A stretch of DNA of 64,000 nt from an uncultured Clostridia bacterium (GCA_937893605.1 CALBGG010000139.1:660-64659); one strand, 5' to 3'; numbered from the stretch's first letter, positions 1 through 64,000 are shown. Notes: generated from the letters alone by a model not told the origin. Numbers and translations are program-made.

Positions 1-7
1 CGATATT

Positions 8-346
8 ATGACAGCAGGAGAAAGCTTTGTTAAAGCCATAAAACCCATAGGTTGCGTACTGTTTCTTATCCTGTTTATCGTGTTCATGGTGTTCTGCTTT
101 ACAAGCGAAGCGCCGCTTGGCGATAAGTATACCTGCCCGCAGACCACGGAGTACTATTCCGAGCACCTGGACGAATTTGAGCAGGAGCTCAAGACCAATC
201 TTCTCCCCCTTATCGACGGCATTGAGGACTGCCGCATAAGCGGGGACAAAATAACGATCGTCATCTCCCCCGACTGCTTTGACGCATCGTCTCAGATAAT
301 CTATCACTATTATGGTAAAAATTTATTTGACATACAAAAATCATAG
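8..346 (+). CDS. hypothetical membrane-anchored protein
   Basis: 112-aa ORF with one N-terminal hydrophobic helix (IGCVLFLILFIVFMVFCF) followed by a soluble tail. The frame is open to the window edge, so the start is uncertain. Confidence 0.5.
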   Translation: MTAGESFVKAIKPIGCVLFLILFIVFMVFCFTSEAPLGDKYTCPQTTEYYSEHLDEFEQELKTNLLPLIDGIEDCRISGDKITIVISPDCFDASSQIIYHYYGKNLFDIQKS

Positions 347-361
347 AAATGAGTGATCAAA

Positions 362-2266
362 ATGAAAGACGGATTTATTAAAGTTGCTGCTGCATCTCCG
401 ATGATAAAGGTCGCAGACACAGAGTATAATGCCGGCAAGGTCATAGAGTGCATGAAAAAAGCGGCCGACAAGGGCGTAAAGCTGCTCGTTTTCCCGGAGC
501 TTACTCTCACAGGCTGCTCCTGTTACGACCTTATCGGCCACAGCGTCATCCTCCGAGGCGCGGAAAGAGCGCTCGAGAGAGTTATCGAAGCCAGTGCCGG
601 AAACGACATGCTCGTTATCGTCGGCCTGCCCTACGCCCCGCGCGGCGGTGCGCTGTACAGCGTCGCGGCCGTAATATCCGACGGCGAGCTTCTTGGTCTT
701 GTTCCCCGCTCCGAGACCGACGGCACCCTGTTTGCCGCGGCCGACGACGAGGGCGGCGAGGAGACCATGTGCGGCAAATTCGACGCATTTTTCGACACGG
801 AGCTTCTGTTTACGAGCGACGTTCTGCCCGGTCTTTCGGTCGCGGTCGAGCTCGGCGCGGACGCCGACGCAATCGACGCACCGGCAGCACGCCATGCGCT
901 TGCGGGAGCCACGGTCATCGCGTCTCTTGCATCCTTCCCCGCAACCGTCACCTCGACCATTGAGGCTACAGAGTCTGTCAAGTACCGCTCGAAGCATCTC
1001 AAGTGCGGCATAGTTCTCGCTGCTCCCGGTAAGGGCGAGAGCACGACCGACAACGTCTACTCCGGCCTGTGCATGGTCGCCGAAAGCGGTGAGGTGCTCG
1101 CTTCCGACGAGTGCGAGGATTGCTTTGTCGTCTCCGAGATCGACGTTGAGTACCTTGAAAATCTCCGCCGCAAAAGCGGAAAATACGGCAGAAGCCAGTA
1201 TAAATACAGCCATTCCGAGCTCTACTGGGGCGAGGAGATCTGCCAGACCGAGCTCACTCGCACTTACCGCAAGCTGCCGCATCTGCCCGAGTTTGAGAAG
1301 GATATGGGCAACTACTGCCGCAGAATGATCGACATTCAGGTCTCCGGCCTTGTTAAGCGCATGACCTACGCGGGTCTCGACCACTGCGTTGTCGGCATCT
1401 CCGGCGGCGTTGACTCAACGCTGACCGTTATGGTCTGCGCCGAGGCAGTAAAGCGCATGGGTCTGCCCTCGACTAACGTCGTCGCCTGCACCCTGCCCTG
1501 CTTCGGCACCTCCTCCCGCACTAAGTCCAACGCAATCATCGTCGCCGAGCAGGTCGGCGCGGAGGTCCGCGTTATCGACATCGGTGAGAGCGTTTACAAG
1601 CACTTCGACGACATCGGCCACGCCCACGACGACTACTCCATCGCCTTTGAGAACGCTCAGGCGCGCGAGCGCACGCAGGTGCTCATGGATATCGCCAATA
1701 AGGTAAACGGCCTTGACGTCGGCACCGAGGATCTCAGCGAGTTTGTTGACGGCTGGTGCACCTATAACGGCGACCACACAAGCATGTACGACGTGAACAT
1801 GGGTCTTACCAAAACTCAGGTTCGCGCGGGCGTTCGCTATATCGCGCAGCACACCGAGGACAAGGTGCTTGCGGACGCTCTGTGGGATGTTCTCGACTGC
1901 CCCGTAACTCCGGAGCTTCTGCCTATCCACGACGATCAGATCGAGCAGAAGAGCGAGGAAAACGTCGGCTCTTACAGCCTGCAGGACTTCTTCACCCACA
2001 AGATGATGATCTGCGGCTTCTCCCCTGCCAAGACCATGCGCCTTGCCAAGGCCGCCTGGGGCGACGAATTTTCCGACGAGGAGCTCACCAAGTGGCTCCG
2101 CAGCTACTGCAAGCGCTATTTCAGCCAGCAGTTCAAGCGCAGCTGCCTGATGGACGGTCCGAGCGTCGAGGCCTTCTCCGTCTCGCCGAGAGTCGGCTTC
2201 CTCATCCCCTCGGATGCCGAGAACAGCCTGTTCATGGCATCGCTCGACACCGTCGCGAAGGAATAA
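362..2266 (+). CDS. nadE: NAD+ synthetase, long form with an N-terminal CN-hydrolase-like domain
   Basis: The C-terminal half has the PP-loop VVGISGGVDST. The N-terminal half has nitrilase-type landmarks (FPELTLTG, ALAGATVIASLAS, GESTTD). I prefer the ATG at 362 over the GTG at 353. Confidence 0.9.
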   Translation: MKDGFIKVAAASPMIKVADTEYNAGKVIECMKKAADKGVKLLVFPELTLTGCSCYDLIGHSVILRGAERALERVIEASAGNDMLVIVGLPYAPRGGALYSVAAVISDGELLGLVPRSETDGTLFAAADDEGGEETMCGKFDAFFDTELLFTSDVLPGLSVAVELGADADAIDAPAARHALAGATVIASLASFPATVTSTIEATESVKYRSKHLKCGIVLAAPGKGESTTDNVYSGLCMVAESGEVLASDECEDCFVVSEIDVEYLENLRRKSGKYGRSQYKYSHSELYWGEEICQTELTRTYRKLPHLPEFEKDMGNYCRRMIDIQVSGLVKRMTYAGLDHCVVGISGGVDSTLTVMVCAEAVKRMGLPSTNVVACTLPCFGTSSRTKSNAIIVAEQVGAEVRVIDIGESVYKHFDDIGHAHDDYSIAFENAQARERTQVLMDIANKVNGLDVGTEDLSEFVDGWCTYNGDHTSMYDVNMGLTKTQVRAGVRYIAQHTEDKVLADALWDVLDCPVTPELLPIHDDQIEQKSEENVGSYSLQDFFTHKMMICGFSPAKTMRLAKAAWGDEFSDEELTKWLRSYCKRYFSQQFKRSCLMDGPSVEAFSVSPRVGFLIPSDAENSLFMASLDTVAKE

Positions 2267-2280
2267 TATCTAAGTCTTAT

Positions 2281-2315
2281 AAAGCTCCCACGCTTGTGGG
2301 AGCTTTTGTTTTTTC
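2281..2315 (+). terminator. rho-independent terminator after nadE
   Basis: AAAGCTCCCAC-GCTT-GTGGGAGCTTT hairpin followed by TGTTTTTTC. Confidence 0.7.
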
Positions 2316-2379
2316 TTGACACGGTTCCCATTTTCAATCATAATCAGTTCGATAAGCGCCGATACAGGAGCTGAAAGCA

Positions 2380-2604
2380 ATGAATACGCCCAAGCGCAAT
2401 ATCATCATCGGCGGAGTTATCGCAGCACTCGGCCTTGTGCTGAGCGGCTGCGGCGCAGTCAGCCGCGAAAATTCCCGGCTCATAATAAATGACCCGAACC
2501 GCATAAAGCTCACGAGCAGCAATAAAAATGTCACCATACCCGAATACGGCGGCGAGGTCGAGCTCAGCGCGAACACCGATTTCTTTACAATTGATATAGG
2601 ATAG
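2380..2604 (+). CDS. small lipoprotein
   Basis: Signal peptide with lipobox (AALGLVLSGC). RBS AGGAG sits upstream of the ATG. Confidence 0.6.
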   Translation: MNTPKRNIIIGGVIAALGLVLSGCGAVSRENSRLIINDPNRIKLTSSNKNVTIPEYGGEVELSANTDFFTIDIG

Positions 2605-2632
2605 CAAAAGAAAACCCGTCCTTGCGGACGGG
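2604..2632 (-). terminator. terminator for the 2677..2865 gene, weakly bidirectional
   Basis: CCCGTCC-TTGC-GGACGGG hairpin. On the minus strand it is followed by TTTTCTTTT. Confidence 0.55.
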
Positions 2633-2676
2633 CCTTCTTATAGGGTAGGTATTTGTTTAAAATCGTGGACAGCAAG

Positions 2677-2865
2677 TTATTTCGTAAAATCGGGGGTCGG
2701 CAGCATGTACTCAAGAGCACCCAGTACCGGGAAGAGCAGTGCCAGGAAGCCGAACCGGGAGCTTCCGTTCGAGCCGAACATGTCAAAGCAGAAGATGCAC
2801 AGCGCTGCAAACGCGATGACGGTAAATACGATCTTGCGGATAAAATTCTTTACTTCGTAACTCAT
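2677..2865 (-). CDS. small two-helix membrane protein
   Basis: 62-aa ORF with two hydrophobic segments. RBS AAGGAG lies 8 nt upstream of the ATG. Confidence 0.55.
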   Translation of the reverse strand: MSYEVKNFIRKIVFTVIAFAALCIFCFDMFGSNGSSRFGFLALLFPVLGALEYMLPTPDFTK

Positions 2866-3108
2866 TTTGAAAACTCCTTTTATAATAAATTTGAGTTGAT
2901 TTATAGTTTGTCAGAGAATTAACTTTCTCTTTCTGTTTTCATATTACTACGCGGTACGGCATTTAGCAAGCGAATAAAAATCATGTATTGCATGCCGTTT
3001 TGTAATGTTAGTTAATTAACTATCAATTAAGCGCTCTCCTTTTCTACATATTATTTGTTCAATTGCAGAGAATATATCTGCACGACAAAAATATGGAGGA
3101 TCAAAGAT

Positions 3109-3645
3109 ATGAAAGCAACAGGAATAGTCAGACGCATCGACGATCTCGGCAGGGTCGTTATCCCGAAAGAAATACGCCGCACAATGCGTATCCGAGAGGG
3201 CGACCCGTTGGAGATATTCACAGACCGCGACGGTGAGGTGATATTTAAGAAGTATTCCCCGATCGGCGAATTGAGCGACTTCGCTTCTCAAATATGCGAG
3301 AGTCTGTACCGCTCTACCGATGCGGTGGCCGCCGTGTGCGACCGCGACAGCGTTATTGCCGTATCCGGCGCATCCAAGCGCGATTTTCTTGAAAAGCGCA
3401 TATCGCCGTCGCTTGAGCGGATCATGGAATCGCGCGGCAGCGTGAAATACGACGGCGGCGAGCCTATACACGTCCTTGACGGCAATGAACGTTATTACGT
3501 TTCGGTCGCGGCTCCTATCATCAGCGAGGGTGATATACTCGGCTGCGTGGCGTTCGTAAGCTCTGCCCCGTCTGCCGGCAGCGACATCGAGTTCAAGCTC
3601 GCGCAGACCGTGGCTTCGTTCCTCGGAAAACAGATGGAGAGCTGA
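3109..3645 (+). CDS. spoVT: stage V sporulation protein T (AbrB-type SpoVT)
   Basis: MKATGIVRRIDDLGRVVIPKEIRRTMRIREGDPLEIF is the SpoVT/AbrB swapped-hairpin N-terminus, followed by a GAF-like tail. The product is 178 aa. RBS GGAGGA lies before the ATG at 3109. Confidence 0.9.
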   Translation: MKATGIVRRIDDLGRVVIPKEIRRTMRIREGDPLEIFTDRDGEVIFKKYSPIGELSDFASQICESLYRSTDAVAAVCDRDSVIAVSGASKRDFLEKRISPSLERIMESRGSVKYDGGEPIHVLDGNERYYVSVAAPIISEGDILGCVAFVSSAPSAGSDIEFKLAQTVASFLGKQMES

Positions 3646-3653
3646 AAAAGCAA

Positions 3654-3700
3654 GCCGAAGGGAGAAACTCCTTAAAGAAGTCCTCCCTTCGGCATTTTTA
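3654..3700 (+). terminator. rho-independent terminator after spoVT
   Basis: GCCGAAGGGAG ... CTCCCTTCGGC stem followed by ATTTTTA. Confidence 0.7.
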
Positions 3701-3795
3701 ATTAGCCGGAATGATCAAATTGCATGGAGACAGCCGCAGAATATAAACGGCACGGCCGCATGACACGACTATTCCGATATTGCTGTTTTATTTGT

Positions 3796-4410
3796 TTACA
3801 GTGCCGCACGCTGTTCAGGAGTCATCCGGTACTGCGGCTTAACATGATAAGCCACCTCGGCGTACTGGCGTGCACGCTCACGCAGCGAGAAATTTCCGTT
3901 CTGGCTGCACCAGACATAAAGCTCGTGCAGAATAAGGTCGGTCGCAATATGTGACAAAAGCTCCGGCGGCTCCTCGGTCTCGATTATCCCGTTCTTTGCA
4001 CAGTTCTTTGCAAGCGTGGCAAACAGGTCGTCAAGAGCATGCACCGCATCTCTTATCCCCTGGGGCGACTCGAACTGCATAATAAACAGTCTGCTCGTCA
4101 GCTTCGGCCCGAAATCGAGAGCAATGGCTATGAACCGCTCAAACAACTGCCATATGCGTTCAAAATCGTTCTCGGCATCCGCAAAGCGGCGAAAGTCCTC
4201 ATCGTCATTTTGCTGCGGCTTTGAAACAACATAATCAAGTATACCGCGCTTACCCTTGAACATTGTATAAAAAACCGTTCTCGAAACATGCGCATTCTCA
4301 CATATTTCATTGACGCTGACGCTGTCATAGCCTTCGGTTTTAAATAGCTCTATCGCACATTTTGCAATATTTTCCCTGACTCGGAGCGATAAATCCTGCA
4401 CAAAACTCAC
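3796..4410 (-). CDS. TetR/AcrR family transcriptional regulator
   Basis: N-terminal TetR HTH (IAKCAIELFKTEGYDSVSVNEICENAHVSRTVFYTMFKGK). It is divergent from the 4639 gene. The GTG start is tentative. Confidence 0.85.
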   Translation of the reverse strand: MSFVQDLSLRVRENIAKCAIELFKTEGYDSVSVNEICENAHVSRTVFYTMFKGKRGILDYVVSKPQQNDDEDFRRFADAENDFERIWQLFERFIAIALDFGPKLTSRLFIMQFESPQGIRDAVHALDDLFATLAKNCAKNGIIETEEPPELLSHIATDLILHELYVWCSQNGNFSLRERARQYAEVAYHVKPQYRMTPEQRAAL

Positions 4411-4537
4411 CTGCCAAACTGTTCGTATTTTAAAAACATTTTAGACTATTTGTCCGTAATTGTCAACTCATCAACGATGTTGTTATCAAATTTTTTGCAT
4501 CTGTTTTGTGAGATTTGTCAAATTAGCAGCGCGCTTA

Positions 4538-4566
4538 TTGACTATTTTAAACAAAAAAGCTACTAT
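4538..4566 (+). promoter_or_regulatory. candidate sigma-70 promoter of the 4639 gene
   Basis: TTGACT (4538-4543), 17 nt, TACTAT (4561-4566). A 5+1+5 palindrome ATTTG-T-CAAAT at 4513-4523 just upstream is a possible TetR operator. Confidence 0.35.
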
Positions 4567-4638
4567 GCATTTAAGCGTTGATATTAAATTCACAAGTGTA
4601 AGTGTATCAGCATTGAAGAAATCAGGAGGTTACAAGCT

Positions 4639-7407
4639 ATGACAAAAGACCAAAAGATCGCCAAGCTCGGCAAGGTGATCACCGACCGTGCCACTGTCCT
4701 TCTCGGAAAGGATAAGATCACACCAGAATCCCCGGAATACCTCGGCATCAATTCTGCACTGAAGTATACCGCATACAAGTATGATCAGAAGATGGCCGAT
4801 GATATACTCGACATCTGCCTGACCATGAAAAAGCGCGTACCCTTGACCATCGAACAGTTGGCAGCAAAGAACCCTCAGTTTGACAGAGAGTACCTTGAGA
4901 AGGCCATGCAGGCCGTCAGCGAGAGCGGTCTTGTTGAGTTCCACTGGGAAAATCTCGATGGCAAAAACCCCAACCACGAGAAGCGCTGGGTATTGGATAT
5001 GTTCGTCCCGGGCAGTGCCGAGATCATGATGATAAACCCCGAGCAGTCGGATATGTATCCCGAAACTGCCGACTTCTTTGAGCGTATGGCATATCTTCCT
5101 TTGGCAGGTATCACGGAGATGGTGCCTCCCGGAGGCGCCGGCATCGGCATGCATGTAATACCTGTTGAGAAGGCCATCCCCGCAGAAAGCAAATCTCTTC
5201 CCATCGAGCACCTCAGCCACTGGCTGAAGAAGTACGAAGGTCAGATCGGCGTTTCCGTATGCTCCTGCCGCAAACAGCAGCGCATCCGCGGTGAGGGCTC
5301 GGGCGATATCGAAGGCGAATGGTGCATCGGTGTCGGTGATTTTGCCGACTACTGCCGTGAGACAAACCATGGCCGTGACATAACCTATGAAGAAGCTATG
5401 GAGATCCTTCAGAAGGCCGAGGACAAGGGCTATGTGCATCAGATAACCAATATCGACGGCGAGAACAAGATATTCGGCATCTGCAACTGTGCCGTCGGCG
5501 TCTGCAACGCACTGCGCACCTCGCAGCTGTTCAACACGCCGAATCTTTCCGCATCCGCCTACACCGCAGAGACCGACCCCGAAAAGTGTGTCGCATGCGG
5601 CAAGTGCGTCGAGACTTGCCCGGCAGGCGCAGTCCGCCTCGGTCAGAAGCTCTGCACCAAGGAAGGCCCCATCCAGTATCCCCGCCATGAGCTGCCCGAC
5701 GACACTCAGTGGGGCGAAGATCACTGGAACAAGAATTACAGAAACGAGAACGGCTCGATTCAGACCTGGCCGACCGGCACGGCGCCCTGCAAGGTTGCCT
5801 GCCCGGCTCACATTGCGATCCAGGGCTACATAAAGATGGCCTCCGACGGTCGCTATGCCGACGCTCTCAAGCTTATAAAGAAGGACAACCCCTTCCCCGC
5901 AGTCTGCGGTAGCATCTGCCGCAAATACTGCGAGGACGCCTGCACCCGCGGTACCGTTGATGAGCCTCTTGCAATTGACGAGATCAAGAAGTTCATCGCC
6001 GAGCAGGATATGAAGGCAGAGCATCGCTATGTACCGCCCATGGTGTCCTGCACACATGAGAAATTTGATCAGAAGATCGCAATCATCGGCGCCGGCCCCG
6101 CCGGTATGTCCTGTGCATACTTCCTTGCAATTGAAGGCTACAGCCCCGTCGTGTTCGAGAAGGAGGCCGTCCCCGGCGGCATGCTCGTAAACGGCATTCC
6201 CTCCTTCCGTATCGGCAAGGATATCGTCAAGTCCGAGATAGATGTTCTGCGTGAGATGGGCGTTGAGTTCCGCTGCGGCGTAGAGGTCGGCAAGGATGTC
6301 ACCATCCAGCAGCTGCGTGACGAAGGCTTCAAGGCATTTTATGTTGCAGTGGGTCTGCAGAAGGCCGCAAAGCTGAACATCCCCGGCGAAGAGCTCAAGG
6401 GCGTTCTCGGCGGTCTGGACTTCCTGCGCTCTGTCAACAGCGGCAAGACCAAAAAGCTGACCGGCGATGTCGTTGTAATCGGCGGCGGCAATGCAGCAAT
6501 CGATGTTGCGCGTGCGGCTCGTCGTCTTACAAGCGGCAGTGTCAACATGTACTGCCTTGAAAAGGACGAAGAGATGCCCACCGTTCCCGATGAGAAGAAT
6601 GCAGGCCTTGCCGACGGCGTCGTCATCAACAATTCCTGGGCGCCCAAGGCCGTTATCGGCGAAAACGGCAAGGTCACTGCCATTGAGCTTATGCGCTGCA
6701 CCTCCGTGCGGGACAAAAACGGCAGATTTGCGCCCGTCTATGACGAGAGCGAGACCATCACGGTTCCCTGCTCGAATGTTCTGGTCGCTATCGGCCAGCG
6801 TTCCGATTACGGCTCGGTGCTTGCCGGTACGAAGGCCGAGACTCCCGACGGCAGCCTCATCGACCATGACGGCGTTACCTTCCAGACCGAGGAGGCCGAC
6901 ATCTTTGTCGGCGGCGACTGCGCTACCGGCCCCAAGTACACAATCGACGCCATTGCCTCCGGCCGTGAGGGTGCGGTATCGATCCATCGTTTCGTAAATG
7001 TCGGCCAGACTCTGACAATCCACCGCAACCTGCGTGAGTTCAAGGAGCTGGACAAGGAGAATATTACTCTGCCCGCAGAGAAGTTTAAGAAGCCTGCAAG
7101 ATGCGAGGTCGCCATCGACAAAAAGAAGGTTCTCACCATGCAGGACGACCGTGTCACCTTCACCGAGGAGCAGATCAAGTCCGAGGCTTCCCGCTGCCTG
7201 AGCTGCGGCCGCAGCGTCGTTGACCCGAACAAGTGCATCGGCTGCGGTATCTGCACAACTAAGTGCGAATTTGACGCGATCCACCTTAAGCGCAATCGTC
7301 CGCAGAACAGCAAGATGATCCCTGCCGAGGACAAATTCAAGGCAATAGGACCGTACGCCGCAAAGCGTCAGGTCAAGATAATCAAAAAGCAGCTTTTCGG
7401 TAAATAA
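4639..7407 (+). CDS. multidomain Fe-S flavoprotein: Cys-rich N-domain, ferredoxin, GltD/NfnB-like FAD/NAD(P) oxidoreductase, ferredoxin
   Basis: CVACGKCVETCPAGAV and CIGCGICTTKCEFDAI are 4Fe-4S motifs. CKVACPAHI and CGSICRKYCEDACTRG are GltD-type clusters. IAIIGAGPAGMSCAYFL and VVVIGGGNAAIDVAR are Rossmann folds. RBS is AGGAGG. Confidence 0.85.
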   Translation: MTKDQKIAKLGKVITDRATVLLGKDKITPESPEYLGINSALKYTAYKYDQKMADDILDICLTMKKRVPLTIEQLAAKNPQFDREYLEKAMQAVSESGLVEFHWENLDGKNPNHEKRWVLDMFVPGSAEIMMINPEQSDMYPETADFFERMAYLPLAGITEMVPPGGAGIGMHVIPVEKAIPAESKSLPIEHLSHWLKKYEGQIGVSVCSCRKQQRIRGEGSGDIEGEWCIGVGDFADYCRETNHGRDITYEEAMEILQKAEDKGYVHQITNIDGENKIFGICNCAVGVCNALRTSQLFNTPNLSASAYTAETDPEKCVACGKCVETCPAGAVRLGQKLCTKEGPIQYPRHELPDDTQWGEDHWNKNYRNENGSIQTWPTGTAPCKVACPAHIAIQGYIKMASDGRYADALKLIKKDNPFPAVCGSICRKYCEDACTRGTVDEPLAIDEIKKFIAEQDMKAEHRYVPPMVSCTHEKFDQKIAIIGAGPAGMSCAYFLAIEGYSPVVFEKEAVPGGMLVNGIPSFRIGKDIVKSEIDVLREMGVEFRCGVEVGKDVTIQQLRDEGFKAFYVAVGLQKAAKLNIPGEELKGVLGGLDFLRSVNSGKTKKLTGDVVVIGGGNAAIDVARAARRLTSGSVNMYCLEKDEEMPTVPDEKNAGLADGVVINNSWAPKAVIGENGKVTAIELMRCTSVRDKNGRFAPVYDESETITVPCSNVLVAIGQRSDYGSVLAGTKAETPDGSLIDHDGVTFQTEEADIFVGGDCATGPKYTIDAIASGREGAVSIHRFVNVGQTLTIHRNLREFKELDKENITLPAEKFKKPARCEVAIDKKKVLTMQDDRVTFTEEQIKSEASRCLSCGRSVVDPNKCIGCGICTTKCEFDAIHLKRNRPQNSKMIPAEDKFKAIGPYAAKRQVKIIKKQLFGK

Positions 7408-7426
7408 TTTTTCCCGGAGCAGAATC

Positions 7427-7456
7427 AAAGGTGCGGGAGCAATTCCGCACCTTTTT
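7427..7456 (+). terminator. rho-independent terminator
   Basis: AAAGGTGCGG-GAGCAATT-CCGCACCTTT hairpin followed by TT. Confidence 0.65.
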
Positions 7457-7484
7457 CGCAAAGCTATAAGACAGGAGGGCTGTT

Positions 7485-7829
7485 ATGCACGAGCTAAGCA
7501 TTGTGACGTATGTTATAGAACAGGTCGATAAAATAGCAAAAGAAAATTCGCTTACCGATATTCAGTCCGTTACGCTCGAGTTCGGCGAGGTCTCGGGCAT
7601 CGTTCCGGAGTATCTGGCGGACTGCTGGAATTGGTACGCAAAGAAAACGCCGCTTATTGAGCACGCGGAATTCAAGTACGAGCTGATCCCGGCCATAACC
7701 TGGTGCGATAACTGTAAAAGCACCTACTCCACGCTCAAATACGGCAAGACATGTCCCCACTGCGGGAGCGGCAACACATGGCTTCAGCAAGGGCAGGAAA
7801 TGAACATTAAGGAGATAGTCGCCTGCTGA
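7485..7829 (+). CDS. hypA: hydrogenase/urease-type nickel insertion protein HypA
   Basis: N-terminal MHE nickel motif, plus the zinc site CDNC...CPHC. The product is 114 aa. Confidence 0.9.
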   Translation: MHELSIVTYVIEQVDKIAKENSLTDIQSVTLEFGEVSGIVPEYLADCWNWYAKKTPLIEHAEFKYELIPAITWCDNCKSTYSTLKYGKTCPHCGSGNTWLQQGQEMNIKEIVAC

Positions 7830-7849
7830 GCCGGCGGCGTGAGACACAT

Positions 7850-8521
7850 ATGGGACAGTATAAAGTTTATGAAATAAAGCAGAACATTTTCAAGGCAAAC
7901 GACGATGCCGCCGATGTTCTTCGCGCCGAAATGAAGAAAAACAAATGCTTCATGCTCAACCTCATGTCGTCACCCGGCAGCGGAAAAACGACCACGCTCA
8001 CCCGGACCATCGAGCATCTGTGCGGCGAGATGAATATCGGTATCATGGAAGCGGATATCGACTCCGATATCGACGCAGAGCGTATCTCCAATACCGGCGT
8101 CAAGAAGGTCATACAGCTGCATACCGGCGGAATGTGCCACCTGGACGCAGACATGAGCCGTCAGGGGCTTGAGCAGATGGGCACGGATGACCTCGATCTC
8201 GTCGTGCTCGAAAATGTCGGCAATCTCGTGTGCCCGGCAGAGTTTGACACGGGCGCGGCAAAAAACGCAATGATCCTTTCCGTTCCGGAGGGACACGACA
8301 AGCCACTCAAGTATCCCCTCATTTTTCAGGTATGCGACGCACTTATCATAAACAAGATAGACGTTCTTCCCTATTTTGATTTTGATATGGACAAGGTCGT
8401 TGAATTTGCCGGGATGCGCAATCCAAACATAAAAATATTCCCCATCAGCGCAAAAACCGGAGAGGGGATCGAAGCGTGGTGCGGCTGGCTGCGCGATCAG
8501 GCGGCGCAATGGAACGCTTAA
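7850..8521 (+). CDS. hypB: nickel-incorporation GTPase HypB
   Basis: Walker A SSPGSGKTT. Metal-binding GGMCHLDAD and ENVGNLVCPAEFD. NKID G4 motif. Confidence 0.9.
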   Translation: MGQYKVYEIKQNIFKANDDAADVLRAEMKKNKCFMLNLMSSPGSGKTTTLTRTIEHLCGEMNIGIMEADIDSDIDAERISNTGVKKVIQLHTGGMCHLDADMSRQGLEQMGTDDLDLVVLENVGNLVCPAEFDTGAAKNAMILSVPEGHDKPLKYPLIFQVCDALIINKIDVLPYFDFDMDKVVEFAGMRNPNIKIFPISAKTGEGIEAWCGWLRDQAAQWNA

Positions 8522-8650
8522 ACTCTGATTTTTCTCTGATTTTTCCGAGAAAAACCTCTATATCTATTGCAATTTGTGCCGAAAGTGTTAATATTATAAC
8601 AGCCTGCTCTATGCAGGCAGATTGTGTTTGATAATGAATGGAGTAAAAAC

Positions 8651-9844
8651 ATGAAAGACTTGAAGCATCTGCTGTATTTTGAGAACCTCCTCCAGGAGGC
8701 TCAAAATGAGCTAATCCTGCGGGCTCAGAACGAAGGGAATGTCTGTGTGGCATACACCTGCGAGAACGTTCCCGAGCCCCTGCTGAATCTACCCGGTGCT
8801 TTTTCCGTGCGTCTTCGTGCTCCCCGTACGGGATCCATGGAGATGGGCACCTACTATCTGACCAGCTTTCTTTGCGAGTATTCGAGAGCTCTGCTTGAAA
8901 GAGCAATCGAGGGCGGCTTCAATTTTGCCGACTGCATCATCACTCCGGACGGATGCACCATGATGAATCGCTGCGTCGAAAACATGGAGCTTCTCAAAAC
9001 CATGGACAAGGAAAAGTTCTTCTATGAGTACATGGAGATACCCATGAAGGCCGACGACAACGGCCTTAATCTCTATACGCTTCAGTGCAAAAATCATATT
9101 CTGAAGCCTCTCAGCGAGACTTTTGGCATCGACATCTCCGATGATGCCATTCGCAAGTCGGTTGCCGAGCACAACCGTGTGTGCGAGCTCATCCGGGCCA
9201 TCGGCGATTTCCGCAAGGATGAAAACCCGAGAATCACCGGCTATGAATTCCACATCATCACGCTGGCGACCTATGCCGCTCCGAAGCATCTTATCATTGA
9301 CAAGCTTGAGGAAACGCTTGAGGAACTCAAAAGCCGCGAGCCTGATGAAAATAACGGCTTCCGTGCCCGCGTTGCCGTTGTGGGCTCCGAGATCGACGAC
9401 GTGAACTTCATCAAGCTCGTTGAGGAATGCGGCGCATATGTCTGCACAGATCGCTTCTGCTACGGCTCGCTGCCCGGCAGAAATCCTATAGTTCTCAATG
9501 GCGAGGAGGATGCGCTCACGCAGGTCTGCCGTCACTATATGTACTCGATACAGTGCCCGAGATATATGAACACCGAAAAGATGAACAGGCGGCGCGCATA
9601 TGTAAACGAGCTTGCCAAGGAATATAACGCCGAGGGCATAATCTACGAGCAGATCAAATTCTGCGATCCATGGGCATACGAAAGAATGATGGGATCGCAC
9701 ATTCTTCATGACGAGTACGGCTATCCCGTGCTGTCCATAGACCGTCCGTACAATGTCGGCGCGAGCAACGGTCAGCTGCGCACCCGTGTTCAGGCGTTCG
9801 TCGAAAGTCTTGAAATCAAAAAAATCAACGGAGGTGTAAAGTGA
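8651..9844 (+). CDS. 2-hydroxyacyl-CoA dehydratase / benzoyl-CoA reductase BcrBC-family subunit
   Basis: Family-typical N-terminus (NVCVAYTCENVPEPLL, DCIITPDGCTMMNRC, KFCDPWAYE). I prefer the ATG at 8651 with RBS GGAG over the GTG at 8624. Confidence 0.85.
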   Translation: MKDLKHLLYFENLLQEAQNELILRAQNEGNVCVAYTCENVPEPLLNLPGAFSVRLRAPRTGSMEMGTYYLTSFLCEYSRALLERAIEGGFNFADCIITPDGCTMMNRCVENMELLKTMDKEKFFYEYMEIPMKADDNGLNLYTLQCKNHILKPLSETFGIDISDDAIRKSVAEHNRVCELIRAIGDFRKDENPRITGYEFHIITLATYAAPKHLIIDKLEETLEELKSREPDENNGFRARVAVVGSEIDDVNFIKLVEECGAYVCTDRFCYGSLPGRNPIVLNGEEDALTQVCRHYMYSIQCPRYMNTEKMNRRRAYVNELAKEYNAEGIIYEQIKFCDPWAYERMMGSHILHDEYGYPVLSIDRPYNVGASNGQLRTRVQAFVESLEIKKINGGVK

Positions 9845-11415
9845 TGTCTGACAAGCGAATCGGTACAAAAAACTTTGGCAAAGTGTATCTTGAGGGCAAG
9901 CGTTACAGAAGCCGCCGTGAGTGGCGAGGCGTCGTCGACACGCTCTATGATTACTCCAGATGGCTTTACAACTGGTTCAATATGTTCAGGATAGTACTTT
10001 CCAAGCCCCGCAATATCAAGGCCATGTTCCGCTACCGCTGGATGTCCAGCTATCTGGCCGTTCCTATGATGGTCGACCGTCACACTCAGGGCCTGCGCGG
10101 CGAGCATCTGCGCATCTGTCACGCAGAGCAGGATATTATTATTGAAGATGTTGCAAAGCTGCTCGACAAGCTCTTCCGCGGCGACCGCCGTATCGGCAAT
10201 GACACCGAGTTTTCAAAGAAGGTCGTGCTTCTCGACGAAAACGAGATGCAGTCTGTCATGATGGGCTTCCCGACCGTTGTGCCTCTCAGCCGTGAGATTG
10301 CTTCTACTTATATCCCCGTCCTGCTCAATCAGCGTGCGGCGGTACACTACATTGATGTTGCTCAGGAATACGGTCTTGCAGGCGATGTCTGCCCGATGCC
10401 CGAGGCTGAAGCCGGAGTTTCAATAGATGACGACGCACCAATTCTCGGCTGCTGCGCAGTGCAGTGCAACACCACCTGCGACGGCTCGCTGCTCGGTAAC
10501 GGCGTTATCTCCAAGCGTTTAGAGTTTGAGGACGGTATCCCCGTCTTTCAGCTTGCGACTCCTTTGCGCCACACAAGCGAGGATGTTCAGGATTATGCTG
10601 CGCAGGAAATTCGCAATGCCATCGCATTTATTGAGGAGCACACCGGCGAGAAATGGGATTGGACGTATTATTTTGAGTGTGCAAAGCGCGTAAACTACGC
10701 GACCAAGTGCCGTCTTGAGTGGCTCGAAATGAGCAAGACCCCGTATCCGCAGGTCTTCGGTTCAAATCTTGCGCTTTATACCGAAACCAACTACATGGCT
10801 ATAAGCGGCAGACTACCCGTGTTCGAGGAGACCGACCGCAAGATCATGAAGCTTGCCGAAAAAGCGTTCAGGAAAAAGAAGATGGCCGCAAACGAATATC
10901 GTCACAGAGCCATCGTTTGGGGTGTTCAGTCTCATTACTACATGGACTTCCTCGTGTGGCTGCTCAACTGCTGGGGCATTGTTCCTCTTACCGATATGCT
11001 GTCGATGGACAACACCGATATGATCGCAGATGAGGATACGCCCGAAAACCGCGAGCAGGCGATATACGATATAGCCAAACTTACCGAGAGAATGATCATG
11101 CGCAACCGCACACATGGCGGCTACAGAGTGCTGCTTGATGATCTCTGGAAATTTGTCGAGGAGTTCAATGCCGACATGGTCATACTTTGGGAGCATATGA
11201 GCTGCAAGGCTCTCGACGGTATGCACGGTATGTTCGAGCAGAGAGCCCGCGAGCTTGGCATCAATCTCGTCTGGGTCTCGCATGATCTGTTTGACCCGCG
11301 CGTGGTCTCCCGTCAGGGCGTTCGCGACCAGATAAACACATATATGCGCACCGTCATGGGCGAGGAGCCGGTTGACCCGACGCTTGAGATCCTCCCTGAC
11401 GAGGAATCATGGTAA
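9844..11415 (+). CDS. 2-hydroxyacyl-CoA dehydratase-family subunit, large, with an N-terminal basic/aromatic extension
   Basis: GDVCPMPEAEAG, CCAVQCNTTCDG and VILWEHMSCKALDGM match dehydratase-family landmarks. Its ATG overlaps the upstream stop (TGATG), which suggests translational coupling. Confidence 0.85.
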   Translation: MSDKRIGTKNFGKVYLEGKRYRSRREWRGVVDTLYDYSRWLYNWFNMFRIVLSKPRNIKAMFRYRWMSSYLAVPMMVDRHTQGLRGEHLRICHAEQDIIIEDVAKLLDKLFRGDRRIGNDTEFSKKVVLLDENEMQSVMMGFPTVVPLSREIASTYIPVLLNQRAAVHYIDVAQEYGLAGDVCPMPEAEAGVSIDDDAPILGCCAVQCNTTCDGSLLGNGVISKRLEFEDGIPVFQLATPLRHTSEDVQDYAAQEIRNAIAFIEEHTGEKWDWTYYFECAKRVNYATKCRLEWLEMSKTPYPQVFGSNLALYTETNYMAISGRLPVFEETDRKIMKLAEKAFRKKKMAANEYRHRAIVWGVQSHYYMDFLVWLLNCWGIVPLTDMLSMDNTDMIADEDTPENREQAIYDIAKLTERMIMRNRTHGGYRVLLDDLWKFVEEFNADMVILWEHMSCKALDGMHGMFEQRARELGINLVWVSHDLFDPRVVSRQGVRDQINTYMRTVMGEEPVDPTLEILPDEESW

Positions 11416-11435
11416 TCGAAAGGAGATATGGTAAA

Positions 11436-11603
11436 ATGTCTAAGCTTTGCACCGTTGCAAAGAAGCTGTCGCTTGCGGGCGCCGCATTTTTCGCCGTTAC
11501 CTTTGCGGCCTATTACTTCAACCTTGATATGAAGCTTACCGCAGCCATGGAGCCTGTGCTGAATTATTTCTACGACAGAGTTGACCGCGACCAGCATCTG
11601 TGA
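11436..11603 (+). CDS. small single-pass membrane protein
   Basis: 55-aa ORF (MSKLCTVAKKLSLAGAAFFAVTFAAYYF...) with RBS AGGAG. It is the last ORF before the terminator. Confidence 0.4.
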   Translation: MSKLCTVAKKLSLAGAAFFAVTFAAYYFNLDMKLTAAMEPVLNYFYDRVDRDQHL

Positions 11604-11615
11604 CAATTCCAAAAT

Positions 11616-11657
11616 CAAAAACCTGCCCGTTGGGTCTCCATACGGGCAGGTTTTTTA
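11616..11657 (+). terminator. rho-independent terminator, bidirectional in shape
   Basis: AAAAACCTGCCCGT ... ACGGGCAGGTTTTTT. Confidence 0.75.
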
Positions 11658-11764
11658 GTTTTTGCAGGTTGATTCTTTTAAAGCATAGTTAAGCCGTCGG
11701 GCATATATGGCAAAAAGCAGACGATGAAAAGCTTGAAGCTTTTTCGATATGATATGTTCTGTCA

Positions 11765-14344
11765 TCATACCTTTGCCAGGAAGCACTCCTGGCTTTCTAC
11801 CTCGGAATACAGGATGGCGCTGCCCTCGCCGAGATCAAAAACGCGTATGACATCGGCCATAGCATCGCAAGGCTCGGAGCCCATGAGCTTTGAATAGACG
11901 TTTTCACAGCCGTTAAGCAGCTCCTCGTTGAGCACGCAGCCGTCCTCACCGGGATACAGCGCAACATAGAATGTTCCCGCCTCGACGAGATCCTGGAAAA
12001 AGTGGCTGCCGTAGCTGAGCTCCGGGCGAAGTCCGTGCGAGCTGTATGCAAGCTCGGCGATGCAGTCGAAGCGGTTAATCTCCATAAAATGCACCGGTAC
12101 GCCGAGGCTGGGCGTTGTGGTGCCCCATCGGCCCGGGCCGAGCAGGATCGTGTGCTCATTGCTCAGGAGACTGTTGAGCTCGCCGAGCTTACGCGCTACC
12201 TGATATTTGCGCTGCTCGGGCAGAGCGAGATACGGCTCTACCCTGACCATGACGGCGTAGCGCACCGGCAGGCACACATTACCGCCCATGAAGTTGCCCT
12301 CTGTGCGGAAATACAGCTGCTTTATCTTGGGCATGACGCCGACGGCGCCTATGCCGCGAGTCTGAAGCGGCCTGCATTGCAGGAGATTCACGCGGTAATT
12401 GCCATTCTCGTCAAAATTACAGGCGTACTCTATATCGACCGGATAATCATACTTTTCCTCAAGTATACGCATTGCTTCGGTCATGACTGGCGCAAAGTCC
12501 GTTTTGCCGAGCAGCTTGCGGAAGTTGAGTATATCCGGCGCGTCCGCGGCGCTAAGCCCCATCTCGCGCAGCCGTGCCGCCGTGGGATAGTCGAGCTCCA
12601 TAAACAGCGACGGGTCGGCCTTTATATCGCGCTTATCTATGCTGTCAACGTTTATCGTCTCAAACTCATTGCTCTTGAGATTTATCACATCCATTTTATG
12701 CTGAGAGTATTTATACTCGTCGCCGTAGGCCACCATCGGCGGTGCGGTGGGCGCGTCCATGTTCAGAAGCCGTGCATAATCGTCGGCCTCGCGATCCACG
12801 GCGCGGGTGCCCATTCCGAAAACAAGGCGCAGCATGCCCTTGTTTTCCGACGAGGAGTTCTGCTTGTTGAGATACAGGTTCTTCGAATGGCCGACGCCGG
12901 CAATGTGCGGATAATAATAGTCGCCGTGAACGTCGCCGCATACGCGCATAACCAAAAGCGCCATCTGCTCATCGCGGTCGAGGAGGTTTCGCTCGGCGCG
13001 GTATTTGATCGCGTCCGGATCGACGGTGCTGGCATATACCTGCTTTACCGCGCGCTCGAACACCTCGTAGCGCTCCTTGAGACTGCCCTGATTGGGGCAG
13101 AAAACGCTCTCGTACTTTCCGGCAAAGGCGTTTCCGAAGCCATCTTCAAGCAGCGAACTCGAGCGCACGATAATGGGCGACTGCCCGAAATATTCGAGCA
13201 TTGACATGAACTGCTCCTTTATGCTCGGCATGAAGGTGCCGCCAAGCAGCAGATCTCGGATATCGGGCGCATATTTGAGATAGTCCTCGGCTTCGATCAT
13301 GTGTATTCGAGAGCCCCACAGGCCGCTCTGCACGGCATAGGTATAGAACACGTCGGCGCCGATGTAATACGAGTCGTGCGGCTCTATGCGCGCACTGTAA
13401 AGCTCCGGTGCCTCGTCGCGCAGGATATTTCTCGCAAGCAGCATACCGGCGGCCTTGCCGCCGATGCAGCCCGTGCCGATCTCGCGGTTTTTGATGTACA
13501 TGAGATCCTTCATGGTGAAGTATTTTTGACACAGGGCAAAGCGCGTCGGCTCGTTGCCGAGAAGGCATCTCATGATGTTTTCCTTTAAGAGCTTTCCATC
13601 CTCGTCGGTCGGCTCTCTGCCGTCGGAAACGGAGTCGAACATGCTGTCCCAGCAGTCGCGGCGCTCGCCGGTCTGGGTAAAGCGCTCGAATATCGCGTAC
13701 GTCTCGGCGCTCGAGGTGAGCGTGCGGCACTTGGTTCCGCTTATCTTCAGCGGGAAGTAGGTCGTGGGCGTGCGGCGGCCGCGAACCTTCACGGGGTGCA
13801 TGTAGACGCTTCCGTCGAGCGTGCGGATATTGACGAGCAGCGGAGCCTCTCTGCGGATGCGCGATATGGTCTCGTAGGTGTGCTTTTCGTAGTCGATGGG
13901 CTGATACGCGATCGCCTGTCGGCGGATAAGGAATGGGCTTATCAGCAGGAAAAAGTTCGATATCATGAGGTCGGAAAACCAGTACTTCTGCAGATCCGAA
14001 AGACAGTCGAACACGAAAAAGGTGCCCATCGGCTCTTTGTCGATTATCCTGTGCACCTGCACGGCGAAGGTCTCAAAGCCGACTCTCGGATCGAGTATGT
14101 ATTCCTGGACATTTGCTCCGCCCTCGCACAGAGCGGCCGCGTCCATGATCTCCTCGTGGTCGCCGAAGCGTATGTAGGCTATGCGCTTGCCCTGTCTGGC
14201 GATATTTGTGACGAACCTTGTCGCGACATACATATAGTCGCTTATGTGCTCGCACTGCCAGACGACAGTGTCCCCCGGGCGCAGAAAGTCAATAGCCTCA
14301 TCAAGGCCGTCGATGCCGGTGCTTATGCGCCGCTCTTTATCCAT
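11765..14344 (-). CDS. PEP/pyruvate-binding (PPDK_N, ATP-grasp) domain protein with an N-terminal KaiC/RecA-like domain
   Basis: IGGKAAGMLLARNIL and GNAFAGKYES are PPDK_N/PEP-synthase motifs. The N-terminus reads STGIDGLDEAIDFL. The ATG at 14344 follows GAGGAGG. The longer start at 14392 would lie inside the htrA terminator hairpin. Confidence 0.85.
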   Translation of the reverse strand: MDKERRISTGIDGLDEAIDFLRPGDTVVWQCEHISDYMYVATRFVTNIARQGKRIAYIRFGDHEEIMDAAALCEGGANVQEYILDPRVGFETFAVQVHRIIDKEPMGTFFVFDCLSDLQKYWFSDLMISNFFLLISPFLIRRQAIAYQPIDYEKHTYETISRIRREAPLLVNIRTLDGSVYMHPVKVRGRRTPTTYFPLKISGTKCRTLTSSAETYAIFERFTQTGERRDCWDSMFDSVSDGREPTDEDGKLLKENIMRCLLGNEPTRFALCQKYFTMKDLMYIKNREIGTGCIGGKAAGMLLARNILRDEAPELYSARIEPHDSYYIGADVFYTYAVQSGLWGSRIHMIEAEDYLKYAPDIRDLLLGGTFMPSIKEQFMSMLEYFGQSPIIVRSSSLLEDGFGNAFAGKYESVFCPNQGSLKERYEVFERAVKQVYASTVDPDAIKYRAERNLLDRDEQMALLVMRVCGDVHGDYYYPHIAGVGHSKNLYLNKQNSSSENKGMLRLVFGMGTRAVDREADDYARLLNMDAPTAPPMVAYGDEYKYSQHKMDVINLKSNEFETINVDSIDKRDIKADPSLFMELDYPTAARLREMGLSAADAPDILNFRKLLGKTDFAPVMTEAMRILEEKYDYPVDIEYACNFDENGNYRVNLLQCRPLQTRGIGAVGVMPKIKQLYFRTEGNFMGGNVCLPVRYAVMVRVEPYLALPEQRKYQVARKLGELNSLLSNEHTILLGPGRWGTTTPSLGVPVHFMEINRFDCIAELAYSSHGLRPELSYGSHFFQDLVEAGTFYVALYPGEDGCVLNEELLNGCENVYSKLMGSEPCDAMADVIRVFDLGEGSAILYSEVESQECFLAKV

Positions 14345-14378
14345 TCTATTTTCCTCCTCAATAGTATTAAAATGCGCA

Positions 14379-14405
14379 GGCCGCCGGAGCAATGCTCCGG
14401 CGGCC
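14379..14405 (-). terminator. hairpin downstream of htrA
   Basis: GGCCGCCGGAGC-AAT-GCTCCGGCGGCC is a 12-bp GC stem. The trailing T-run is weak. Confidence 0.45.
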
Positions 14406-14419
14406 CGATTCTTGTGCTG

Positions 14420-15688
14420 TTATTTCATATCCGTCGGATCCATAAGCTTCACGGTGATCTCCATCGTTTTGCCGTCGCGCCATATGGTGAAGGTTAGCTC
14501 GTCGCCGGCCTTGAGTCCCTCCTTGGCATCGGCAACATCGGAGTTTGTGAAAGCATCTTTGCCGTTGACCTTGGTGATAATGTCGCCGCGCTCGATGCCT
14601 TTAGCCTCGGCGTCCGAGCCCTTGGTGACATAGCTTACGTAAAGCCCCTGCGGAATGTCGTAGTATTTTGCTATATCCTCGCTCACCGGGCCGATCGTCA
14701 CACCTATTGACACCCTGCCGTACACTGCACCGTCCTTTATAAGCGCCTGCACAATGCTCTCAACGGTATCCGAGGGAATGGCAAAGCCTAACCCCTCAAC
14801 GCCCGAGCCGAAGGATGAGATCATCTTCATATTCGTTATACCGATGACCTGACCGCGGCTGTTAAACAGCGGGCCGCCGGAATTGCCTTCGTTTATCGAC
14901 GCGTCGGTCTGAATAAGCGACATCGTCGTTCCGTTATAGCTCATCTCTCGGTTAAGCGCCGAAATGATGCCGCGCGTCATGGTAAGGCGAAGATCGGGAG
15001 ACAGCGGATTTCCTATGGCGGCTACGCTGTCGCCGACGCTGAGAGTCGAGCTTGAGGAAAACTCCGCCGCGGTGAGTCCCGTCGCGTCGATCTTAATGAC
15101 GGCGATATCGCTCGTCGCGTCAAAGCCTACGAGCTTTGCCTCATGCTCGCTGCCGTCGCAGAGAACGACAGTTGCGTAGTCGCCCCCGTCGATTACGTGG
15201 GTATTGGTTATGATATATCCGTCCGAGGAGGCGATAACGCCGCTGCCCCAGGCGTAGTAATCCTCGCCGTCATCGTCGCGGAAGACCTTTATGCCGACGA
15301 CGGAGGGACTGCATTTTTCATATATCGTGCTGAAGTCGAGATCAGCGCCCGCATCGCCGTTTTTGATGCTCAGACTGCCGCGATCCTCGACAAGGGGAAT
15401 GTTTACGCTTGCCGAAACCGAGGTCGGAGCCTCGGTACCGTAGAGCTCATCGAAGTACATATGCCAGTCTGCGGGCTTGCCGTCGGAGTTATAGTCGGTC
15501 GTGTCCGCTCCGAAGCCGCATACGACATAGGTTATGACGATGATCAGCAGCCCCAAGCAGGCGGCTATCGCGGCATAGCGCATTTTTCTGCTGCCGGCAG
15601 GCAGATTCTGAGCGGCCTGTGCGTTTTTCGCTCCGTGGTGTGCGTTCGGTTTATACCAGTCGTTGCTGTTTGGATCATACCAGCCCAT
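14420..15688 (-). CDS. htrA: HtrA/DegP-family serine protease with PDZ domain
   Basis: TNTHV, DIAVIK and GNSGGPLF form the catalytic triad context. It has an N-terminal TM anchor and a C-terminal PDZ domain. The ATG at 15688 follows GGAG. Confidence 0.9.
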   Translation of the reverse strand: MGWYDPNSNDWYKPNAHHGAKNAQAAQNLPAGSRKMRYAAIAACLGLLIIVITYVVCGFGADTTDYNSDGKPADWHMYFDELYGTEAPTSVSASVNIPLVEDRGSLSIKNGDAGADLDFSTIYEKCSPSVVGIKVFRDDDGEDYYAWGSGVIASSDGYIITNTHVIDGGDYATVVLCDGSEHEAKLVGFDATSDIAVIKIDATGLTAAEFSSSSTLSVGDSVAAIGNPLSPDLRLTMTRGIISALNREMSYNGTTMSLIQTDASINEGNSGGPLFNSRGQVIGITNMKMISSFGSGVEGLGFAIPSDTVESIVQALIKDGAVYGRVSIGVTIGPVSEDIAKYYDIPQGLYVSYVTKGSDAEAKGIERGDIITKVNGKDAFTNSDVADAKEGLKAGDELTFTIWRDGKTMEITVKLMDPTDMK

Positions 15689-15714
15689 GTGCTTCTCCAA
15701 TCTGCCGCGGCGTT

Positions 15715-17172
15715 TTATTTGCGCTCGGCCTTTTCTTTCTTCTGCTTTGCCGTGGCAAGGGGGAGAGTGAATACAAACACCGTAACACCGTCGCGGCTGG
15801 ACACCGCGACCTCCTCGCCGTGGCTGTTGAGTATCTTCTTTACGAGGTACAGACCCAGTCCAACGCCGTCCTTATCCATACTGCGCGAGCGGTCGGATTT
15901 ATGGAAGCGGTCAAAAATGTAGGGCAGATCGTCCTCGGGTATGGGCTCTCCTATGTTCTTTATCGAAACGTAGGCCTTTGAGCCCTTTTTATATAGTCTT
16001 ATGGTCACCGTGCTCCCCGGCGATGCAAACTTCATCGCGTTGTCGGTGAGATTATATATGACCTGCGTTATCGAGTCGCGCACCGCGAACACCTCGATAG
16101 GATCCTCCGGAAGCTGCGGGTCGACATCAAGATTTTTATCCTTAGCTCTGCTCTCAAAGCTCAAAAGGCATTGCAGCAGAAGCTCTGACAGGTCAAAACG
16201 ACTGCGCTTTGAAAGGTCGACAGCGTCGCTCTCGGCCTGACTGAGGTTGAGCATGCTGCGCACAAGGCGCGATAAGCGCCGCGTTTCATCGGCGATCTTG
16301 CGCAGGTATTTTTCCTCCTGCTCGTGAGGGATCGTGCCGTCGAGTATGCCGTCGGCAAAGCCGGCGATTGTCGTCATCGGCGTTCGCAGCTCGTGCGAGA
16401 CGTTCGCGATGAACTCCTGGCGTTTGCTGTCGCTTTGCTCGAGTGAGTCCGCCATGCTGTTGAACGACTCGATAAGCGTGCCTATCTCGTCGTCACGCGC
16501 TTCTCTCGTCCTGACTCGCACCGAGAAGTCGCCGAGTGCGAATTTTCGCGCCGCGAGCGTGAGCTCGTCAAGCGGCTCGGCCATTTTCTTTGAATAAATG
16601 AGGCTCATGAGTATTGCTATGAGCACAACCGCTATCGCGACGGCAAGCACGACACCGAGGAACGCCTGCCAGTTATTCATAATGTTCATTTCGTCGGATG
16701 CCACGAAGACATATCCGAGCGTTTCGTCGCCCGAAACTATGGGCTTTGCCACTACGTACTGCTGCTCGGAATAAAAGCCCTTGAGCGTGGTCATACCGTC
16801 AAATTCGCTGCCCGAGCTCACGGCCTGCATGACCGAAGGATCAAGCTGCTTGCCCTGATGCTTTGTGCAATACAGGGTCAAATCGGAACAGGACAGTACA
16901 AGACCGTCCTGATCACAGATGAATATGTGGCTCGACGTGACATTTGCGATCGGGCTTATTGTCAGGCGCAGATTCCAGCTGCTGAGCGATTCCTGCTTTG
17001 AAAGCGCGAGGGCGGATTTGACCACCTCATCGGCGCTGGCGCTCATTCTGTCGCGTGCGGAGTTTATAAGATAACCTCTGCCGAGGAAGAAAAACGCCGT
17101 GCCTATTATGGCGAACGAGAAGAAAACAAGAAGCGCCGTGGCGAGAAAATTGCGTAAGTATATGCTCTTCAT
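15715..17172 (-). CDS. sensor histidine kinase (2 TM, HAMP, HisKA, HATPase)
   Basis: H-box FIANVSHELRTPMTTI, plus N/G boxes (NLTDNAMKF, GVGLGLYLVKK). Confidence 0.9.
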   Translation of the reverse strand: MKSIYLRNFLATALLVFFSFAIIGTAFFFLGRGYLINSARDRMSASADEVVKSALALSKQESLSSWNLRLTISPIANVTSSHIFICDQDGLVLSCSDLTLYCTKHQGKQLDPSVMQAVSSGSEFDGMTTLKGFYSEQQYVVAKPIVSGDETLGYVFVASDEMNIMNNWQAFLGVVLAVAIAVVLIAILMSLIYSKKMAEPLDELTLAARKFALGDFSVRVRTREARDDEIGTLIESFNSMADSLEQSDSKRQEFIANVSHELRTPMTTIAGFADGILDGTIPHEQEEKYLRKIADETRRLSRLVRSMLNLSQAESDAVDLSKRSRFDLSELLLQCLLSFESRAKDKNLDVDPQLPEDPIEVFAVRDSITQVIYNLTDNAMKFASPGSTVTIRLYKKGSKAYVSIKNIGEPIPEDDLPYIFDRFHKSDRSRSMDKDGVGLGLYLVKKILNSHGEEVAVSSRDGVTVFVFTLPLATAKQKKEKAERK

Positions 17173-17187
17173 ACGAGCCGGCCCCTT

Positions 17188-17874
17188 TTATTTTACGACC
17201 TCGAATTTATAACCGACGCCCCAAACGGTCTGCAGAGACCATTGGGGTGATACGCCCTCGAGTTTTTCCCTCAGACGCTTGATATGAACGTCGACAGTGC
17301 GCGAATCGCCGAAGTAATCAAAGCCCCAAACCTCGTCAAGAAGCTGGTTGCGGGTGAAAACTATGTTGGGCGAGGCGGCAAGATGATACAGAAGCTCCAT
17401 CTCTTTGGGCGGAGTGTCGACCTTGACGCCGTCAACTATGAGTTCATAAGAATCCAGGTTTATTATTAGCTTATCGTAACACAGCTTTTTCTCCTTCGGA
17501 GCGGTGTCGGCTTCCGAGCGGCGCATGACCGCATGGATGCGCGCAAGAAGCTCCTTTACCTCGAAGGGCTTTGTTATATAGTCGTCCGCTCCGATATCGA
17601 GACCTGCGACCTTATCGCCCACAGCGCCCTTGGCGGTGAGCATGATGATTGGAACGGACGAGGTCTTGCGTATCTCTCGGCAGACCTGCATACCGTCCAT
17701 GACGGGCATCATGATGTCAAGCAGAACAAGGTCGGGCGATATCTCATTGAACATATCTATGCCGCGGCCGCCGTCATGTGCGATGCTGACCTCAAAGCCG
17801 TCCTTTTCAAGATAGAGCATGAGAAGCTCGGCGATATTGACGTCGTCTTCAACAACAAGGGCTTTTTTACTCAT
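17188..17874 (-). CDS. OmpR-family response regulator
   Basis: Receiver domain (ALVVEDD, DLVLLDIMMP, MLTAKG) plus a winged-helix domain (RTVDVHIKRLREKL). The ATG at 17874 follows AAGGGGGA. Confidence 0.9.
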   Translation of the reverse strand: MSKKALVVEDDVNIAELLMLYLEKDGFEVSIAHDGGRGIDMFNEISPDLVLLDIMMPVMDGMQVCREIRKTSSVPIIMLTAKGAVGDKVAGLDIGADDYITKPFEVKELLARIHAVMRRSEADTAPKEKKLCYDKLIINLDSYELIVDGVKVDTPPKEMELLYHLAASPNIVFTRNQLLDEVWGFDYFGDSRTVDVHIKRLREKLEGVSPQWSLQTVWGVGYKFEVVK

Positions 17875-17917
17875 ATTATTTCCCCCTTGGATCAAAATTA
17901 ATAAACTTATAAATAAG

Positions 17918-17935
17918 TATACAGTAATTATACAG
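17918..17935 (-). promoter_or_regulatory. direct repeat TGTATA-N5-TGTATA, a candidate response-regulator box overlapping a TATAAT
   Basis: The minus strand reads CTGTATAATTACTGTATA, 44-61 nt upstream of the regulator ATG. The 11-bp periodicity is typical of OmpR/WalR-type sites. Confidence 0.3.
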
Positions 17936-17987
17936 ATAAAAAAAGAGTTTTAGTTAAAAATCTGTAAAATGGCGCGCCTTTAAGCGT

Positions 17988-18018
17988 CAAAAAAGGAAGC
18001 CGCCTGACGGCGGCTTCC
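17988..18018 (-). terminator. rho-independent terminator after cstA
   Basis: GGAAGCCGCC-GTCA-GGCGGCTTCC followed by TTTTTT on the minus strand. Confidence 0.75.
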
Positions 18019-18058
18019 CTGATATGTATCGCTATTTGTATTTTGTGGGTCTACTAAA

Positions 18059-19786
18059 TTAGTTTGCAGCCTTTGCCTGAGCCTGCTTCTTAAGAGCCTT
18101 TATGCCCTCAACAACGAGGTCGATAGCAAGGATGATAAGAAGAGCGGCAATAACAGCACGGATAACACCCCAGGTAACATCGGTGCCCGCGGAGATGAGG
18201 CCGATCTGGGACTTAATAGTAAATACAAGAGAGGTTATAGTTACAACCAGCATGAAAGCAAACGGGAAGTAGAACATCTTGTTGTCTCTGCCGACCTTGC
18301 CGAGCCACGCAGCGACTGCGAGCAGACCGAGAGCGGCCAGCAGCTGGTTTGCAGCGCCGAACAGAGCCCAGATCTTTGCATAGCCGGTCATGCCGAGCGC
18401 AACACCGAGAACTACGGTAATAGCGGTAGCTACATACGGATTGGTGAGGACCTTGCGTGCGCCGGTCATATCCTTGAGGCTCTCGCCGGGCTTCATCCAG
18501 AATTCCTGGAACATGTAGCGGGCAAGACGGGTAGCGGTATCAAGCGAGGTGAGGCAGAATGCGGAAACCGCCAGGATGAGCAGAGAATAGGTGACGCTCT
18601 GTGCGCCGGAGCCGAAGAGCTCGCCGAGCATTGCGGAAAGGCCGCCTGCGAAAACTGCGGTGGGGACGACGGTGGTGCCGCCGGCATAATCCTTCCAGAT
18701 GTACGCAACAGCGCACAGGGAAATGATAGCGAGTGCGGACTCGATAAGCATGCCGCCGTATGCGATGGGGCGTGCGTCGCGCTCGTTATTGAGCTGCTTT
18801 GCGGTCGTGCCGGAAGCAACGAGAGAATGGAAGCCGGAAATTGCACCGCATGCAATGGTAACGAAAAGTGCCGGGAACAGGAAACCGAGCGAGGTGCCTG
18901 TCGGTGCAACGGTGTCGGTAAAGCCGGTGAATGCGGGCATTGTATCAATGCTGGGATGGCAGCCGATGATGCCGACAACGGCGAGGATCATCATACCATA
19001 GAGCAGGAACGAGCTCAGATAGTCACGCGGCTGCAGCAGGATCCATACAGGCGTTACGGATGCAACGAGGATGTATACGCCGCAGATAAGCATCCATGTC
19101 TCATAATTGAGGTAGATAGGATGCCAGTTCAGACCAACATACATGGCAACTGCGATAAGAACAATGCCGATGGCGGTTGCAACGCCGAGAGGAGCGTTTC
19201 TTCTGTAAACGAAGAAGCCGAACAGAATAGCCAGAACGATGAAGAAGATGGAGATCATCGCAGTGCTGGCATTTGCCGCGCTGGCCGCATAGTCAACAGC
19301 GCCGCTTTCAAGGTAGGTCGCCTTGAAGGTGTTTGCAACGATCGAGCCGAATGCGGCAACGACGAGCAGAAGGGTCAGGTAAGCGAAGATAATGAACAGG
19401 CGCTTTGCCTTCAGGCCGATACTGTCCTGAATAACGGTGCCTATCGATTTGCCCTTGTTGCGGACAGAGGCGAACAGTGCGCCGTAGTCATGCACACCGC
19501 CGAAAAAGATACCGCCGATGAGCACCCAGAGAGTTACGGGCACCCAGCCGAAAACTGCGGCCTGAATAGGTCCGTTTATCGGGCCGGCGCCGGCGATGGA
19601 TGAGAAGTGGTGTCCCATAAGAACAGGCGCCTTCGCGGGAACGTAGTCCACGCCGTCTTCCATGGTGTGAGAGGGGGTTGCCTTGTTCGGGTCGACTCCC
19701 CATTTTTTGGACAGCCATCTGCCATAGAAGATATAACCTATAAGCAGGATAGCAAGGCTGATGACAAGTAATACAGCAGCATTCAT
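18059..19786 (-). CDS. cstA: carbon starvation protein A (peptide/pyruvate transporter family)
   Basis: 575-aa polytopic protein with the CstA-type N-terminus LLIGYIFYGRWLSKKWGVDP and HHFSSIAGAGPINGPI. Confidence 0.9.
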   Translation of the reverse strand: MNAAVLLVISLAILLIGYIFYGRWLSKKWGVDPNKATPSHTMEDGVDYVPAKAPVLMGHHFSSIAGAGPINGPIQAAVFGWVPVTLWVLIGGIFFGGVHDYGALFASVRNKGKSIGTVIQDSIGLKAKRLFIIFAYLTLLLVVAAFGSIVANTFKATYLESGAVDYAASAANASTAMISIFFIVLAILFGFFVYRRNAPLGVATAIGIVLIAVAMYVGLNWHPIYLNYETWMLICGVYILVASVTPVWILLQPRDYLSSFLLYGMMILAVVGIIGCHPSIDTMPAFTGFTDTVAPTGTSLGFLFPALFVTIACGAISGFHSLVASGTTAKQLNNERDARPIAYGGMLIESALAIISLCAVAYIWKDYAGGTTVVPTAVFAGGLSAMLGELFGSGAQSVTYSLLILAVSAFCLTSLDTATRLARYMFQEFWMKPGESLKDMTGARKVLTNPYVATAITVVLGVALGMTGYAKIWALFGAANQLLAALGLLAVAAWLGKVGRDNKMFYFPFAFMLVVTITSLVFTIKSQIGLISAGTDVTWGVIRAVIAALLIILAIDLVVEGIKALKKQAQAKAAN

Positions 19787-19811
19787 AATTTTGGTTCTCT
19801 CCCTTCAAGAA

Positions 19812-20318
19812 TTATGTTTTTTTCAGCAGCGTTTTTTTCAAAAGCTGTGCTGTACTTCTTCCACTGCCGTTTGCGGCAGTCTTTCCCGTCTGGAGCTCAA
19901 TGACGCCGGTATGAAAATCCATCCAGCCGTAATAAGACAGGCGGAAGCTCTTATATATTCTTGTCCTTTTTAGCGCACGCAAGGCATCTGGATCACAGGT
20001 GTCGCATATAAACAGCGCCGTTATGTATGAGCACATATGTCCGGGCTTTGGCTCAATGCGGCTCATACCGTCCTTGTGGGCATAATCGCGGCACTGCACG
20101 AATATCTCCTTCGTCAGGTGAGGTACATTGAAGATATAGACATACTCGTTGCTGTCGGCCTCCCAAAGCTTCGCTGCCTTGACGAGAACGTATTTCTCCG
20201 AGTGAACGTACAAAAACGCCGTCGCCGCCAAAAGCTCATCGTTTTCCTCAAAACGCTCAACGTCAAAGTAAACGGAATAGCTTTCGCAAAGCTTGTCGAT
20301 AGCTTCGATTCTTGTCAT
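19812..20318 (-). CDS. hypothetical protein
   Basis: 168-aa ORF lying 25 nt upstream of cstA on the same strand. I recognise no motif. Confidence 0.6.
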   Translation of the reverse strand: MTRIEAIDKLCESYSVYFDVERFEENDELLAATAFLYVHSEKYVLVKAAKLWEADSNEYVYIFNVPHLTKEIFVQCRDYAHKDGMSRIEPKPGHMCSYITALFICDTCDPDALRALKRTRIYKSFRLSYYGWMDFHTGVIELQTGKTAANGSGRSTAQLLKKTLLKKT

Positions 20319-20591
20319 TTTCTCACCCTTCCGAAAATCATGTTAATAAAGAATAAAAATTGTTAAATTAATATCCAAACGTACTAACAGTATATACCTA
20401 CGCTCTGTAGAAATCAAGTGCTTTTTCGGCATTTTTAGCATTAAAAATTGTCATGTTACACAAAAGACATTGAAGAGAATGTGAATCTAACGATTTATAC
20501 ATATATAATAAGCAAATGCTTCTTTACAAGCGCAAAACAATGAAGTATCATGAAACACGACGAAATTTTGAAAATTCACGGAGAAACCTAC

Positions 20592-21707
20592 ATGGATAGT
20601 TTTAAGCTTTGCGTGCCCTGTCTGCTCGGCCTCGAGGGACCTATATCGGACGAATTGCGCCGCATGAAGATGCATGACGTTCAGAACGAAAACGGAAGAG
20701 TCTACTTCACGGGCGGCGCGAAGGAGATAGCAAAGGCGAACATAAATCTTCGTATCGGCGAAAGGGTTCTGCTCGAGCTCGGCCGGTTCAAAGCCGAAAC
20801 CTTTGACGAGCTTTTCGAGCGCACGAAGGCGCTGCCGTGGGAAATGCTCATCCCTAAGGATGCCGCCTTCCCTGTCAAGGGATACAGCCTCAACTCAAAG
20901 CTCTTTTCGGTATCCGACTGCCAGAAGATCATCAAGAAGGCGATAGTTGAACGGCTTAAGAGCGTTTACGGAATCGAGTGGTTTCCCGAGACGGCAGAGA
21001 CGTATCAGATACAGTTTTCTATAATGAAGGACATCGCGTCGCTCTGCATCGACACCTCCGGTCAGGGGCTGCATAAGCGCGGCTACCGCCCGGCGCATAA
21101 CGCAGCGCCCCTGAAGGAGACGATGGCCGCGGCCATGGTCGGTCTTTCGCGCTATCGCGGCAGGGAGGATTTCTGCGACCCGTTCTGCGGCAGCGGAACC
21201 ATACCCATCGAGGCGGCTCTCATCGCGAAAAACCGTGCCCCCGGTCTGCATCGAGAGTTTAGTGCCATGCAGTGGCGCAGCCTCGACCGCTCAGTTTGGA
21301 GGCTCGAGCGCGAGGAGGCGGCGGCGCACGAGTTTAACGGCAGCTACAATATAATAGGCTCTGACATCGATCCCGCGGCCCTGGAGATAGCGCGAGAGAA
21401 CGCCGAGCGCGCCGGAGTTTCGGATATCGTTCGCTTTGAAAGAGCCGACGCCACCAAGTTTGACCGAGTCACCGAAAACGGCATAATCGTCACCAACCCG
21501 CCCTACGGCGAGCGCATCATGGAAAAACAGGAGGCCGAGCAGCTTTACCGGCGCTTCGGCGAGGCCTGGCGCAGGACGGAAAACTGGAAGCTGTACATTC
21601 TTTCTTCGCACACGGAATTCGAACGCACCTTCGGAAAAAATGCCGACAAAAAACGTAAGCTTTATAACGGAATGATCAAATGCGATCTGTTCATGTATCT
21701 CAAATGA
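20592..21707 (+). CDS. THUMP-domain class I SAM-dependent RNA methyltransferase (UPF0020/RlmL-like)
   Basis: DPFCGSGTIPIEA (SAM motif I) and VTNPPYGER (motif IV). The ATG at 20592 follows GGAGA. Confidence 0.85.
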   Translation: MDSFKLCVPCLLGLEGPISDELRRMKMHDVQNENGRVYFTGGAKEIAKANINLRIGERVLLELGRFKAETFDELFERTKALPWEMLIPKDAAFPVKGYSLNSKLFSVSDCQKIIKKAIVERLKSVYGIEWFPETAETYQIQFSIMKDIASLCIDTSGQGLHKRGYRPAHNAAPLKETMAAAMVGLSRYRGREDFCDPFCGSGTIPIEAALIAKNRAPGLHREFSAMQWRSLDRSVWRLEREEAAAHEFNGSYNIIGSDIDPAALEIARENAERAGVSDIVRFERADATKFDRVTENGIIVTNPPYGERIMEKQEAEQLYRRFGEAWRRTENWKLYILSSHTEFERTFGKNADKKRKLYNGMIKCDLFMYLK

Positions 21708-21797
21708 AATTCGCAAATAAAAATATATAAAATTTTTTGCGATTTTTCGCTTTTGGGGCTTGAAATTTAAAAAATATGTGCTATTATAATAACCGAG

Positions 21798-21824
21798 TTA
21801 GCACTCAGGTCAAAAGAGTGCTAA
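21798..21824 (+). promoter_or_regulatory. CIRCE operator (HrcA binding site)
   Basis: Perfect TTAGCACTC-N9-GAGTGCTAA, 48 nt upstream of groES. Confidence 0.92.
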
Positions 21825-21871
21825 CTCGGTCGAAATTTTATAATTTGTATATTGTTCAATTGGAGGTATAT

Positions 21872-22159
21872 ATGATGAAACTAAAACCTTTGGCAGACAG
21901 AGTAGTGCTTATGCAGTCCAAAGCCGAGGAAAAGACCCAGAGCGGCATCTTCCTTGCGGCTTCTGCACAGGAAAAGCCCGAGATATATGAAGTCGTCGAG
22001 GTAGGCCCCGGCGGTATAGTCGACGGCAATGAGGTCAAGATGGAAGTCAAGGTCGGCGAAAAGGTTCTCGTCGGCAAGTACAGCGGCAGCAAGATAAAGC
22101 TCGACGAGCAGGAATACACCATAGTACGTCAGAGCGACATTCTCGCTATCGTAGAATAA
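21872..22159 (+). CDS. groES: co-chaperonin GroES
   Basis: MKLKPLADRVVL...GKYSG...YTIVRQSDILAIVE. RBS is GGAGG. Confidence 0.95.
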   Translation: MMKLKPLADRVVLMQSKAEEKTQSGIFLAASAQEKPEIYEVVEVGPGGIVDGNEVKMEVKVGEKVLVGKYSGSKIKLDEQEYTIVRQSDILAIVE

Positions 22160-23800
<1,641 letters not shown>

Positions 23801-23835
23801 GAGATATCCCCCCAGATTTAATTGCTGAGTTACAG

Positions 23836-23872
23836 AAAAATCTCCGTATCGGAAACGATACGGAGATTTTTT
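23836..23872. terminator. bidirectional terminator between groEL and the LysR gene
   Basis: AAAAATCTCCGTATCG-GAAA-CGATACGGAGATTTTTT. Confidence 0.8.
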
Positions 23873-23875
23873 ATG

Positions 23876-24760
23876 TTATTTCAGATTGAAATGTTCCAGG
23901 ACTATTTGAATAAATTTTTCCGTTGCCGGCGATTGACGGCGGCCCTTTTTGACCGCTATCGCAACGTCGCGGTACTGCGGCGGATCGAGCTCCTTCAGGC
24001 GGATATCAAAGGGCATGCGCCCTGTGACAAGCTCCGAGAGCAGCGACACGCCGAGGCCGCTTTCGACCATTGCCATGATCGAATAGTCATCGTTAACGTC
24101 GCAGTATGCGGTAACCGGGGTGTCAAGCAGTGCGTTAAGCTGGTCAAAGACCTTTGAGACCTCATTGTTTGCCTCATCGGTGAGCTTTATTATGCGCTCC
24201 TCGCTGAAGCGCTGCAAGGGGTAGCACGGCGCATCGGCCAAAGGATGATCCGGCGGAAGCACGGCGAGCATTCTGTCGCGCATGAGCACCGTAACTTCAA
24301 GCTCGGGCGAATACGGGGCGCTTATGAAGCCGCAGTCGATCTCGCCCGCGCACAGAGCCTCCTCCGTCTCGCTGTACTCCATGTTCTGAAGCTGGAATAC
24401 GATGTGCGGATATCGCTTCTCGAAATTTTTCAGTATTGATGGCAAGCACTGCGTCGAAAAGCTTGAGCACGAGCCGATGCGTATAAATCCTGTCTCCAGA
24501 CCCTTGAGCGAATTTGCCTGCTCCTGCAGAGCCTCATAGTGACTGCAAAGATCCTTTATATAAGGAAGCATCATCAGCCCGTCCGACGACAAGGCCAGTC
24601 CGCCGCGGCTGCGGCGCAGCAGATTGAGGTTCCACTCGTCCTCAAGATCGGCGACCATACGGCTGACTGCCGACTGCGTATAGCCCATGGCTTCTGCAGC
24701 CTTTGTGATGCTGCCCATCTCCGCGACCTTGACGAATGCCTGATATTTATGAATGGCCAT
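23876..24760 (-). CDS. LysR-family transcriptional regulator
   Basis: N-terminal HTH (FVKVAEMGSITKAAEAMGYTQSAVSRMV) plus a LysR substrate-binding domain. Confidence 0.9.
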   Translation of the reverse strand: MAIHKYQAFVKVAEMGSITKAAEAMGYTQSAVSRMVADLEDEWNLNLLRRSRGGLALSSDGLMMLPYIKDLCSHYEALQEQANSLKGLETGFIRIGSCSSFSTQCLPSILKNFEKRYPHIVFQLQNMEYSETEEALCAGEIDCGFISAPYSPELEVTVLMRDRMLAVLPPDHPLADAPCYPLQRFSEERIIKLTDEANNEVSKVFDQLNALLDTPVTAYCDVNDDYSIMAMVESGLGVSLLSELVTGRMPFDIRLKELDPPQYRDVAIAVKKGRRQSPATEKFIQIVLEHFNLK

Positions 24761-24819
24761 GCTCTGACCTCCGATTCCAAAAATGAATGGTTTGTATAAA
24801 TTAAATTCTAATATATCAT

Positions 24820-24848
24820 ATTATATGTCACAAGCAGACCTAATGCAA
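24820..24848 (-). promoter_or_regulatory. candidate sigma-70 promoter of the LysR gene
   Basis: On the minus strand: TTGCAT, 17 nt, TATAAT, about 55 nt upstream of the ATG. Confidence 0.4.
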
Positions 24849-25040
24849 CATCAAATTACATTCAAAAAAATCATATAAAGCATGACAAATATTCGCTTGC
24901 GTAATGGCGAAAAACATAATATACTTTGATCGTAAAATAACGATGCTTGAAAAAAGGTTAACGCCTTTTAGACATATTTCATCCATTCTTTCTCTCTCGT
25001 TATCGGGTCTCTCCACCCCGATAACACCAACAATCTCCCG

Positions 25041-25072
25041 AAAACCGAGTGTCTTAACCGGCACTCGGTTTT
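25041..25072. terminator. bidirectional terminator-like hairpin
   Basis: AAAACCGAGTG-loop-CACTCGGTTTT. Confidence 0.5.
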
Positions 25073-25101
25073 CGTCGTTTTATAGCTCCCCCGCAAGCTC
25101 A

Positions 25102-25164
25102 TTAAGACGTATGCCTCAGCGCTTCGGCAAGGTTGAGCTCATCCTCTGCTATCAAAAGCTTCAT
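25102..25164 (-). pseudogene. 20-codon remnant of a response-regulator receiver domain
   Basis: GAGGTG RBS, then MKLLIAEDELNLAEALRHTS followed by a stop. This is the canonical first beta-strand, acidic pair and start of helix 1 of a receiver domain, cut off after 20 residues. Confidence 0.35.
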
Positions 25165-25213
25165 ATATCACCTCGGAGCAGATTATAAATAGTGTTTCCG
25201 AAAAATCAGGCCG

Positions 25214-25876
25214 TCACAGCGATTCCTGCTGGACCTCACGGCCGCAGACGATGTTGAGGTTTCCGTTGCGGCAGCGCAGCTCGTCGAGAAACTCTTTAGG
25301 CACGCTCTCGCCCTTTAGAACGATGCTGTATTGCAGATCGTAGAGCGTTCCCATATTTGAAGTTTTGACCTTTATTAGCTCGGCCGATTTTGCGTACTTG
25401 GCGAAAACATCGTCGAACAGTCCCTCATAGTCGAGGTTTTCTGGAATGGTTATCTTGAGGCTGCGCTCTGCGGCGGGCGCTTTGCCGAAGCCTGTCACCG
25501 TAAGCAGTAGGATGACCGCGGAGATGATGACAAATGATATGACTGCAAGTCCGACAAAGCCCATGCCTGTTGCAAGTCCGATGGCCATCGCCATGAACAG
25601 AACGCCGATCTCGCGAGCCGTGCCGGGAACCGAACGGAATCGCACGAGACTGAACGCTCCGGCAACGGCGACGCCCGCACCGACATTGCCGTTAACGAGC
25701 ATGATAACAAGCTGCACGACCACCGGCAGTATCGCCAGCGCAACGGCGAAGCTCTGCGTCGAGCGCGAGCGGTACATCCCTACGAATGCGATGCCTATGC
25801 CGAGGATAAGCGAGGTAAGAGTACATATTAAAAACGCCGTCAATGTGAGTCCGGAAGAGATTATTGATTCAAGCAC
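25214..25876 (-). CDS. DUF4956-family membrane protein
   Basis: Four or five TM helices followed by a soluble tail (ITIPENLDYEGLFDDVF...YDLQYSIVLK). It overlaps the upstream VTC gene by 16 nt. Confidence 0.8.
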   Translation of the reverse strand: MLESIISSGLTLTAFLICTLTSLILGIGIAFVGMYRSRSTQSFAVALAILPVVVQLVIMLVNGNVGAGVAVAGAFSLVRFRSVPGTAREIGVLFMAMAIGLATGMGFVGLAVISFVIISAVILLLTVTGFGKAPAAERSLKITIPENLDYEGLFDDVFAKYAKSAELIKVKTSNMGTLYDLQYSIVLKGESVPKEFLDELRCRNGNLNIVCGREVQQESL

Positions 25877-26592
25877 AGCTCAGTCCCTCCTTTTTCCGGT
25901 TTCAGAATGTTGTTTGTGTAGCAAAAGCCGATCTTTGAAAACGAGGTCGGAAAAGCCACGGCTTCGGACAGAAGCCCGCTCAGCCACATAGGGCATGCTC
26001 CGGGAAGCTTTATCTCCATGAGAACCTCGTCGCACGGCAGCACCGGCGCTCCGTGATCACCCAGGCGCAGATCGAGCTCCGTTGTGCGGCAGCGAATATC
26101 GGTGTCGAAGGTAATGCGCAGCTCCGGCTGCTCGATACCGGCAAAGGCCAGGCGGTCATAGCCTATAAAAATCTTCGGCACAGCCGAGTAAAATGAACGG
26201 AACCACTCGATCTCGCGGCCTATCTGGCCGAAGCTCGCACCGGGTATTTCACCGTCCAGGAAGTCCTTCGCTGTCCCCGGTGCGGCAGTGATCCTGCGCT
26301 TGTAGACAACACCGTCGTACTTCTTTTTAAGCTCGACGAACACCCTGCCGTCATCGTCCGGCACGCCGTAGCTGCGGACGCGGAGCTTTTCCTTATACAC
26401 CGGCTTTTCTATCGACGTGCGCACAAGCTGCCAATCGTCGGTGTCATAATATATATTGCAGATCGTATACCTGCCGAACTTATCGGCCTGCATATGATCA
26501 CGCATGCTGTTTAATATAAAACGCTGTTGAGCTTTCGTCAGGCGGTACTTCTTTTCGTAGCGCTCAAAGCAGCGTTGAATGCCTTCTGCCAT
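25861..26592 (-). CDS. VTC-domain (CYTH-like, polyphosphate-polymerase-domain) protein
   Basis: FERYEKKYRL, ICNIYYDTDDW and KLRVRSYG are landmarks of bacterial VTC-domain proteins. Confidence 0.8.
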   Translation of the reverse strand: MAEGIQRCFERYEKKYRLTKAQQRFILNSMRDHMQADKFGRYTICNIYYDTDDWQLVRTSIEKPVYKEKLRVRSYGVPDDDGRVFVELKKKYDGVVYKRRITAAPGTAKDFLDGEIPGASFGQIGREIEWFRSFYSAVPKIFIGYDRLAFAGIEQPELRITFDTDIRCRTTELDLRLGDHGAPVLPCDEVLMEIKLPGACPMWLSGLLSEAVAFPTSFSKIGFCYTNNILKPEKGGTELCLNQ

Positions 26593-26730
26593 GGTGCTTG
26601 CCTCCTTTACGATGCCATGATACGCCCGTTGCTTAAAATTTACCTAAAAAGAAAAAAAGAATTTTTCTTTAGCTTGGTTTTAAGTTCACGCGTTACAATT
26701 GGTTCATTCGAAATAAAGGAGGACGAAAAA

Positions 26731-28173
26731 ATGAAAAAGCTCGCATCGCTTCTGCTGGCCGCAGCGATGATACTTTCGCTGGCGGCGTGCTCAAAGCAGG
26801 GCGACGATACAAAAACTCAGGCCGGAACGGGCAGCTACTCGTCCGACGCGGCCTTCGCTTTCACTGACAGCGCGATAACCGCCGCCGGAGAAGGCTCGGG
26901 GTACGAGATCGACGGCACGCACCTTACAATAGAAGCCTCCGGAGTCTATCTTCTCTCCGGCGAATGCTCCGACGGCTCTGTCGAGGTCAAAAAGGGTACG
27001 ACCGGAGTAACGCTTATCCTTGACGGGCTGGAGCTTGAAAGCTCGGACACCGCGCCGATAGCCTGCAACAAATCCACCGAGGTCACTATTCTCGCCGCCG
27101 AGGGCTCCGTGAACGCTCTGAACGACAGCGAAAAGAATAACGACGATGAGTACCCAGACAATGAAAATGCGGAGAACGCTGTGATAAAATGCAAGGACGG
27201 CTCGCAGGTCACCATCTGCGGCACAGGCACGCTGAACATCACCGCAAACGGCAAAAACGGCATAAAATCCGGCGCAACCACCGACGCGGAAGGTGAGGCC
27301 TCCCTCACTATAAAGGAGCTCACGCTGAGTATCTCCGCTCCCGTAAACGACGCGATAAACGCAGAGCAGCTGCTGAATATCGAAAGCGGAACGCTGAACA
27401 TCTCCGCTGCCGATGACGCTGTGCACAGCGATCTTGTTCTGAACATCGGCGCCGACAGGGCCGACGGTCCGACGATAAGCATTGCCGAGTGCTGTGAGGG
27501 GCTTGAAGCGGCCGAGCTCAGCGTCCTCTCGGGCGATATATCCATTCTATCGTCTGACGACTGCATGAACGCGGCAAACTCCGATCTGACCGGCCACGCC
27601 TTCAGCATGAAAATCTCCGGCGGCTCGATCACGGCATATTCGACCGAGGGCGACGGCTTTGACTCAAACGGCGATCTTATCATCTCCGGCGGTACGGTCA
27701 TAGTGTGGACGGCAAAACGCGGCGGCAATCAACCCCTCGACGCCGACGGCACGCTGTCCGTCACCGGCGGCACAGTACTCGCGGCGGGAGCCTCAAGCGG
27801 CATGGGCGTCGGTATAAGCGCCGAGCAGGCGTATGTCACATTCGGTTCATCCGGCGGCATGGGCTCTCTTGTGTCCAAGGGCGATGTCGTAAGCGTCAAG
27901 GACTCAAGCGGCAACGAGCTCTGCAGCGTCGCCGCAAGCTGCGATGCGGCCTACGTCTTCTTCTCCTCGGCAGACCTGAGCGACGGCAGCGGCTACAGCC
28001 TGTATGCCGGTTCGGAAAGCGCGGCCGACGGCACCGCACAGACCGGGACGTCATCCGGCGGCAATACGGGCGGCGGAATGCGGCCCGGCGGAAACATGGG
28101 CGATAAGCAGCCTCCCTCCGGTCAGCCCGGCGGTCAAAAGGCCGGCGCTGAACCGCCTGCAAAGCCGGAATAA
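26731..28173 (+). CDS. Cthe_2159-like beta-helix carbohydrate-binding lipoprotein with a Gly/Pro-rich tail
   Basis: MKKLASLLLAAAMILSLAAC lipobox. Repeated beta-helix rungs (ADDAVHSD, ECCEGLEAAE, SSDDCMNAANSD). RBS is AAGGAGG. Confidence 0.8.
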   Translation: MKKLASLLLAAAMILSLAACSKQGDDTKTQAGTGSYSSDAAFAFTDSAITAAGEGSGYEIDGTHLTIEASGVYLLSGECSDGSVEVKKGTTGVTLILDGLELESSDTAPIACNKSTEVTILAAEGSVNALNDSEKNNDDEYPDNENAENAVIKCKDGSQVTICGTGTLNITANGKNGIKSGATTDAEGEASLTIKELTLSISAPVNDAINAEQLLNIESGTLNISAADDAVHSDLVLNIGADRADGPTISIAECCEGLEAAELSVLSGDISILSSDDCMNAANSDLTGHAFSMKISGGSITAYSTEGDGFDSNGDLIISGGTVIVWTAKRGGNQPLDADGTLSVTGGTVLAAGASSGMGVGISAEQAYVTFGSSGGMGSLVSKGDVVSVKDSSGNELCSVAASCDAAYVFFSSADLSDGSGYSLYAGSESAADGTAQTGTSSGGNTGGGMRPGGNMGDKQPPSGQPGGQKAGAEPPAKPE

Positions 28174-28332
28174 GCAAAAAAGCAGTCCGTGAAAGACCGG
28201 TTGAGCAGGAAAACATACGGTTTTTAAGCGATCTTTTCCGTTCCTGCTGCGTCTGAGGCCTTGAAAATACGTCAGTATGCTCTGCGGCCTCATCCTTGCA
28301 GGAGTAAAAAAACTCAGCTTCAAAGCTGCGAG

Positions 28333-28445
28333 CGCCCGAAAAGGCGGAGCATGTGCGAGGTCAAGGCGCGGCGGCGAAGGCATACTTTGTGTATACCAAG
28401 CCGCCGCAACGATGACATTTGCACGTACTCCGCCTTTTTCGGGCG
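28333..28445. repeat. 113-nt imperfect palindrome (long hairpin)
   Basis: CGCCCGAAAAGGCGGAG pairs with CTCCGCCTTTTTCGGGCG. Inner pairs are GCGGCGGC/GCCGCCGC and GGCATAC/GTATACC. Confidence 0.6.
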
Positions 28446-28492
28446 TGTGTTTTCTTATCTCAACCGGCCTGAGCCGGAAGCTTTTTCATATA

Positions 28493-30442
28493 TTACAGCT
28501 TAACTCCTTCGGCTTCAAGCTCGCGCAAGCGGTTATAGAGCGTGCCGCGCGACATGCCGAGATAGCGAGCCGTCCTGGCCTTGTTTCCATTGTGCTTAAT
28601 AAGCGCTTCTATGATACGGCTTGCTTCCGCACCGCGCAGATCAAACGGCGCTCCTATTGAATCAACAGCCGCTGCAGCTGGCTTCTCCTCGAAATCATCG
28701 GCGGTATCCCCGATCTCGAGCTCACGGTCGTTCTCTGCCTTGAGCAGACTGCGTTCGATGACATTGCGCAGCTGCCGCAGATTGCCCGGCCAGTAGTTCT
28801 TTTTGAATTGCTCAACGGTCTCAGCCGAAACGCTGTAGATATTTTTGCCATAGCTCGCGGAGAGAAGCGTAACGAAATAATTGCTCAGCTCCTGCATATC
28901 GGCACGGCGCTCACGCAGAGGCGGAAGGTCTATGCGCAGAACGTTAAGGCGATAATATAGGTCCAGTCTGAACGACCCCTCCCTCACCTTCTGCAATATC
29001 TCGCTGCCGGCAGCGGCAATAACGCGCACATCGGTCTGTATGCTGCGGCGCGAACCGAGCGGTGTGACGATGCCATCCTCAAGAAAGCGCAGCAGGAAGC
29101 TCTGCATATCCTGCGACATTTCGGAAATGCCGTCAAGAAACATAGTACCGCCGTCAGCCTGAACAAATCTGCCCGGATTTTTCTCCGTTCCGACAAGGAT
29201 CTGGTCAATCGACTCGCGCGAAAATTCGCCGCAGCTTATCGGAACGAAGGGGCCGGCAAAGCGGGCGCTTGCATTGTGGATGGCCTGTGCGAAAAGCTCC
29301 TTGCCGGTGCCGGATTCCCCGGTTATAAGGACGTTCGCGGGGCTTGCCGCGGCGGCGCGGGCCTCACTTTTGACTTTTTTCATGCCTGCACTCACCGCAA
29401 TGATATCCTGAAAATTATAAACAGCGTTGTTGCGCTGAGTGCGGGCGCTGTATTTTCTTATCTGCTCGGCCGTTTTTATCGATACCTTGAGTCCTATGAC
29501 CTTGCCATTTTCCTTTATCGCAAGGCACTCGACATAGTATCTCTTGCCGACTCCGCCGAGAGCAATATTCCCCGCCGATATCTCCTTGCCAGTCCGCAGA
29601 GCCTTCAGCACGAAGGACAGCTCGGGGAAGCTGTCGCGCAGAGGTTTGCCTATGACGGAGGTTATGTGCATGTCAAACTCGTTTACAAAGCGGCTGTTTG
29701 CAAAGACTATGACCCCACTGTCATCGACGAGAAGCGTTATATCCGTGCTGCACTGGACCGACTGCTCGAGCAGGTGGAACCTGCGCTCAATGTGCGGATA
29801 AAGGATTCGGTTTTTATATGTGAAGTCGCCGACTTCAAGCATGAATGTCGCGGAGTTCAGCGAGTTCTTGAAGCATTTGTCAAGCGGCAGAAATATCACC
29901 GTCACGGCGTGAAAGCCCGTGCCTGCCGAGGTCTCTCCGTAGCGGGCTATGCAGGCGTATGGCGTCAGCAGGTCGCAGTAATGTCCCTCGCCCGCGCTGA
30001 AGCAGGTAACAAACGGCTTCTCCGGAGCGGTGTTGCCCGCAAAAACGCCGACGTTTTGAACGGAGAAGCGCGTTCCAATGCGCAGTCCCTTTGCCTTGAG
30101 TTCCTTGATAAGCGCCGTATTTCCGCTTTTATGGAAGGCCGTCAGCTGCGTATCAAGATAAAACATCGCGCCGCCCATACGCTCAAGTGCCGTATTGCGG
30201 CTTTCGTAATAGTCTCTGAAATAGGCAAGGTGGCACTTTGATATATCGTCAATGCGGTCAAACACATGCAGGTCGCGGCAATCATCGCCAAGTCGCATGA
30301 TGTGCGCCTGCGCGCCCGAATCGCGCGACTTTTCCCACGCTGCAACGGTTTTATCATATTTATGGTCATACTCGCCCAGCGTTCCGTCGAAAAACTGCTG
30401 CTTGAGCTGCTTTAAAATATCGTTTTTAGGAAGCTTATTCAT
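28493..30442 (-). CDS. AcoR-type bEBP-like regulator (sensory domain, PAS, AAA+, Fis HTH) lacking the GAFTGA loop
   Basis: Walker [14 protein letters not shown], Walker [28 protein letters not shown]. The C-terminal HTH reads [20 protein letters not shown]. Confidence 0.9.
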
Positions 30443-30487
30443 GACGTTTCACCATCCCTATGAACAGTTTTGCACATTTCAATTTGT

Positions 30488-30516
30488 ATTATACCAATCC
30501 TGCGCAGCTCGTTCAA
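30488..30516 (-). promoter_or_regulatory. candidate sigma-70 promoter of the 28493..30442 regulator
   Basis: On the minus strand: TTGAAC, 17 nt, TATAAT, with a TGG just before the -10 box. Confidence 0.4.
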
Positions 30517-30562
30517 CACATTTTAACACATATGTTCAAAAGTGTTCAAGCGCGACTTCCTG

Positions 30563-30591
30563 TTGTCCAACCCCGACGCGTTTGATATTAT
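30563..30591 (+). promoter_or_regulatory. candidate sigma-70 promoter of the acd-etfBA operon
   Basis: TTGTCC, 17 nt, TATTAT, about 30 nt upstream of the ATG. The only GG on the plus strand of this intergenic region is in the AGGAGG RBS, so no -24/-12 element is possible. Confidence 0.3.
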
Positions 30592-30622
30592 ATTGTCAAA
30601 TCCAAAACAGGAGGATGATCCT

Positions 30623-31765
30623 ATGAACACCGTTCTCACCGAAGAAGAACGAGAATTACAGAAGATATATAAGGAATACGCCGACGAGCGCATACGTCCG
30701 CGTGCATTGGAGATCGACAAGGGACTTTTCAGTGTGGAGCCGCTTTTAAAGGAAATGCACGAGCTGGGCTTCTGCGGTATCGTTATTCCGAAGGAATACG
30801 GCGGTCTCGGCAGTAGCTATGTTCACTATGTTTTGGCCGTTGAGGAGCTTTCCAAAGCCAGCGGAGCTGTAGCGAAATCCGTTTCCGGCCAAACGAACAT
30901 GTGCTTCCCAATCTTGAACTACGGCACCGATGAACAGAAGAAAAAATATGTCATACCCTGGGTAAAGGGTGAAAAACGCTCTGCTTTCACTCTCACAGAG
31001 CCAGGCGCTGGCTCGGATGCGGCCGGCATGCAGACAACCGCGGAGCTTATAGACGGAGAATTTGTCGTAAACGGCGCAAAGGCCTTCATAACCGGCGCGC
31101 GCGAGGCGGATTTTTTCCAGACTTACTGTCAGTTCAAGGCTCCGGACGGAACAAAAAGCCCCATATGCCTGCTGATCGATATTCACGAATGCGAAGGAAT
31201 AACCGTAGGCCGCAATGAAGATCTCATGGGCATGCGCGCAAGCTCGGTTGCCGAAGTCATTTTCGACAATGTTCACGTTCCGGCCGAAAATCTCCTCGGT
31301 GAGATCGGCAAGGGCTTCCATGCTGCAATGTCCACGCTCGACGCGGGCAGACTCGGCATCTCGGCAGTCTGCGTTGGCATGGCTCAGGACGCCGTTGATC
31401 AGACCGTAAAATACACTAAGGAGCGCGTGCAGTTCGGTAAGCGCATCTCGCAGTTTCAAAACACGCAGTTCAAGCTCGCCGAGTACCAAACCAAGGTAGA
31501 GGCTGCGCGTCTTATAGTATATAACTGCGCAAGCCGCATGGATAACGGCGAGCGCGTATCACACCTCTCGTCGATGGCCAAGTACTATGCTTCTGACATT
31601 CTCAACGAGGTCGTTCGCGGCTGTCTTCAGCTGCACGGCGGCTACGGCTACAGCAAGGAATTCGTCATTGAAAAGCTCTACCGCGACGCAAAGCTCACCG
31701 AAATATTCGAAGGAACGAGCGAGATTCAGAAGAAGATTATTGCCAAGTGGATGGGCGTTAAGTGA
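30623..31765 (+). CDS. acyl-CoA dehydrogenase
   Basis: ACAD three-domain pattern (FTLTEPGAGSDAAGMQTTA, YASDILNEVVRGCLQLHGGYGY, IFEGTSEIQ). The ATG at 30623 follows AGGAGG. Confidence 0.9.
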   Translation: MNTVLTEEERELQKIYKEYADERIRPRALEIDKGLFSVEPLLKEMHELGFCGIVIPKEYGGLGSSYVHYVLAVEELSKASGAVAKSVSGQTNMCFPILNYGTDEQKKKYVIPWVKGEKRSAFTLTEPGAGSDAAGMQTTAELIDGEFVVNGAKAFITGAREADFFQTYCQFKAPDGTKSPICLLIDIHECEGITVGRNEDLMGMRASSVAEVIFDNVHVPAENLLGEIGKGFHAAMSTLDAGRLGISAVCVGMAQDAVDQTVKYTKERVQFGKRISQFQNTQFKLAEYQTKVEAARLIVYNCASRMDNGERVSHLSSMAKYYASDILNEVVRGCLQLHGGYGYSKEFVIEKLYRDAKLTEIFEGTSEIQKKIIAKWMGVK

Positions 31766-31779
31766 TGGAGGTGCAGAAA

Positions 31780-32562
31780 ATGAATATTATTGTGTTTATA
31801 AAGCAGGTACCCGACAGCGATGAGGTTAAGCTCGACGAAAACGGAAATCTCATCCGAAACGGCGTGAGAACGGCGATAAACTCCGTGGACAAAAACGCGC
31901 TTGAGCTTGGACTAAGTCTGCGCGACCATGTCGGTGGCAAGGTTACGGCGGTCACTATGGGGCCTCCGCAGGCAAAGGATGTTCTCAAAAGGGCATTGTT
32001 CATGGGCTGCGACGAGGCAGTGCTCCTGTCCGACCGCGCCTTCGGCGGTGCGGACACGCTCGCAACGGGTTATGTTCTTTCCATGGCAGCAAAGAAGCTC
32101 GGCAGCTTTGACCTTGCCATTTTCGGCAACAAGGCCTCCGACGCAGAGACCGCACAGACGGGACCCGTAACGGCGGGCTTCCTCGGTCTGCCGCTGGTCA
32201 CGAGCGTTGAAAGTCTGGAACTTGAGGGGCGCTCAATAATCTGCCTCCGCAGTTTCACCGGCGGCACTGAGACTTCCAGGACCGAGCTTCCGGCTGTCGT
32301 CACAGTAACCCCAACCATAAACACTCCACGCTTTATGACTCCCGCGAATGTTATCGAGGGTCTCAAAAAAGGCATAACGGTTTGGAATCTTGCAGACCTC
32401 GGCTGCGACGAGGCTCGCTGCGGTATCAAGGGCTCGCCCTCACGCACAAAGCGCGTCACAGCGCCGCAGGTTAAGGAAGTCGACTCGACCGTTATACGCG
32501 GAAGCAGCGATGAGACAGCCGATGTCTTGGCCGGGCTTCTTGCGGACATGCATCTTATCTGA
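31780..32562 (+). CDS. etfB: electron transfer flavoprotein beta subunit
   Basis: MNIIVFIKQVPDSDEVKLD, VTMGPPQA, SDAETAQTGP. Confidence 0.9.
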   Translation: MNIIVFIKQVPDSDEVKLDENGNLIRNGVRTAINSVDKNALELGLSLRDHVGGKVTAVTMGPPQAKDVLKRALFMGCDEAVLLSDRAFGGADTLATGYVLSMAAKKLGSFDLAIFGNKASDAETAQTGPVTAGFLGLPLVTSVESLELEGRSIICLRSFTGGTETSRTELPAVVTVTPTINTPRFMTPANVIEGLKKGITVWNLADLGCDEARCGIKGSPSRTKRVTAPQVKEVDSTVIRGSSDETADVLAGLLADMHLI

Positions 32563-32575
32563 TGGAGGAAGAAAA

Positions 32576-33550
32576 ATGAGCAATGATATTTGGGTTTTTG
32601 CCGAGACGAATAACGGCAAGCTTTGCGATATAGTCCCCGAGCTGCTGACAAAGGGCAGGCATCTCAAGGCGCACAAGGGCGGTGAACTCGTCGCCGTAGT
32701 GCTGGGCGCTGCCGACGAGGCCGTCATCAACGAGCTCTCCGAATACGGTGCCGATAAAGTCATTATCGGCGAAAACGCGGCGCTTTCAAGCTACAGTGCG
32801 CGCACCTACGCGCAGGCGATGACCGATCTCGTCAAAAAATACGAGCCCGAAATTTTCATAATTCCAGCAACAGGCATAGGCCGCGAGATAGCTCCCCTTA
32901 CCATGCAGGCGCTCGGCACTGGCCTTACAGCCGATGCTCTCGACCTCATTTTTGACGAGGATGGCGACTTCATTCAGGTCACTGCGGGCTTCGGCGGCAA
33001 TATTCTGGCGCATATCTGCATCGGCGAAAAACGCCCGCAAATGGTTACCGTCTGCGCAAAGGTATTCGACGCAGAGCCCGTAGGCACTCCTCACACAGCA
33101 AATGTCGTCCGTGATGCGGTCAAATGCGAAAAGGATCCCGCATACGAGCTTATAAAGGCTGTAGCCGCAGAAACGGCGCACACTCAGTTAAAGGATGCAA
33201 AAATAGTGGTTGCCTGCGGGCGCGGCATCAAGAAGAAGGATGACCTCGACATGATAGCCGATTTTGCCTCCCGCATCGGAGCCACGCTTGCCTGCTCAAG
33301 GCCGCTTTCCGACTGCGGCTGGATGCGGCACGAAAGCCAGCTCGGTCAAAGCGGCTGCACCGTCAAGGCGGAGCTCATTATAAACATCGGCATCTCCGGT
33401 TCCGCTCAGTATCTTGCCGGTATGCAGAACTCCAAGTGCATTGTGAGCATAAATACAAACGACTCGGCGCCGATCATGGCGGTATCTAACTACGCAATCG
33501 TCGCCGATTACCGTCAGTTCATCCCAGCGCTTCTCAAAAAATTGCACTGA
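32576..33550 (+). CDS. etfA: electron transfer flavoprotein alpha subunit
   Basis: IWVFAE..., then the C-terminal FAD-binding region (VVACGRGI, QLGQSGCTVKAELIINIGISGSAQYLAGM). Confidence 0.9.
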   Translation: MSNDIWVFAETNNGKLCDIVPELLTKGRHLKAHKGGELVAVVLGAADEAVINELSEYGADKVIIGENAALSSYSARTYAQAMTDLVKKYEPEIFIIPATGIGREIAPLTMQALGTGLTADALDLIFDEDGDFIQVTAGFGGNILAHICIGEKRPQMVTVCAKVFDAEPVGTPHTANVVRDAVKCEKDPAYELIKAVAAETAHTQLKDAKIVVACGRGIKKKDDLDMIADFASRIGATLACSRPLSDCGWMRHESQLGQSGCTVKAELIINIGISGSAQYLAGMQNSKCIVSINTNDSAPIMAVSNYAIVADYRQFIPALLKKLH

Positions 33551-33558
33551 CGCAAGAC

Positions 33559-33591
33559 AAAAGCTCCCCGGTCCAGGCCGGGGAGCTTTTT
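33559..33591. terminator. bidirectional terminator between convergent operons
   Basis: AAAAGCTCCCCGG-loop-CCGGGGAGCTTTTT. Confidence 0.8.
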
Positions 33592-33605
33592 CTATACTAA
33601 ATTCA

Positions 33606-34862
33606 TTATATAATACCTTTTTCGCGGAAAGAAGAAATGCTTCTATCATCATAGCCGAGGATCTTTTTCAGTATATCCTCAGTGTCCTGACCGAGAGCCG
33701 GGCCGCCTCGCCAAACCATACCGGGTGATACACTCATTTTCGGAGCTACGCCGAATGCAGTAACGTCAACGCCGGTGGACTGGTCAACAAAATTGACAAA
33801 ATCCCCGCGGCTGAGGTACTGTTCGTTTTTCATGCACGCCTGCGCATCGTTAACTCTCGCGCAGGGAACACGGCCGGCGCGCATCGCTTCCTCGATCTCG
33901 TCGGCGGTGCGAGACAGACACCATTCGTTTATGAGGCTGTCAAGCTCCCTCCCCTCGGGTGAGTTGACGGCAGTTTTGTCCTTTGAGGTTTTTTCGTAGG
34001 GGTATTTTTCAGCATCCAGTCCTGCGGCGTTCATAAAGCGCTCGAATACGCTTTTGCCCACAGCGCCGATACTGACATAAACTCCGTCTTTACTGGTGAA
34101 CAGATCCCACGGCTGAAAGCCTATTGCCTTTGTTCCACAGCGCTGAACCTCGGCAAGTCCGAGCGATGACATGGTGAATGCATCGCGCATTACGCGAGCC
34201 ATGGACTCAAACTGCGCAACATCAACGACCTGACCGCGCCCGGTGTTCTTCGCATCGATATAGGCAGCCAGCATACCGAAGAGCGCAAACAGCGCCGTTA
34301 TGTAGTCACCCAGCGAGGGCTTTACAATAAGCGGCGGTCTGTCCTCATAGCCGTTGAACAGTGCATAACCCGAAAACGCCTGCCCGGTCATATCATACGA
34401 TGCCTGATTGCAGATCTCGGGCCGTCCACCGAATTCGCTGTGCCCGTAACCGGAAATATGAACGATTACAAGGCGAGGATTGACCTTCAGAATTTCGTCG
34501 TCGTCGATACCGAGCTTTTCGAGCCAGACCATGTTTTCGATGAAGATATCGCTCTGAGCGATGAGCTTATAAAATATATCTTTCACGTCGTGATCCTTAA
34601 GGTCAAGCTCGAGCGTCATTGACAAGCGGTTGCGCGCATCCTGTATCCACGACGAGCCCGCAGCGCCCTGTTCAGTTTTCTTAACCGGCGGAAAGAAGCG
34701 ATATGTGTCGCCGATACCTGGGCGCTCAATCTGAATCACCTCTGCGCCGAAATCGGCCATCATGGTAACCGCGAAGGGCATCGCTATGAGAGAGCCCGCA
34801 CCGACGACACGCAGTCCCCGGAGCGGTCCGAATTCCGGTATGATAAAATTTCTCTTGTCCAT
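33606..34862 (-). CDS. family III (CaiB/BaiF) CoA-transferase
   Basis: GPLRGLRVVGAGSLIAMPFAVTMMADFGAEVIQIERPG is the family N-terminus. Confidence 0.9.
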   Translation of the reverse strand: MDKRNFIIPEFGPLRGLRVVGAGSLIAMPFAVTMMADFGAEVIQIERPGIGDTYRFFPPVKKTEQGAAGSSWIQDARNRLSMTLELDLKDHDVKDIFYKLIAQSDIFIENMVWLEKLGIDDDEILKVNPRLVIVHISGYGHSEFGGRPEICNQASYDMTGQAFSGYALFNGYEDRPPLIVKPSLGDYITALFALFGMLAAYIDAKNTGRGQVVDVAQFESMARVMRDAFTMSSLGLAEVQRCGTKAIGFQPWDLFTSKDGVYVSIGAVGKSVFERFMNAAGLDAEKYPYEKTSKDKTAVNSPEGRELDSLINEWCLSRTADEIEEAMRAGRVPCARVNDAQACMKNEQYLSRGDFVNFVDQSTGVDVTAFGVAPKMSVSPGMVWRGGPALGQDTEDILKKILGYDDRSISSFREKGII

Positions 34863-34921
34863 GGCTGTGCCTGCTCCTTAAATGCCGATGACGGTTCTGT
34901 CCGCCATCGGCAATATTGTTA

Positions 34922-36139
34922 TCAGATGTTTTTTGCACCCCACCGCTCAAGCAGAGCCTTTGCTTCCTCTTTGCTCTTGCCCCAGCTTTTAAGGATCTCA
35001 TAGCTGTTCTCGCCTATGCGTGGAGCAAGCTGCGGCTTGCGATCCTCATCGCTGACATCGGAGAAATCCGCAAAATAGGCACAGTGCTTATTAGAGGCAA
35101 CATCTGTTCCTTCCCATTCGGGGTACATGGGGAAGTTGACCCACCATCCGAGACGGTTGTACTCTTCGTCGTTCCATGCCTCCTCGGGCGTAAGCACCGG
35201 GCAGCACGGTACGCCAGCCGCGTCGAGCTTATTATATGCTTCTCTGGAATCCTCAAAGGTGTTTATCCAATCGGTAATAATCTGTTCGACTACGGTATGG
35301 TGCTTGCAGCGATCCGGCATGGTGACAAAGCGTGGGTCTTCTTTATATTCGGGATGCCCAATGCAGTCGCACAGCGCATTCCATGTTGCCGGCGATACGG
35401 CGCCAATAACCATTGACATAGTCTTACCTGTGTAAATTCCGTAAGGGCAAAGGTTTGTATTGTGGTTGCCTGTACGTCTCTGAATGTGACCTTTGTGATT
35501 ATGAATCTGCAAGGTGCTGGAATTTATGTGCAGAACATTGCGCACAAGTGAGAAATCGACAAATTGGCCGCGGCCGGTCTTGAGCTTGTGGATGTAAGCA
35601 AGTAATGTGGATGCAAACATACCCTCAGCGCCGCTGGTATCGCCGATGACGGAGCCGATGCGGGTCGGTGCGCCGTCAGCTTCTCCGGTCTGTGCATTTA
35701 TTCCGCTCATCGCGACAGCGCATATGTCATAGGAGGGCTTGTTGCTGTATTTTGAGGGCTTCACGCCGAAGGGTGTCAGCGAAGCGTAAATTATGCCGGG
35801 ATTCACCTTGCGCATATCCTCGTAGCCAAGGCCAAACTTCTCCATAAAGCCGGGTTTATTGGAAACAAGTACTATATCAAAATTTTTGACCTGCTCAAGG
35901 ATCAGCTCCTGCGCTGCGGGATCGCTGAGCTTCATCTCGATCGATTTCTTGCCGCGATCCTTGCCGCAGGCGTAGGTGGACATACCGTTTGCAACGTAAG
36001 CGAATCTGCGTCCTGCCTCTCCGCCTGGTACCTCTACCTTTACGACCTCTGCACCGTAATCGGCAAAGTACGAGCCGACGATCGGGCCGGCGGCATTGGT
36101 AGTGAAGTCAAGAACTTTTACACCTTCAAGCATTTTCAT
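34922..36139 (-). CDS. family III CoA-transferase, tandem paralog B
   Basis: MKMLEGVKVLDFTTNAAGPIVGSYFADYGAEVVKVEVPGG. The ATG at 36139 follows GGAGGA. Confidence 0.9.
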   Translation of the reverse strand: MKMLEGVKVLDFTTNAAGPIVGSYFADYGAEVVKVEVPGGEAGRRFAYVANGMSTYACGKDRGKKSIEMKLSDPAAQELILEQVKNFDIVLVSNKPGFMEKFGLGYEDMRKVNPGIIYASLTPFGVKPSKYSNKPSYDICAVAMSGINAQTGEADGAPTRIGSVIGDTSGAEGMFASTLLAYIHKLKTGRGQFVDFSLVRNVLHINSSTLQIHNHKGHIQRRTGNHNTNLCPYGIYTGKTMSMVIGAVSPATWNALCDCIGHPEYKEDPRFVTMPDRCKHHTVVEQIITDWINTFEDSREAYNKLDAAGVPCCPVLTPEEAWNDEEYNRLGWWVNFPMYPEWEGTDVASNKHCAYFADFSDVSDEDRKPQLAPRIGENSYEILKSWGKSKEEAKALLERWGAKNI

Positions 36140-36244
36140 GTTTTTTCCTCCTAATATTTTGTGATTCAATCTAAATTCTCAACCGGGAAGATTTTCCTCC
36201 AAGAGAGAGCTGTAATCTTATTTCTTAGATTGGGTCGCCCAATA

Positions 36245-37465
36245 TCAAATGTTGGTCGCTCCCCACTTTTCGAGCAGAGCCTTTGCCTCTTCCTCGGTCT
36301 TACCCCACTCCTCAAGCACCTCATAATTGTTCTCTCCGATACGGGTACTTATGTTAGCAGGACGATTCTCGGGATGCTCGTCGATTGTTGAAAAGTCTGC
36401 AAAGTATGCGCAATGCTTGTTGGAAATGATGTCGGTTCCCTCCCATTCGGGGTACATGGGGAAGTTGACCCACCAGCCGAGGCGATTGTACTCTTCGTCG
36501 TTCCATACTTCCTCGGGGGTCATAACGGGGGCGACGGCAACGCCGGCCTTTTCCATCATTTCATATGCGTCGTGGGTATTTTCAAAGGTCATTAGCCAGT
36601 CGGTGATGATCTGCTCGACCTTCAGGTGGTTTTTAGACCTCATAGGCAGTGTTGCAAAGTCGGGATCGGTCTTGAGATCCGGGCGATTCATGCAGTCGCA
36701 CAGAGGATTCCACGTGCTCGGCGCCACGGCGCCGATAACAATGGACATGGTCTTGCCGGTGTAGATGCCGTAGGGAGACATGTTTGCGTTGTGGTTTCCG
36801 GAGCGGTACTGGATGTGACCCTTCTTGTTGTGGTACTGGAGAGTATCGTTGATGTGAACGAGGTTGCGGACGAGAGAGAAGTCAACAAACTGACCCTCGC
36901 CGGTGCGCTGCTTGTGGAAAAGTGCGATCATAAGCGCTGCGAAGAATCCCTCTGCGCCGATCATGTCGCCGATAACCGAGCCGATACGGGTCGGGTTGCC
37001 GTCGCGTTCGCCGGTCTGTGCGTTCAGGCCGCTCATCGCAACCGCGCAGATATCATAGGATGGCTTATTGCTATATTTGTTGGGCTTGTAACCGAACGGA
37101 GTCAGAGCGCCGTAAACGATACCCGGGTTCACCTTCTTTACGTCCTCATAGCCGAGGCCGAACTTCTCGAGGAATCCTGGCCTATTGGATGAAACAAGCA
37201 CGTCGAAGTCTTTGACGACGTCGAGAAGGAGCTTCTGCGCATCGGGATCGCTGAGCTTGATCTCGACAGACTTCTTGCCGCGATCCTTGCCGCAGGCATA
37301 AGTGGATATGCCGTTTACATAGAAAGCAAACTTTCTGCCTCCCTCGCCGCCGGGTACCTCGACCTTTACAACTTCCGCACCATAGTCGGCGAAATAGGTT
37401 GCTGCCTTAGGGCCTGATGCGTTAGTGGTAAAGTCAAGTACCTTAATGCCTTCGAGCATTTTCAT
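36245..37465 (-). CDS. family III CoA-transferase, tandem paralog A
   Basis: MKMLEGIKVLDFTTNASGPKAATYFADYGAEVVKVEVPGG. The ATG at 37465 follows AAGGAGA. Confidence 0.9.
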   Translation of the reverse strand: MKMLEGIKVLDFTTNASGPKAATYFADYGAEVVKVEVPGGEGGRKFAFYVNGISTYACGKDRGKKSVEIKLSDPDAQKLLLDVVKDFDVLVSSNRPGFLEKFGLGYEDVKKVNPGIVYGALTPFGYKPNKYSNKPSYDICAVAMSGLNAQTGERDGNPTRIGSVIGDMIGAEGFFAALMIALFHKQRTGEGQFVDFSLVRNLVHINDTLQYHNKKGHIQYRSGNHNANMSPYGIYTGKTMSIVIGAVAPSTWNPLCDCMNRPDLKTDPDFATLPMRSKNHLKVEQIITDWLMTFENTHDAYEMMEKAGVAVAPVMTPEEVWNDEEYNRLGWWVNFPMYPEWEGTDIISNKHCAYFADFSTIDEHPENRPANISTRIGENNYEVLEEWGKTEEEAKALLEKWGATNI

Positions 37466-37493
37466 ATCGTTTTCTCCTTTTAATTCAATATTT

Positions 37494-38675
37494 CTATATA
37501 ACACCGTTTTTCTCAAACTCAGCTATCTGCTCATTGCTGTAGCCTACGGACTTGAGATATTCCTCGTTGTGCTCACCCTTTCTGGGTGGGAAGAGATCCT
37601 TGCGTGCGGGAGTCTCGGAGAGCTTAACTGCCGAGCCTATCATTTTTACGCTGCCGTAACAGCCTGCGGGATCAGTCATCTCATATACCATGTCGCGTTC
37701 GAGCACCTGGGGATCGGAAAAGACCTCTTCGAGGTTCTTGACCGGTGCCCAGCAGCAGTCGACACCGGTAAGCTTTTCGATCCACTCGGCCTGAGTTTTG
37801 GACTTGAACATTTCACGAAGATATGCAAACATCTCATCCTGCTTTGTAAGATCACGCTGATAAAGCTTAAACTCCTCCTTGCCGATGGCGTCGCAGAAGT
37901 TTGCCCACAGGTGCGGCTCTATCGCGCCGATGCTGATGTATCTGCCGTCCGCAGTTTCATAAACCTCATAGCAGGCGTTCTGCCCGTTGAGGATGTTCTC
38001 GGCCGCCTTGGGTGAAACACCCTTGACGAAATAGTCGTTTGCAAGAACAGGCAGCCAGGACACCGCACCGTCAAGCATGGATGTGTCGACGTACTGTCCG
38101 ACACCGTTTTGCTTAACGCCCATGAGCGCTATGAGTATACCGATAGCGGCATAAAGTGCGCCGCCGCCGATATCGGCAATCTGAACGCCGGGGATGGTGG
38201 GAGTATATCCCTTGCGAGCTGTAAGACCTAGGATGCCCGCATAGCTTATATAGTTAAGGTCGTGACCCGAAATCAAACGATATGGGCCGGTCTGGCCATA
38301 TCCCGAAAGAGAGCAATAGACGATTTTCGGGTTTATTGCCTTTATCATCTCATAATCGACGCCGAGTTTTTTTACTACTCCGGGGCGGTACTGCTCCAGA
38401 ACGACGTCCGCATCCTTTGCGAGCTTATAGAATATTTCCTTACCCTCGTCGCTTTTGAGATTGAGGGTGATGCTTTTTTTGTTTCGGTTGACCTGGAAGA
38501 AGGCTCCGCCCGTGTCGCCGATTTTGGGAGCGCCGCCTCGGAAGAGGTCACCGCCCTTGACGGCTTCGACTTTTATGACCTCTGCGCCGAAATCGGCGAG
38601 GATCATGGAGCAGAACGGGCCAGGGAGCATCGTGCTCAGGTCAAGAATTTTTATACCTTCAAGAGGTAATGCCAT
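37494..38675 (-). CDS. family III CoA-transferase (alpha-methylacyl-CoA racemase-like branch)
   Basis: MALPLEGIKILDLSTMLPGPFCSMILADFGAEVIKVE. RBS is AAGGAGG. Confidence 0.9.
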   Translation of the reverse strand: MALPLEGIKILDLSTMLPGPFCSMILADFGAEVIKVEAVKGGDLFRGGAPKIGDTGGAFFQVNRNKKSITLNLKSDEGKEIFYKLAKDADVVLEQYRPGVVKKLGVDYEMIKAINPKIVYCSLSGYGQTGPYRLISGHDLNYISYAGILGLTARKGYTPTIPGVQIADIGGGALYAAIGILIALMGVKQNGVGQYVDTSMLDGAVSWLPVLANDYFVKGVSPKAAENILNGQNACYEVYETADGRYISIGAIEPHLWANFCDAIGKEEFKLYQRDLTKQDEMFAYLREMFKSKTQAEWIEKLTGVDCCWAPVKNLEEVFSDPQVLERDMVYEMTDPAGCYGSVKMIGSAVKLSETPARKDLFPPRKGEHNEEYLKSVGYSNEQIAEFEKNGVI

Positions 38676-38734
38676 CAGAGCACCTCCTTGCTCATATCGG
38701 GGATCGTTGCCGATCCCCCTTTTTGGTCAACTGT

Positions 38735-39910
38735 TTACTTTTTCTTGCCGAGGCCTATTGCCTTTGCGATGATGCCCAGCTGCACCTCTGAGGTGCCGGC
38801 CATCAGGCGGTAGTGACGGGTATCAACGAACTGGCGTGCTATGGCGTTTTCACGCAGTATGCCGGGGCCGCCCCAAATCTGAACGCCGAGGTCGGAGATT
38901 TTGTATGCCAACTCACTGGTGGCGTACTTTGCGATGGACACCTGAGTGTTGACGCTCTCGCCCGCCATAAACAGCATGGTCAAATGCTCAACATAGCTTC
39001 TAGCCTGATCGAGCTCGACGGCTGCCTTCGCGATTTCAAACTGCCAGTGCTGGTATGCACCCAGGGGCTTACCTGCCACGAGGCGCTCATTTGCGCGCTG
39101 TACACACAGCTCAAAGGCGTACTCGGCCATGCCCAGGGTGTTCCATGAGCCCATGAGACGTTCTTTTTCAAGATGCTGCATCAGATAGTAGAAGCCGCGG
39201 TTTTCCTCTCCGAGCAGATTCTCTTCCGGAACGATGACATCGTGGAAGATATACTCGGAGGTATCCTGGGAGTTGAGGCCGATCTTATTGAGAAGCTTGC
39301 GCTCAAATCCGGGTGCGTCGGTGGGGATGATAAGGAGGCTGATGCCCTTGTGAGGCTTCTCTGCGTTGGGATTAGTGACGACCGCTACAATGGCATAGTC
39401 GGAAACCATACCGTTGGAGATGTATATCTTGCCGCCGTTTACGATGTAGTTGCCCTTGCCGTCCTTGACAGCGCTGGTCTCTATGTGAGCAAGGTCGGAG
39501 CCGTGTTCGGCTTCGGTCATACAGATGCAGATGCATGTATCGCCGGAGGCAACGCCTGGGAGATACTTTTCCTTCTGAGCCTCTGTGCCGTGGGCGTAGA
39601 TATACGGAGCGACGGTATCGCTGCTCAAACGGGTCAGAACGCCGTTAAGACCGCGCTTATTGAGCTCTTCTCCGTATATGATGGAATAGAGCATGTCGAG
39701 CTCTCTGCCGCCGTATTTCTTGTCCAGCCACAGGCAGCCGTAGCCTGCGTCGCCGAACTTCTTGAAGGTCTCCTTGCCGACGGAGTGATTCTTCTCCATA
39801 TCCATGTAGTAGGGAACGATCTCTCTGTCGAGAAATTCGCCAAACTCCTTGCGGAATGCTTCGTGCTCCTCAGTGAAGGGCAGAAGGGACTTTTTGGGTA
39901 AGCTTTGCAT
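38735..39910 (-). CDS. acyl-CoA dehydrogenase
   Basis: MTEAEHGSDLAHIETSA, YATSELAYKISDLGVQIWGGPG, MAGTSEVQ. Confidence 0.9.
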   Translation of the reverse strand: MQSLPKKSLLPFTEEHEAFRKEFGEFLDREIVPYYMDMEKNHSVGKETFKKFGDAGYGCLWLDKKYGGRELDMLYSIIYGEELNKRGLNGVLTRLSSDTVAPYIYAHGTEAQKEKYLPGVASGDTCICICMTEAEHGSDLAHIETSAVKDGKGNYIVNGGKIYISNGMVSDYAIVAVVTNPNAEKPHKGISLLIIPTDAPGFERKLLNKIGLNSQDTSEYIFHDVIVPEENLLGEENRGFYYLMQHLEKERLMGSWNTLGMAEYAFELCVQRANERLVAGKPLGAYQHWQFEIAKAAVELDQARSYVEHLTMLFMAGESVNTQVSIAKYATSELAYKISDLGVQIWGGPGILRENAIARQFVDTRHYRLMAGTSEVQLGIIAKAIGLGKKK

Positions 39911-39972
39911 TTGATTCTCCTTTCAGATTCGTGTTGTCATTTCTGCAGTGCTCCCGTTGTGCGGGGCAGAAT

Positions 39973-40740
39973 TTATTTGTTGCGGTTTTCTCTGTTGAAT
40001 GCCTTGACAAGCTGCTGATTTCGGTTTTCGATCTTTATTGCGGTGTCGAGACTGTCGACCGACTCCATCATGTTCAGAAGCTGCTTGCTGTAACGAAGCG
40101 CCTCCTTCGAGTAGCCGGCGAGCACTTTTGCCTTTTCCAGCGCTGCATTGTCAAGCTCAGAAAGCGGATAGCATCCGGATGCGTAGCCGAGGCTCATTGC
40201 CTCATCCGCGAGCATATATCTTCCCGTTAGCAGGATATCTCTCGCGACACCGTCACCTATAAGGCGCGGCAGCATGTATGCGCAGCCGAGGTCTCCGCAG
40301 CTCATGCTCATTTTAAGCAGCGGGCAGGAAAACCTGACGTCATATGCTATAAGGCGGATATCGGAGGCCATCGTAAGGAAGAAGCCTCCCCCGACGGCAT
40401 AGCCGTGCGCGGCGGTAATAACTACCTGCTTTGCCTCGTGCACCAGGACGATGAGCTCTCTGAGCTCTTCCTGAAACGCGTAGGACTTTGCGACACTGTC
40501 GCGGTCGCCCTCGCCGGGGAAGAGGCTCATGAAGTCCGCTCCCGTACAGAAGGCTCTCTCGCCCTCGCCGCGGATGATGAGCACCTTCGTCTCATCATCC
40601 GCTTTGAGGAGTCGGAAGAAGTGCAGCATATCGTCAAAAGCCTCGCGTGACCACGAGTTGAGCTTTTCCGGCCGGATGAAGCTCATCACGGCTATTCCCG
40701 GCTCGGGAAGCTCTACACGTATATGCTCATAATCATACAT
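39973..40740 (-). CDS. enoyl-CoA hydratase/isomerase (crotonase fold)
   Basis: RAFCTGADF, AAHGYAVGGGFFLTMASDIR, GDLGCAYMLPRLIG. Confidence 0.9.
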   Translation of the reverse strand: MYDYEHIRVELPEPGIAVMSFIRPEKLNSWSREAFDDMLHFFRLLKADDETKVLIIRGEGERAFCTGADFMSLFPGEGDRDSVAKSYAFQEELRELIVLVHEAKQVVITAAHGYAVGGGFFLTMASDIRLIAYDVRFSCPLLKMSMSCGDLGCAYMLPRLIGDGVARDILLTGRYMLADEAMSLGYASGCYPLSELDNAALEKAKVLAGYSKEALRYSKQLLNMMESVDSLDTAIKIENRNQQLVKAFNRENRNK

Positions 40741-40747
40741 ACGCTGA

Positions 40748-42142
40748 TTACAGAAGGCCGAGCGCCATCCAGAGAGGTACGCTGCAGGTCATTGCGATGA
40801 GGTTAATTACGCAGTACGCATACGATCCCTTGGAAGCGGTCGCGAAATCGAGGGAGGGGTCGCACATCTTGATAAGGCCTGCCGATGCCGGGTTCTGGTA
40901 AGCAACGTTCCAGCAGGTACCGGATACCCAGGAGGTGAATACGAGAACAAAGATGTTGATGCCGTGTGCCTCAAGCAGCGAGCCGAAGATGGCTATCATT
41001 ACTGCCATGCTGCAGGACTGGGAAACAATGACGAAGCGGAGCAAATAGGTGATGATGCACAGGCAGGGAATAAATATCCATGGACTGCTCATGATGGGTG
41101 CAAGGATGGGTCCGAGAATGCCTGCCAGCCAGGTGCTGACACCGAGAGATGCCATGAGACCGGCAACGGAGAGAACTCCGCCGACGAAGATGGTGATGGT
41201 CCACATGCCCTTTGCACCGACCTCGGGAGGAGTAATCAGGCCGCATGCAATGAATGCAACGTCCGCGAGGATAGCGATCATGCCTGCATCTATCTTGTGG
41301 GTGGACTGGGTTAGCCAAAGAACAAGGGCTGCAAGAACGATGATAATGCCCTGCTTCTCTTTGGTACTGAGCTTGCCGAGAGCCTTATAGGACTCCTTGA
41401 TGAATTCAACGTTTGCAGTCTTCTGAGTGTCTGTAGGCTTGCAGAAAACGAGGCAGAATACATAAACGAGCACTATGCAGACTACATACCATACGCATGC
41501 GCGGACGAACCACTGCCCCCAAGAAACACTTTCGCCGACGAAGCCGAGCATAAGTGCAACATAAACGGAGCCGGATACAAAAGCCATGCCGAGCTGGTTC
41601 GTGCCCATGAAGTTTGCAAACCAAAGGCCGAGGGACTGCTTGGAGTTACGCTCCGCACCGGAGGCCTCGCATACCTGATTGACGAACGGAGCCATCATAG
41701 AGGTCTTTGCTGTGGAGGACGGAATAATGGGGCTCATGATAACGCCGGAAAGAAGCATTGCGGTGACCTGCCCCGCGTAGGTTCCGGGGAAGCGGGTCAG
41801 CACCCACAGAGCAAGGCGCTTCATGAATCCGCTGTTGTTAATGCCTATAGACATGATAAACACGCCGATGCACAGCCATACTGTGCTGGATGCAAAGTTT
41901 GAAGTAACCTCCGCAACGGTCGCAACTTTAAGCGCTACGAGCACTGCCATTGTGCATAGCACTGCCGCCCAGTCGGGAACGGCACGGGAAATGATAAGTA
42001 CAAGCATGAATACGAAGCAGCCGAGATACTGCCACGCCGCGCGGCTCATCGCCTCGGTCTCCGCGGGGAGATAGGCTATGAGCACCAGTGCCGCGATCGC
42101 GAGCACAAATCCAAGAAGCGTTCTTTTTGTGTTCTTTGACAT
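40748..42142 (-). CDS. DASS/SLC13-type anion transporter (CitT/TtdT-like)
   Basis: 464-aa polytopic protein. The hairpin-tip-like motif IIPSSTAKTSMMAPF resembles the P-S-x-T-A-R motif of CitT-type DASS carriers. Confidence 0.75.
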   Translation of the reverse strand: MSKNTKRTLLGFVLAIAALVLIAYLPAETEAMSRAAWQYLGCFVFMLVLIISRAVPDWAAVLCTMAVLVALKVATVAEVTSNFASSTVWLCIGVFIMSIGINNSGFMKRLALWVLTRFPGTYAGQVTAMLLSGVIMSPIIPSSTAKTSMMAPFVNQVCEASGAERNSKQSLGLWFANFMGTNQLGMAFVSGSVYVALMLGFVGESVSWGQWFVRACVWYVVCIVLVYVFCLVFCKPTDTQKTANVEFIKESYKALGKLSTKEKQGIIIVLAALVLWLTQSTHKIDAGMIAILADVAFIACGLITPPEVGAKGMWTITIFVGGVLSVAGLMASLGVSTWLAGILGPILAPIMSSPWIFIPCLCIITYLLRFVIVSQSCSMAVMIAIFGSLLEAHGINIFVLVFTSWVSGTCWNVAYQNPASAGLIKMCDPSLDFATASKGSYAYCVINLIAMTCSVPLWMALGLL

Positions 42143-42207
42143 TTTAATCTTCTCCTCTGTTTTGTTTATTTATTAATTAACATTAGCAGGTTAATTAAAT
42201 CCTTCTG

Positions 42208-43881
42208 TCACTTCTTTTGATCAGCAAATGCATGCTCAAGATACATCTTTTTGACCATTTTTCTGTCGGGCTTGCGGTTTTTTGTCTTCGGGAGCATGTC
42301 CATAACGTAATACTCCTTCGGTACCTTGAAGCGTGAGAGCTTTTCACGGCATACACGCTCGATTTCTTCAAGATCGACTGTCTTTCCGGGAATTGGCTGG
42401 ACGAATATTGCCGGTACCTCGCCGCGGCGCTCGTTTGGAATGCCGATGGCTATTGCATCCGCAACGTTCTCTGCCGTTATGGCAACGGCTTCAAGTTCAC
42501 TTGGAAAAACATTGAATCCACCGGTTATAATAAGATCCTTCTTTCTGTCACAGATTATAAGGAAACCATCCTCATCCATGCGGCCGATATCTCCAGTGTA
42601 GAGCCAGCCGTTACGCAGCATTTTCGCCGTTTCCTCGGGGTTATTCCAATATTCGTGCATGACGCACTCGCCGCGGCAGATTATCTCACCTGGCTTCCCA
42701 TCCTCGACGACCTCCGTGCCGGTCTCCTGATCGACAATGAGGTATTCAATGTTGGGGTTTACAACGCCGACAGTTCCTACCCTGCGGTGGTCATGACCAT
42801 TTATAGTTATGGTGTTGACCGTTTCGGTCATGCCATAGCCTTCCGTTATAACCGCGCCAGTGATATCTTCCACTCGTTTAATTACATCAACCGGCAGCGG
42901 CGCCGAGCCACAGGTTATGACCTTCAGCGAGCTTATATCATACTTCTGATATTCCTCATGCGTGGCGATTAGCTTCATCCACAGTGGAACCGAGGGCCAC
43001 ACCGTGGGACGGTATTTTTCGATGACCTGAAGAATCTCCTCGAGACTTTCGGCAAAGAATATAGTGCCGCCCATTGTGAGGTTCACAACGACGCCCTGAC
43101 CGAATCCGAATGCGTGAGACATTCCCAGCGCAATGATGACCATATAATTCTCATAGTCATTATCGTTGAGGAAAGGTCTGAAATACTGCACCTGCGCCAT
43201 TGCTTTTGCGACAAAGGCGTGGTTTGTCTGACAGCAGCCCTTTAAAACGCCGGTCGTTCCGCCGGTGTACTGCAATATTGCGATATCCTCGGAGGATATC
43301 TTTATATCGGGTTCGGATGTGTCATCCGAGACAATGCTCTCCCACTCGCTTAGCTCATCCCACTGGTTCTCCTTTTCGAGAGTGGGGCAGAATACCATTT
43401 GCTCGACTCCCGCTTTGTCGGTATTGAGCGCCTTAACGACAGCTTCCGCGCCTTCGGAGTCGGTGATAACCATTTTCGGTGTGCAGTCTTTTATTCTACG
43501 GATGATCTCATCTGCGGTAGAGCGGGGATTGGTGTTCACCATTATGATGCCCGTTTTGAAGCAGGCATGTGCCAATGCAACGAACTCAAAGCCGTTGGAA
43601 ACGTAGGTTATGACCCTGTCGCCCTTTTTAAGTCCATTTGCAAGAAAGCCGTTTGCGAGCCTTGCTGCAAGAATATTGCACTCGGCATAGCTCATTTTCG
43701 CGCCTCGGCTGATAACATAGGTTTTGTCCGGGTGTTCGCTTACTCTTTTGAGGAACAGCTCTTTGCAGGAGACATCGGGTATGGGGAAATTGTAGACTAC
43801 ACAGGGGTCCTTGATCTTATCCCACTTTTTCCTGTATCGGACCAGTGCATCCTCGAAGCATTTGTTTTGCAGCTGATTCAT
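42208..43881 (-). CDS. AMP-forming acyl-CoA ligase
   Basis: LQYTGGTTGVLKG (A3), EGYGMTE (A5), YTGDIGRMDEDGFL (A7-A8), and the terminal K in RKPDRK. Confidence 0.9.
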   Translation of the reverse strand: MNQLQNKCFEDALVRYRKKWDKIKDPCVVYNFPIPDVSCKELFLKRVSEHPDKTYVISRGAKMSYAECNILAARLANGFLANGLKKGDRVITYVSNGFEFVALAHACFKTGIIMVNTNPRSTADEIIRRIKDCTPKMVITDSEGAEAVVKALNTDKAGVEQMVFCPTLEKENQWDELSEWESIVSDDTSEPDIKISSEDIAILQYTGGTTGVLKGCCQTNHAFVAKAMAQVQYFRPFLNDNDYENYMVIIALGMSHAFGFGQGVVVNLTMGGTIFFAESLEEILQVIEKYRPTVWPSVPLWMKLIATHEEYQKYDISSLKVITCGSAPLPVDVIKRVEDITGAVITEGYGMTETVNTITINGHDHRRVGTVGVVNPNIEYLIVDQETGTEVVEDGKPGEIICRGECVMHEYWNNPEETAKMLRNGWLYTGDIGRMDEDGFLIICDRKKDLIITGGFNVFPSELEAVAITAENVADAIAIGIPNERRGEVPAIFVQPIPGKTVDLEEIERVCREKLSRFKVPKEYYVMDMLPKTKNRKPDRKMVKKMYLEHAFADQKK

Positions 43882-44038
43882 TTTCTCATAATCCTCTATG
43901 CTTTTAAGCTTTTCTTCCTTCCCTGACCCTCCGCGCCTGAACCGCCGGGAGAAAACCCGGCAGCCCAGGGAGAATAGGGGGAGGAGAACACTTGAACCGG
44001 CTTTTACGCGGCGCTGCGCCGCGCCGGATCAGGCTGAT

Positions 44039-46072
44039 TTATATACTTGCGGCCAGTTTGTAGGCAGATTCGACCGCATCCGGGATTCTTGCCACCTTTA
44101 CAGCGTCGCCGATACAGTCAACGTTCTTGACCTTGCCGACGAGTTGCTCATACATATCATTATTGGGCTTTGCGCCTGCTGCTATAACGACGGTATCTGC
44201 CGGCAGAGTCTGGCGGCCTTCCGCATTTTCAACAACGACGCCTTCCTTGGTTATCTCGATGACCTTTGTCTCCTTGAGCATCTTGGTGCCCAGCTGCTTG
44301 GTACGCGCAATTATCGACCAGCGGCTGCCGGGGTTAATGTCGGGAGCAAACTTCTTGCCCATCTCGACGATCGCAACATTGTAAACGCCGTGGTTGAGCA
44401 ACTGTTGGAGCTTCTCGTAGGGCTCGGTCTTGTATATCATCATGAATCTTAACTCATCGGCCGTGAGGGTACCGATCTCGCCGATGTACATTGCGACCTC
44501 GACGCCGACATCGCCGCCGCCGACGACAACCACGTTTTTGCCGAGCTCAGCCTTGCCTTCAAATACATCCCATGCATGAACGACAGGAACACTGGGATCT
44601 CTTGGGATCGGAGGAATGGTAGCCTTGGAGCCGCATGCGAGAACGACGCGGTCATAATCCTTGGCGGCTGCGATTATATCCTCTGCGGTTGCTTCCTTGT
44701 TGAGAATTATCTCAACTCCCAGCTCGCGGCAGGTACGCTCGAGCCACTGGCCAAAATAGCGGATATCATAGCGGCGAGGAGGAGTTGCGGCAAACAACGA
44801 AAGGCCGATGGTTCGGTTGCGTTTTTCCCAAATGGTGACCTTGTGGCCGCGCAGAGCTGCGACACGGGCAAACTCCATACCGGCAGGGCCTGCACCGATG
44901 ACGAGGATTTTCTCGAGATGCTCACTCTTCTTCTCTGTAGGCATTAGGCCGTTTTCATCCTCCAGCTCCTCCTCACGGTTGCACTCGTAGTTCCCGATGC
45001 ATCCGATGGGCTTGCTGATCATTGCCATGTCCAGGCATTTGGCGTTGCAGCCGACGCAGGGGCGGATATCTGAAGCCTTGCCTGCTATCGCCTTGTTGAC
45101 GACGTCGGGGTCAGCCAGGAAGGGGCGCCCCATTACGATTGCGTCGAAATCGCCGCGATCGACGAGCTCCTCTGCCTTTTCTATGTTCATACGCATGCCC
45201 TGTGCGACGGGAGCCTTGACGCGCGCTTTGATCTGGCGGCCGAGATATGCCCATGCGCCGTGGGGAACTTCCATGGTGATTAGGGGAACAGCCGATTCAT
45301 GCCAGCCCGCAGTGATAGAGAAGCCGTCGACATAGCCGGTTTTGTCCAGCAGCTCGCAAATCTCTGCGATATCGTCGCCGTTGCAGCCGCCGTCCATGAA
45401 GTCACTGCCGCTTACGCGCAAAGAAATGGGATAGTCGGGGCCGACCGCCGCACGCATACCCTCGAGAGTCTCGACCATGAAGCGGCAGCGGTTCTCAAGC
45501 GATCCGCCATACTCGTCGGTGCGGTGGTTTGTAAGCGGAGAGAAAAACTGGCCGTACAGATAGCCTGAGTTGGTCTCGATCTCAATACCGTCAAATCCGG
45601 CCTTCTTGGCAATAACTGCGGCGTCTGCCTGCCACTGCACGAATTCCTTGATTTCCTCAACGGTGAGCTCCTTAGGCATCTCAAAGTGAGTGAATCTGCC
45701 GGGTATGGGGGACGGAGCAACAGCCTGCTCGCCTTGAATGCTGGCACGGCTTGCGCATCTGCCGCGATGCATAAGCTGCGCAAAAACCTTGCTGCCACTC
45801 ACGTGAATGACATCTGTAAGCTTCTTGAGCGAAGGGATATATTTTTCATCGGTGAGCATTGCGCCGTGGTTGGGATTATAACGAACCTTGTCCCACTGCA
45901 TATTTGCAAAGATGATCAGCCCCACTCCTCCCAATGCGCGGCGTCTGTAAAATTCCACAACATCATCCATTATGAAGCCGTCGACAGTGTGTCCTATGCT
46001 CATAGGCGACATGATCACCCTGTTTTTAAGCTCAAGCTTGTTGACCTTAAAAGGCGTGTAAAGTCTTTTCAT
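44039..46072 (-). CDS. OYE-type NADH:flavin oxidoreductase fused to an FAD/NAD(P) domain (2,4-dienoyl-CoA reductase / 2-enoate reductase / BaiCD-BaiH family)
   Basis: N-terminal TIM-barrel (NRVIMSPM, QLMHRGR). Fe-S motif CVGCNAKCLD...CIGNYEC. ILVIGAGPAGME and VVVVGGGDVGVEVA are Rossmann folds. The ATG at 46072 follows GAGGAGG. Confidence 0.9.
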   Translation of the reverse strand: MKRLYTPFKVNKLELKNRVIMSPMSIGHTVDGFIMDDVVEFYRRRALGGVGLIIFANMQWDKVRYNPNHGAMLTDEKYIPSLKKLTDVIHVSGSKVFAQLMHRGRCASRASIQGEQAVAPSPIPGRFTHFEMPKELTVEEIKEFVQWQADAAVIAKKAGFDGIEIETNSGYLYGQFFSPLTNHRTDEYGGSLENRCRFMVETLEGMRAAVGPDYPISLRVSGSDFMDGGCNGDDIAEICELLDKTGYVDGFSITAGWHESAVPLITMEVPHGAWAYLGRQIKARVKAPVAQGMRMNIEKAEELVDRGDFDAIVMGRPFLADPDVVNKAIAGKASDIRPCVGCNAKCLDMAMISKPIGCIGNYECNREEELEDENGLMPTEKKSEHLEKILVIGAGPAGMEFARVAALRGHKVTIWEKRNRTIGLSLFAATPPRRYDIRYFGQWLERTCRELGVEIILNKEATAEDIIAAAKDYDRVVLACGSKATIPPIPRDPSVPVVHAWDVFEGKAELGKNVVVVGGGDVGVEVAMYIGEIGTLTADELRFMMIYKTEPYEKLQQLLNHGVYNVAIVEMGKKFAPDINPGSRWSIIARTKQLGTKMLKETKVIEITKEGVVVENAEGRQTLPADTVVIAAGAKPNNDMYEQLVGKVKNVDCIGDAVKVARIPDAVESAYKLAASI

Positions 46073-46166
46073 GATAACCTCCTCAATTGATAACCGGAGC
46101 TCAGCATCGATTATCCCGGCCGGGGAACTGATTGTGCCGGTTATTTTTTGTGACACCCTTATTTAA

Positions 46167-46182
46167 TGCAAACGCCGTGCCA
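46167..46182 (-). promoter_or_regulatory. sigma-54 (-24/-12) promoter
   Basis: The minus strand reads TGGCAC-GGCGT-TTGCA with the canonical GG-N10-GC spacing. It lies about 95 nt upstream of the 46072 ATG and directly downstream of a bEBP gene. Confidence 0.8.
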
Positions 46183-46251
46183 AGTCTGTTAAAAAATTAT
46201 TTTATTTTATAATTCTGTCCGTCATTACACTTTTCAAAACATGTATCAATC

Positions 46252-46294
46252 CAAAAAGAGCCAACAGTCTGCTCTCGGCAGGCAGTTGGCTCTT
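46252..46294 (-). terminator. rho-independent terminator after the bEBP gene
   Basis: On the minus strand, AGAGCCAAC...GTTGGCTCT stem followed by TTTTT. Confidence 0.7.
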
Positions 46295-46315
46295 GCTGAC
46301 TATTATTTGCTCCTG

Positions 46316-48268
46316 TTATTTGTTATCATTAAGGTCTTTTGCGGCATTGAGTATCCTATACAGTGTCGAGCGTGAGACTCCCAGCTCCTGCGCAACCTTA
46401 GATTTGTTGCCCTTAAATTCTACCATGAGTTTTTTTGCCATTTCAAGGCGCTGCTTTGTGAAGAAATCGCTGATCATGCGGAGCTCCGTTCCCTCGGACT
46501 CGGAGGCGGTCTCCTGCGCGGCGGGTTTGAGCTTGCTTATGCCCTGCGGCAGATCCTCAAGCTCAATATTGGCTCCGCTGCATACGATGGCACTGTATTC
46601 CATGCAGTTACGCAGCTCGCGCACATTGCCAGGCCAGCTGTACTCAGCCATGGCGATGGTCGCCGCGGCGCTTATTCCGCGAATGTTCTTCCCGTTTTCA
46701 AACGCAAAGCGCTCAAGGAAGTACTCTGCAAGCTCCTTTATGTCCTCCCTGCGTCGCCTGAGCGGTATCATGGTGAGGTTTATTACATTCAAACGATAGT
46801 ACAGATCGGCTCTGAACGTTCCGTCGGCGATGCATTTTGTGAGGTCTTTGTTTGTAGCTGTAATTATTCGCACATCAACGCTTATCGGTTTTGTGGCACC
46901 GATGCGGGTGATGCAGTTTTCCTCCAGTGCGCGCAGCAGAACGCTCTGCATTTCAACGGGCATTTCGCCTATCTCGTCGAGAAACAGCGTGCCGCCGTCG
47001 GCAAGCTCAAACTTGCCCTTTGCTCCGGTTCGATTGGCACCCGTGAATGAGCCTCCTACATAACCGAAAAGCTCGCTTCCGATGAGTTCCCGCGGTATGG
47101 CAGCACAGTTTACGGCAACAAATGGCTTATCCTTTCGCTGGCTCGTACAGTGTATAGCGTTCGCAAAAAGCTCCTTTCCGGTTCCCGATTCGCCCTGAAT
47201 TAGTATTGGACTTGAGGTAGTTGATATCTGCTCGGAAAAACGCTTGAGCTGCACAAAATTATCCGAAACGCCGATAAGATCGTCAAAGGTGTAGCGTGCG
47301 AAGTTGCCGTTAGCAGGCTTTTCCTCTTTTTTTGTTTTGCCTTTATATATGGTAATAAGGGTTCCGAATTGACGTGAATTCGCATTTATCGGACTGCAAT
47401 CCGCAAAATACTGCTCGCGTAATCCGCTTCCCCGAACAAGCTCCAACGGCTTGCCGACCACCTTTTTGCCCTCAGCGATCTTCGACACGAGAGACACCAT
47501 CTCCGGGCAGATATCGCTCAAGAAACTGTTTATAGTCTCCTTCGGGTGATAGTTGTAAAAATCATAAAATATGTCGTTTGCAAAGGTTATCGAGCAGCTG
47601 TTATCGACCATAATAACGATGTCGTTCGTACTGCTGCGGCTATACTCATTGCGCTGCATAATATCGCGCATTATGACGTCCTTCGTAACGTGGCCGGTGG
47701 TTATAATGGTCTCGGTCGATTCAAGGAGCTTGAAGAGATTGTATATGCGCTCATCAAAATTTTCCTTATAGGTGATTATCATAATAAAGCCGTTCCTGCC
47801 ATATTTACCCTTGATTCTGAAAGCAAAAGTGACATATGGCTTGAGTGCATCAAGATAGTGTTCGTCTCCGACAACCCACGCGCTTTCGGGACTTCTTGCT
47901 GCCATTACCGCAGCGTTAGTTCCCGCACAGTTTTCACCGAGATTACCGCCGAGCTTAATATTCTTGGCAGAAAGCTCATCCTTGAGCTTTTTATCGCCGT
48001 AACGGCCGAAAATATCCAAATTTTCATACAAATACAGCAAAACAGCGTTATTTGCTGCCAGCGTATCGGCAGTTGCCTGATAGTATTCCGGAGTGCTTTT
48101 TCTCATGAGGTGAACATGACCCGTGACATGTTTTTTGCACCGTTCCCTGTCCCCTTCGGTGACTTCGGGCAAAGCCCATGTATGCGAGTCAAGTCCGTTT
48201 TGTTCGCACATATACCTTGAGCTTTCAAGCATGCTCATATACTCTTTTCCGCGGTTCAAAAAATCCAT
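46316..48268 (-). CDS. sigma-54-dependent transcriptional activator (AcoR-type: sensory domain, PAS, AAA+, Fis HTH)
   Basis: [26 protein letters not shown] (GAFTGA-type loop), GGTLFLDEIGEM, RIITATNKD, YYRLNV. The C-terminal HTH reads NKSKVAQELGVSRSTLYRIL. The ATG at 48268 (MDFLNRG) is preferred over the TTG at 48370. Confidence 0.9.
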   Translation of the reverse strand: MDFLNRGKEYMSMLESSRYMCEQNGLDSHTWALPEVTEGDRERCKKHVTGHVHLMRKSTPEYYQATADTLAANNAVLLYLYENLDIFGRYGDKKLKDELSAKNIKLGGNLGENCAGTNAAVMAARSPESAWVVGDEHYLDALKPYVTFAFRIKGKYGRNGFIMIITYKENFDERIYNLFKLLESTETIITTGHVTKDVIMRDIMQRNEYSRSSTNDIVIMVDNSCSITFANDIFYDFYNYHPKETINSFLSDICPEMVSLVSKIAEGKKVVGKPLELVRGSGLREQYFADCSPINANSRQFGTLITIYKGKTKKEEKPANGNFARYTFDDLIGVSDNFVQLKRFSEQISTTSSPILIQGESGTGKELFANAIHCTSQRKDKPFVAVNCAAIPRELIGSELFGYVGGSFTGANRTGAKGKFELADGGTLFLDEIGEMPVEMQSVLLRALEENCITRIGATKPISVDVRIITATNKDLTKCIADGTFRADLYYRLNVINLTMIPLRRRREDIKELAEYFLERFAFENGKNIRGISAAATIAMAEYSWPGNVRELRNCMEYSAIVCSGANIELEDLPQGISKLKPAAQETASESEGTELRMISDFFTKQRLEMAKKLMVEFKGNKSKVAQELGVSRSTLYRILNAAKDLNDNK

Positions 48269-48415
48269 ACTCACACCGCCTTTCCTCCTCGCAAAATTTT
48301 TGCGATATACAAAAATTAATCTTTTAACGCCTACGTGGTTTATTGTATCACTAAGTGCATTGTGTGTCAAATTGTTAAAAGTGTATCATCCTTGGTCAGC
48401 TCGTATGATGCAATA

Positions 48416-48432
48416 TGTATCGTTACGATACA
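48416..48432. promoter_or_regulatory. perfect 8+1+8 palindrome TGTATCGT-T-ACGATACA
   Basis: It lies in the divergent bEBP/rpoN intergenic region. The function is not established. Confidence 0.3.
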
Positions 48433-48596
48433 CATTCATATTTTTAGCACGTGTAAGTTTATATTTTAGGGCTTGATTTTGTTCAGTTGTTTTGATAGTA
48501 TCATTAGAAGTGAGAAAAGTGTTTCAAATCGTCAAAATGTAAACCAATTCAATTAACCGGTCTTTTGAGGTATTTATCCTCGCGTTTTGTAAAGTC

Positions 48597-49952
48597 ATGA
48601 AGCTTAGCAACAAGGTCACAATTAAACAGACCATCGCCCCTGCTACGATACAACTGCTGGAAATGGTGCAGATGAATACGATCGAGCTGGGCAGCTTTCT
48701 GACCGAGCAGGCCATGGAAAATCCCGCGATCGATATAGACGAGCTCGCGCAGGCATTCAAGAGCAGCGAGCTTTCAGCCAAGGTTGAATGGCTCGATTCC
48801 TTCTCTCAGCGGCGCGGAGAGAGCTTTTCCGCCGCCGATGACGACGACACCCCTGAAGGTCAAATTGCCGACCGCAGCGAGGCATCGGATGTTAGATCAT
48901 ATCTTCTGAGTCAGATCTTAAGCTCCGATGCCGACCGAGAGACAGAAAAGCTCTACCGTTATCTCATTGGCTGCGTCGACAGCCGAGGCTTTCTCTCCGA
49001 GGACTGGGGAATGATTGCAAAAAAGATCGGCGTTGACGAGGAAAAGATCACTCGTTGCGTCGCGGTAATGCGTACGCTTCATCCTGCCGGCATCTGTGCC
49101 GAGGATGTGCGCAGCTGCCTTGCCGCACAGCTCGCCGCTGACGACCGCATTGCCCGCAGGATAGTCGAAAGTTATCTCGAGGAGCTCTCACGCGGACACT
49201 ACTCAGCCATAGCAAAGGCCTTGGGCGTTACAGAAAGCTCGGTCAGAAGCGCGGAAAAACACATAAAGCGGCTCTACCCCTACCCTTCCTCGGCGCTGGA
49301 GGGCGACAGGGGCGATGACAGCCTGTATGTTTATCCCGACCTGAGTATAGAACATACCGCCGAGGGGCTGAGCGTTTCGCTCTGCCGCCCGTTCAGTCCG
49401 CACCTTAAGATAAGCTCATTTTGCAGCGAACTAAGGAATTCAACGGACGATCCCGCAGTTCTCGGCTATATTGAGGAACGTCTATCCGCCGCAGGCAGGC
49501 TTTATCGGAATGTCTGCCGCTGCGAAAAGACGCTGCTCAGCTGCTTTGAAAAGCTTGCCGAAACGCAGAGCGCGTTTTTCAGCGGCACTTCGGACAGCTT
49601 GAAGCCCATGACGCTCGCCGACATCGCCGACTCAACTGGACTGAGCATATCTACCGTAAGTCGAGCCGTAAAGGGTAAATACATTCAGTGCAGCCGTGGT
49701 GTTATCCCTGCGAAGCTGTTTTTCACGGCAAAAATAGAGAGCGGCAGTGGCAAACACTCAACAGACGCCGCGAGGAAATATCTCCGCGAGGTTATCGCCG
49801 GAGAGGATAAGTCCGCACCCCTGTCGGACGCACAGCTGAGTGTTCTTTTGGGTAAAAAGGGCTTTGCAATATCGCGGCGCACCGTTGCAAAATACCGCAA
49901 GGCGCTCGGCATTCCGGGCACCTATGTACGAAAGCAAAAAGAGGAGCTTTAA
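48597..49952 (+). CDS. rpoN: RNA polymerase sigma-54 factor
   Basis: Region I (TIKQTIAPATIQLLEMVQMNTIELGSFLTEQAMENPAI), an HTH, and the C-terminal RpoN box ISRRTVAKYRKALGIPG. Confidence 0.9.
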   Translation: MKLSNKVTIKQTIAPATIQLLEMVQMNTIELGSFLTEQAMENPAIDIDELAQAFKSSELSAKVEWLDSFSQRRGESFSAADDDDTPEGQIADRSEASDVRSYLLSQILSSDADRETEKLYRYLIGCVDSRGFLSEDWGMIAKKIGVDEEKITRCVAVMRTLHPAGICAEDVRSCLAAQLAADDRIARRIVESYLEELSRGHYSAIAKALGVTESSVRSAEKHIKRLYPYPSSALEGDRGDDSLYVYPDLSIEHTAEGLSVSLCRPFSPHLKISSFCSELRNSTDDPAVLGYIEERLSAAGRLYRNVCRCEKTLLSCFEKLAETQSAFFSGTSDSLKPMTLADIADSTGLSISTVSRAVKGKYIQCSRGVIPAKLFFTAKIESGSGKHSTDAARKYLREVIAGEDKSAPLSDAQLSVLLGKKGFAISRRTVAKYRKALGIPGTYVRKQKEEL

Positions 49953-49953
49953 C

Positions 49954-50493
49954 ATGATATATGAATTTGAAGGCAAGCGCCCGCAGATCGACGCAAGCAC
50001 ATATATAAGCGACTCGGCCGTCATTATCGGTGATGTGACCATCGGAGCGCGGTGCTATATAGGTCCCGGTGCCGTTATCCGCGGCGACGAGCGCCCGATA
50101 TGGATAGGTGACGAGAGCGCCGTCGAGGATCTTTGTCTTATCCATGTCGGCGGACCGGACGCCAAGACCGACGGCTGCCACATCGGAAAGCGCGTGACCA
50201 TAGGTCACGGCGCAATAATCCACGGAAATCATATCCGCGACGGAGCAAACATCGGCATGGGCGCTATAATAAGCCTGTTTGCGGACATCGGCGAATACGC
50301 CGTTGTGGCCGAGGGCGCGGTTGTTAAAAAGCATCAGTCCATCCCGCCGCGAGTGGTCGTCGGCGGAGCACCGGCAAAAGTGCTGCGTGAGCTTGAGGAT
50401 AAGGATATTTACGCTTGGGAGCGCAGCAAGCAGACCTATATTGACCTTGCCGAACGCTGCAAAGCGCCCGGCGGTCTCGTGAGACTTGACTGA
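49954..50493 (+). CDS. CaiE/PaaY-like gamma-carbonic-anhydrase-fold (hexapeptide repeat) protein
   Basis: YEFEGKRPQID...VIIGDVTIGARCYIGPGAVIRGD...IGHGAIIHG...Y.DLAERC follows the E. coli CaiE layout, including the C-terminal tail. The ATG lies 1 nt after the rpoN stop, and the GAGGAG RBS sits inside rpoN. Confidence 0.85.
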   Translation: MIYEFEGKRPQIDASTYISDSAVIIGDVTIGARCYIGPGAVIRGDERPIWIGDESAVEDLCLIHVGGPDAKTDGCHIGKRVTIGHGAIIHGNHIRDGANIGMGAIISLFADIGEYAVVAEGAVVKKHQSIPPRVVVGGAPAKVLRELEDKDIYAWERSKQTYIDLAERCKAPGGLVRLD

Positions 50494-50500
50494 TAAAAAT

Positions 50501-50534
50501 AAAAAATCCGGAAGTCAATGACTTCCGGATTTTA
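50501..50534. terminator. bidirectional terminator
   Basis: AAAATCCGGAAGTC-AAT-GACTTCCGGATTTT. Confidence 0.8.
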
Positions 50535-50552
50535 ATTTGCGCAATTCGGGAA

Positions 50553-51488
50553 TTACTTCTTGCCCATGTTCATCTGGGCTGCGACCTCTGCCGCGAAGTC
50601 CTCTTCCTTCTTCTCGATTCCTTCGCCGGTCTGGAAGCGAACTGCGTCGACAAACTTGATGCTGCCGCCGAGCTTCTTTGCCGCATCGGCAATGTACTTC
50701 TCAACGCTGCCCTGGAACAGGTCGCCGCGAACGAACTCCATCTGCATGAGGCAGTTTTCTTCATAGTACTTGTTCAGCTTGCCCATGACGATCTTTTCCT
50801 TGACCTGTGCGGGCTTGGAGGCCATCTTCGGGTCGTTTTCCATAAGTGCGAGAGCGACCTTCTTCTCCTCCGCAAGGACATCCTCAGTGACCTGAGTCTT
50901 ATCCCAGAAGCGGGGATTGAGCGCCGCGATCTGCATTGCGATATTCTTGCCGACCTCGGTGGCGTCAATGCCGCCCTCGACAGCGAGGTTTACGAGAACG
51001 CCGATCTTGCCGCCTGCGTGAACGTAAGCGACGGATGTGTTCTCACCAAAGCGTGCGAAACGGCGGATCTGAAGATTCTCGCCGATAGACATGACCTTCT
51101 CGGGCATGATCTCTGCAACGGTCAGCTCGCTGCCGGGGTACTTGCACTGCATGAGTGCGTCAACGTCAGCGGGGTTGTCCTTCAGAACTACCTTGCAGAT
51201 ATCCTTAACGAAAGAAACAAACGGATCGCTCTTAGCGCAGAAGTCGGTCTCGCAGTTTACTTCAACGACTGCGCCGACGCCGCACTCGGGGCAAACGGAT
51301 GCATATGCCATGCCTTCCGCAGCTATGCGGCCGGCCTTCTTTGCTGCCTTTGCAAGACCCTTCTCACGAAGGTACTCAACGGCCTTGTCCATATCGCCGT
51401 CGCACTCGGACAGTGCCTTTTTGCAGTCCATCATGCCGACGCCGGTCATCTCACGGAGAGTTTTTACGTCCTGTGCTGTAAATGCCAT
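50553..51488 (-). CDS. tsf: elongation factor Ts
   Basis: VKTLREMTGVGMMDCKKAL...REKGLAKAAKKAGRIAAEG. Confidence 0.95.
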   Translation of the reverse strand: MAFTAQDVKTLREMTGVGMMDCKKALSECDGDMDKAVEYLREKGLAKAAKKAGRIAAEGMAYASVCPECGVGAVVEVNCETDFCAKSDPFVSFVKDICKVVLKDNPADVDALMQCKYPGSELTVAEIMPEKVMSIGENLQIRRFARFGENTSVAYVHAGGKIGVLVNLAVEGGIDATEVGKNIAMQIAALNPRFWDKTQVTEDVLAEEKKVALALMENDPKMASKPAQVKEKIVMGKLNKYYEENCLMQMEFVRGDLFQGSVEKYIADAAKKLGGSIKFVDAVRFQTGEGIEKKEEDFAAEVAAQMNMGKK

Positions 51489-51545
51489 TACTTTTTCCTC
51501 CTACAGTATTTAAGAAAGGGAGCAGGATGTGTGCTCCCCTATTAA

Positions 51546-52289
51546 TTATTCCTCTTCGACCTTCTCGGCCTCTGCCTCTGCCAGGGTCTCCTCGACCTCA
51601 GCGTCGGCGCCCTGACGGCCTTCCTGGACGGCGTTTGCCATGGTGGAGGCGATCAGACGGATGGCACGGATAGCGTCATCGTTTGCGGGGATAACGTAAT
51701 CGACCTCATCGGGGTCGCAGTTGGTGTCGACTATTGCAACGATGGGGATGTGCAGCTTGCGGGCCTCTGCGATGGCGTTGTGCTCCTTGCGGGGGTCAAC
51801 GACGAACATTGCGCCGGGAAGCTTCTTCATTTCCTTGACGCCGCCGAGGTACTTCTCGAGCTTTTCCATCTCACCCATGTGCTTCATAACTTCCTTCTTG
51901 GGAAGCATATCGAAAGTGCCGTCCTCCTGCATCTTCTTGAGCTGAGCAAGACGGTCGATACGGGTGCGCATGGTCTTGAAGTTAGTGAGCATGCCGCCGA
52001 GCCAACGTGCGTTGACATAGTACATACCTACGCGGGAAGCCTCTTCCTTGACTGCCTCCGCCGCCTGCTTCTTGGTGCCGACGAACAGGATGCTCTGACC
52101 GTTTGCTGCAACATCACGAACGAAGTTGTAAGCCTCTTCGAGCTTTTTGACGGTCTTCTGAAGGTCTATGATGTAGATGCCGTTACGCTCCATGTAGATG
52201 TATTCGGCCATCTTGGGGTTCCAGCGGCGGGTCTGATGACCGAAGTGGACACCGGCTTCCAGCAGCTGCTTCATTGATACTACTGACAT
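51546..52289 (-). CDS. rpsB: 30S ribosomal protein S2
   Basis: [22 protein letters not shown]. It has an acidic C-terminal tail. Confidence 0.95.
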
Positions 52290-52415
52290 TTGTTTTTCCT
52301 CCTGATTTGTTTTTCCTCCGGGCGCATCTTCCCTTCCCGCAAACCGTAGTCACATGCGGAAAAGTCCGTGCCCGTGCGAAATGCCTTGATATAATATCAA
52401 AATTCCATCGGGTTT

Positions 52416-52715
52416 TCAATAGTTTTTTGCCATTTTGTCAAAAATTTTTTCTTTTTTTCTGCGCCGTCGCGGCTGATCGTCCGCAGTCTCGACGAGAATG
52501 ATGTCTCCCCCGATGCGCACGATGCATTTCCACGGCAGGATATAGTCGTCCTCCCTGCCGAAAAGTCCGAAAAATTTCGCTTTTCCCGGCGTTATGAGCG
52601 AGATGAGCCGCCCCTCGGTTTCGTCAAGCTCCGCGTCGCACACATAGCCGAGGCGTCTGCCGGTGTGTACGTCGATTACCTCTTTGTATCTCAGCTCGGA
52701 AAAATAACTTATCAT
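52416..52715 (-). CDS. YlmC/YmxH-family sporulation protein (PRC barrel)
   Basis: SELRYKEVIDVHTGRRLGYVCDAELDETEGRLISLI...ILPWKCIVRIGGDIILV. Confidence 0.85.
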   Translation of the reverse strand: MISYFSELRYKEVIDVHTGRRLGYVCDAELDETEGRLISLITPGKAKFFGLFGREDDYILPWKCIVRIGGDIILVETADDQPRRRRKKEKIFDKMAKNY

Positions 52716-52775
52716 TTCAGCGCCTCCAACATTTAAAATACCGTCGTGTACATTCTACGACGGTATATTCATGTC

Positions 52776-53588
52776 CTATTCGGATTTGCTTTTGGGTATT
52801 GAAATGGTAAGTATCAGCTCGCTGTCGGTCTCCTCGCGCTTCATTCCGGCGGCGATGCCGCCCTGCTTCATGAGGTCGAGCCCGTGCAGGATGGTGTTCA
52901 CGAAAACGCGCACATCCTTCATGATAAACGTTCTCTTCGGGTCGGGCTTCTCCTCGGGCTCGCGCAGGAGCGACTCGATATACGCGTCGGCGGCTGCGAC
53001 GTTGAGATCGTGCTCGATCATGTATTCCAGCGCCATGCGTTGGGCGTTATCGTCGGCAAGGCGCAGCAGAGCGCGTCCGTGGCGCTCGGTGAGGCCGCTC
53101 GCGCGCAGCGAGGCGAGCACATCCTCCGGAAGCTTCAAAAGCCTCAGCTTGTTTGCAACCGCCGACTGCGATTTGCCGATCCTTCGTGCGGCCTCCTCCT
53201 GGCTCATGCCGAAAAGCTTTATGAGCTGGCTCAGGCCGTTTGCTTCCTCGATGAAATCGAGATCGCGCCTCTGAAGATTTTCAACAAGCGCGATGAGGCT
53301 CGCATCCTCAAGGCTCACGTCGAGCAGGATGCACGGCACGTCGCACAGTCCGGCAAGGCGCGCCGCTCTCAGCCGACGCTCGCCGGCGACGAGCTCATAC
53401 CTGCTGTCACGCAATCTCACTGTCAGTGGATTTAAAACGCCGTACTGGGCTATGCTCTCGGAGAGCTCCTGAAGCTCCCCGTCGGGAAAGTTTTTTCGCG
53501 GCTGCACGGGGCTGGGCTCAAGCTCATCCACCGGCAGCCAGATCACGCCGCCCCGCCGCGTTCCGGGGCGCAGCTTTGTCGCTTGCAT
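52776..53588 (-). CDS. ParB/Noc-family DNA-binding protein
   Basis: ParB box (LNPLTVRL...YELVAGERRLRAARLAG), an HTH (SQEEAARRIGKSQSAVANKLRLL), and a Noc-like C-terminus (VRVFVNTILHGLDLMKQGG...ISIPK). Confidence 0.85.
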   Translation of the reverse strand: MQATKLRPGTRRGGVIWLPVDELEPSPVQPRKNFPDGELQELSESIAQYGVLNPLTVRLRDSRYELVAGERRLRAARLAGLCDVPCILLDVSLEDASLIALVENLQRRDLDFIEEANGLSQLIKLFGMSQEEAARRIGKSQSAVANKLRLLKLPEDVLASLRASGLTERHGRALLRLADDNAQRMALEYMIEHDLNVAAADAYIESLLREPEEKPDPKRTFIMKDVRVFVNTILHGLDLMKQGGIAAGMKREETDSELILTISIPKSKSE

Positions 53589-53672
53589 AAGTGTACCTCC
53601 TATACACCGTAGAGTATATAGAAAACTTACACTGTTTGCCCCGCAAAGTCTGCCGCATCGTGTGGTTTACAT

Positions 53673-53707
53673 AAAAAAATTCCGCACTGTATCAGTGCAG
53701 AATTTTT
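53673..53707 (-). terminator. rho-independent terminator after the PfkB kinase gene
   Basis: On the minus strand, ATTCTGCACTG-ATA-CAGTGCGGAAT followed by TTTTTTT. Confidence 0.7.
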
Positions 53708-54595
53708 TCAGCTTATAAGCTCCGGGCAGAGCTCGGGGTTTATCGTTTCGGCGCAGGCGGCGCACATTGCGGCAGCCTTCATGGCGGCCGAAGCGCTTTC
53801 GACTATACCCAGGCCGTTGACTCCGGCCCAGATTATCGCAGCCGTGGCCGCGTCGCCGCAGCCGGTGCAGTTTACGATCTCGGTCGTTTCGCAGGGAAGC
53901 TTTATTATCTCGCTGCCCTCCGCCGCGACGATGCCGTCGGCGCCGAGGGATACAAAGACCTTCTTAACGCCCTCGCGCAGCAGAGCCTCCGCCGCAAACA
54001 GAGAGGTCGTTTCGTTCGTCATGCTCTTTGCCTCGAACTCGTTGGGCTTGAAAGCGGTGAGCTTTGAAAGAGCCGGTCTGAGGCGCTCCGCCTTGGCGGC
54101 GGACACGGGATCTGCGTACAGGGGCGCTGTGACGTTTTCAGCTATCCACGCGACGGTTTCGCGCGTGAGATTTGCATCGATGACGACGGCATCGGCCGCG
54201 TTTATCTCTTTTATATGCGCCTTGAGATACTCAGGCGTTATGCTCGCTGATATGTCCGTATCGCTCACGCCGATGAGCATATCGCCGTTTTCGTCGGTGA
54301 CGTAGAGATAGCTCGATGTTCTGCCTCCGCTCATGCGTCGGCTCAAATGCATATCCATGCCGAGCTTTACGCAGCTTTCATACACGCTGTCGCCGTAAAC
54401 ATCGTCACCTGTGGCGGCGATAAATTTTACGTCAAGCCCCAGCAGGCAGAGATTGTGCGCAATGTTCCTGCCCACGCCGCCGGGACTGAAGGAAACCGTC
54501 CCGGGATTTGAATCGTTCATGCGCGGCGCTTTATCCGGGCGGCCGCATATGTCCATATTAACGGCGCCGATAACTACTACAGTCTTATTCCCCAT
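53708..54595 (-). CDS. PfkB-family carbohydrate/nucleoside kinase (pseudouridine-kinase-like)
   Basis: VIGAVNMDI, PGGVGRNIAHNL, TGCGDAATAA. It overlaps the glgP 3' end by 19 nt. Confidence 0.85.
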   Translation of the reverse strand: MGNKTVVVIGAVNMDICGRPDKAPRMNDSNPGTVSFSPGGVGRNIAHNLCLLGLDVKFIAATGDDVYGDSVYESCVKLGMDMHLSRRMSGGRTSSYLYVTDENGDMLIGVSDTDISASITPEYLKAHIKEINAADAVVIDANLTRETVAWIAENVTAPLYADPVSAAKAERLRPALSKLTAFKPNEFEAKSMTNETTSLFAAEALLREGVKKVFVSLGADGIVAAEGSEIIKLPCETTEIVNCTGCGDAATAAIIWAGVNGLGIVESASAAMKAAAMCAACAETINPELCPELIS

Positions 54596-56985
54596 ATGCC
54601 CTCCGCATACTCTTTTATCGCGCGGTCGGCGGCGAATATGCCGGCCTCGGCAGTGTTTGTGATAGACAGTCTCGCACGCTCTGCCGGGTCGGATATTACC
54701 GAGTACATTCTGTCGTGTGTATTGACGTAATCGCGGTAGTCGGCGCAGAGCATATACGGGTCGCCGTTATACAGCAGTCCCGACACGAGGTCGGAGTAGC
54801 TCTTGCCGTCGGCAAAGCCGCGGCTTATCCTGTCGAGCACCGCGCCGAGCTCGGCATCCTCGCGCGCATAGCGCTGCGGATCATAGCCCGAGGCCTTGAG
54901 TGCGGTGACCTCATCGGCCTTCAGGCCGAACAGGAACATGTTCTTATCGCCGAGGCGCTCGTACATCTCGACGTTCGCGCCGTCGAGCGTGCCGATGGTG
55001 ACGGCTCCGTTGAGCATGAGCTTCATGTTGCCAGTGCCGGAGGCCTCCTTGCCGGCTGTGGATATCTGCTCGGAAACCTGCGCTGCAGGCATGAGCGCTT
55101 CGGCCGTAGATACACGGTAGTTTTCCGTGAAGCAGACCTGGAGCTTTCCCTTGCACAGCGGATCGCGGTCTATATCTTCAGCCAGCGAACAGATGAGCTC
55201 GATGATACGCTTTGCGGTGTGGTATCCTGCGGCGGCCTTGGCGCCGAACACGAAGCTGCGCGGCGTGAATTCGGCGTTGGGGTCTTCATGTATCTGCATT
55301 TGCAGGCGCGTTATGAGCATCGCGCACAGAAGCTGGCGCTTATACTCGTGCAGGCGCTTTACCTGAACGTCGAGTATCGCGTCGGGGTCAAGGGCAAAAC
55401 CGTCGTTTTTGGACAAAAATCTCGCAAAATCGTATTTATTGAGGCGCTTTATCTCGTTTACGCGGTGCTGCACCTCGCTTCTTCCGGCGTAATCCAAAAG
55501 TCCGATGAGCTTCTCGGGCTCGGTGAGGTACTCATCGCCCTCCAAAAGCTCGCTCACGAGACCGTGCAGACGCGGATTTGCCTGGGCGAGCCAGCGGCGA
55601 TGGTCGATGCCGTTTGTGACGTAGGTGAATCTCTCAGGGCGGAGCTGGCAGATATCCTTAAAGAGGTCTTTTTTCAGTATCTCCCCGTGCAGGCCGGAAA
55701 CGCCGTTTATCTTATAGCAGGCCGCAAGGCAGAGGTTTGCCATGTGCACCTGTCCGTCGCGGATGATGAGGTTTTTGCCGACCTTTTCGCTGTTGCCGAA
55801 GTTTGATACCAGATACTCGCACCAGCGGCGGTTTATCTCGCAAAGTATCTCCCATACTCGCGGCAGGAGCGTCTGCACGAGATCCTGCGGCCATTTTTCC
55901 AGTGCCTCGCTCATGACGGTATGGTTCGTATAAGCGACAGAACCGCTCACCTGCTGCCAGGCCTCGTCCCAGCCGAGGCCGTACTCATCCATCATGATGC
56001 GCATGAGCTCGGGGATAACGAGAGCCGGGTGCGTGTCGTTTATCTGTATGGCGTGATGCTTTGAAAAGCTTCTTATGTCGTTAAAGCGCCGCATGTGGGT
56101 CTTTATGATCGACTGCGCCGTCGCCGAGAGGAAGAAATACTGCTGCTTAAGGCGCAGCGTCTTGCCCTCTATGTGATCGTCGGCCGGGTACAGCACCTTC
56201 GTTATGACCTCGCTCATAGTACGCTGCTCAAGACTTTTTACATACTCGCCCTCGGAGAAGAGGTACATATCCAGCGCGCTCGTGCTCCTTGCGTCCCACA
56301 GGCGGAGGATGTTGACCTCGTTGCCGCCGTAGCCGGCGATGAGCATGTCGCGCGGAACGGCAGTGACGGTCTGATATCCGGTGTGCTCGGCATGGTATCT
56401 TCCGAAGCTGTCCCAGCGCGGAGATATCGTTCCGCCGAAGCGCACCTCGACAGCCTCGTCGTTGTGCGCAACCAGCCAGCTTTCGGCCGCGCTGCGCCAG
56501 TCGTCGGCGACCTCGGTCTGCTTGCCGTCAACTATCTTCTGACGGAAGATGCCGAGCTCATAGCACAGCGAATAGCCCGTTGCGGGTATGCCGAGTGTTG
56601 CCAGCGAGTCCATATAGCACGCGGCAAGTCTGCCCAGGCCGCCGTTGCCGAGACCGGCGTCGTTTTCCGCCTCAAATATATCCGAGGCATTGCGGCCGAG
56701 ATCGGTCAGAGCTCCCGTGAGTGCGTCGGCTATGCCGAGGTTGAATGCGTTTTTCATTAGGCTGCGCCCCATGAGGAATTCCATGGACAGATAGTGCACC
56801 TCGCGGTCGGGGCATCTTGCCTCCTCGACGGCGAGCAGTCTGCTCATTATCTCGCGGATGACGATGGCGCTTGCCTGAAACACCTGATCGTCGGTCGCGG
56901 TTTGTGCTGTAACGGCGAAGTGCGCGCAGAGCTTATCCTCTATTGCGCTGCGCACCTCGTCGCGTGAGATCTGGCTTGTGAACAT
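54577..56985 (-). CDS. glgP: glycogen/maltodextrin phosphorylase
   Basis: PLP-lysine motif EASGTGNMKLMLNGA. GLGNGGLGRLAAC. The product is 802 aa. Confidence 0.93.
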   Translation of the reverse strand: MFTSQISRDEVRSAIEDKLCAHFAVTAQTATDDQVFQASAIVIREIMSRLLAVEEARCPDREVHYLSMEFLMGRSLMKNAFNLGIADALTGALTDLGRNASDIFEAENDAGLGNGGLGRLAACYMDSLATLGIPATGYSLCYELGIFRQKIVDGKQTEVADDWRSAAESWLVAHNDEAVEVRFGGTISPRWDSFGRYHAEHTGYQTVTAVPRDMLIAGYGGNEVNILRLWDARSTSALDMYLFSEGEYVKSLEQRTMSEVITKVLYPADDHIEGKTLRLKQQYFFLSATAQSIIKTHMRRFNDIRSFSKHHAIQINDTHPALVIPELMRIMMDEYGLGWDEAWQQVSGSVAYTNHTVMSEALEKWPQDLVQTLLPRVWEILCEINRRWCEYLVSNFGNSEKVGKNLIIRDGQVHMANLCLAACYKINGVSGLHGEILKKDLFKDICQLRPERFTYVTNGIDHRRWLAQANPRLHGLVSELLEGDEYLTEPEKLIGLLDYAGRSEVQHRVNEIKRLNKYDFARFLSKNDGFALDPDAILDVQVKRLHEYKRQLLCAMLITRLQMQIHEDPNAEFTPRSFVFGAKAAAGYHTAKRIIELICSLAEDIDRDPLCKGKLQVCFTENYRVSTAEALMPAAQVSEQISTAGKEASGTGNMKLMLNGAVTIGTLDGANVEMYERLGDKNMFLFGLKADEVTALKASGYDPQRYAREDAELGAVLDRISRGFADGKSYSDLVSGLLYNGDPYMLCADYRDYVNTHDRMYSVISDPAERARLSITNTAEAGIFAADRAIKEYAEGIWGIRL

Positions 56986-57001
56986 AGTTTAGCTTAACTC
57001 C

Positions 57002-58114
57002 TTAGATCTTTGTGCCCTTCGGGAGCACTACCGGCAGCTTCTCGCTGCCCATGATGGTTTGAAAGGATGACACTCTCGACTGCTTGTCGGCAATGACGTT
57101 TTTCATTATGACGCCCTCTCCGACCTCCGTTCCGCGCATGATGACGCAGCCGGAAAGCTTCGCGCCATTGCGTATGCGAACATCGGACGATATGATGCAG
57201 TTTTCTATCTCGCCCTCTATTATGCAGCCGTCGGCGACAAGGCAGTTATGCGCGCCCGAGCTCTCGGCGTAATATGTGCTGACATCCTCGTGCGTTTTCG
57301 TGCGCACGGGGCGATCCGCCGGAAACAGCTCCGTGCGGTTTGCCGCCGAGAGCATATCCATATTGGCATCGAAGAACGCCTCGGTGCTCATAATGCGCCT
57401 GCCGTAGCCGCGGTGGAAATAGACGTTCACCCTTCCGCCGCTTGCGAGATAATCCGCTATCGCGTCACGGTGAAAATGGTAGCGGTTTGCCGCAGCGCAG
57501 GAGCTCATCATGTCAAGCAGCAGCTGCTTTGATATTATATACGCTTCGAGCGACGCCGCGCCCTCTCCCGCCGCAGTCTGATTGAAGATCATCCGGCGCG
57601 CAAAGCCGTCGGGATCGACGATGTAGCGATGGTGTCTGTAGTCGGGCGTTTGGTCGGTGCAGATCGCAGTTATCTCCGCGCCGGAGGCGAGATGCTCGCA
57701 TATAGCTTCCCGCAGGTCGATATTTGCCGCAGTGTTTCCGTGCATCATAACTATGTATTTTGCGCTTATATCGTTTATATAGGTCGACACGGCGTTAAGT
57801 GCCTCTATCGTACCGTTATAATCACCCTGGTGATACTCCGGCAGGCCGAACGGCGGCAGCATGCGAAGTCCGCCTATTCTGCGCCCCATATCCCAGTCTT
57901 TGCCGCTGGCAAGATGGTCCAATAGCGACTGATAGTCGCGGCGCATGATAACGCCGACATCGTGTATGCCCGCGTTCATGAAAGACGACAGCGCAAAGTC
58001 TATCAGTCTGTATCTTCCGCAGAACGGAAGTGAGGATGCCGTGCGGTGGCGAACAAGCTCACCCAGCTCGGGAACCGCGCCGTAAGCAAAGATTATTCCG
58101 TGAAAATCACTCAT
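57002..58114 (-). CDS. glgD: glucose-1-phosphate adenylyltransferase, GlgD (regulatory) subunit
   Basis: Paralog of GlgC that lacks the GGxGxRL loop (IIFAYGAVPELGELV...SLPFCGRYRLIDFALSS). It has a C-terminal left-handed beta-helix. The ATG at 58114 lies 2 nt after the glgC stop. Confidence 0.85.
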   Translation of the reverse strand: MSDFHGIIFAYGAVPELGELVRHRTASSLPFCGRYRLIDFALSSFMNAGIHDVGVIMRRDYQSLLDHLASGKDWDMGRRIGGLRMLPPFGLPEYHQGDYNGTIEALNAVSTYINDISAKYIVMMHGNTAANIDLREAICEHLASGAEITAICTDQTPDYRHHRYIVDPDGFARRMIFNQTAAGEGAASLEAYIISKQLLLDMMSSCAAANRYHFHRDAIADYLASGGRVNVYFHRGYGRRIMSTEAFFDANMDMLSAANRTELFPADRPVRTKTHEDVSTYYAESSGAHNCLVADGCIIEGEIENCIISSDVRIRNGAKLSGCVIMRGTEVGEGVIMKNVIADKQSRVSSFQTIMGSEKLPVVLPKGTKI

Positions 58115-58116
58115 TT

Positions 58117-59310
58117 TCAGACCTCCTCGCTTTTGTATATCATTGCGCCGGGCTTGACGCAGGCGTTTTCTCTTATGTCTATTCTCGGGCCGCATGTCGC
58201 AACGCCCCAGCTGTTGCTTCCGTCGGGCGGAGCGCCGACATGCGCGCCGCCGTGTATTACCGTCTGCTCTCCGATGATGGCGTATTCCACCGTTGCTCCG
58301 GCCTCTACCTTGGCGCCGGGCATGAGCACCGAATAGAGCACCCTTGCGCCCTTTTCGACGACCGCCGACGACGAGAGAACGGAGTTTTCAACATGTCCCT
58401 CTATCTCGCAGCCCTCGGTGACGATCGAGTGTACGACAGTTGCGTCGGAGCCGACATAGTGCGGCGGCTGCGCCACACTTCTCGAGCGTATCGGCCAGCT
58501 CGGATCATAGAGATTTATAAGCGTTGTGGACAGCATGTCCATGTTCGCATCCCACAGGCTCGTTATCGTGCCGACGTCGCGCCAGTAGCCGTCAAAGCGA
58601 TACGGCCAGAGCTTTTCGCCGGCTCTCAGCATGTTGGGGATTATATTCTTGCCGAAGTCCTTGCTCGAAGTCGGGTCATTCTCATCCTCGATCAGGTACT
58701 TGCGGAGCTTTTTCCAATTAAATATGTATATGCCCATGGAGGCAAGATCGCTCTTGGGCTTTTTGGGCTTTTCCTCAAACTGCTCGACATAGCCGTCGGC
58801 GCCGAGGTTCATGATGCCGAAGCGCGTGGCCTCCTCCATGGAGACCTGCAAAACGGCTATCGTGCAGGCCGCCTCCTTTTCGATGTGCTCGCGCAGCATT
58901 TTCGAGTAGTCCATTTTATAGATATGGTCGCCCGAAAGGATGAGCACATTATCGGGATCGTACATCTCGATAAAGCCGATATTCTGATAAATGGCGTTTG
59001 CTGTTCCGGAGAACCAGGAGCCTGTCTCCCCCGCTGTCTGGTACGGCGGAAGAATGAACACTCCGCCGTCGGTGGAATCGAGATCCCAGGGCTGGCCGCC
59101 TCCTATGTAGCTGTTGAGCTGCAGCGGACGGTACTGCGTGAGCACGCCCACCGTGTCTATACCCGAATTTGCGCAGTTTGACAGAGGGAAGTCTATTATG
59201 CGGTATTTCCCGCCGAAGGGCATGTTGGGCTTAGCCACGTCCTGGGTCAATGCGTAAAGCCTGGAGCCCTGGCCTCCTGCAAGGAGCATTGCTATGCAGC
59301 TTTTCTTCAT
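58117..59310 (-). CDS. glgC: glucose-1-phosphate adenylyltransferase
   Basis: [16 protein letters not shown]...[20 protein letters not shown]. Confidence 0.93.
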
Positions 59311-59395
59311 GTCGTCCGTCCTTTCTGACTTTCATTTAATTAAATGACGGCAAAGTGCCCGAGCCCCATGCCGTCATCGCATAGGGGATGATTTA

Positions 59396-59989
59396 TTAGC
59401 CCCTTGTGTTGAATTTGTTCATCGCCTTGTCCGCGCCCTCTGTTATATAGCACTCGACGGCGTCGGCGGCTTTTTTTGCAGCGGCTTCCATGTCCGCCGC
59501 ATCCTGTCCCTTGAATGCTGCAAGCACCCAGTCGGCCATGTCATAATCCGGGTGCGGCGGAGCGCCGACGCCCAGACGGATGCGCGGAAACCGGTCCGTT
59601 CCGAGCTGAGCTATAATGCTTTTAAGCCCGTTATGTCCCCCGGCGGAGCCGCCGCGGCGTATGCGTATCTTGCCTATCGGCAGAGCCGTTTCGTCGGACA
59701 CGACTATGATGCGCTCGGGAGGCACCTTATAAAACCTCGCCGCCTGAGCTATCGCGTCGCCGGACAGGTTCATATAGGTCTGCGGCTTCATCAGCAGCAC
59801 CTTGTGCGAGTCGATATCGACCGTCTGCGTAAGCGCCTTGAAGCGCATTTTGTTTATGGTGACGCCAAGCTTTCTTTCCATGGCGTCGGCCGTCATGAAG
59901 CCTGCGTTATGCCTTGTTCCGTTGTATTTAAGTCCGGGGTTTCCGAGGAATGCGACGATCCACTCCGCCCCACCTTTGGAAAAAAACAT
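59396..59989 (-). CDS. pth: peptidyl-tRNA hydrolase
   Basis: LGNPGLKYNGTRHNAGF and GGHNGLKSI. Confidence 0.9.
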   Translation of the reverse strand: MFFSKGGAEWIVAFLGNPGLKYNGTRHNAGFMTADAMERKLGVTINKMRFKALTQTVDIDSHKVLLMKPQTYMNLSGDAIAQAARFYKVPPERIIVVSDETALPIGKIRIRRGGSAGGHNGLKSIIAQLGTDRFPRIRLGVGAPPHPDYDMADWVLAAFKGQDAADMEAAAKKAADAVECYITEGADKAMNKFNTRG

Positions 59990-59991
59990 TT

Positions 59992-60954
59992 TTACTCAAA
60001 CAGATTGGAGATGGATATCTCCTCGTAAACGCGCTGGATAGCCTCGGCAAATACCGGAGCTACGGACATGTACTTGATCTTCTCGCAGGGCTGTGCATTT
60101 TCGGGATACGGGATGGTGTCGAGCAGCAGCAGCTCCTTGATGCAGCTGTTGTCGATACGCTCGATCGCAGGGCCGGAGAGCACGCCGTGGCTTGCGCATG
60201 CGTAAACCTCCTTCGCTCCGCCGATCTCAAAGATAGCCTTTGCCGCGCCGACAAGAGAGCCTGCGGTGTCGACCATATCGTCAAGCAGGATGCAGGTCTT
60301 GCCCTCGACGTTGCCGATGATGTTCATGACCTCGGACTGATTCGCCTTCTCGCGGCGCTTATCGACGATGGCCATATTGCAGCCGAGCTTCATGGAGAAG
60401 TTGCGGGCGCGGGCGGTGCTGCCGACGTCGGGAGATACGACCATTATATCGTCATTATCCTTGCCGAAAACGTCGATGTAATGCTTTGCAAAGAGAGGAG
60501 CGCCGAAAAGATTGTCAACGGGGATATCGAAAAATCCCTGGATCTGAGCGGCGTGGAGATCCATGGTCAGGACGCGGTCGGCGCCTGCGGCGGTGATGAG
60601 GTTTGCAACGAGCTTTGCGGAGATGGGGTCGCGGCTTTTTGCCTTGCGGTCCTGGCGGGCATAGCCGAAATACGGGATAACGGCGGTTATTCTGCCTGCG
60701 GATGCTCTGCGCATGGCGTCGATCATGACGAGCAGCTCCATAAGGTTGTCGTTAACGGGCTTGCAGGTCGACTGAACGATGAAAACGTCGGCGCCGCGCA
60801 CCGGCTCGTGAACGGATATCGAGCACTCGCCGTCAGCGAAATTTGAGCAGGTGCAGTCGCCGAGGTTCTTGAAAAGCTGGTTGCATATCTGATTTGCGAG
60901 CTTGTGATTTGAGTTGCCGGAGAATACCTTGATCTCTTTGCCGTGGGAAATCAT
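59992..60954 (-). CDS. prs: ribose-phosphate pyrophosphokinase
   Basis: IKVFSGNSN, YFGYARQDRK, DLHAAQIQGFF, ILLDDMVDTAGSL. Confidence 0.95.
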   Translation of the reverse strand: MISHGKEIKVFSGNSNHKLANQICNQLFKNLGDCTCSNFADGECSISVHEPVRGADVFIVQSTCKPVNDNLMELLVMIDAMRRASAGRITAVIPYFGYARQDRKAKSRDPISAKLVANLITAAGADRVLTMDLHAAQIQGFFDIPVDNLFGAPLFAKHYIDVFGKDNDDIMVVSPDVGSTARARNFSMKLGCNMAIVDKRREKANQSEVMNIIGNVEGKTCILLDDMVDTAGSLVGAAKAIFEIGGAKEVYACASHGVLSGPAIERIDNSCIKELLLLDTIPYPENAQPCEKIKYMSVAPVFAEAIQRVYEEISISNLFE

Positions 60955-61264
60955 TTTAAATCGTCCTCTCTGTATTTATTCGTGGTCTTACCCATTATCT
61001 TTATCCATTGAATTATACCAAATGCACCGTCATTTGAAAAGAGGCTTTAATAAACAATTTTGTAACCGGATTGACCCCTTTTCTGTATAAAAGGGCGAGT
61101 AAGCTCATCGAAGCCGGCCGGTCCGTCTTATCGGCGCCTTAAAATGCGTAATTCGCAATACTCCCGGAAATCAGGCAAAGCTCAAGAGCCTATTATCGGC
61201 CGCCGAAGCGAGAGGCGGCGCGTATTTTTCGGGCCGCAGGGCTTCCGATATTTTTATCAGCAGC

Positions 61265-61301
61265 AAAGCCGCCCGTGAGGCCTATTCACGGGCGGTTTTT
61301 C
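61265..61301 (+). terminator. orphan rho-independent terminator with no annotated upstream gene
   Basis: CCGCCCGTG-loop-CACGGGCGG followed by TTTTT. A second terminator-like hairpin, GCCGCC...GGCGGC followed by GCGTATTTTT, lies at 61199-61229. Confidence 0.6.
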
Positions 61302-61460
61302 CTGTAAATGATTTTTACACTTGCATAATATATGTATATATGTTAATATAGACATAGACAGGACGAAACATTATAACCAATATATGCGCCGTTGGGTGAT
61401 ATGCACTTGAATTTCAGGTGTTTAAACGCTTTTCGGCGAACGATGGGCAAGGAGGCTTAT

Positions 61461-62297
61461 ATGAGAAGCTGCATCAGAGCCGAAATGTATAAGGCGTTTC
61501 ACAACAAGGCCTTTTTCGTTTCGCTCGCGATCGGTTTGACTATGGCGGCGGCGGATATAGTGCAGAATTTTATAGATATGCAAGGTTTTCCCGGTCCCGC
61601 ACTTTCACCCGGCGGCTATGACGGGATGAGCCTGTTTGTGAACTGGATAGGCCTTAATGCCTACACGCTGGGGTATAAGCTGCTTTTATTCACATGGCCG
61701 CTGCTGGCGGCTCTTCCGTTCGGATGGTCGCTTTTTTCGGAAAACAAAAGCCGGTATTCAAACCAGATAATTGCCCGCGTGGGAAAAAGCAGCTATCTGC
61801 TTGCAAAGGCGGCAGCCAACTTCGTTGCCGGAGGCTCTGTCCTTTTCATCACCGTTGCGGCGGATCTGCTGCTCAATGCCCTTGTGTGCCCCGACTGTCT
61901 GCCGGATGTCACTCTCCATGTCACGGCGATAACGAGCGGATATTTCCTTTCGGAGATGTATTATACCCAGCCGTGGCTGTTCTGTGCGATATGGAGCGGA
62001 GTCATTTTCCTTTGGGGCGGCGTCACGGCAACTGTCTGCCTTGCGGCAGCGCAGATATTCAAGCACGCGGCCGTTGTGGTGATATTCCCGTATGTGCTCT
62101 ATCTTGTCTGGACGTTCGCGGTAAGCTTCATATCCGGCCTTACGGAGGTCACGGTGGAGCTTTCGCCGATATCACTGTTTTCCGCGGCGCCGTATTCGGC
62201 CAACCCCGCTTACGTCATCTTTACGGAGATGGCGGTCATAATGCTTGTGAGCATGGCGGTGCTGTTCATTTGCGAGAAAAAACATGAAAATATTTAA
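61461..62297 (+). CDS. ABC-2-type permease (lantibiotic-immunity MutE/EpiE-like)
   Basis: Six-helix membrane protein starting MRSCIRAEMYKAFHNKAFF. The ATG at 61461 follows AAGGAGG. Confidence 0.7.
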   Translation: MRSCIRAEMYKAFHNKAFFVSLAIGLTMAAADIVQNFIDMQGFPGPALSPGGYDGMSLFVNWIGLNAYTLGYKLLLFTWPLLAALPFGWSLFSENKSRYSNQIIARVGKSSYLLAKAAANFVAGGSVLFITVAADLLLNALVCPDCLPDVTLHVTAITSGYFLSEMYYTQPWLFCAIWSGVIFLWGGVTATVCLAAAQIFKHAAVVVIFPYVLYLVWTFAVSFISGLTEVTVELSPISLFSAAPYSANPAYVIFTEMAVIMLVSMAVLFICEKKHENI

Positions 62298-63111
62298 CTG
62301 TGTCAAGGGCGACATGGCGACGAGCTTCAGCCGGAGATCGCTCATTGCAATTACGGCGCTTGCCGTTATAATGCTGATACCGATCTGCGGCAACATAAGC
62401 ATGCTCGAAAAAAGCGGCACTCTCGGCAGCAGCAGCATCGGAGAATATATCCTTCTTCTTTTCATGGGAGCGGCTCCCTTTGACATCTCGTCCAGATATT
62501 TTCCGTTCCCCATAACGTGGATCATGGCATGCTCGGTGCTTCTGCTCGTGAACGTCAATTATACGGATAATATTTTTTCCGTTTTCGGAAGTCAGTTCAC
62601 CGTCAGGAGCAAAAGCCGAAAAAGGCTCTGGGGCATAAAATTTATTTCGCTCGTGCTCGGCTGCATAGCTCAGCTTGCTGTCTTTTATCTTGCCGCCGCA
62701 GTATTCTCTGCCATATTGGGGGCGGAGCTCACGCTTCACGTCAGCGCGGATTTTGCGGATATATTCTTTTACGATAACGATCCTGCGGCTCTCGCCTCGC
62801 TGTCAGGCGGCGGCTGGGCTCTCATAATGCTCATGCCGGCGCTTACGCTGCTGACATGCAATGTCGTTCAGTCCGTTCTGCGGCTGTTTGTCAGGCCGGC
62901 CGTCAGCTTCACAGCCGTCATGTGCCTGCTTCTTGTGTCGCTGTATTTCTTCTCGCCGCTGCTGATCGGAAGCTTTGCAATGTTTTCTCGCATCGCACCG
63001 CTGCTGGCGGACGGACTGACGCTGCGGCAGGCACTCATATCAAACGGAGCGGTGATAGCTGTCTGCTATGCCGTCGGAGCTGTGAGAATGTCAAGAACGG
63101 ACTTCATCTGA
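62284..63111 (+). CDS. ABC-2-type permease, second subunit
   Basis: Polytopic 275-aa ORF that overlaps the previous gene by 14 nt. Confidence 0.65.
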   Translation: MKIFNCVKGDMATSFSRRSLIAITALAVIMLIPICGNISMLEKSGTLGSSSIGEYILLLFMGAAPFDISSRYFPFPITWIMACSVLLLVNVNYTDNIFSVFGSQFTVRSKSRKRLWGIKFISLVLGCIAQLAVFYLAAAVFSAILGAELTLHVSADFADIFFYDNDPAALASLSGGGWALIMLMPALTLLTCNVVQSVLRLFVRPAVSFTAVMCLLLVSLYFFSPLLIGSFAMFSRIAPLLADGLTLRQALISNGAVIAVCYAVGAVRMSRTDFI

Positions 63112-63121
63112 GGAGAAACGA

Positions 63122-63769
63122 ATGAAAATCACACTTAACAATGTTTGCAAAAGCATACAGGGCGCGCAGATATTGAAGGACATAAGCCTTGAATTTGAAA
63201 GCGCCCACATCTACGGCCTGTACGGAGCAAACGGTTCAGGCAAGACAATGCTCATGCGTGCAATTACCGGGCTTATGAAGATAGACGGCGGGCATGTTAT
63301 CATTGACGGCAGGGAGATCGGAAAGGATCAGGATTTCCCCGATTCTCTCGGCTTTATAATCGAAAATCCCGACTTTCTGAATACGTACACCGGATTTGAA
63401 AATCTGAAGCTCATCGCGGAGCTCAAGCGTATAGCCGACGATAAGGCGATCAGCGACGTGCTTGAGAGAGTCGGGCTTGACCCGAAGGATAAGAGGAAAT
63501 TCAAAAAATATTCTCTCGGCATGAAGCAGCGCCTTGGCATAGCGGCCGCGATAATGGAAAAGCCGGAGCTCATCGTGCTCGACGAGCCGACGAATGCGCT
63601 GGATGAGGATGCAGTCGAGCTGCTTATAAACATTCTTGAAGAGGAAAAGTCTCGCGGTGCACTTATCATACTCGCCTGCCACGACTTCGAGTTTATGAGT
63701 AAAGTCGCCGATGAGATATTCTATCTAAAGAGCGGCAGACTGTGTAAGGAGCGAGCCGATGAAAAATAA
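63122..63769 (+). CDS. ABC transporter ATP-binding protein
   Basis: Walker A GANGSGKT, signature YSLGMKQR, Walker B LIVLDEPTNALD. Confidence 0.9.
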   Translation: MKITLNNVCKSIQGAQILKDISLEFESAHIYGLYGANGSGKTMLMRAITGLMKIDGGHVIIDGREIGKDQDFPDSLGFIIENPDFLNTYTGFENLKLIAELKRIADDKAISDVLERVGLDPKDKRKFKKYSLGMKQRLGIAAAIMEKPELIVLDEPTNALDEDAVELLINILEEEKSRGALIILACHDFEFMSKVADEIFYLKSGRLCKERADEK

Positions 63770-64000
63770 AAAGCTTGTTTTTATCATCTGCGGTATGGTC
63801 ATTTTATGCGCCCTGTGGGGCGTAAGATATCACTCGCTAAACTCTCATTTTCGGGAAATGTACTCGCAAAACACCAGGGAAGAGTACAGTCTTAACGAGC
63901 TCGTTGAGTTTGGCGAAAATAAGGACCGCAACGGCTTCGCCTATCCCGGGTACAGCGTTGCCGTACAAAACTTCGAGATATACGACCGAGCCGACTTCGA
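63759..64000 (+). CDS. membrane-anchored hypothetical protein, 5' partial at the window end
   Basis: The ATG at 63759 overlaps the ATPase gene by 11 nt. The product starts MKNKKLVFIICGMVILCALWGV..., and the frame is open to position 64000. Confidence 0.5.
   Translation, partial: MKNKKLVFIICGMVILCALWGVRYHSLNSHFREMYSQNTREEYSLNELVEFGENKDRNGFAYPGYSVAVQNFEIYDRADF

Follow-up and report, generated by a model that had tools for sequence, protein, structure and literature searches.

The 22-kb block at positions 28,493 to 50,493 of the window (the 64,000-nucleotide stretch analysed here) carries a conserved gene set that has not previously been characterised. On balance we favour reading it as an inducible pathway that reduces and isomerises an imported anion in a CoA-dependent manner, and that would keep the carbon chain, act as an electron sink and be controlled by a sigma-54 switch; its acidic substrate is probably hydrogenated or rearranged after attachment to CoA. 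The host is an uncultured human-gut Oscillospiraceae bacterium (Clostridia), with Candidatus Limivicinus and "Firmicutes bacterium CAG:240" as nearest named relatives. Pfam domains, TIGR02395 for rpoN and the unique promoter match place all 16 genes and the perfect -24/-12 promoter of a preliminary description where it had put them, with eight start codons corrected (Table 1). The neighbours outside the block are the housekeeping genes tsf, rpsB and parB, together with VTC and Cthe_2159, and therefore its boundaries are also as described. Rather than a single transcription unit, the block holds five, namely R1, acad1-etfBA, the nine-gene operon, R2 and, as a pair, rpoN plus the hexapeptide gene.

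Table 1. Features of the block, in order along the window
Feature	Position	Strand	Basis or remark
R1, degenerate enhancer-binding-protein-like regulator	28493..30442	-	Pfam: PAS, AAA+, HTH_8
Sigma-70-type promoter of ACAD1-etfBA	30563..30591	+	TTGTCC-17-TATTAT, TG-extended (promoter scan)
ACAD1, Bcd/CarC-like acyl-CoA dehydrogenase or enoyl-CoA reductase	30623..31765	+	Pfam; start corrected
EtfB, bifurcating type by similarity	31780..32562	+	PDB matches; start corrected
EtfA	32576..33550	+	Pfam ETF and ETF_alpha; GGAGG ahead of start codon; start corrected
Bidirectional intrinsic terminator AAGCTCCCCGG-tcca-GGCCGGGGAGCTTTTT	33561..33592	both	Seen directly in sequence; ends both converging operons
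CoATd, CaiB-like family-III CoA-transferase (Tyr/Asp type)	33606..34862	-	Pfam; last gene of operon
CoATc, family-III CoA-transferase, tandem paralogue of CoATb	34922..36139	-	71% identity to CoATb; start corrected
CoATb, family-III CoA-transferase	36245..37465	-	Pfam; start corrected
CoATa, family-III fold with MCR signature	37494..38675	-	Alignment to M. tuberculosis MCR 1x74
ACAD2, acyl-CoA dehydrogenase	38735..39910	-	Pfam; catalytic Glu (GTSE)
ECH, non-canonical crotonase-fold protein	39973..40740	-	Pfam; oxyanion-hole motifs kept
DASS/ion-transporter-superfamily anion carrier	40748..42142	-	Pfam Na_sulph_symp 163 bits, CitMHS 73 bits
AMP-forming acyl-CoA ligase (FadD/4CL-like)	42208..43881	-	Pfam
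OYE, FadH/NCR-type Fe-S flavoenzyme	44039..46072	-	Pfam; first gene of operon; start corrected
Sigma-54 promoter TGGCACGGCGTTTGCA	46167..46182	-	About 83 nt upstream of OYE start codon; unique in window
Intrinsic terminator AAGAGCCAAC...GTTGGCTCTTTTT after R2	46252..46296	-	Seen directly in sequence
R2, sigma-54 activator	46316..48268	-	Pfam Sigma54_activat 229 bits; GSFTGA loop, Walker A and B intact; start corrected from 48370
rpoN (sigma-54)	48597..49952	+	AID, CBD, DBD domains; RpoN box SRRTVAKYR
Hexapeptide-repeat protein (gamma-carbonic-anhydrase/PaaY/CaiE-like)	49954..50493	+	All models below cut-off; start corrected

Within the block, sigma-54 control appears to reach only the nine-gene operon (46072-33606, minus strand). 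As previously proposed, nine collinear ORFs (Pfam Oxidored_FMN+Pyr_redox_2, AMP-binding, Na_sulph_symp, ECH_1, ACAD and four CoA_transf_3) lie behind the -24/-12 promoter with rpoN close by; gaps between genes are 7-157 nt, terminators stand on both flanks, and no hairpin with a T-tract was found inside the operon on the minus strand. The promoter TGGCACGGCGTTTGCA is the sole TGGCAC-N5-TTGCW match in 64 kb with one mismatch allowed, and a -24/-12 scan with two mismatches gave no other credible site in the upstream spacers. At least one such match also arose in 95 of 100 shuffles; a single match is not rare by chance, and its significance lies in position and conservation, both elements recurring ahead of the orthologous gene in other strains and species around a 5-nt spacer of variable sequence. 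R2, which contains ELFGYVGGSFTGA and FLDEI with the Walker-B DE pair, would be expressed from its own sigma-70-type promoter (TTGACA-17-TACAAT, 48342-48370, minus strand, promoter scan), sense an inducer through its N-terminal/PAS region and activate the sigma-54 holoenzyme at TGGCAC-N5-TTGCA. A single mRNA would then run from OYE through ligase, DASS, ECH, ACAD2 and CoATa-b-c-d to the bidirectional terminator, and the terminator after R2 is predicted to insulate the promoter from R2 read-through. The rpoN gene itself is intact (TIGR02395, 324 bits, cut-off 277).

The preliminary description had two AcoR-type sigma-54 regulators bracketing an island centred on sigma-54 as a whole. Two Sigma54_activat/HTH_8 regulators are indeed present by Pfam, and the assignment stands for R2 with its GSFTGA loop, but not for R1, from which both the Walker-B Glu and the GAFTGA loop are gone. 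Its 63%-identical orthologue (L140/L141) carries the same deletion, so that the loss is seen in two species; R1 is therefore probably sigma-54-independent. Among NCBIfam models R1 scores highest on DhaR (257 bits, cut-off 551), and its N-terminal sensor has no Pfam match. As a degenerate paralogue that has probably lost sigma-54 contact, R1 would govern the sigma-70-type acad1-etfBA promoter, where motif scans of the window found no -24/-12 element. TGAACAC/GTGTTCA-type repeats upstream of this promoter (~30490-30550) form a candidate R1 operator, and both they and the -10 element are conserved across three related loci (L007, L009, L141). Given the loss of the R1 loop and the sigma-70-like promoter, sigma-54 does not govern the island as a single regulon.

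In the favoured pathway, the DASS carrier would import an organic anion, possibly in exchange for product, and the AMP-ligase would form the first CoA thioester, after which CoATb/c and CoATd (Tyr/Asp type) would move CoA from product onto incoming substrate or shuttle it between carboxyl groups; for an anion, priming by the ligase and recycling by the transferases, as the preliminary description had it, would still be the most economical logic. With NAD(P)H as reductant, OYE would reduce a conjugated C=C. ACAD2 would act on the alpha,beta C=C using the adjacent bifurcating-type ETF, the MCR-like CoATa would epimerise an alpha-substituted C-alpha, and the glutamate-less ECH, rather than hydrating its substrate, may shuffle protons as an isomerase or do something similar. 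The product, its acyl chain modified and not shortened, would leave the cell. As substrate, an alpha-branched unsaturated dicarboxylate, e.g., itaconate, mesaconate or citraconate going to methylsuccinate, is our best guess, and a weak one. Reduction of itaconate to methylsuccinate occurs in gut bacteria, and an anaerobic route through CoA is not known (PMC12290011).

The ene-reductase role is best seen in OYE, which combines an FMN-binding OYE domain, a 4Fe-4S Cys motif and an FAD/NAD(P)H domain. Its PDB matches are NCR (6qkg, 336 bits) and FadH (1ps9, 318 bits), equivalents of FadH Tyr166/His252 are retained, and C339/C342/C346/C358 are invariant among 21 orthologues. One otherwise orthologous cluster (L170) has in its place an FMN protein of the NMO family (PF03060), which includes FabK-type enoyl reductases, and this swap supports an ene-reductase role on CoA esters. 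For the ETF, the top five PDB matches of EtfB (CarD, Cd EtfB, 7koe, LctB and 4kpu; 158-194 bits, vs 94 bits for human-type ETF) are all electron-bifurcating ETFs, which makes EtfB bifurcating by similarity. ACAD1 finds its best PDB matches in Bcd of C. difficile (5ol2_C, 339 bits) and in CarC (6fah_C, 331 bits) and scores 394 bits on the AcrC model (cut-off 640). ACAD2 best matches 2pg0 (317 bits), then LCAD (220 bits); its catalytic Glu is kept in orthologues, and methylsuccinyl-CoA dehydrogenase 6es9, at 127 bits, is a distant relative, which, like the low transferase scores on mesaconate and glutarate models, counts against the favoured reading.

The preliminary description had counted four family-III CoA-transferases. 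Three are of transferase type, whereas CoATa carries the catalytic triad of MCR: SGHDLNYIS vs AGHDINYIS (His126), ADIGGG vs GDFGGG (Asp156) and GAIEPH vs GAIEPQ (Glu241) in MCR 1x74. Where MCR has this His, SUGCT and CoATb/c/d carry Tyr, and none of them shows the IEP motif. Across CoATa orthologues of 49-90% identity the His and Glu are invariant and the Asp is likewise always present, the L157 orthologue reading D-L-(gap)-C-G in place of DxGGG. CoATa is thus a candidate acyl-CoA C-alpha racemase/epimerase, a signature that does not exclude transferase activity. A racemase paired with an acyl-CoA dehydrogenase is the classical logic of 2-methylacyl-CoA oxidation, and the genes could instead form an oxidative entry module, in which a saturated alpha-methyl-branched (di)carboxylate, e.g., methylsuccinate from other gut bacteria, is imported, CoA-activated, racemised to the isomer acceptable to ACAD2 and dehydrogenated by it, with electrons passing to ETF, later catabolic steps encoded elsewhere and OYE confined to removing conjugated side products, the task of FadH in beta-oxidation. 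The normal catalytic base of ACAD2 and the ETF-QO/FixX-like genes of L170, suited to electron disposal, fit this scheme, as does the aerobic methylsuccinate pathway of transferase, epimerase and ACAD (PMC12290011). We nevertheless find it doubtful. OYE, the first and most conserved gene of the operon, is ill-suited to an auxiliary role, and the ETF is of the bifurcating type, which in characterised anaerobe complexes (Bcd, CarC) runs enoyl-CoA reduction. Moreover, among homologues of the window proteins and a few extra Pfam-scanned ORFs at ~85 loci we found no hydroxyacyl-CoA dehydrogenase, thiolase or lyase, nor a catalytic-Glu hydratase in the parts of the related clusters examined.

NCBIfam equivalog models were judged against their own cut-offs and structural relatives ranked by PDB-match bits; rpoN apart, no block protein reached an equivalog cut-off. 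This agrees with the earlier view that the block mixes known systems and matches none, and no characterised collinear homologue turned up in the searchable literature. Likeness to car is limited to CarC (ACAD1) and CarD (EtfB). The transporter, ferredoxin and thioesterase of bbu are missing here, though bbu, in which two divergent family-III transferases work as a single enzyme (PMC8364193), offers a precedent for the favoured reading.

The preliminary description further held that every cai function but the transporter is represented. In such a scheme a hydroxylated anion would be joined to CoA, lose water through the crotonase and be reduced by ACAD/ETF, as when carnitine becomes gamma-butyrobetaine, with a DASS exchanger replacing CaiT. 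It could draw on family-level counterparts of CaiA, B, C, D, E and FixAB, and CaiB tops both the HMM and PDB matches of CoATd (248 bits, cut-off 413; PDB 164 bits). All cai/fix models nonetheless miss their cut-offs. ECH is no CaiD-like hydratase: both hydratase/dehydratase glutamates are replaced (GGGFF...CPLL), a change conserved in L091, L092, L109, L117, L144 and L170, whereas unrelated ECH paralogues of other clusters retain GGGxE...PE, and this undermines the claim of a complete set. The crotonase is also missing from group III clusters that keep the rest, and the scheme gives no role to OYE and the racemase-like protein, the most conserved members; we consider it very unlikely. The supposed CaiE/PaaY-like gene scores best on gamma-carbonic anhydrase (147, cut-off 250), ahead of PaaY (132/320) and CaiE (107/305). 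It starts one base past the last base of the rpoN stop codon and is apparently co-transcribed with rpoN, an arrangement kept in two species.

Two further readings start from OYE and its partners. A bai-like route, in which ligase, BaiCD/H-like flavoenzyme, BaiF-like transferases, AMACR-like racemase and LCAD-like ACAD modify a bulky steroid, bile or isoprenoid acid, could appeal to the BaiCD score of OYE (386 bits), to LCAD as second-best solved relative of ACAD2, and to AMACR, which works on bile-acid intermediates; a KEGG-based survey also reports "baiB" from Limivicinus MAGs (PMC12466152). It is highly improbable: the BaiCD score falls short of its cut-off of 825 (BilR, 404/750), the BaiA-type SDR and BaiE dehydratase are absent from the island, the carrier is DASS, not MFS or BASS, and ligase homologues outside the cluster family (at most 51% identity) carry the name long-chain acyl-CoA synthetase and in no case that of a bile-acid ligase. 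Alternatively, CoA esters of quinate, shikimate or cyclohexene-carboxylate might undergo successive eliminations and ene-reductions to cyclohexanecarboxylate, the racemase-like protein epimerising ring C1 and the crotonase shifting ring double bonds. The best solved relative of OYE, 2-naphthoyl-CoA reductase, is ring-reducing; both ACADs match cyclohexane-1-carbonyl-CoA dehydrogenase models (281 and 157, cut-off 650); the ligase finds its top PDB match in 4-coumarate-CoA ligase (224 bits); the ring alpha-carbon would be alpha-branched, as in MCR substrates; and a literature search yielded no gene set for the conversion, long known from the gut. We regard this too as unlikely, with all similarities far under family cut-offs, a dedicated dehydratase absent and no usable support from the literature on Streptomyces CHC-CoA genes. 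DASS carriers, moreover, are best known for di-/tricarboxylates and sulfate, not polyhydroxy monocarboxylates. The label of CitT/TtdT-like exchanger is not supported: the protein is DASS by Pfam, but TIGR00785 gives 170 bits against a cut-off of 198.6.

Comparison of ~85 related metagenome and genome loci, in ~20 cluster types, reveals a recurrent core of OYE, ACAD2, CoATa, CoATd and EtfBA, often with activator and rpoN. The order OYE-LIG-DASS-ECH-ACAD2-CoATa-CoATb is conserved at 76-84% OYE identity, and group III clusters have CoATd orthologues of 58-65% identity. The contiguous 22-kb unit described earlier exists here but not in L091 and L092, the closest of the other species compared, where ACAD1-etfBA, rpoN and CoATd are unlinked from the operon, so that the block is a lineage-specific layout built on a conserved core of smaller size. 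No ETF lies near the operon in these two loci, and L140/L141 are natural deletion variants that retain acad1-etfBA and have lost the operon; the coupling of ACAD2 to ETF is thus uncertain. Ligase and DASS are non-orthologous between cluster groups (25-30% identity), and distant clusters have SSF, MFS or unassigned carriers, so the cluster family probably covers several substrates. Among the transferases, the best NCBIfam match of CoATb is the succinyl-CoA:mesaconate transferase model (204 bits, cut-off 700), matches to mesaconate and glutarate models all being far under cut-off, and CoATc is missing from L092, which indicates that copy number varies.

Every element listed in the preliminary description was recovered in place by ORF mapping and Pfam scans, i.e., two proteins with EBP domain architecture (R1 and R2), a plus-strand ACAD-EtfB-EtfA unit (acad1-etfBA), rpoN with a hexapeptide gene (Hexa), and nine collinear minus-strand genes encoding a FadH-type flavoenzyme (OYE), an AMP-ligase (LIG), a DASS carrier, a crotonase-fold protein (ECH), a second ACAD (ACAD2) and four PF02515 proteins (CoATa to CoATd). 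The neighbours of the island are housekeeping genes (tsf, rpsB and parB; VTC and others), so the limits proposed for the block also stand. Several gene starts were revised on the basis of ribosome-binding sites, alignment with solved structures, and the genes called on identical contigs from metagenomes.

Features of the island, in window coordinates
Feature	Position	Strand	Description
R1	28493-30442	-	EBP domain architecture
TGAACAC/GTGTTCA-type half-sites	30480-30560		R1-acad1 spacer
AAAAGTGT	30538, 46227, 48377, 48515		copies in regulatory spacers
ACAD1	30623	+	revised start
EtfB	31780	+	revised start
EtfA	32576	+	revised start
Terminator	33561-33592		perfect, bidirectional; closes both the nine-gene operon and the converging etfA
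CoATb/CoATc	34922-37465	-	tandem paralogues
CoATc	36139	-	revised start
CoATb	37465	-	revised start
Hairpins in OYE-ligase gap	43990-44036, 43940-43975		GC-rich, without T-tracts
OYE	46072	-	revised start
Sigma-54 promoter TGGCACGGCGTTTGCA	46167-46182	-	GG-N10-GC consensus upstream of the first operon gene
R2	46316-48370	-	EBP domain architecture; extent as first called
R2	48268	-	revised start
TGTATCGTTACGATACA	48416-48432		perfect 7-3-7 inverted repeat in the R2-rpoN divergent spacer
Hexapeptide gene	49954	+	start, one base past the final base of the rpoN stop codon

The island had been described as one sigma-54-centred block. It is instead composed of five transcription units, namely the nine-gene operon, R2, rpoN with the hexapeptide gene, R1, and acad1-etfBA, and sigma-54 dependence is limited to the nine-gene operon. 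Within this operon, internal gaps are 7-157 nt and no hairpin followed by a T-tract was found on the minus strand; the terminator 3' of R2 sits directly upstream of its promoter. The longest stretch, 157 nt after the OYE stop codon (79-157 nt across orthologues), contains two hairpins that might act in transcript processing or stability, or attenuate weakly. A riboswitch or attenuator in the sigma-54 leader is not supported, as no Rfam family matched within the window and the predicted folding of the leader is no stronger than that of shuffled sequence (z = -0.56).

The -24/-12 promoter reported for the nine-gene operon fits the consensus and is conserved in orthologous loci. TGGCACGGCGTTTGCA is the sole match to TGGCAC-N5-TTGCW in the window with one mismatch allowed, and allowing two mismatches adds no site at a promoter-like position in the window. 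One chance match in the window is not rare, and the promoter is therefore credible for its position and conservation rather than for the rarity of the match. In orthologous loci with 76-97% OYE identity and the upstream region present, TTGGCA[CT]G-N4-TTGC is the sole conserved block upstream of OYE, the exceptions being two loci (L114 and L115), neither of which has an R2 gene adjoining OYE. The five spacer bases differ among the loci (GGCGT, GGATT, GGAAA, GATGT, GTTTT, GTTGT and GCTTT). Similar -24/-12 sites also precede the first genes of more distant clusters, e.g., DASS, etfB, CoATa or ACAD. A second sigma-54 promoter was sought for acad1-etfBA and rpoN, and none was found.

The two regulators had both been called AcoR-type. 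Both share the EBP architecture, yet the L1 loop and Walker B are intact only in R2, which carries ELFGYVGGSFTGA, a GSFTGA loop and a Walker B reading FLDEI, and which is itself preceded by a strong sigma-70-type promoter (TTGACA-17-TACAAT). R1 has lost the GAFTGA loop by deletion and has another residue in place of the Walker-B glutamate (the motif reads DG or DD); its orthologue in a sister species, 63% identical, has the same two losses, whereas G[AS]FTG[AS] is kept in all other activators of related clusters. The best NCBIfam match of R1 is DhaR, an EBP-family regulator that acts at a sigma-70 promoter. Moreover, the promoter in the acad1-etfBA spacer is of the TG-extended sigma-70 type, with no -24/-12 present, and its -10 element and TGAACAC/GTGTTCA-type repeats are kept across species. 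Taken together, the loop and Walker-B losses, the DhaR match and the conserved spacer argue that R1 is probably a sigma-54-independent regulator of acad1-etfBA.

The half-sites in the R1-acad1 spacer are conserved in three related loci (L007, L009 and L141) as a near-perfect nested palindrome and form a candidate R1 operator; the GTGTTCA heptamer is not enriched window-wide. A second motif, AAAAGTGT, occurs five times in 64 kb against 1.27 expected, with four copies in the three regulatory spacers of the island. Both copies between R2 and rpoN are retained by the sister species, and one abuts the -35 of the R2 promoter; the motif may be an operator or promoter element. As an operator shared by R1 and R2 it is a lead only; the copy preceding the -24/-12 shows no conservation in other strains. 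Sensor-domain typing by Pfam, even at E ≤ 1, returned only a weak PAS domain.

RpoN, encoded at 48597-49952, is intact with its RpoN box, and its gene is the only one to pass an NCBIfam equivalog cut-off (TIGR02395, 324 bits vs 277); no enzyme of the island reaches one. Compared with its counterparts in L007, L009, L093, L109 and L141, RpoN is, by a wide margin, the fastest-diverging protein of the island, with 71-74% identity where OYE, DASS and ACAD2 retain 97-99%, and 49% in the sister species whose OYE is 91% identical. At least seven divergent cluster types have rpoN within 10 kb of OYE, suggesting a putative cluster-dedicated sigma-54.

Among the enzymes, OYE has the FadH architecture by Pfam (an FMN domain, a CxxCxxxC...C cluster motif and an FAD/NAD(P)H domain). 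Its cysteines C339/342/346/358 are invariant in orthologues, and the alignment retains equivalents of FadH Tyr166 and His252, the catalytic residues. [quoted passage not shown] Its closest solved relatives are 2-naphthoyl-CoA reductase and FadH, and its scores for BaiCD, BilR and the mycofactocin OYE lie well under the respective cut-offs. In ACAD2 the catalytic Glu (GTSE) is retained, and the nearest solved structures are 2pg0 and LCAD; a genome scan with ACAD2 recovered the same species and generic ACADs at ≤40% identity, and nothing else. The nearest relatives of ACAD1 and EtfB belong to two complexes, Bcd/EtfAB of C. difficile and CarCDE, with ACAD1 scoring 331-339 bits over 380 residues; both are electron-bifurcating enoyl-CoA reductases. 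By similarity, the PDB matches of EtfB likewise favour bifurcating ETFs (158-194 bits) over the human type (94 bits). The carrier matches Pfam Na_sulph_symp with 163 bits and scores 170 against the cut-off of 198.6 for TIGR00785, with no CitT/TtdT model listed.

The four PF02515 proteins had been counted as four CoA-transferases; three are transferase-type, and the fourth, CoATa, bears the MCR racemase triad. Aligned with alpha-methylacyl-CoA racemase (MCR) of M. tuberculosis, CoATa matches at His126 (SGHDLNYIS/AGHDINYIS), Asp156 (ADIGGG/GDFGGG) and Glu241 (GAIEPH/GAIEPQ), the residues that published mutagenesis and structures assign as catalytic in MCR. The transferase SUGCT and CoATb, CoATc and CoATd have Tyr at the His126 position and no IEP motif. 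The His and Glu motifs are kept in every CoATa orthologue (49-90% identity) and the Asp in all, although the motif around it is divergent in L157. The top PDB match of CoATa is still a transferase (SUGCT, 224 bits vs 209 bits for MCR). CoATa is a racemase-like candidate whose chemistry, within the family-III fold, appears to have changed from CoA transfer to racemisation. CoATb and CoATc, 71% identical, read as a recent tandem duplication; L092 has one copy, and two or three genes follow CoATa elsewhere. CoATd is CaiB-like.

The crotonase-fold protein had been assigned as a CaiD-like hydratase. Its gapless alignment with human ECHS1 places Phe and Leu (GGGFF...CPLL) at E144 and E164, the canonical crotonase catalytic glutamates. 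This loss is conserved in all ECH orthologues, while unrelated ECH paralogues in other clusters keep GGGxE...PE. By crotonase chemistry CaiD would be expected to need both glutamates, and since both are replaced and the replacement is conserved, a hydratase role for ECH is unlikely. By eye, the Asp in the ECH motif SCGDLG corresponds to Asp204 of dienoyl-CoA isomerase, which is taken as a hint only.

The ORFs of about 85 related loci were compared with the proteins of the window.

Cluster types related to the window locus, arranged by OYE identity
Loci	OYE identity	Arrangement
Same and sister species	91-97%	Hexa<RpoN<R2>OYE-LIG-DASS-ECH-ACAD2-CoATa-b-c-d
L091, L092, L117, L144	76-84%	L091, L092, L117: R2>OYE-LIG-DASS-ECH-ACAD2-CoATa-CoATb(±c), no rpoN/ETF nearby; L144, a partial contig: OYE-LIG-DASS-ECH-ACAD2
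Group III, common in human gut	70-74%	CoATa-EtfB-EtfA-OYE-CoATx-ACAD2-DASS-SSF-LIG-CoATd; no crotonase; LysR regulator in L124
More distant clusters	44-65%	same families recombined with MFS or unknown carriers, sometimes SDR

Two loci of the first type, L007 and L009, additionally keep R1-ACAD1-EtfBA at the far end. Across groups, OYE (63-73%), CoATa (61-72%), CoATd (58-65%) and ACAD2 (about 50%) are orthologue-like, and the ligase and DASS (25-30%) are not orthologous. One MAG (GCA_964535405.1) contains three paralogous OYE-centred CoA clusters (L089, L090 and L092) with differing transporters, ligases and ETF arrangements, which implies a family of pathways for related substrates. Two independent assemblies (L140 and L141) represent a natural deletion variant, in which OYE ends at residue 455 and adjoins etfA directly; everything from the ligase to CoATd is gone, while both regulators, rpoN with its hexapeptide gene, and acad1-etfBA persist. 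The nine-gene operon can thus be dispensed with, and acad1-etfBA survives its loss.

A further locus, L170:2778-20784 on a 3.78-Mb metagenome contig, carries orthologues of CoATa (69%), ACAD2 (56%), the glutamate-less ECH (55%), the ligase (50%), the activator (44%) and DASS (38%). An FMN protein of the NMO family (PF03060) occupies the OYE slot, an AcetylCoA_hydro-type transferase replaces the family-III transferases, and a thioesterase, EtfAB and ETF-QO/FixX-like genes are added. The NMO family includes FabK-type enoyl reductases, and such a protein in the same slot supports a predicted role of OYE as an ene-reductase acting on CoA esters. In Solibacillus ferritrahens (L171:6391-11064), a four-gene unit encodes a ligase, a CoATa-like protein (50%), a glutamate-less ECH and an NMO protein; as a cultured member of Bacillaceae, it is open to laboratory study. 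The racemase-like protein, the crotonase and the reductase appear to form a functional trio.

The locus is akin to bai, cai, car and bbu in coupling a ligase/transferase cycle to flavoenzymes acting on CoA esters. A bai-like reading would place it beside the 7-alpha-dehydroxylation operon of Clostridium scindens, with which it shares an AMP-ligase, family-III transferase(s), FadH-type Fe-S flavoenzyme(s), a transporter, an inducible operon layout and CoA-thioester chemistry without chain shortening. However, the bai operon has the SDR BaiA and the dehydratase BaiE, and Pfam detected no SDR or SnoaL-type domain in the 16 island proteins; the window locus in turn adds ACAD/ETF, the racemase-like protein and the crotonase, has DASS rather than MFS, and is under sigma-54 control. 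OYE scores 386 bits against the BaiCD/BaiH model NF041087, whose cut-off is 825. A bile-acid ligase, an idea taken from PMC12466152, was rejected, with ligase homologues labelled long-chain acyl-CoA synthetase.

A cai-like reading draws on carnitine reduction in E. coli (cai/fix), which shares the ligase, a CaiB-type transferase, an ACAD, a crotonase-fold protein, an ETF and a hexapeptide protein, together with CoA recycling and export of the reduced product. The view that every cai function except CaiT is represented holds at the family level, yet all equivalog models fail and the crotonase lacks its glutamates. For CaiB (NF002914), the best of the four, CoATd, reaches 248 bits against 413 (164 bits to the PDB CaiB); for CaiA (NF002885), ACAD1 and ACAD2 reach 185 and 138 bits against 540; CaiE (107 vs 305), FixA (88 vs 219) and FixB (113 vs 549) also fall short, and the CaiD model is absent from the best 25 of 63 matching families. 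Furthermore, cai/fix uses a BCCT antiporter, whereas the window locus has DASS, an extra Fe-S flavoenzyme, the racemase-like protein and a Glu-less crotonase.

With CarABCDE (caffeate respiration in Acetobacterium woodii) and Bcd-EtfAB, the locus has ligase priming and transferase cycling in common, but similarity is moderate, the ETF operon is a separate sigma-70-type unit, and a second ACAD and OYE are present. The bbu pathway (gamma-butyrobetaine to TMA in Emergencia timonensis) is likewise a CoA-thioester pathway of gut Clostridia with an ACAD-family enzyme and two divergent class-III transferases, which work only together (PMC8364193). Its further components are a BCCT transporter, a thioesterase and a 2x[4Fe-4S] ferredoxin, whereas OYE, ligase, crotonase and ETF are missing from it (PMC8364193); the island shares the ACAD and class-III transferases but none of the three further components. 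Thus, the claim that the island matches none of cai/fix, bai and bbu is upheld by these comparisons, with car judged by CarC/CarD similarity alone.

The locus also fits a class of mostly uncharacterised Fe-S flavoenzyme gene clusters (PF00724+PF07992 with transporters and ETF/flavodoxin) defined computationally and catalogued for gut anaerobes (Pascal Andreu et al. 2020, PMC7371122; gutSMASH). No mention of sigma factors, ligases, acyl-CoA dehydrogenases or CoA-transferases was found in this catalogue, and the architecture, regulation and racemase/crotonase features of the island therefore appear to be undescribed there (PMC7371122). Searches of the open-access PMC/bioRxiv literature for a matching cluster (a dienoyl-CoA reductase with transferase, ACAD and ETF; sigma-54 regulons in Clostridiales) returned generic catalogues only, and the operon is not among the 39 EBP groups of Table 1 in PMC6615313.

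The auxiliaries of beta-oxidation (FadH/DECR, enoyl/dienoyl-CoA isomerases and alpha-methylacyl-CoA racemase) match the core of the locus, i.e., a FadH-type reductase, a non-hydratase crotonase and an MCR triad. In the window, however, an anion carrier, transferases and a sigma-54 switch accompany this core, and the enzymes of the core cycle (hydratase, 3-hydroxyacyl-CoA dehydrogenase and thiolase) are absent from all related clusters examined. No 3-hydroxyacyl-CoA dehydrogenase, thiolase or lyase was detected among homologues of the window proteins and the extra ORFs scanned with Pfam. The absence of a chain-shortening enzyme in the variants, together with an ETF resembling those that drive enoyl-CoA reduction in anaerobic complexes, favours a reductive pathway, and we lean slightly toward a substrate-agnostic model of a reductive, electron-sink pathway on CoA esters. 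In this model, R2 would sense an inducer and open the sigma-54 promoter, and the DASS carrier would import an anion. The ligase would prime it, and the Tyr/Asp-type transferases would recycle CoA and may shift it between carboxyl groups. The Fe-S flavoenzyme and ACAD2/ETF would carry out C=C redox steps, the racemase-like protein would reset an alpha-substituted stereocentre, the crotonase would move protons or double bonds, and the product would exit the cell.

Known racemases of this kind need an alpha-branch. This need, a dicarboxylate-type carrier and the presence of several family-III proteins are weak pointers to an alpha-branched unsaturated dicarboxylate, a substrate that is a guess and rather unlikely to be the right one. 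Among named models, the family-III proteins come nearest to the mesaconate, glutarate/HMG and oxalate transferases, with every score far under cut-off. In gut bacteria, a non-CoA reductase converts itaconate to methylsuccinate; an anaerobic route via CoA is not known, and itaconate fermenters are stated to be unknown (PMC12290011). Rivals to the reductive model, each less probable, are an oxidative entry module, an alicyclic-acid pathway and the cai-like and bai-like readings; for the alicyclic acids, 2-naphthoyl-CoA reductase is among the closest solved relatives of OYE, and nothing usable on genes for quinate/shikimate conversion was found in the open-access literature. The fullest version is unlikely: the Fe-S flavoenzyme, racemase-like protein, glutamate-less crotonase, ACAD/ETF and transferases would make up a previously undescribed anaerobic CoA-thioester pathway of abundant uncultured gut Oscillospiraceae, using a host- or diet-derived alpha-branched unsaturated dicarboxylate of the itaconate/mesaconate family or a hydroaromatic acid as an energy-conserving electron sink and driven by a private, fast-evolving sigma-54 travelling with the cluster.

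Were the substrate a dietary acid or a host immunometabolite (itaconate, for instance), the operon would add a microbiota route to remove or transform the compound while conserving energy. It would make testable the anaerobic CoA-based use of branched C5-dicarboxylates (PMC12290011) as well as the microbial steps from quinate/shikimate to hippurate precursors. The locus is also a compact test system for an apparent family-III transferase-to-racemase switch, for a conserved crotonase without hydratase glutamates, and for a sigma-54 gene that repeatedly adjoins the same kind of catabolic cluster and outpaces its targets in divergence.

Identical or 97-99% identical copies come from human and other mammalian gut metagenomes and MAGs only, labelled uncultured Oscillospiraceae or Clostridiales UBA9128, and Firmicutes bacterium CAG:240 or Candidatus Limivicinus are the names attached to close protein relatives; none of the matches examined comes from a cultured carrier of the operon. 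The protein clusters of the operon hold 768 to about 2,000 member sequences, indicating that the operon is common in gut data. Two GTDB species-representative records titled Hallerella sp. and Collinsella aerofaciens (L009 and L010) carry the Oscillospiraceae locus at 97% identity, and their contigs are probably mis-binned.
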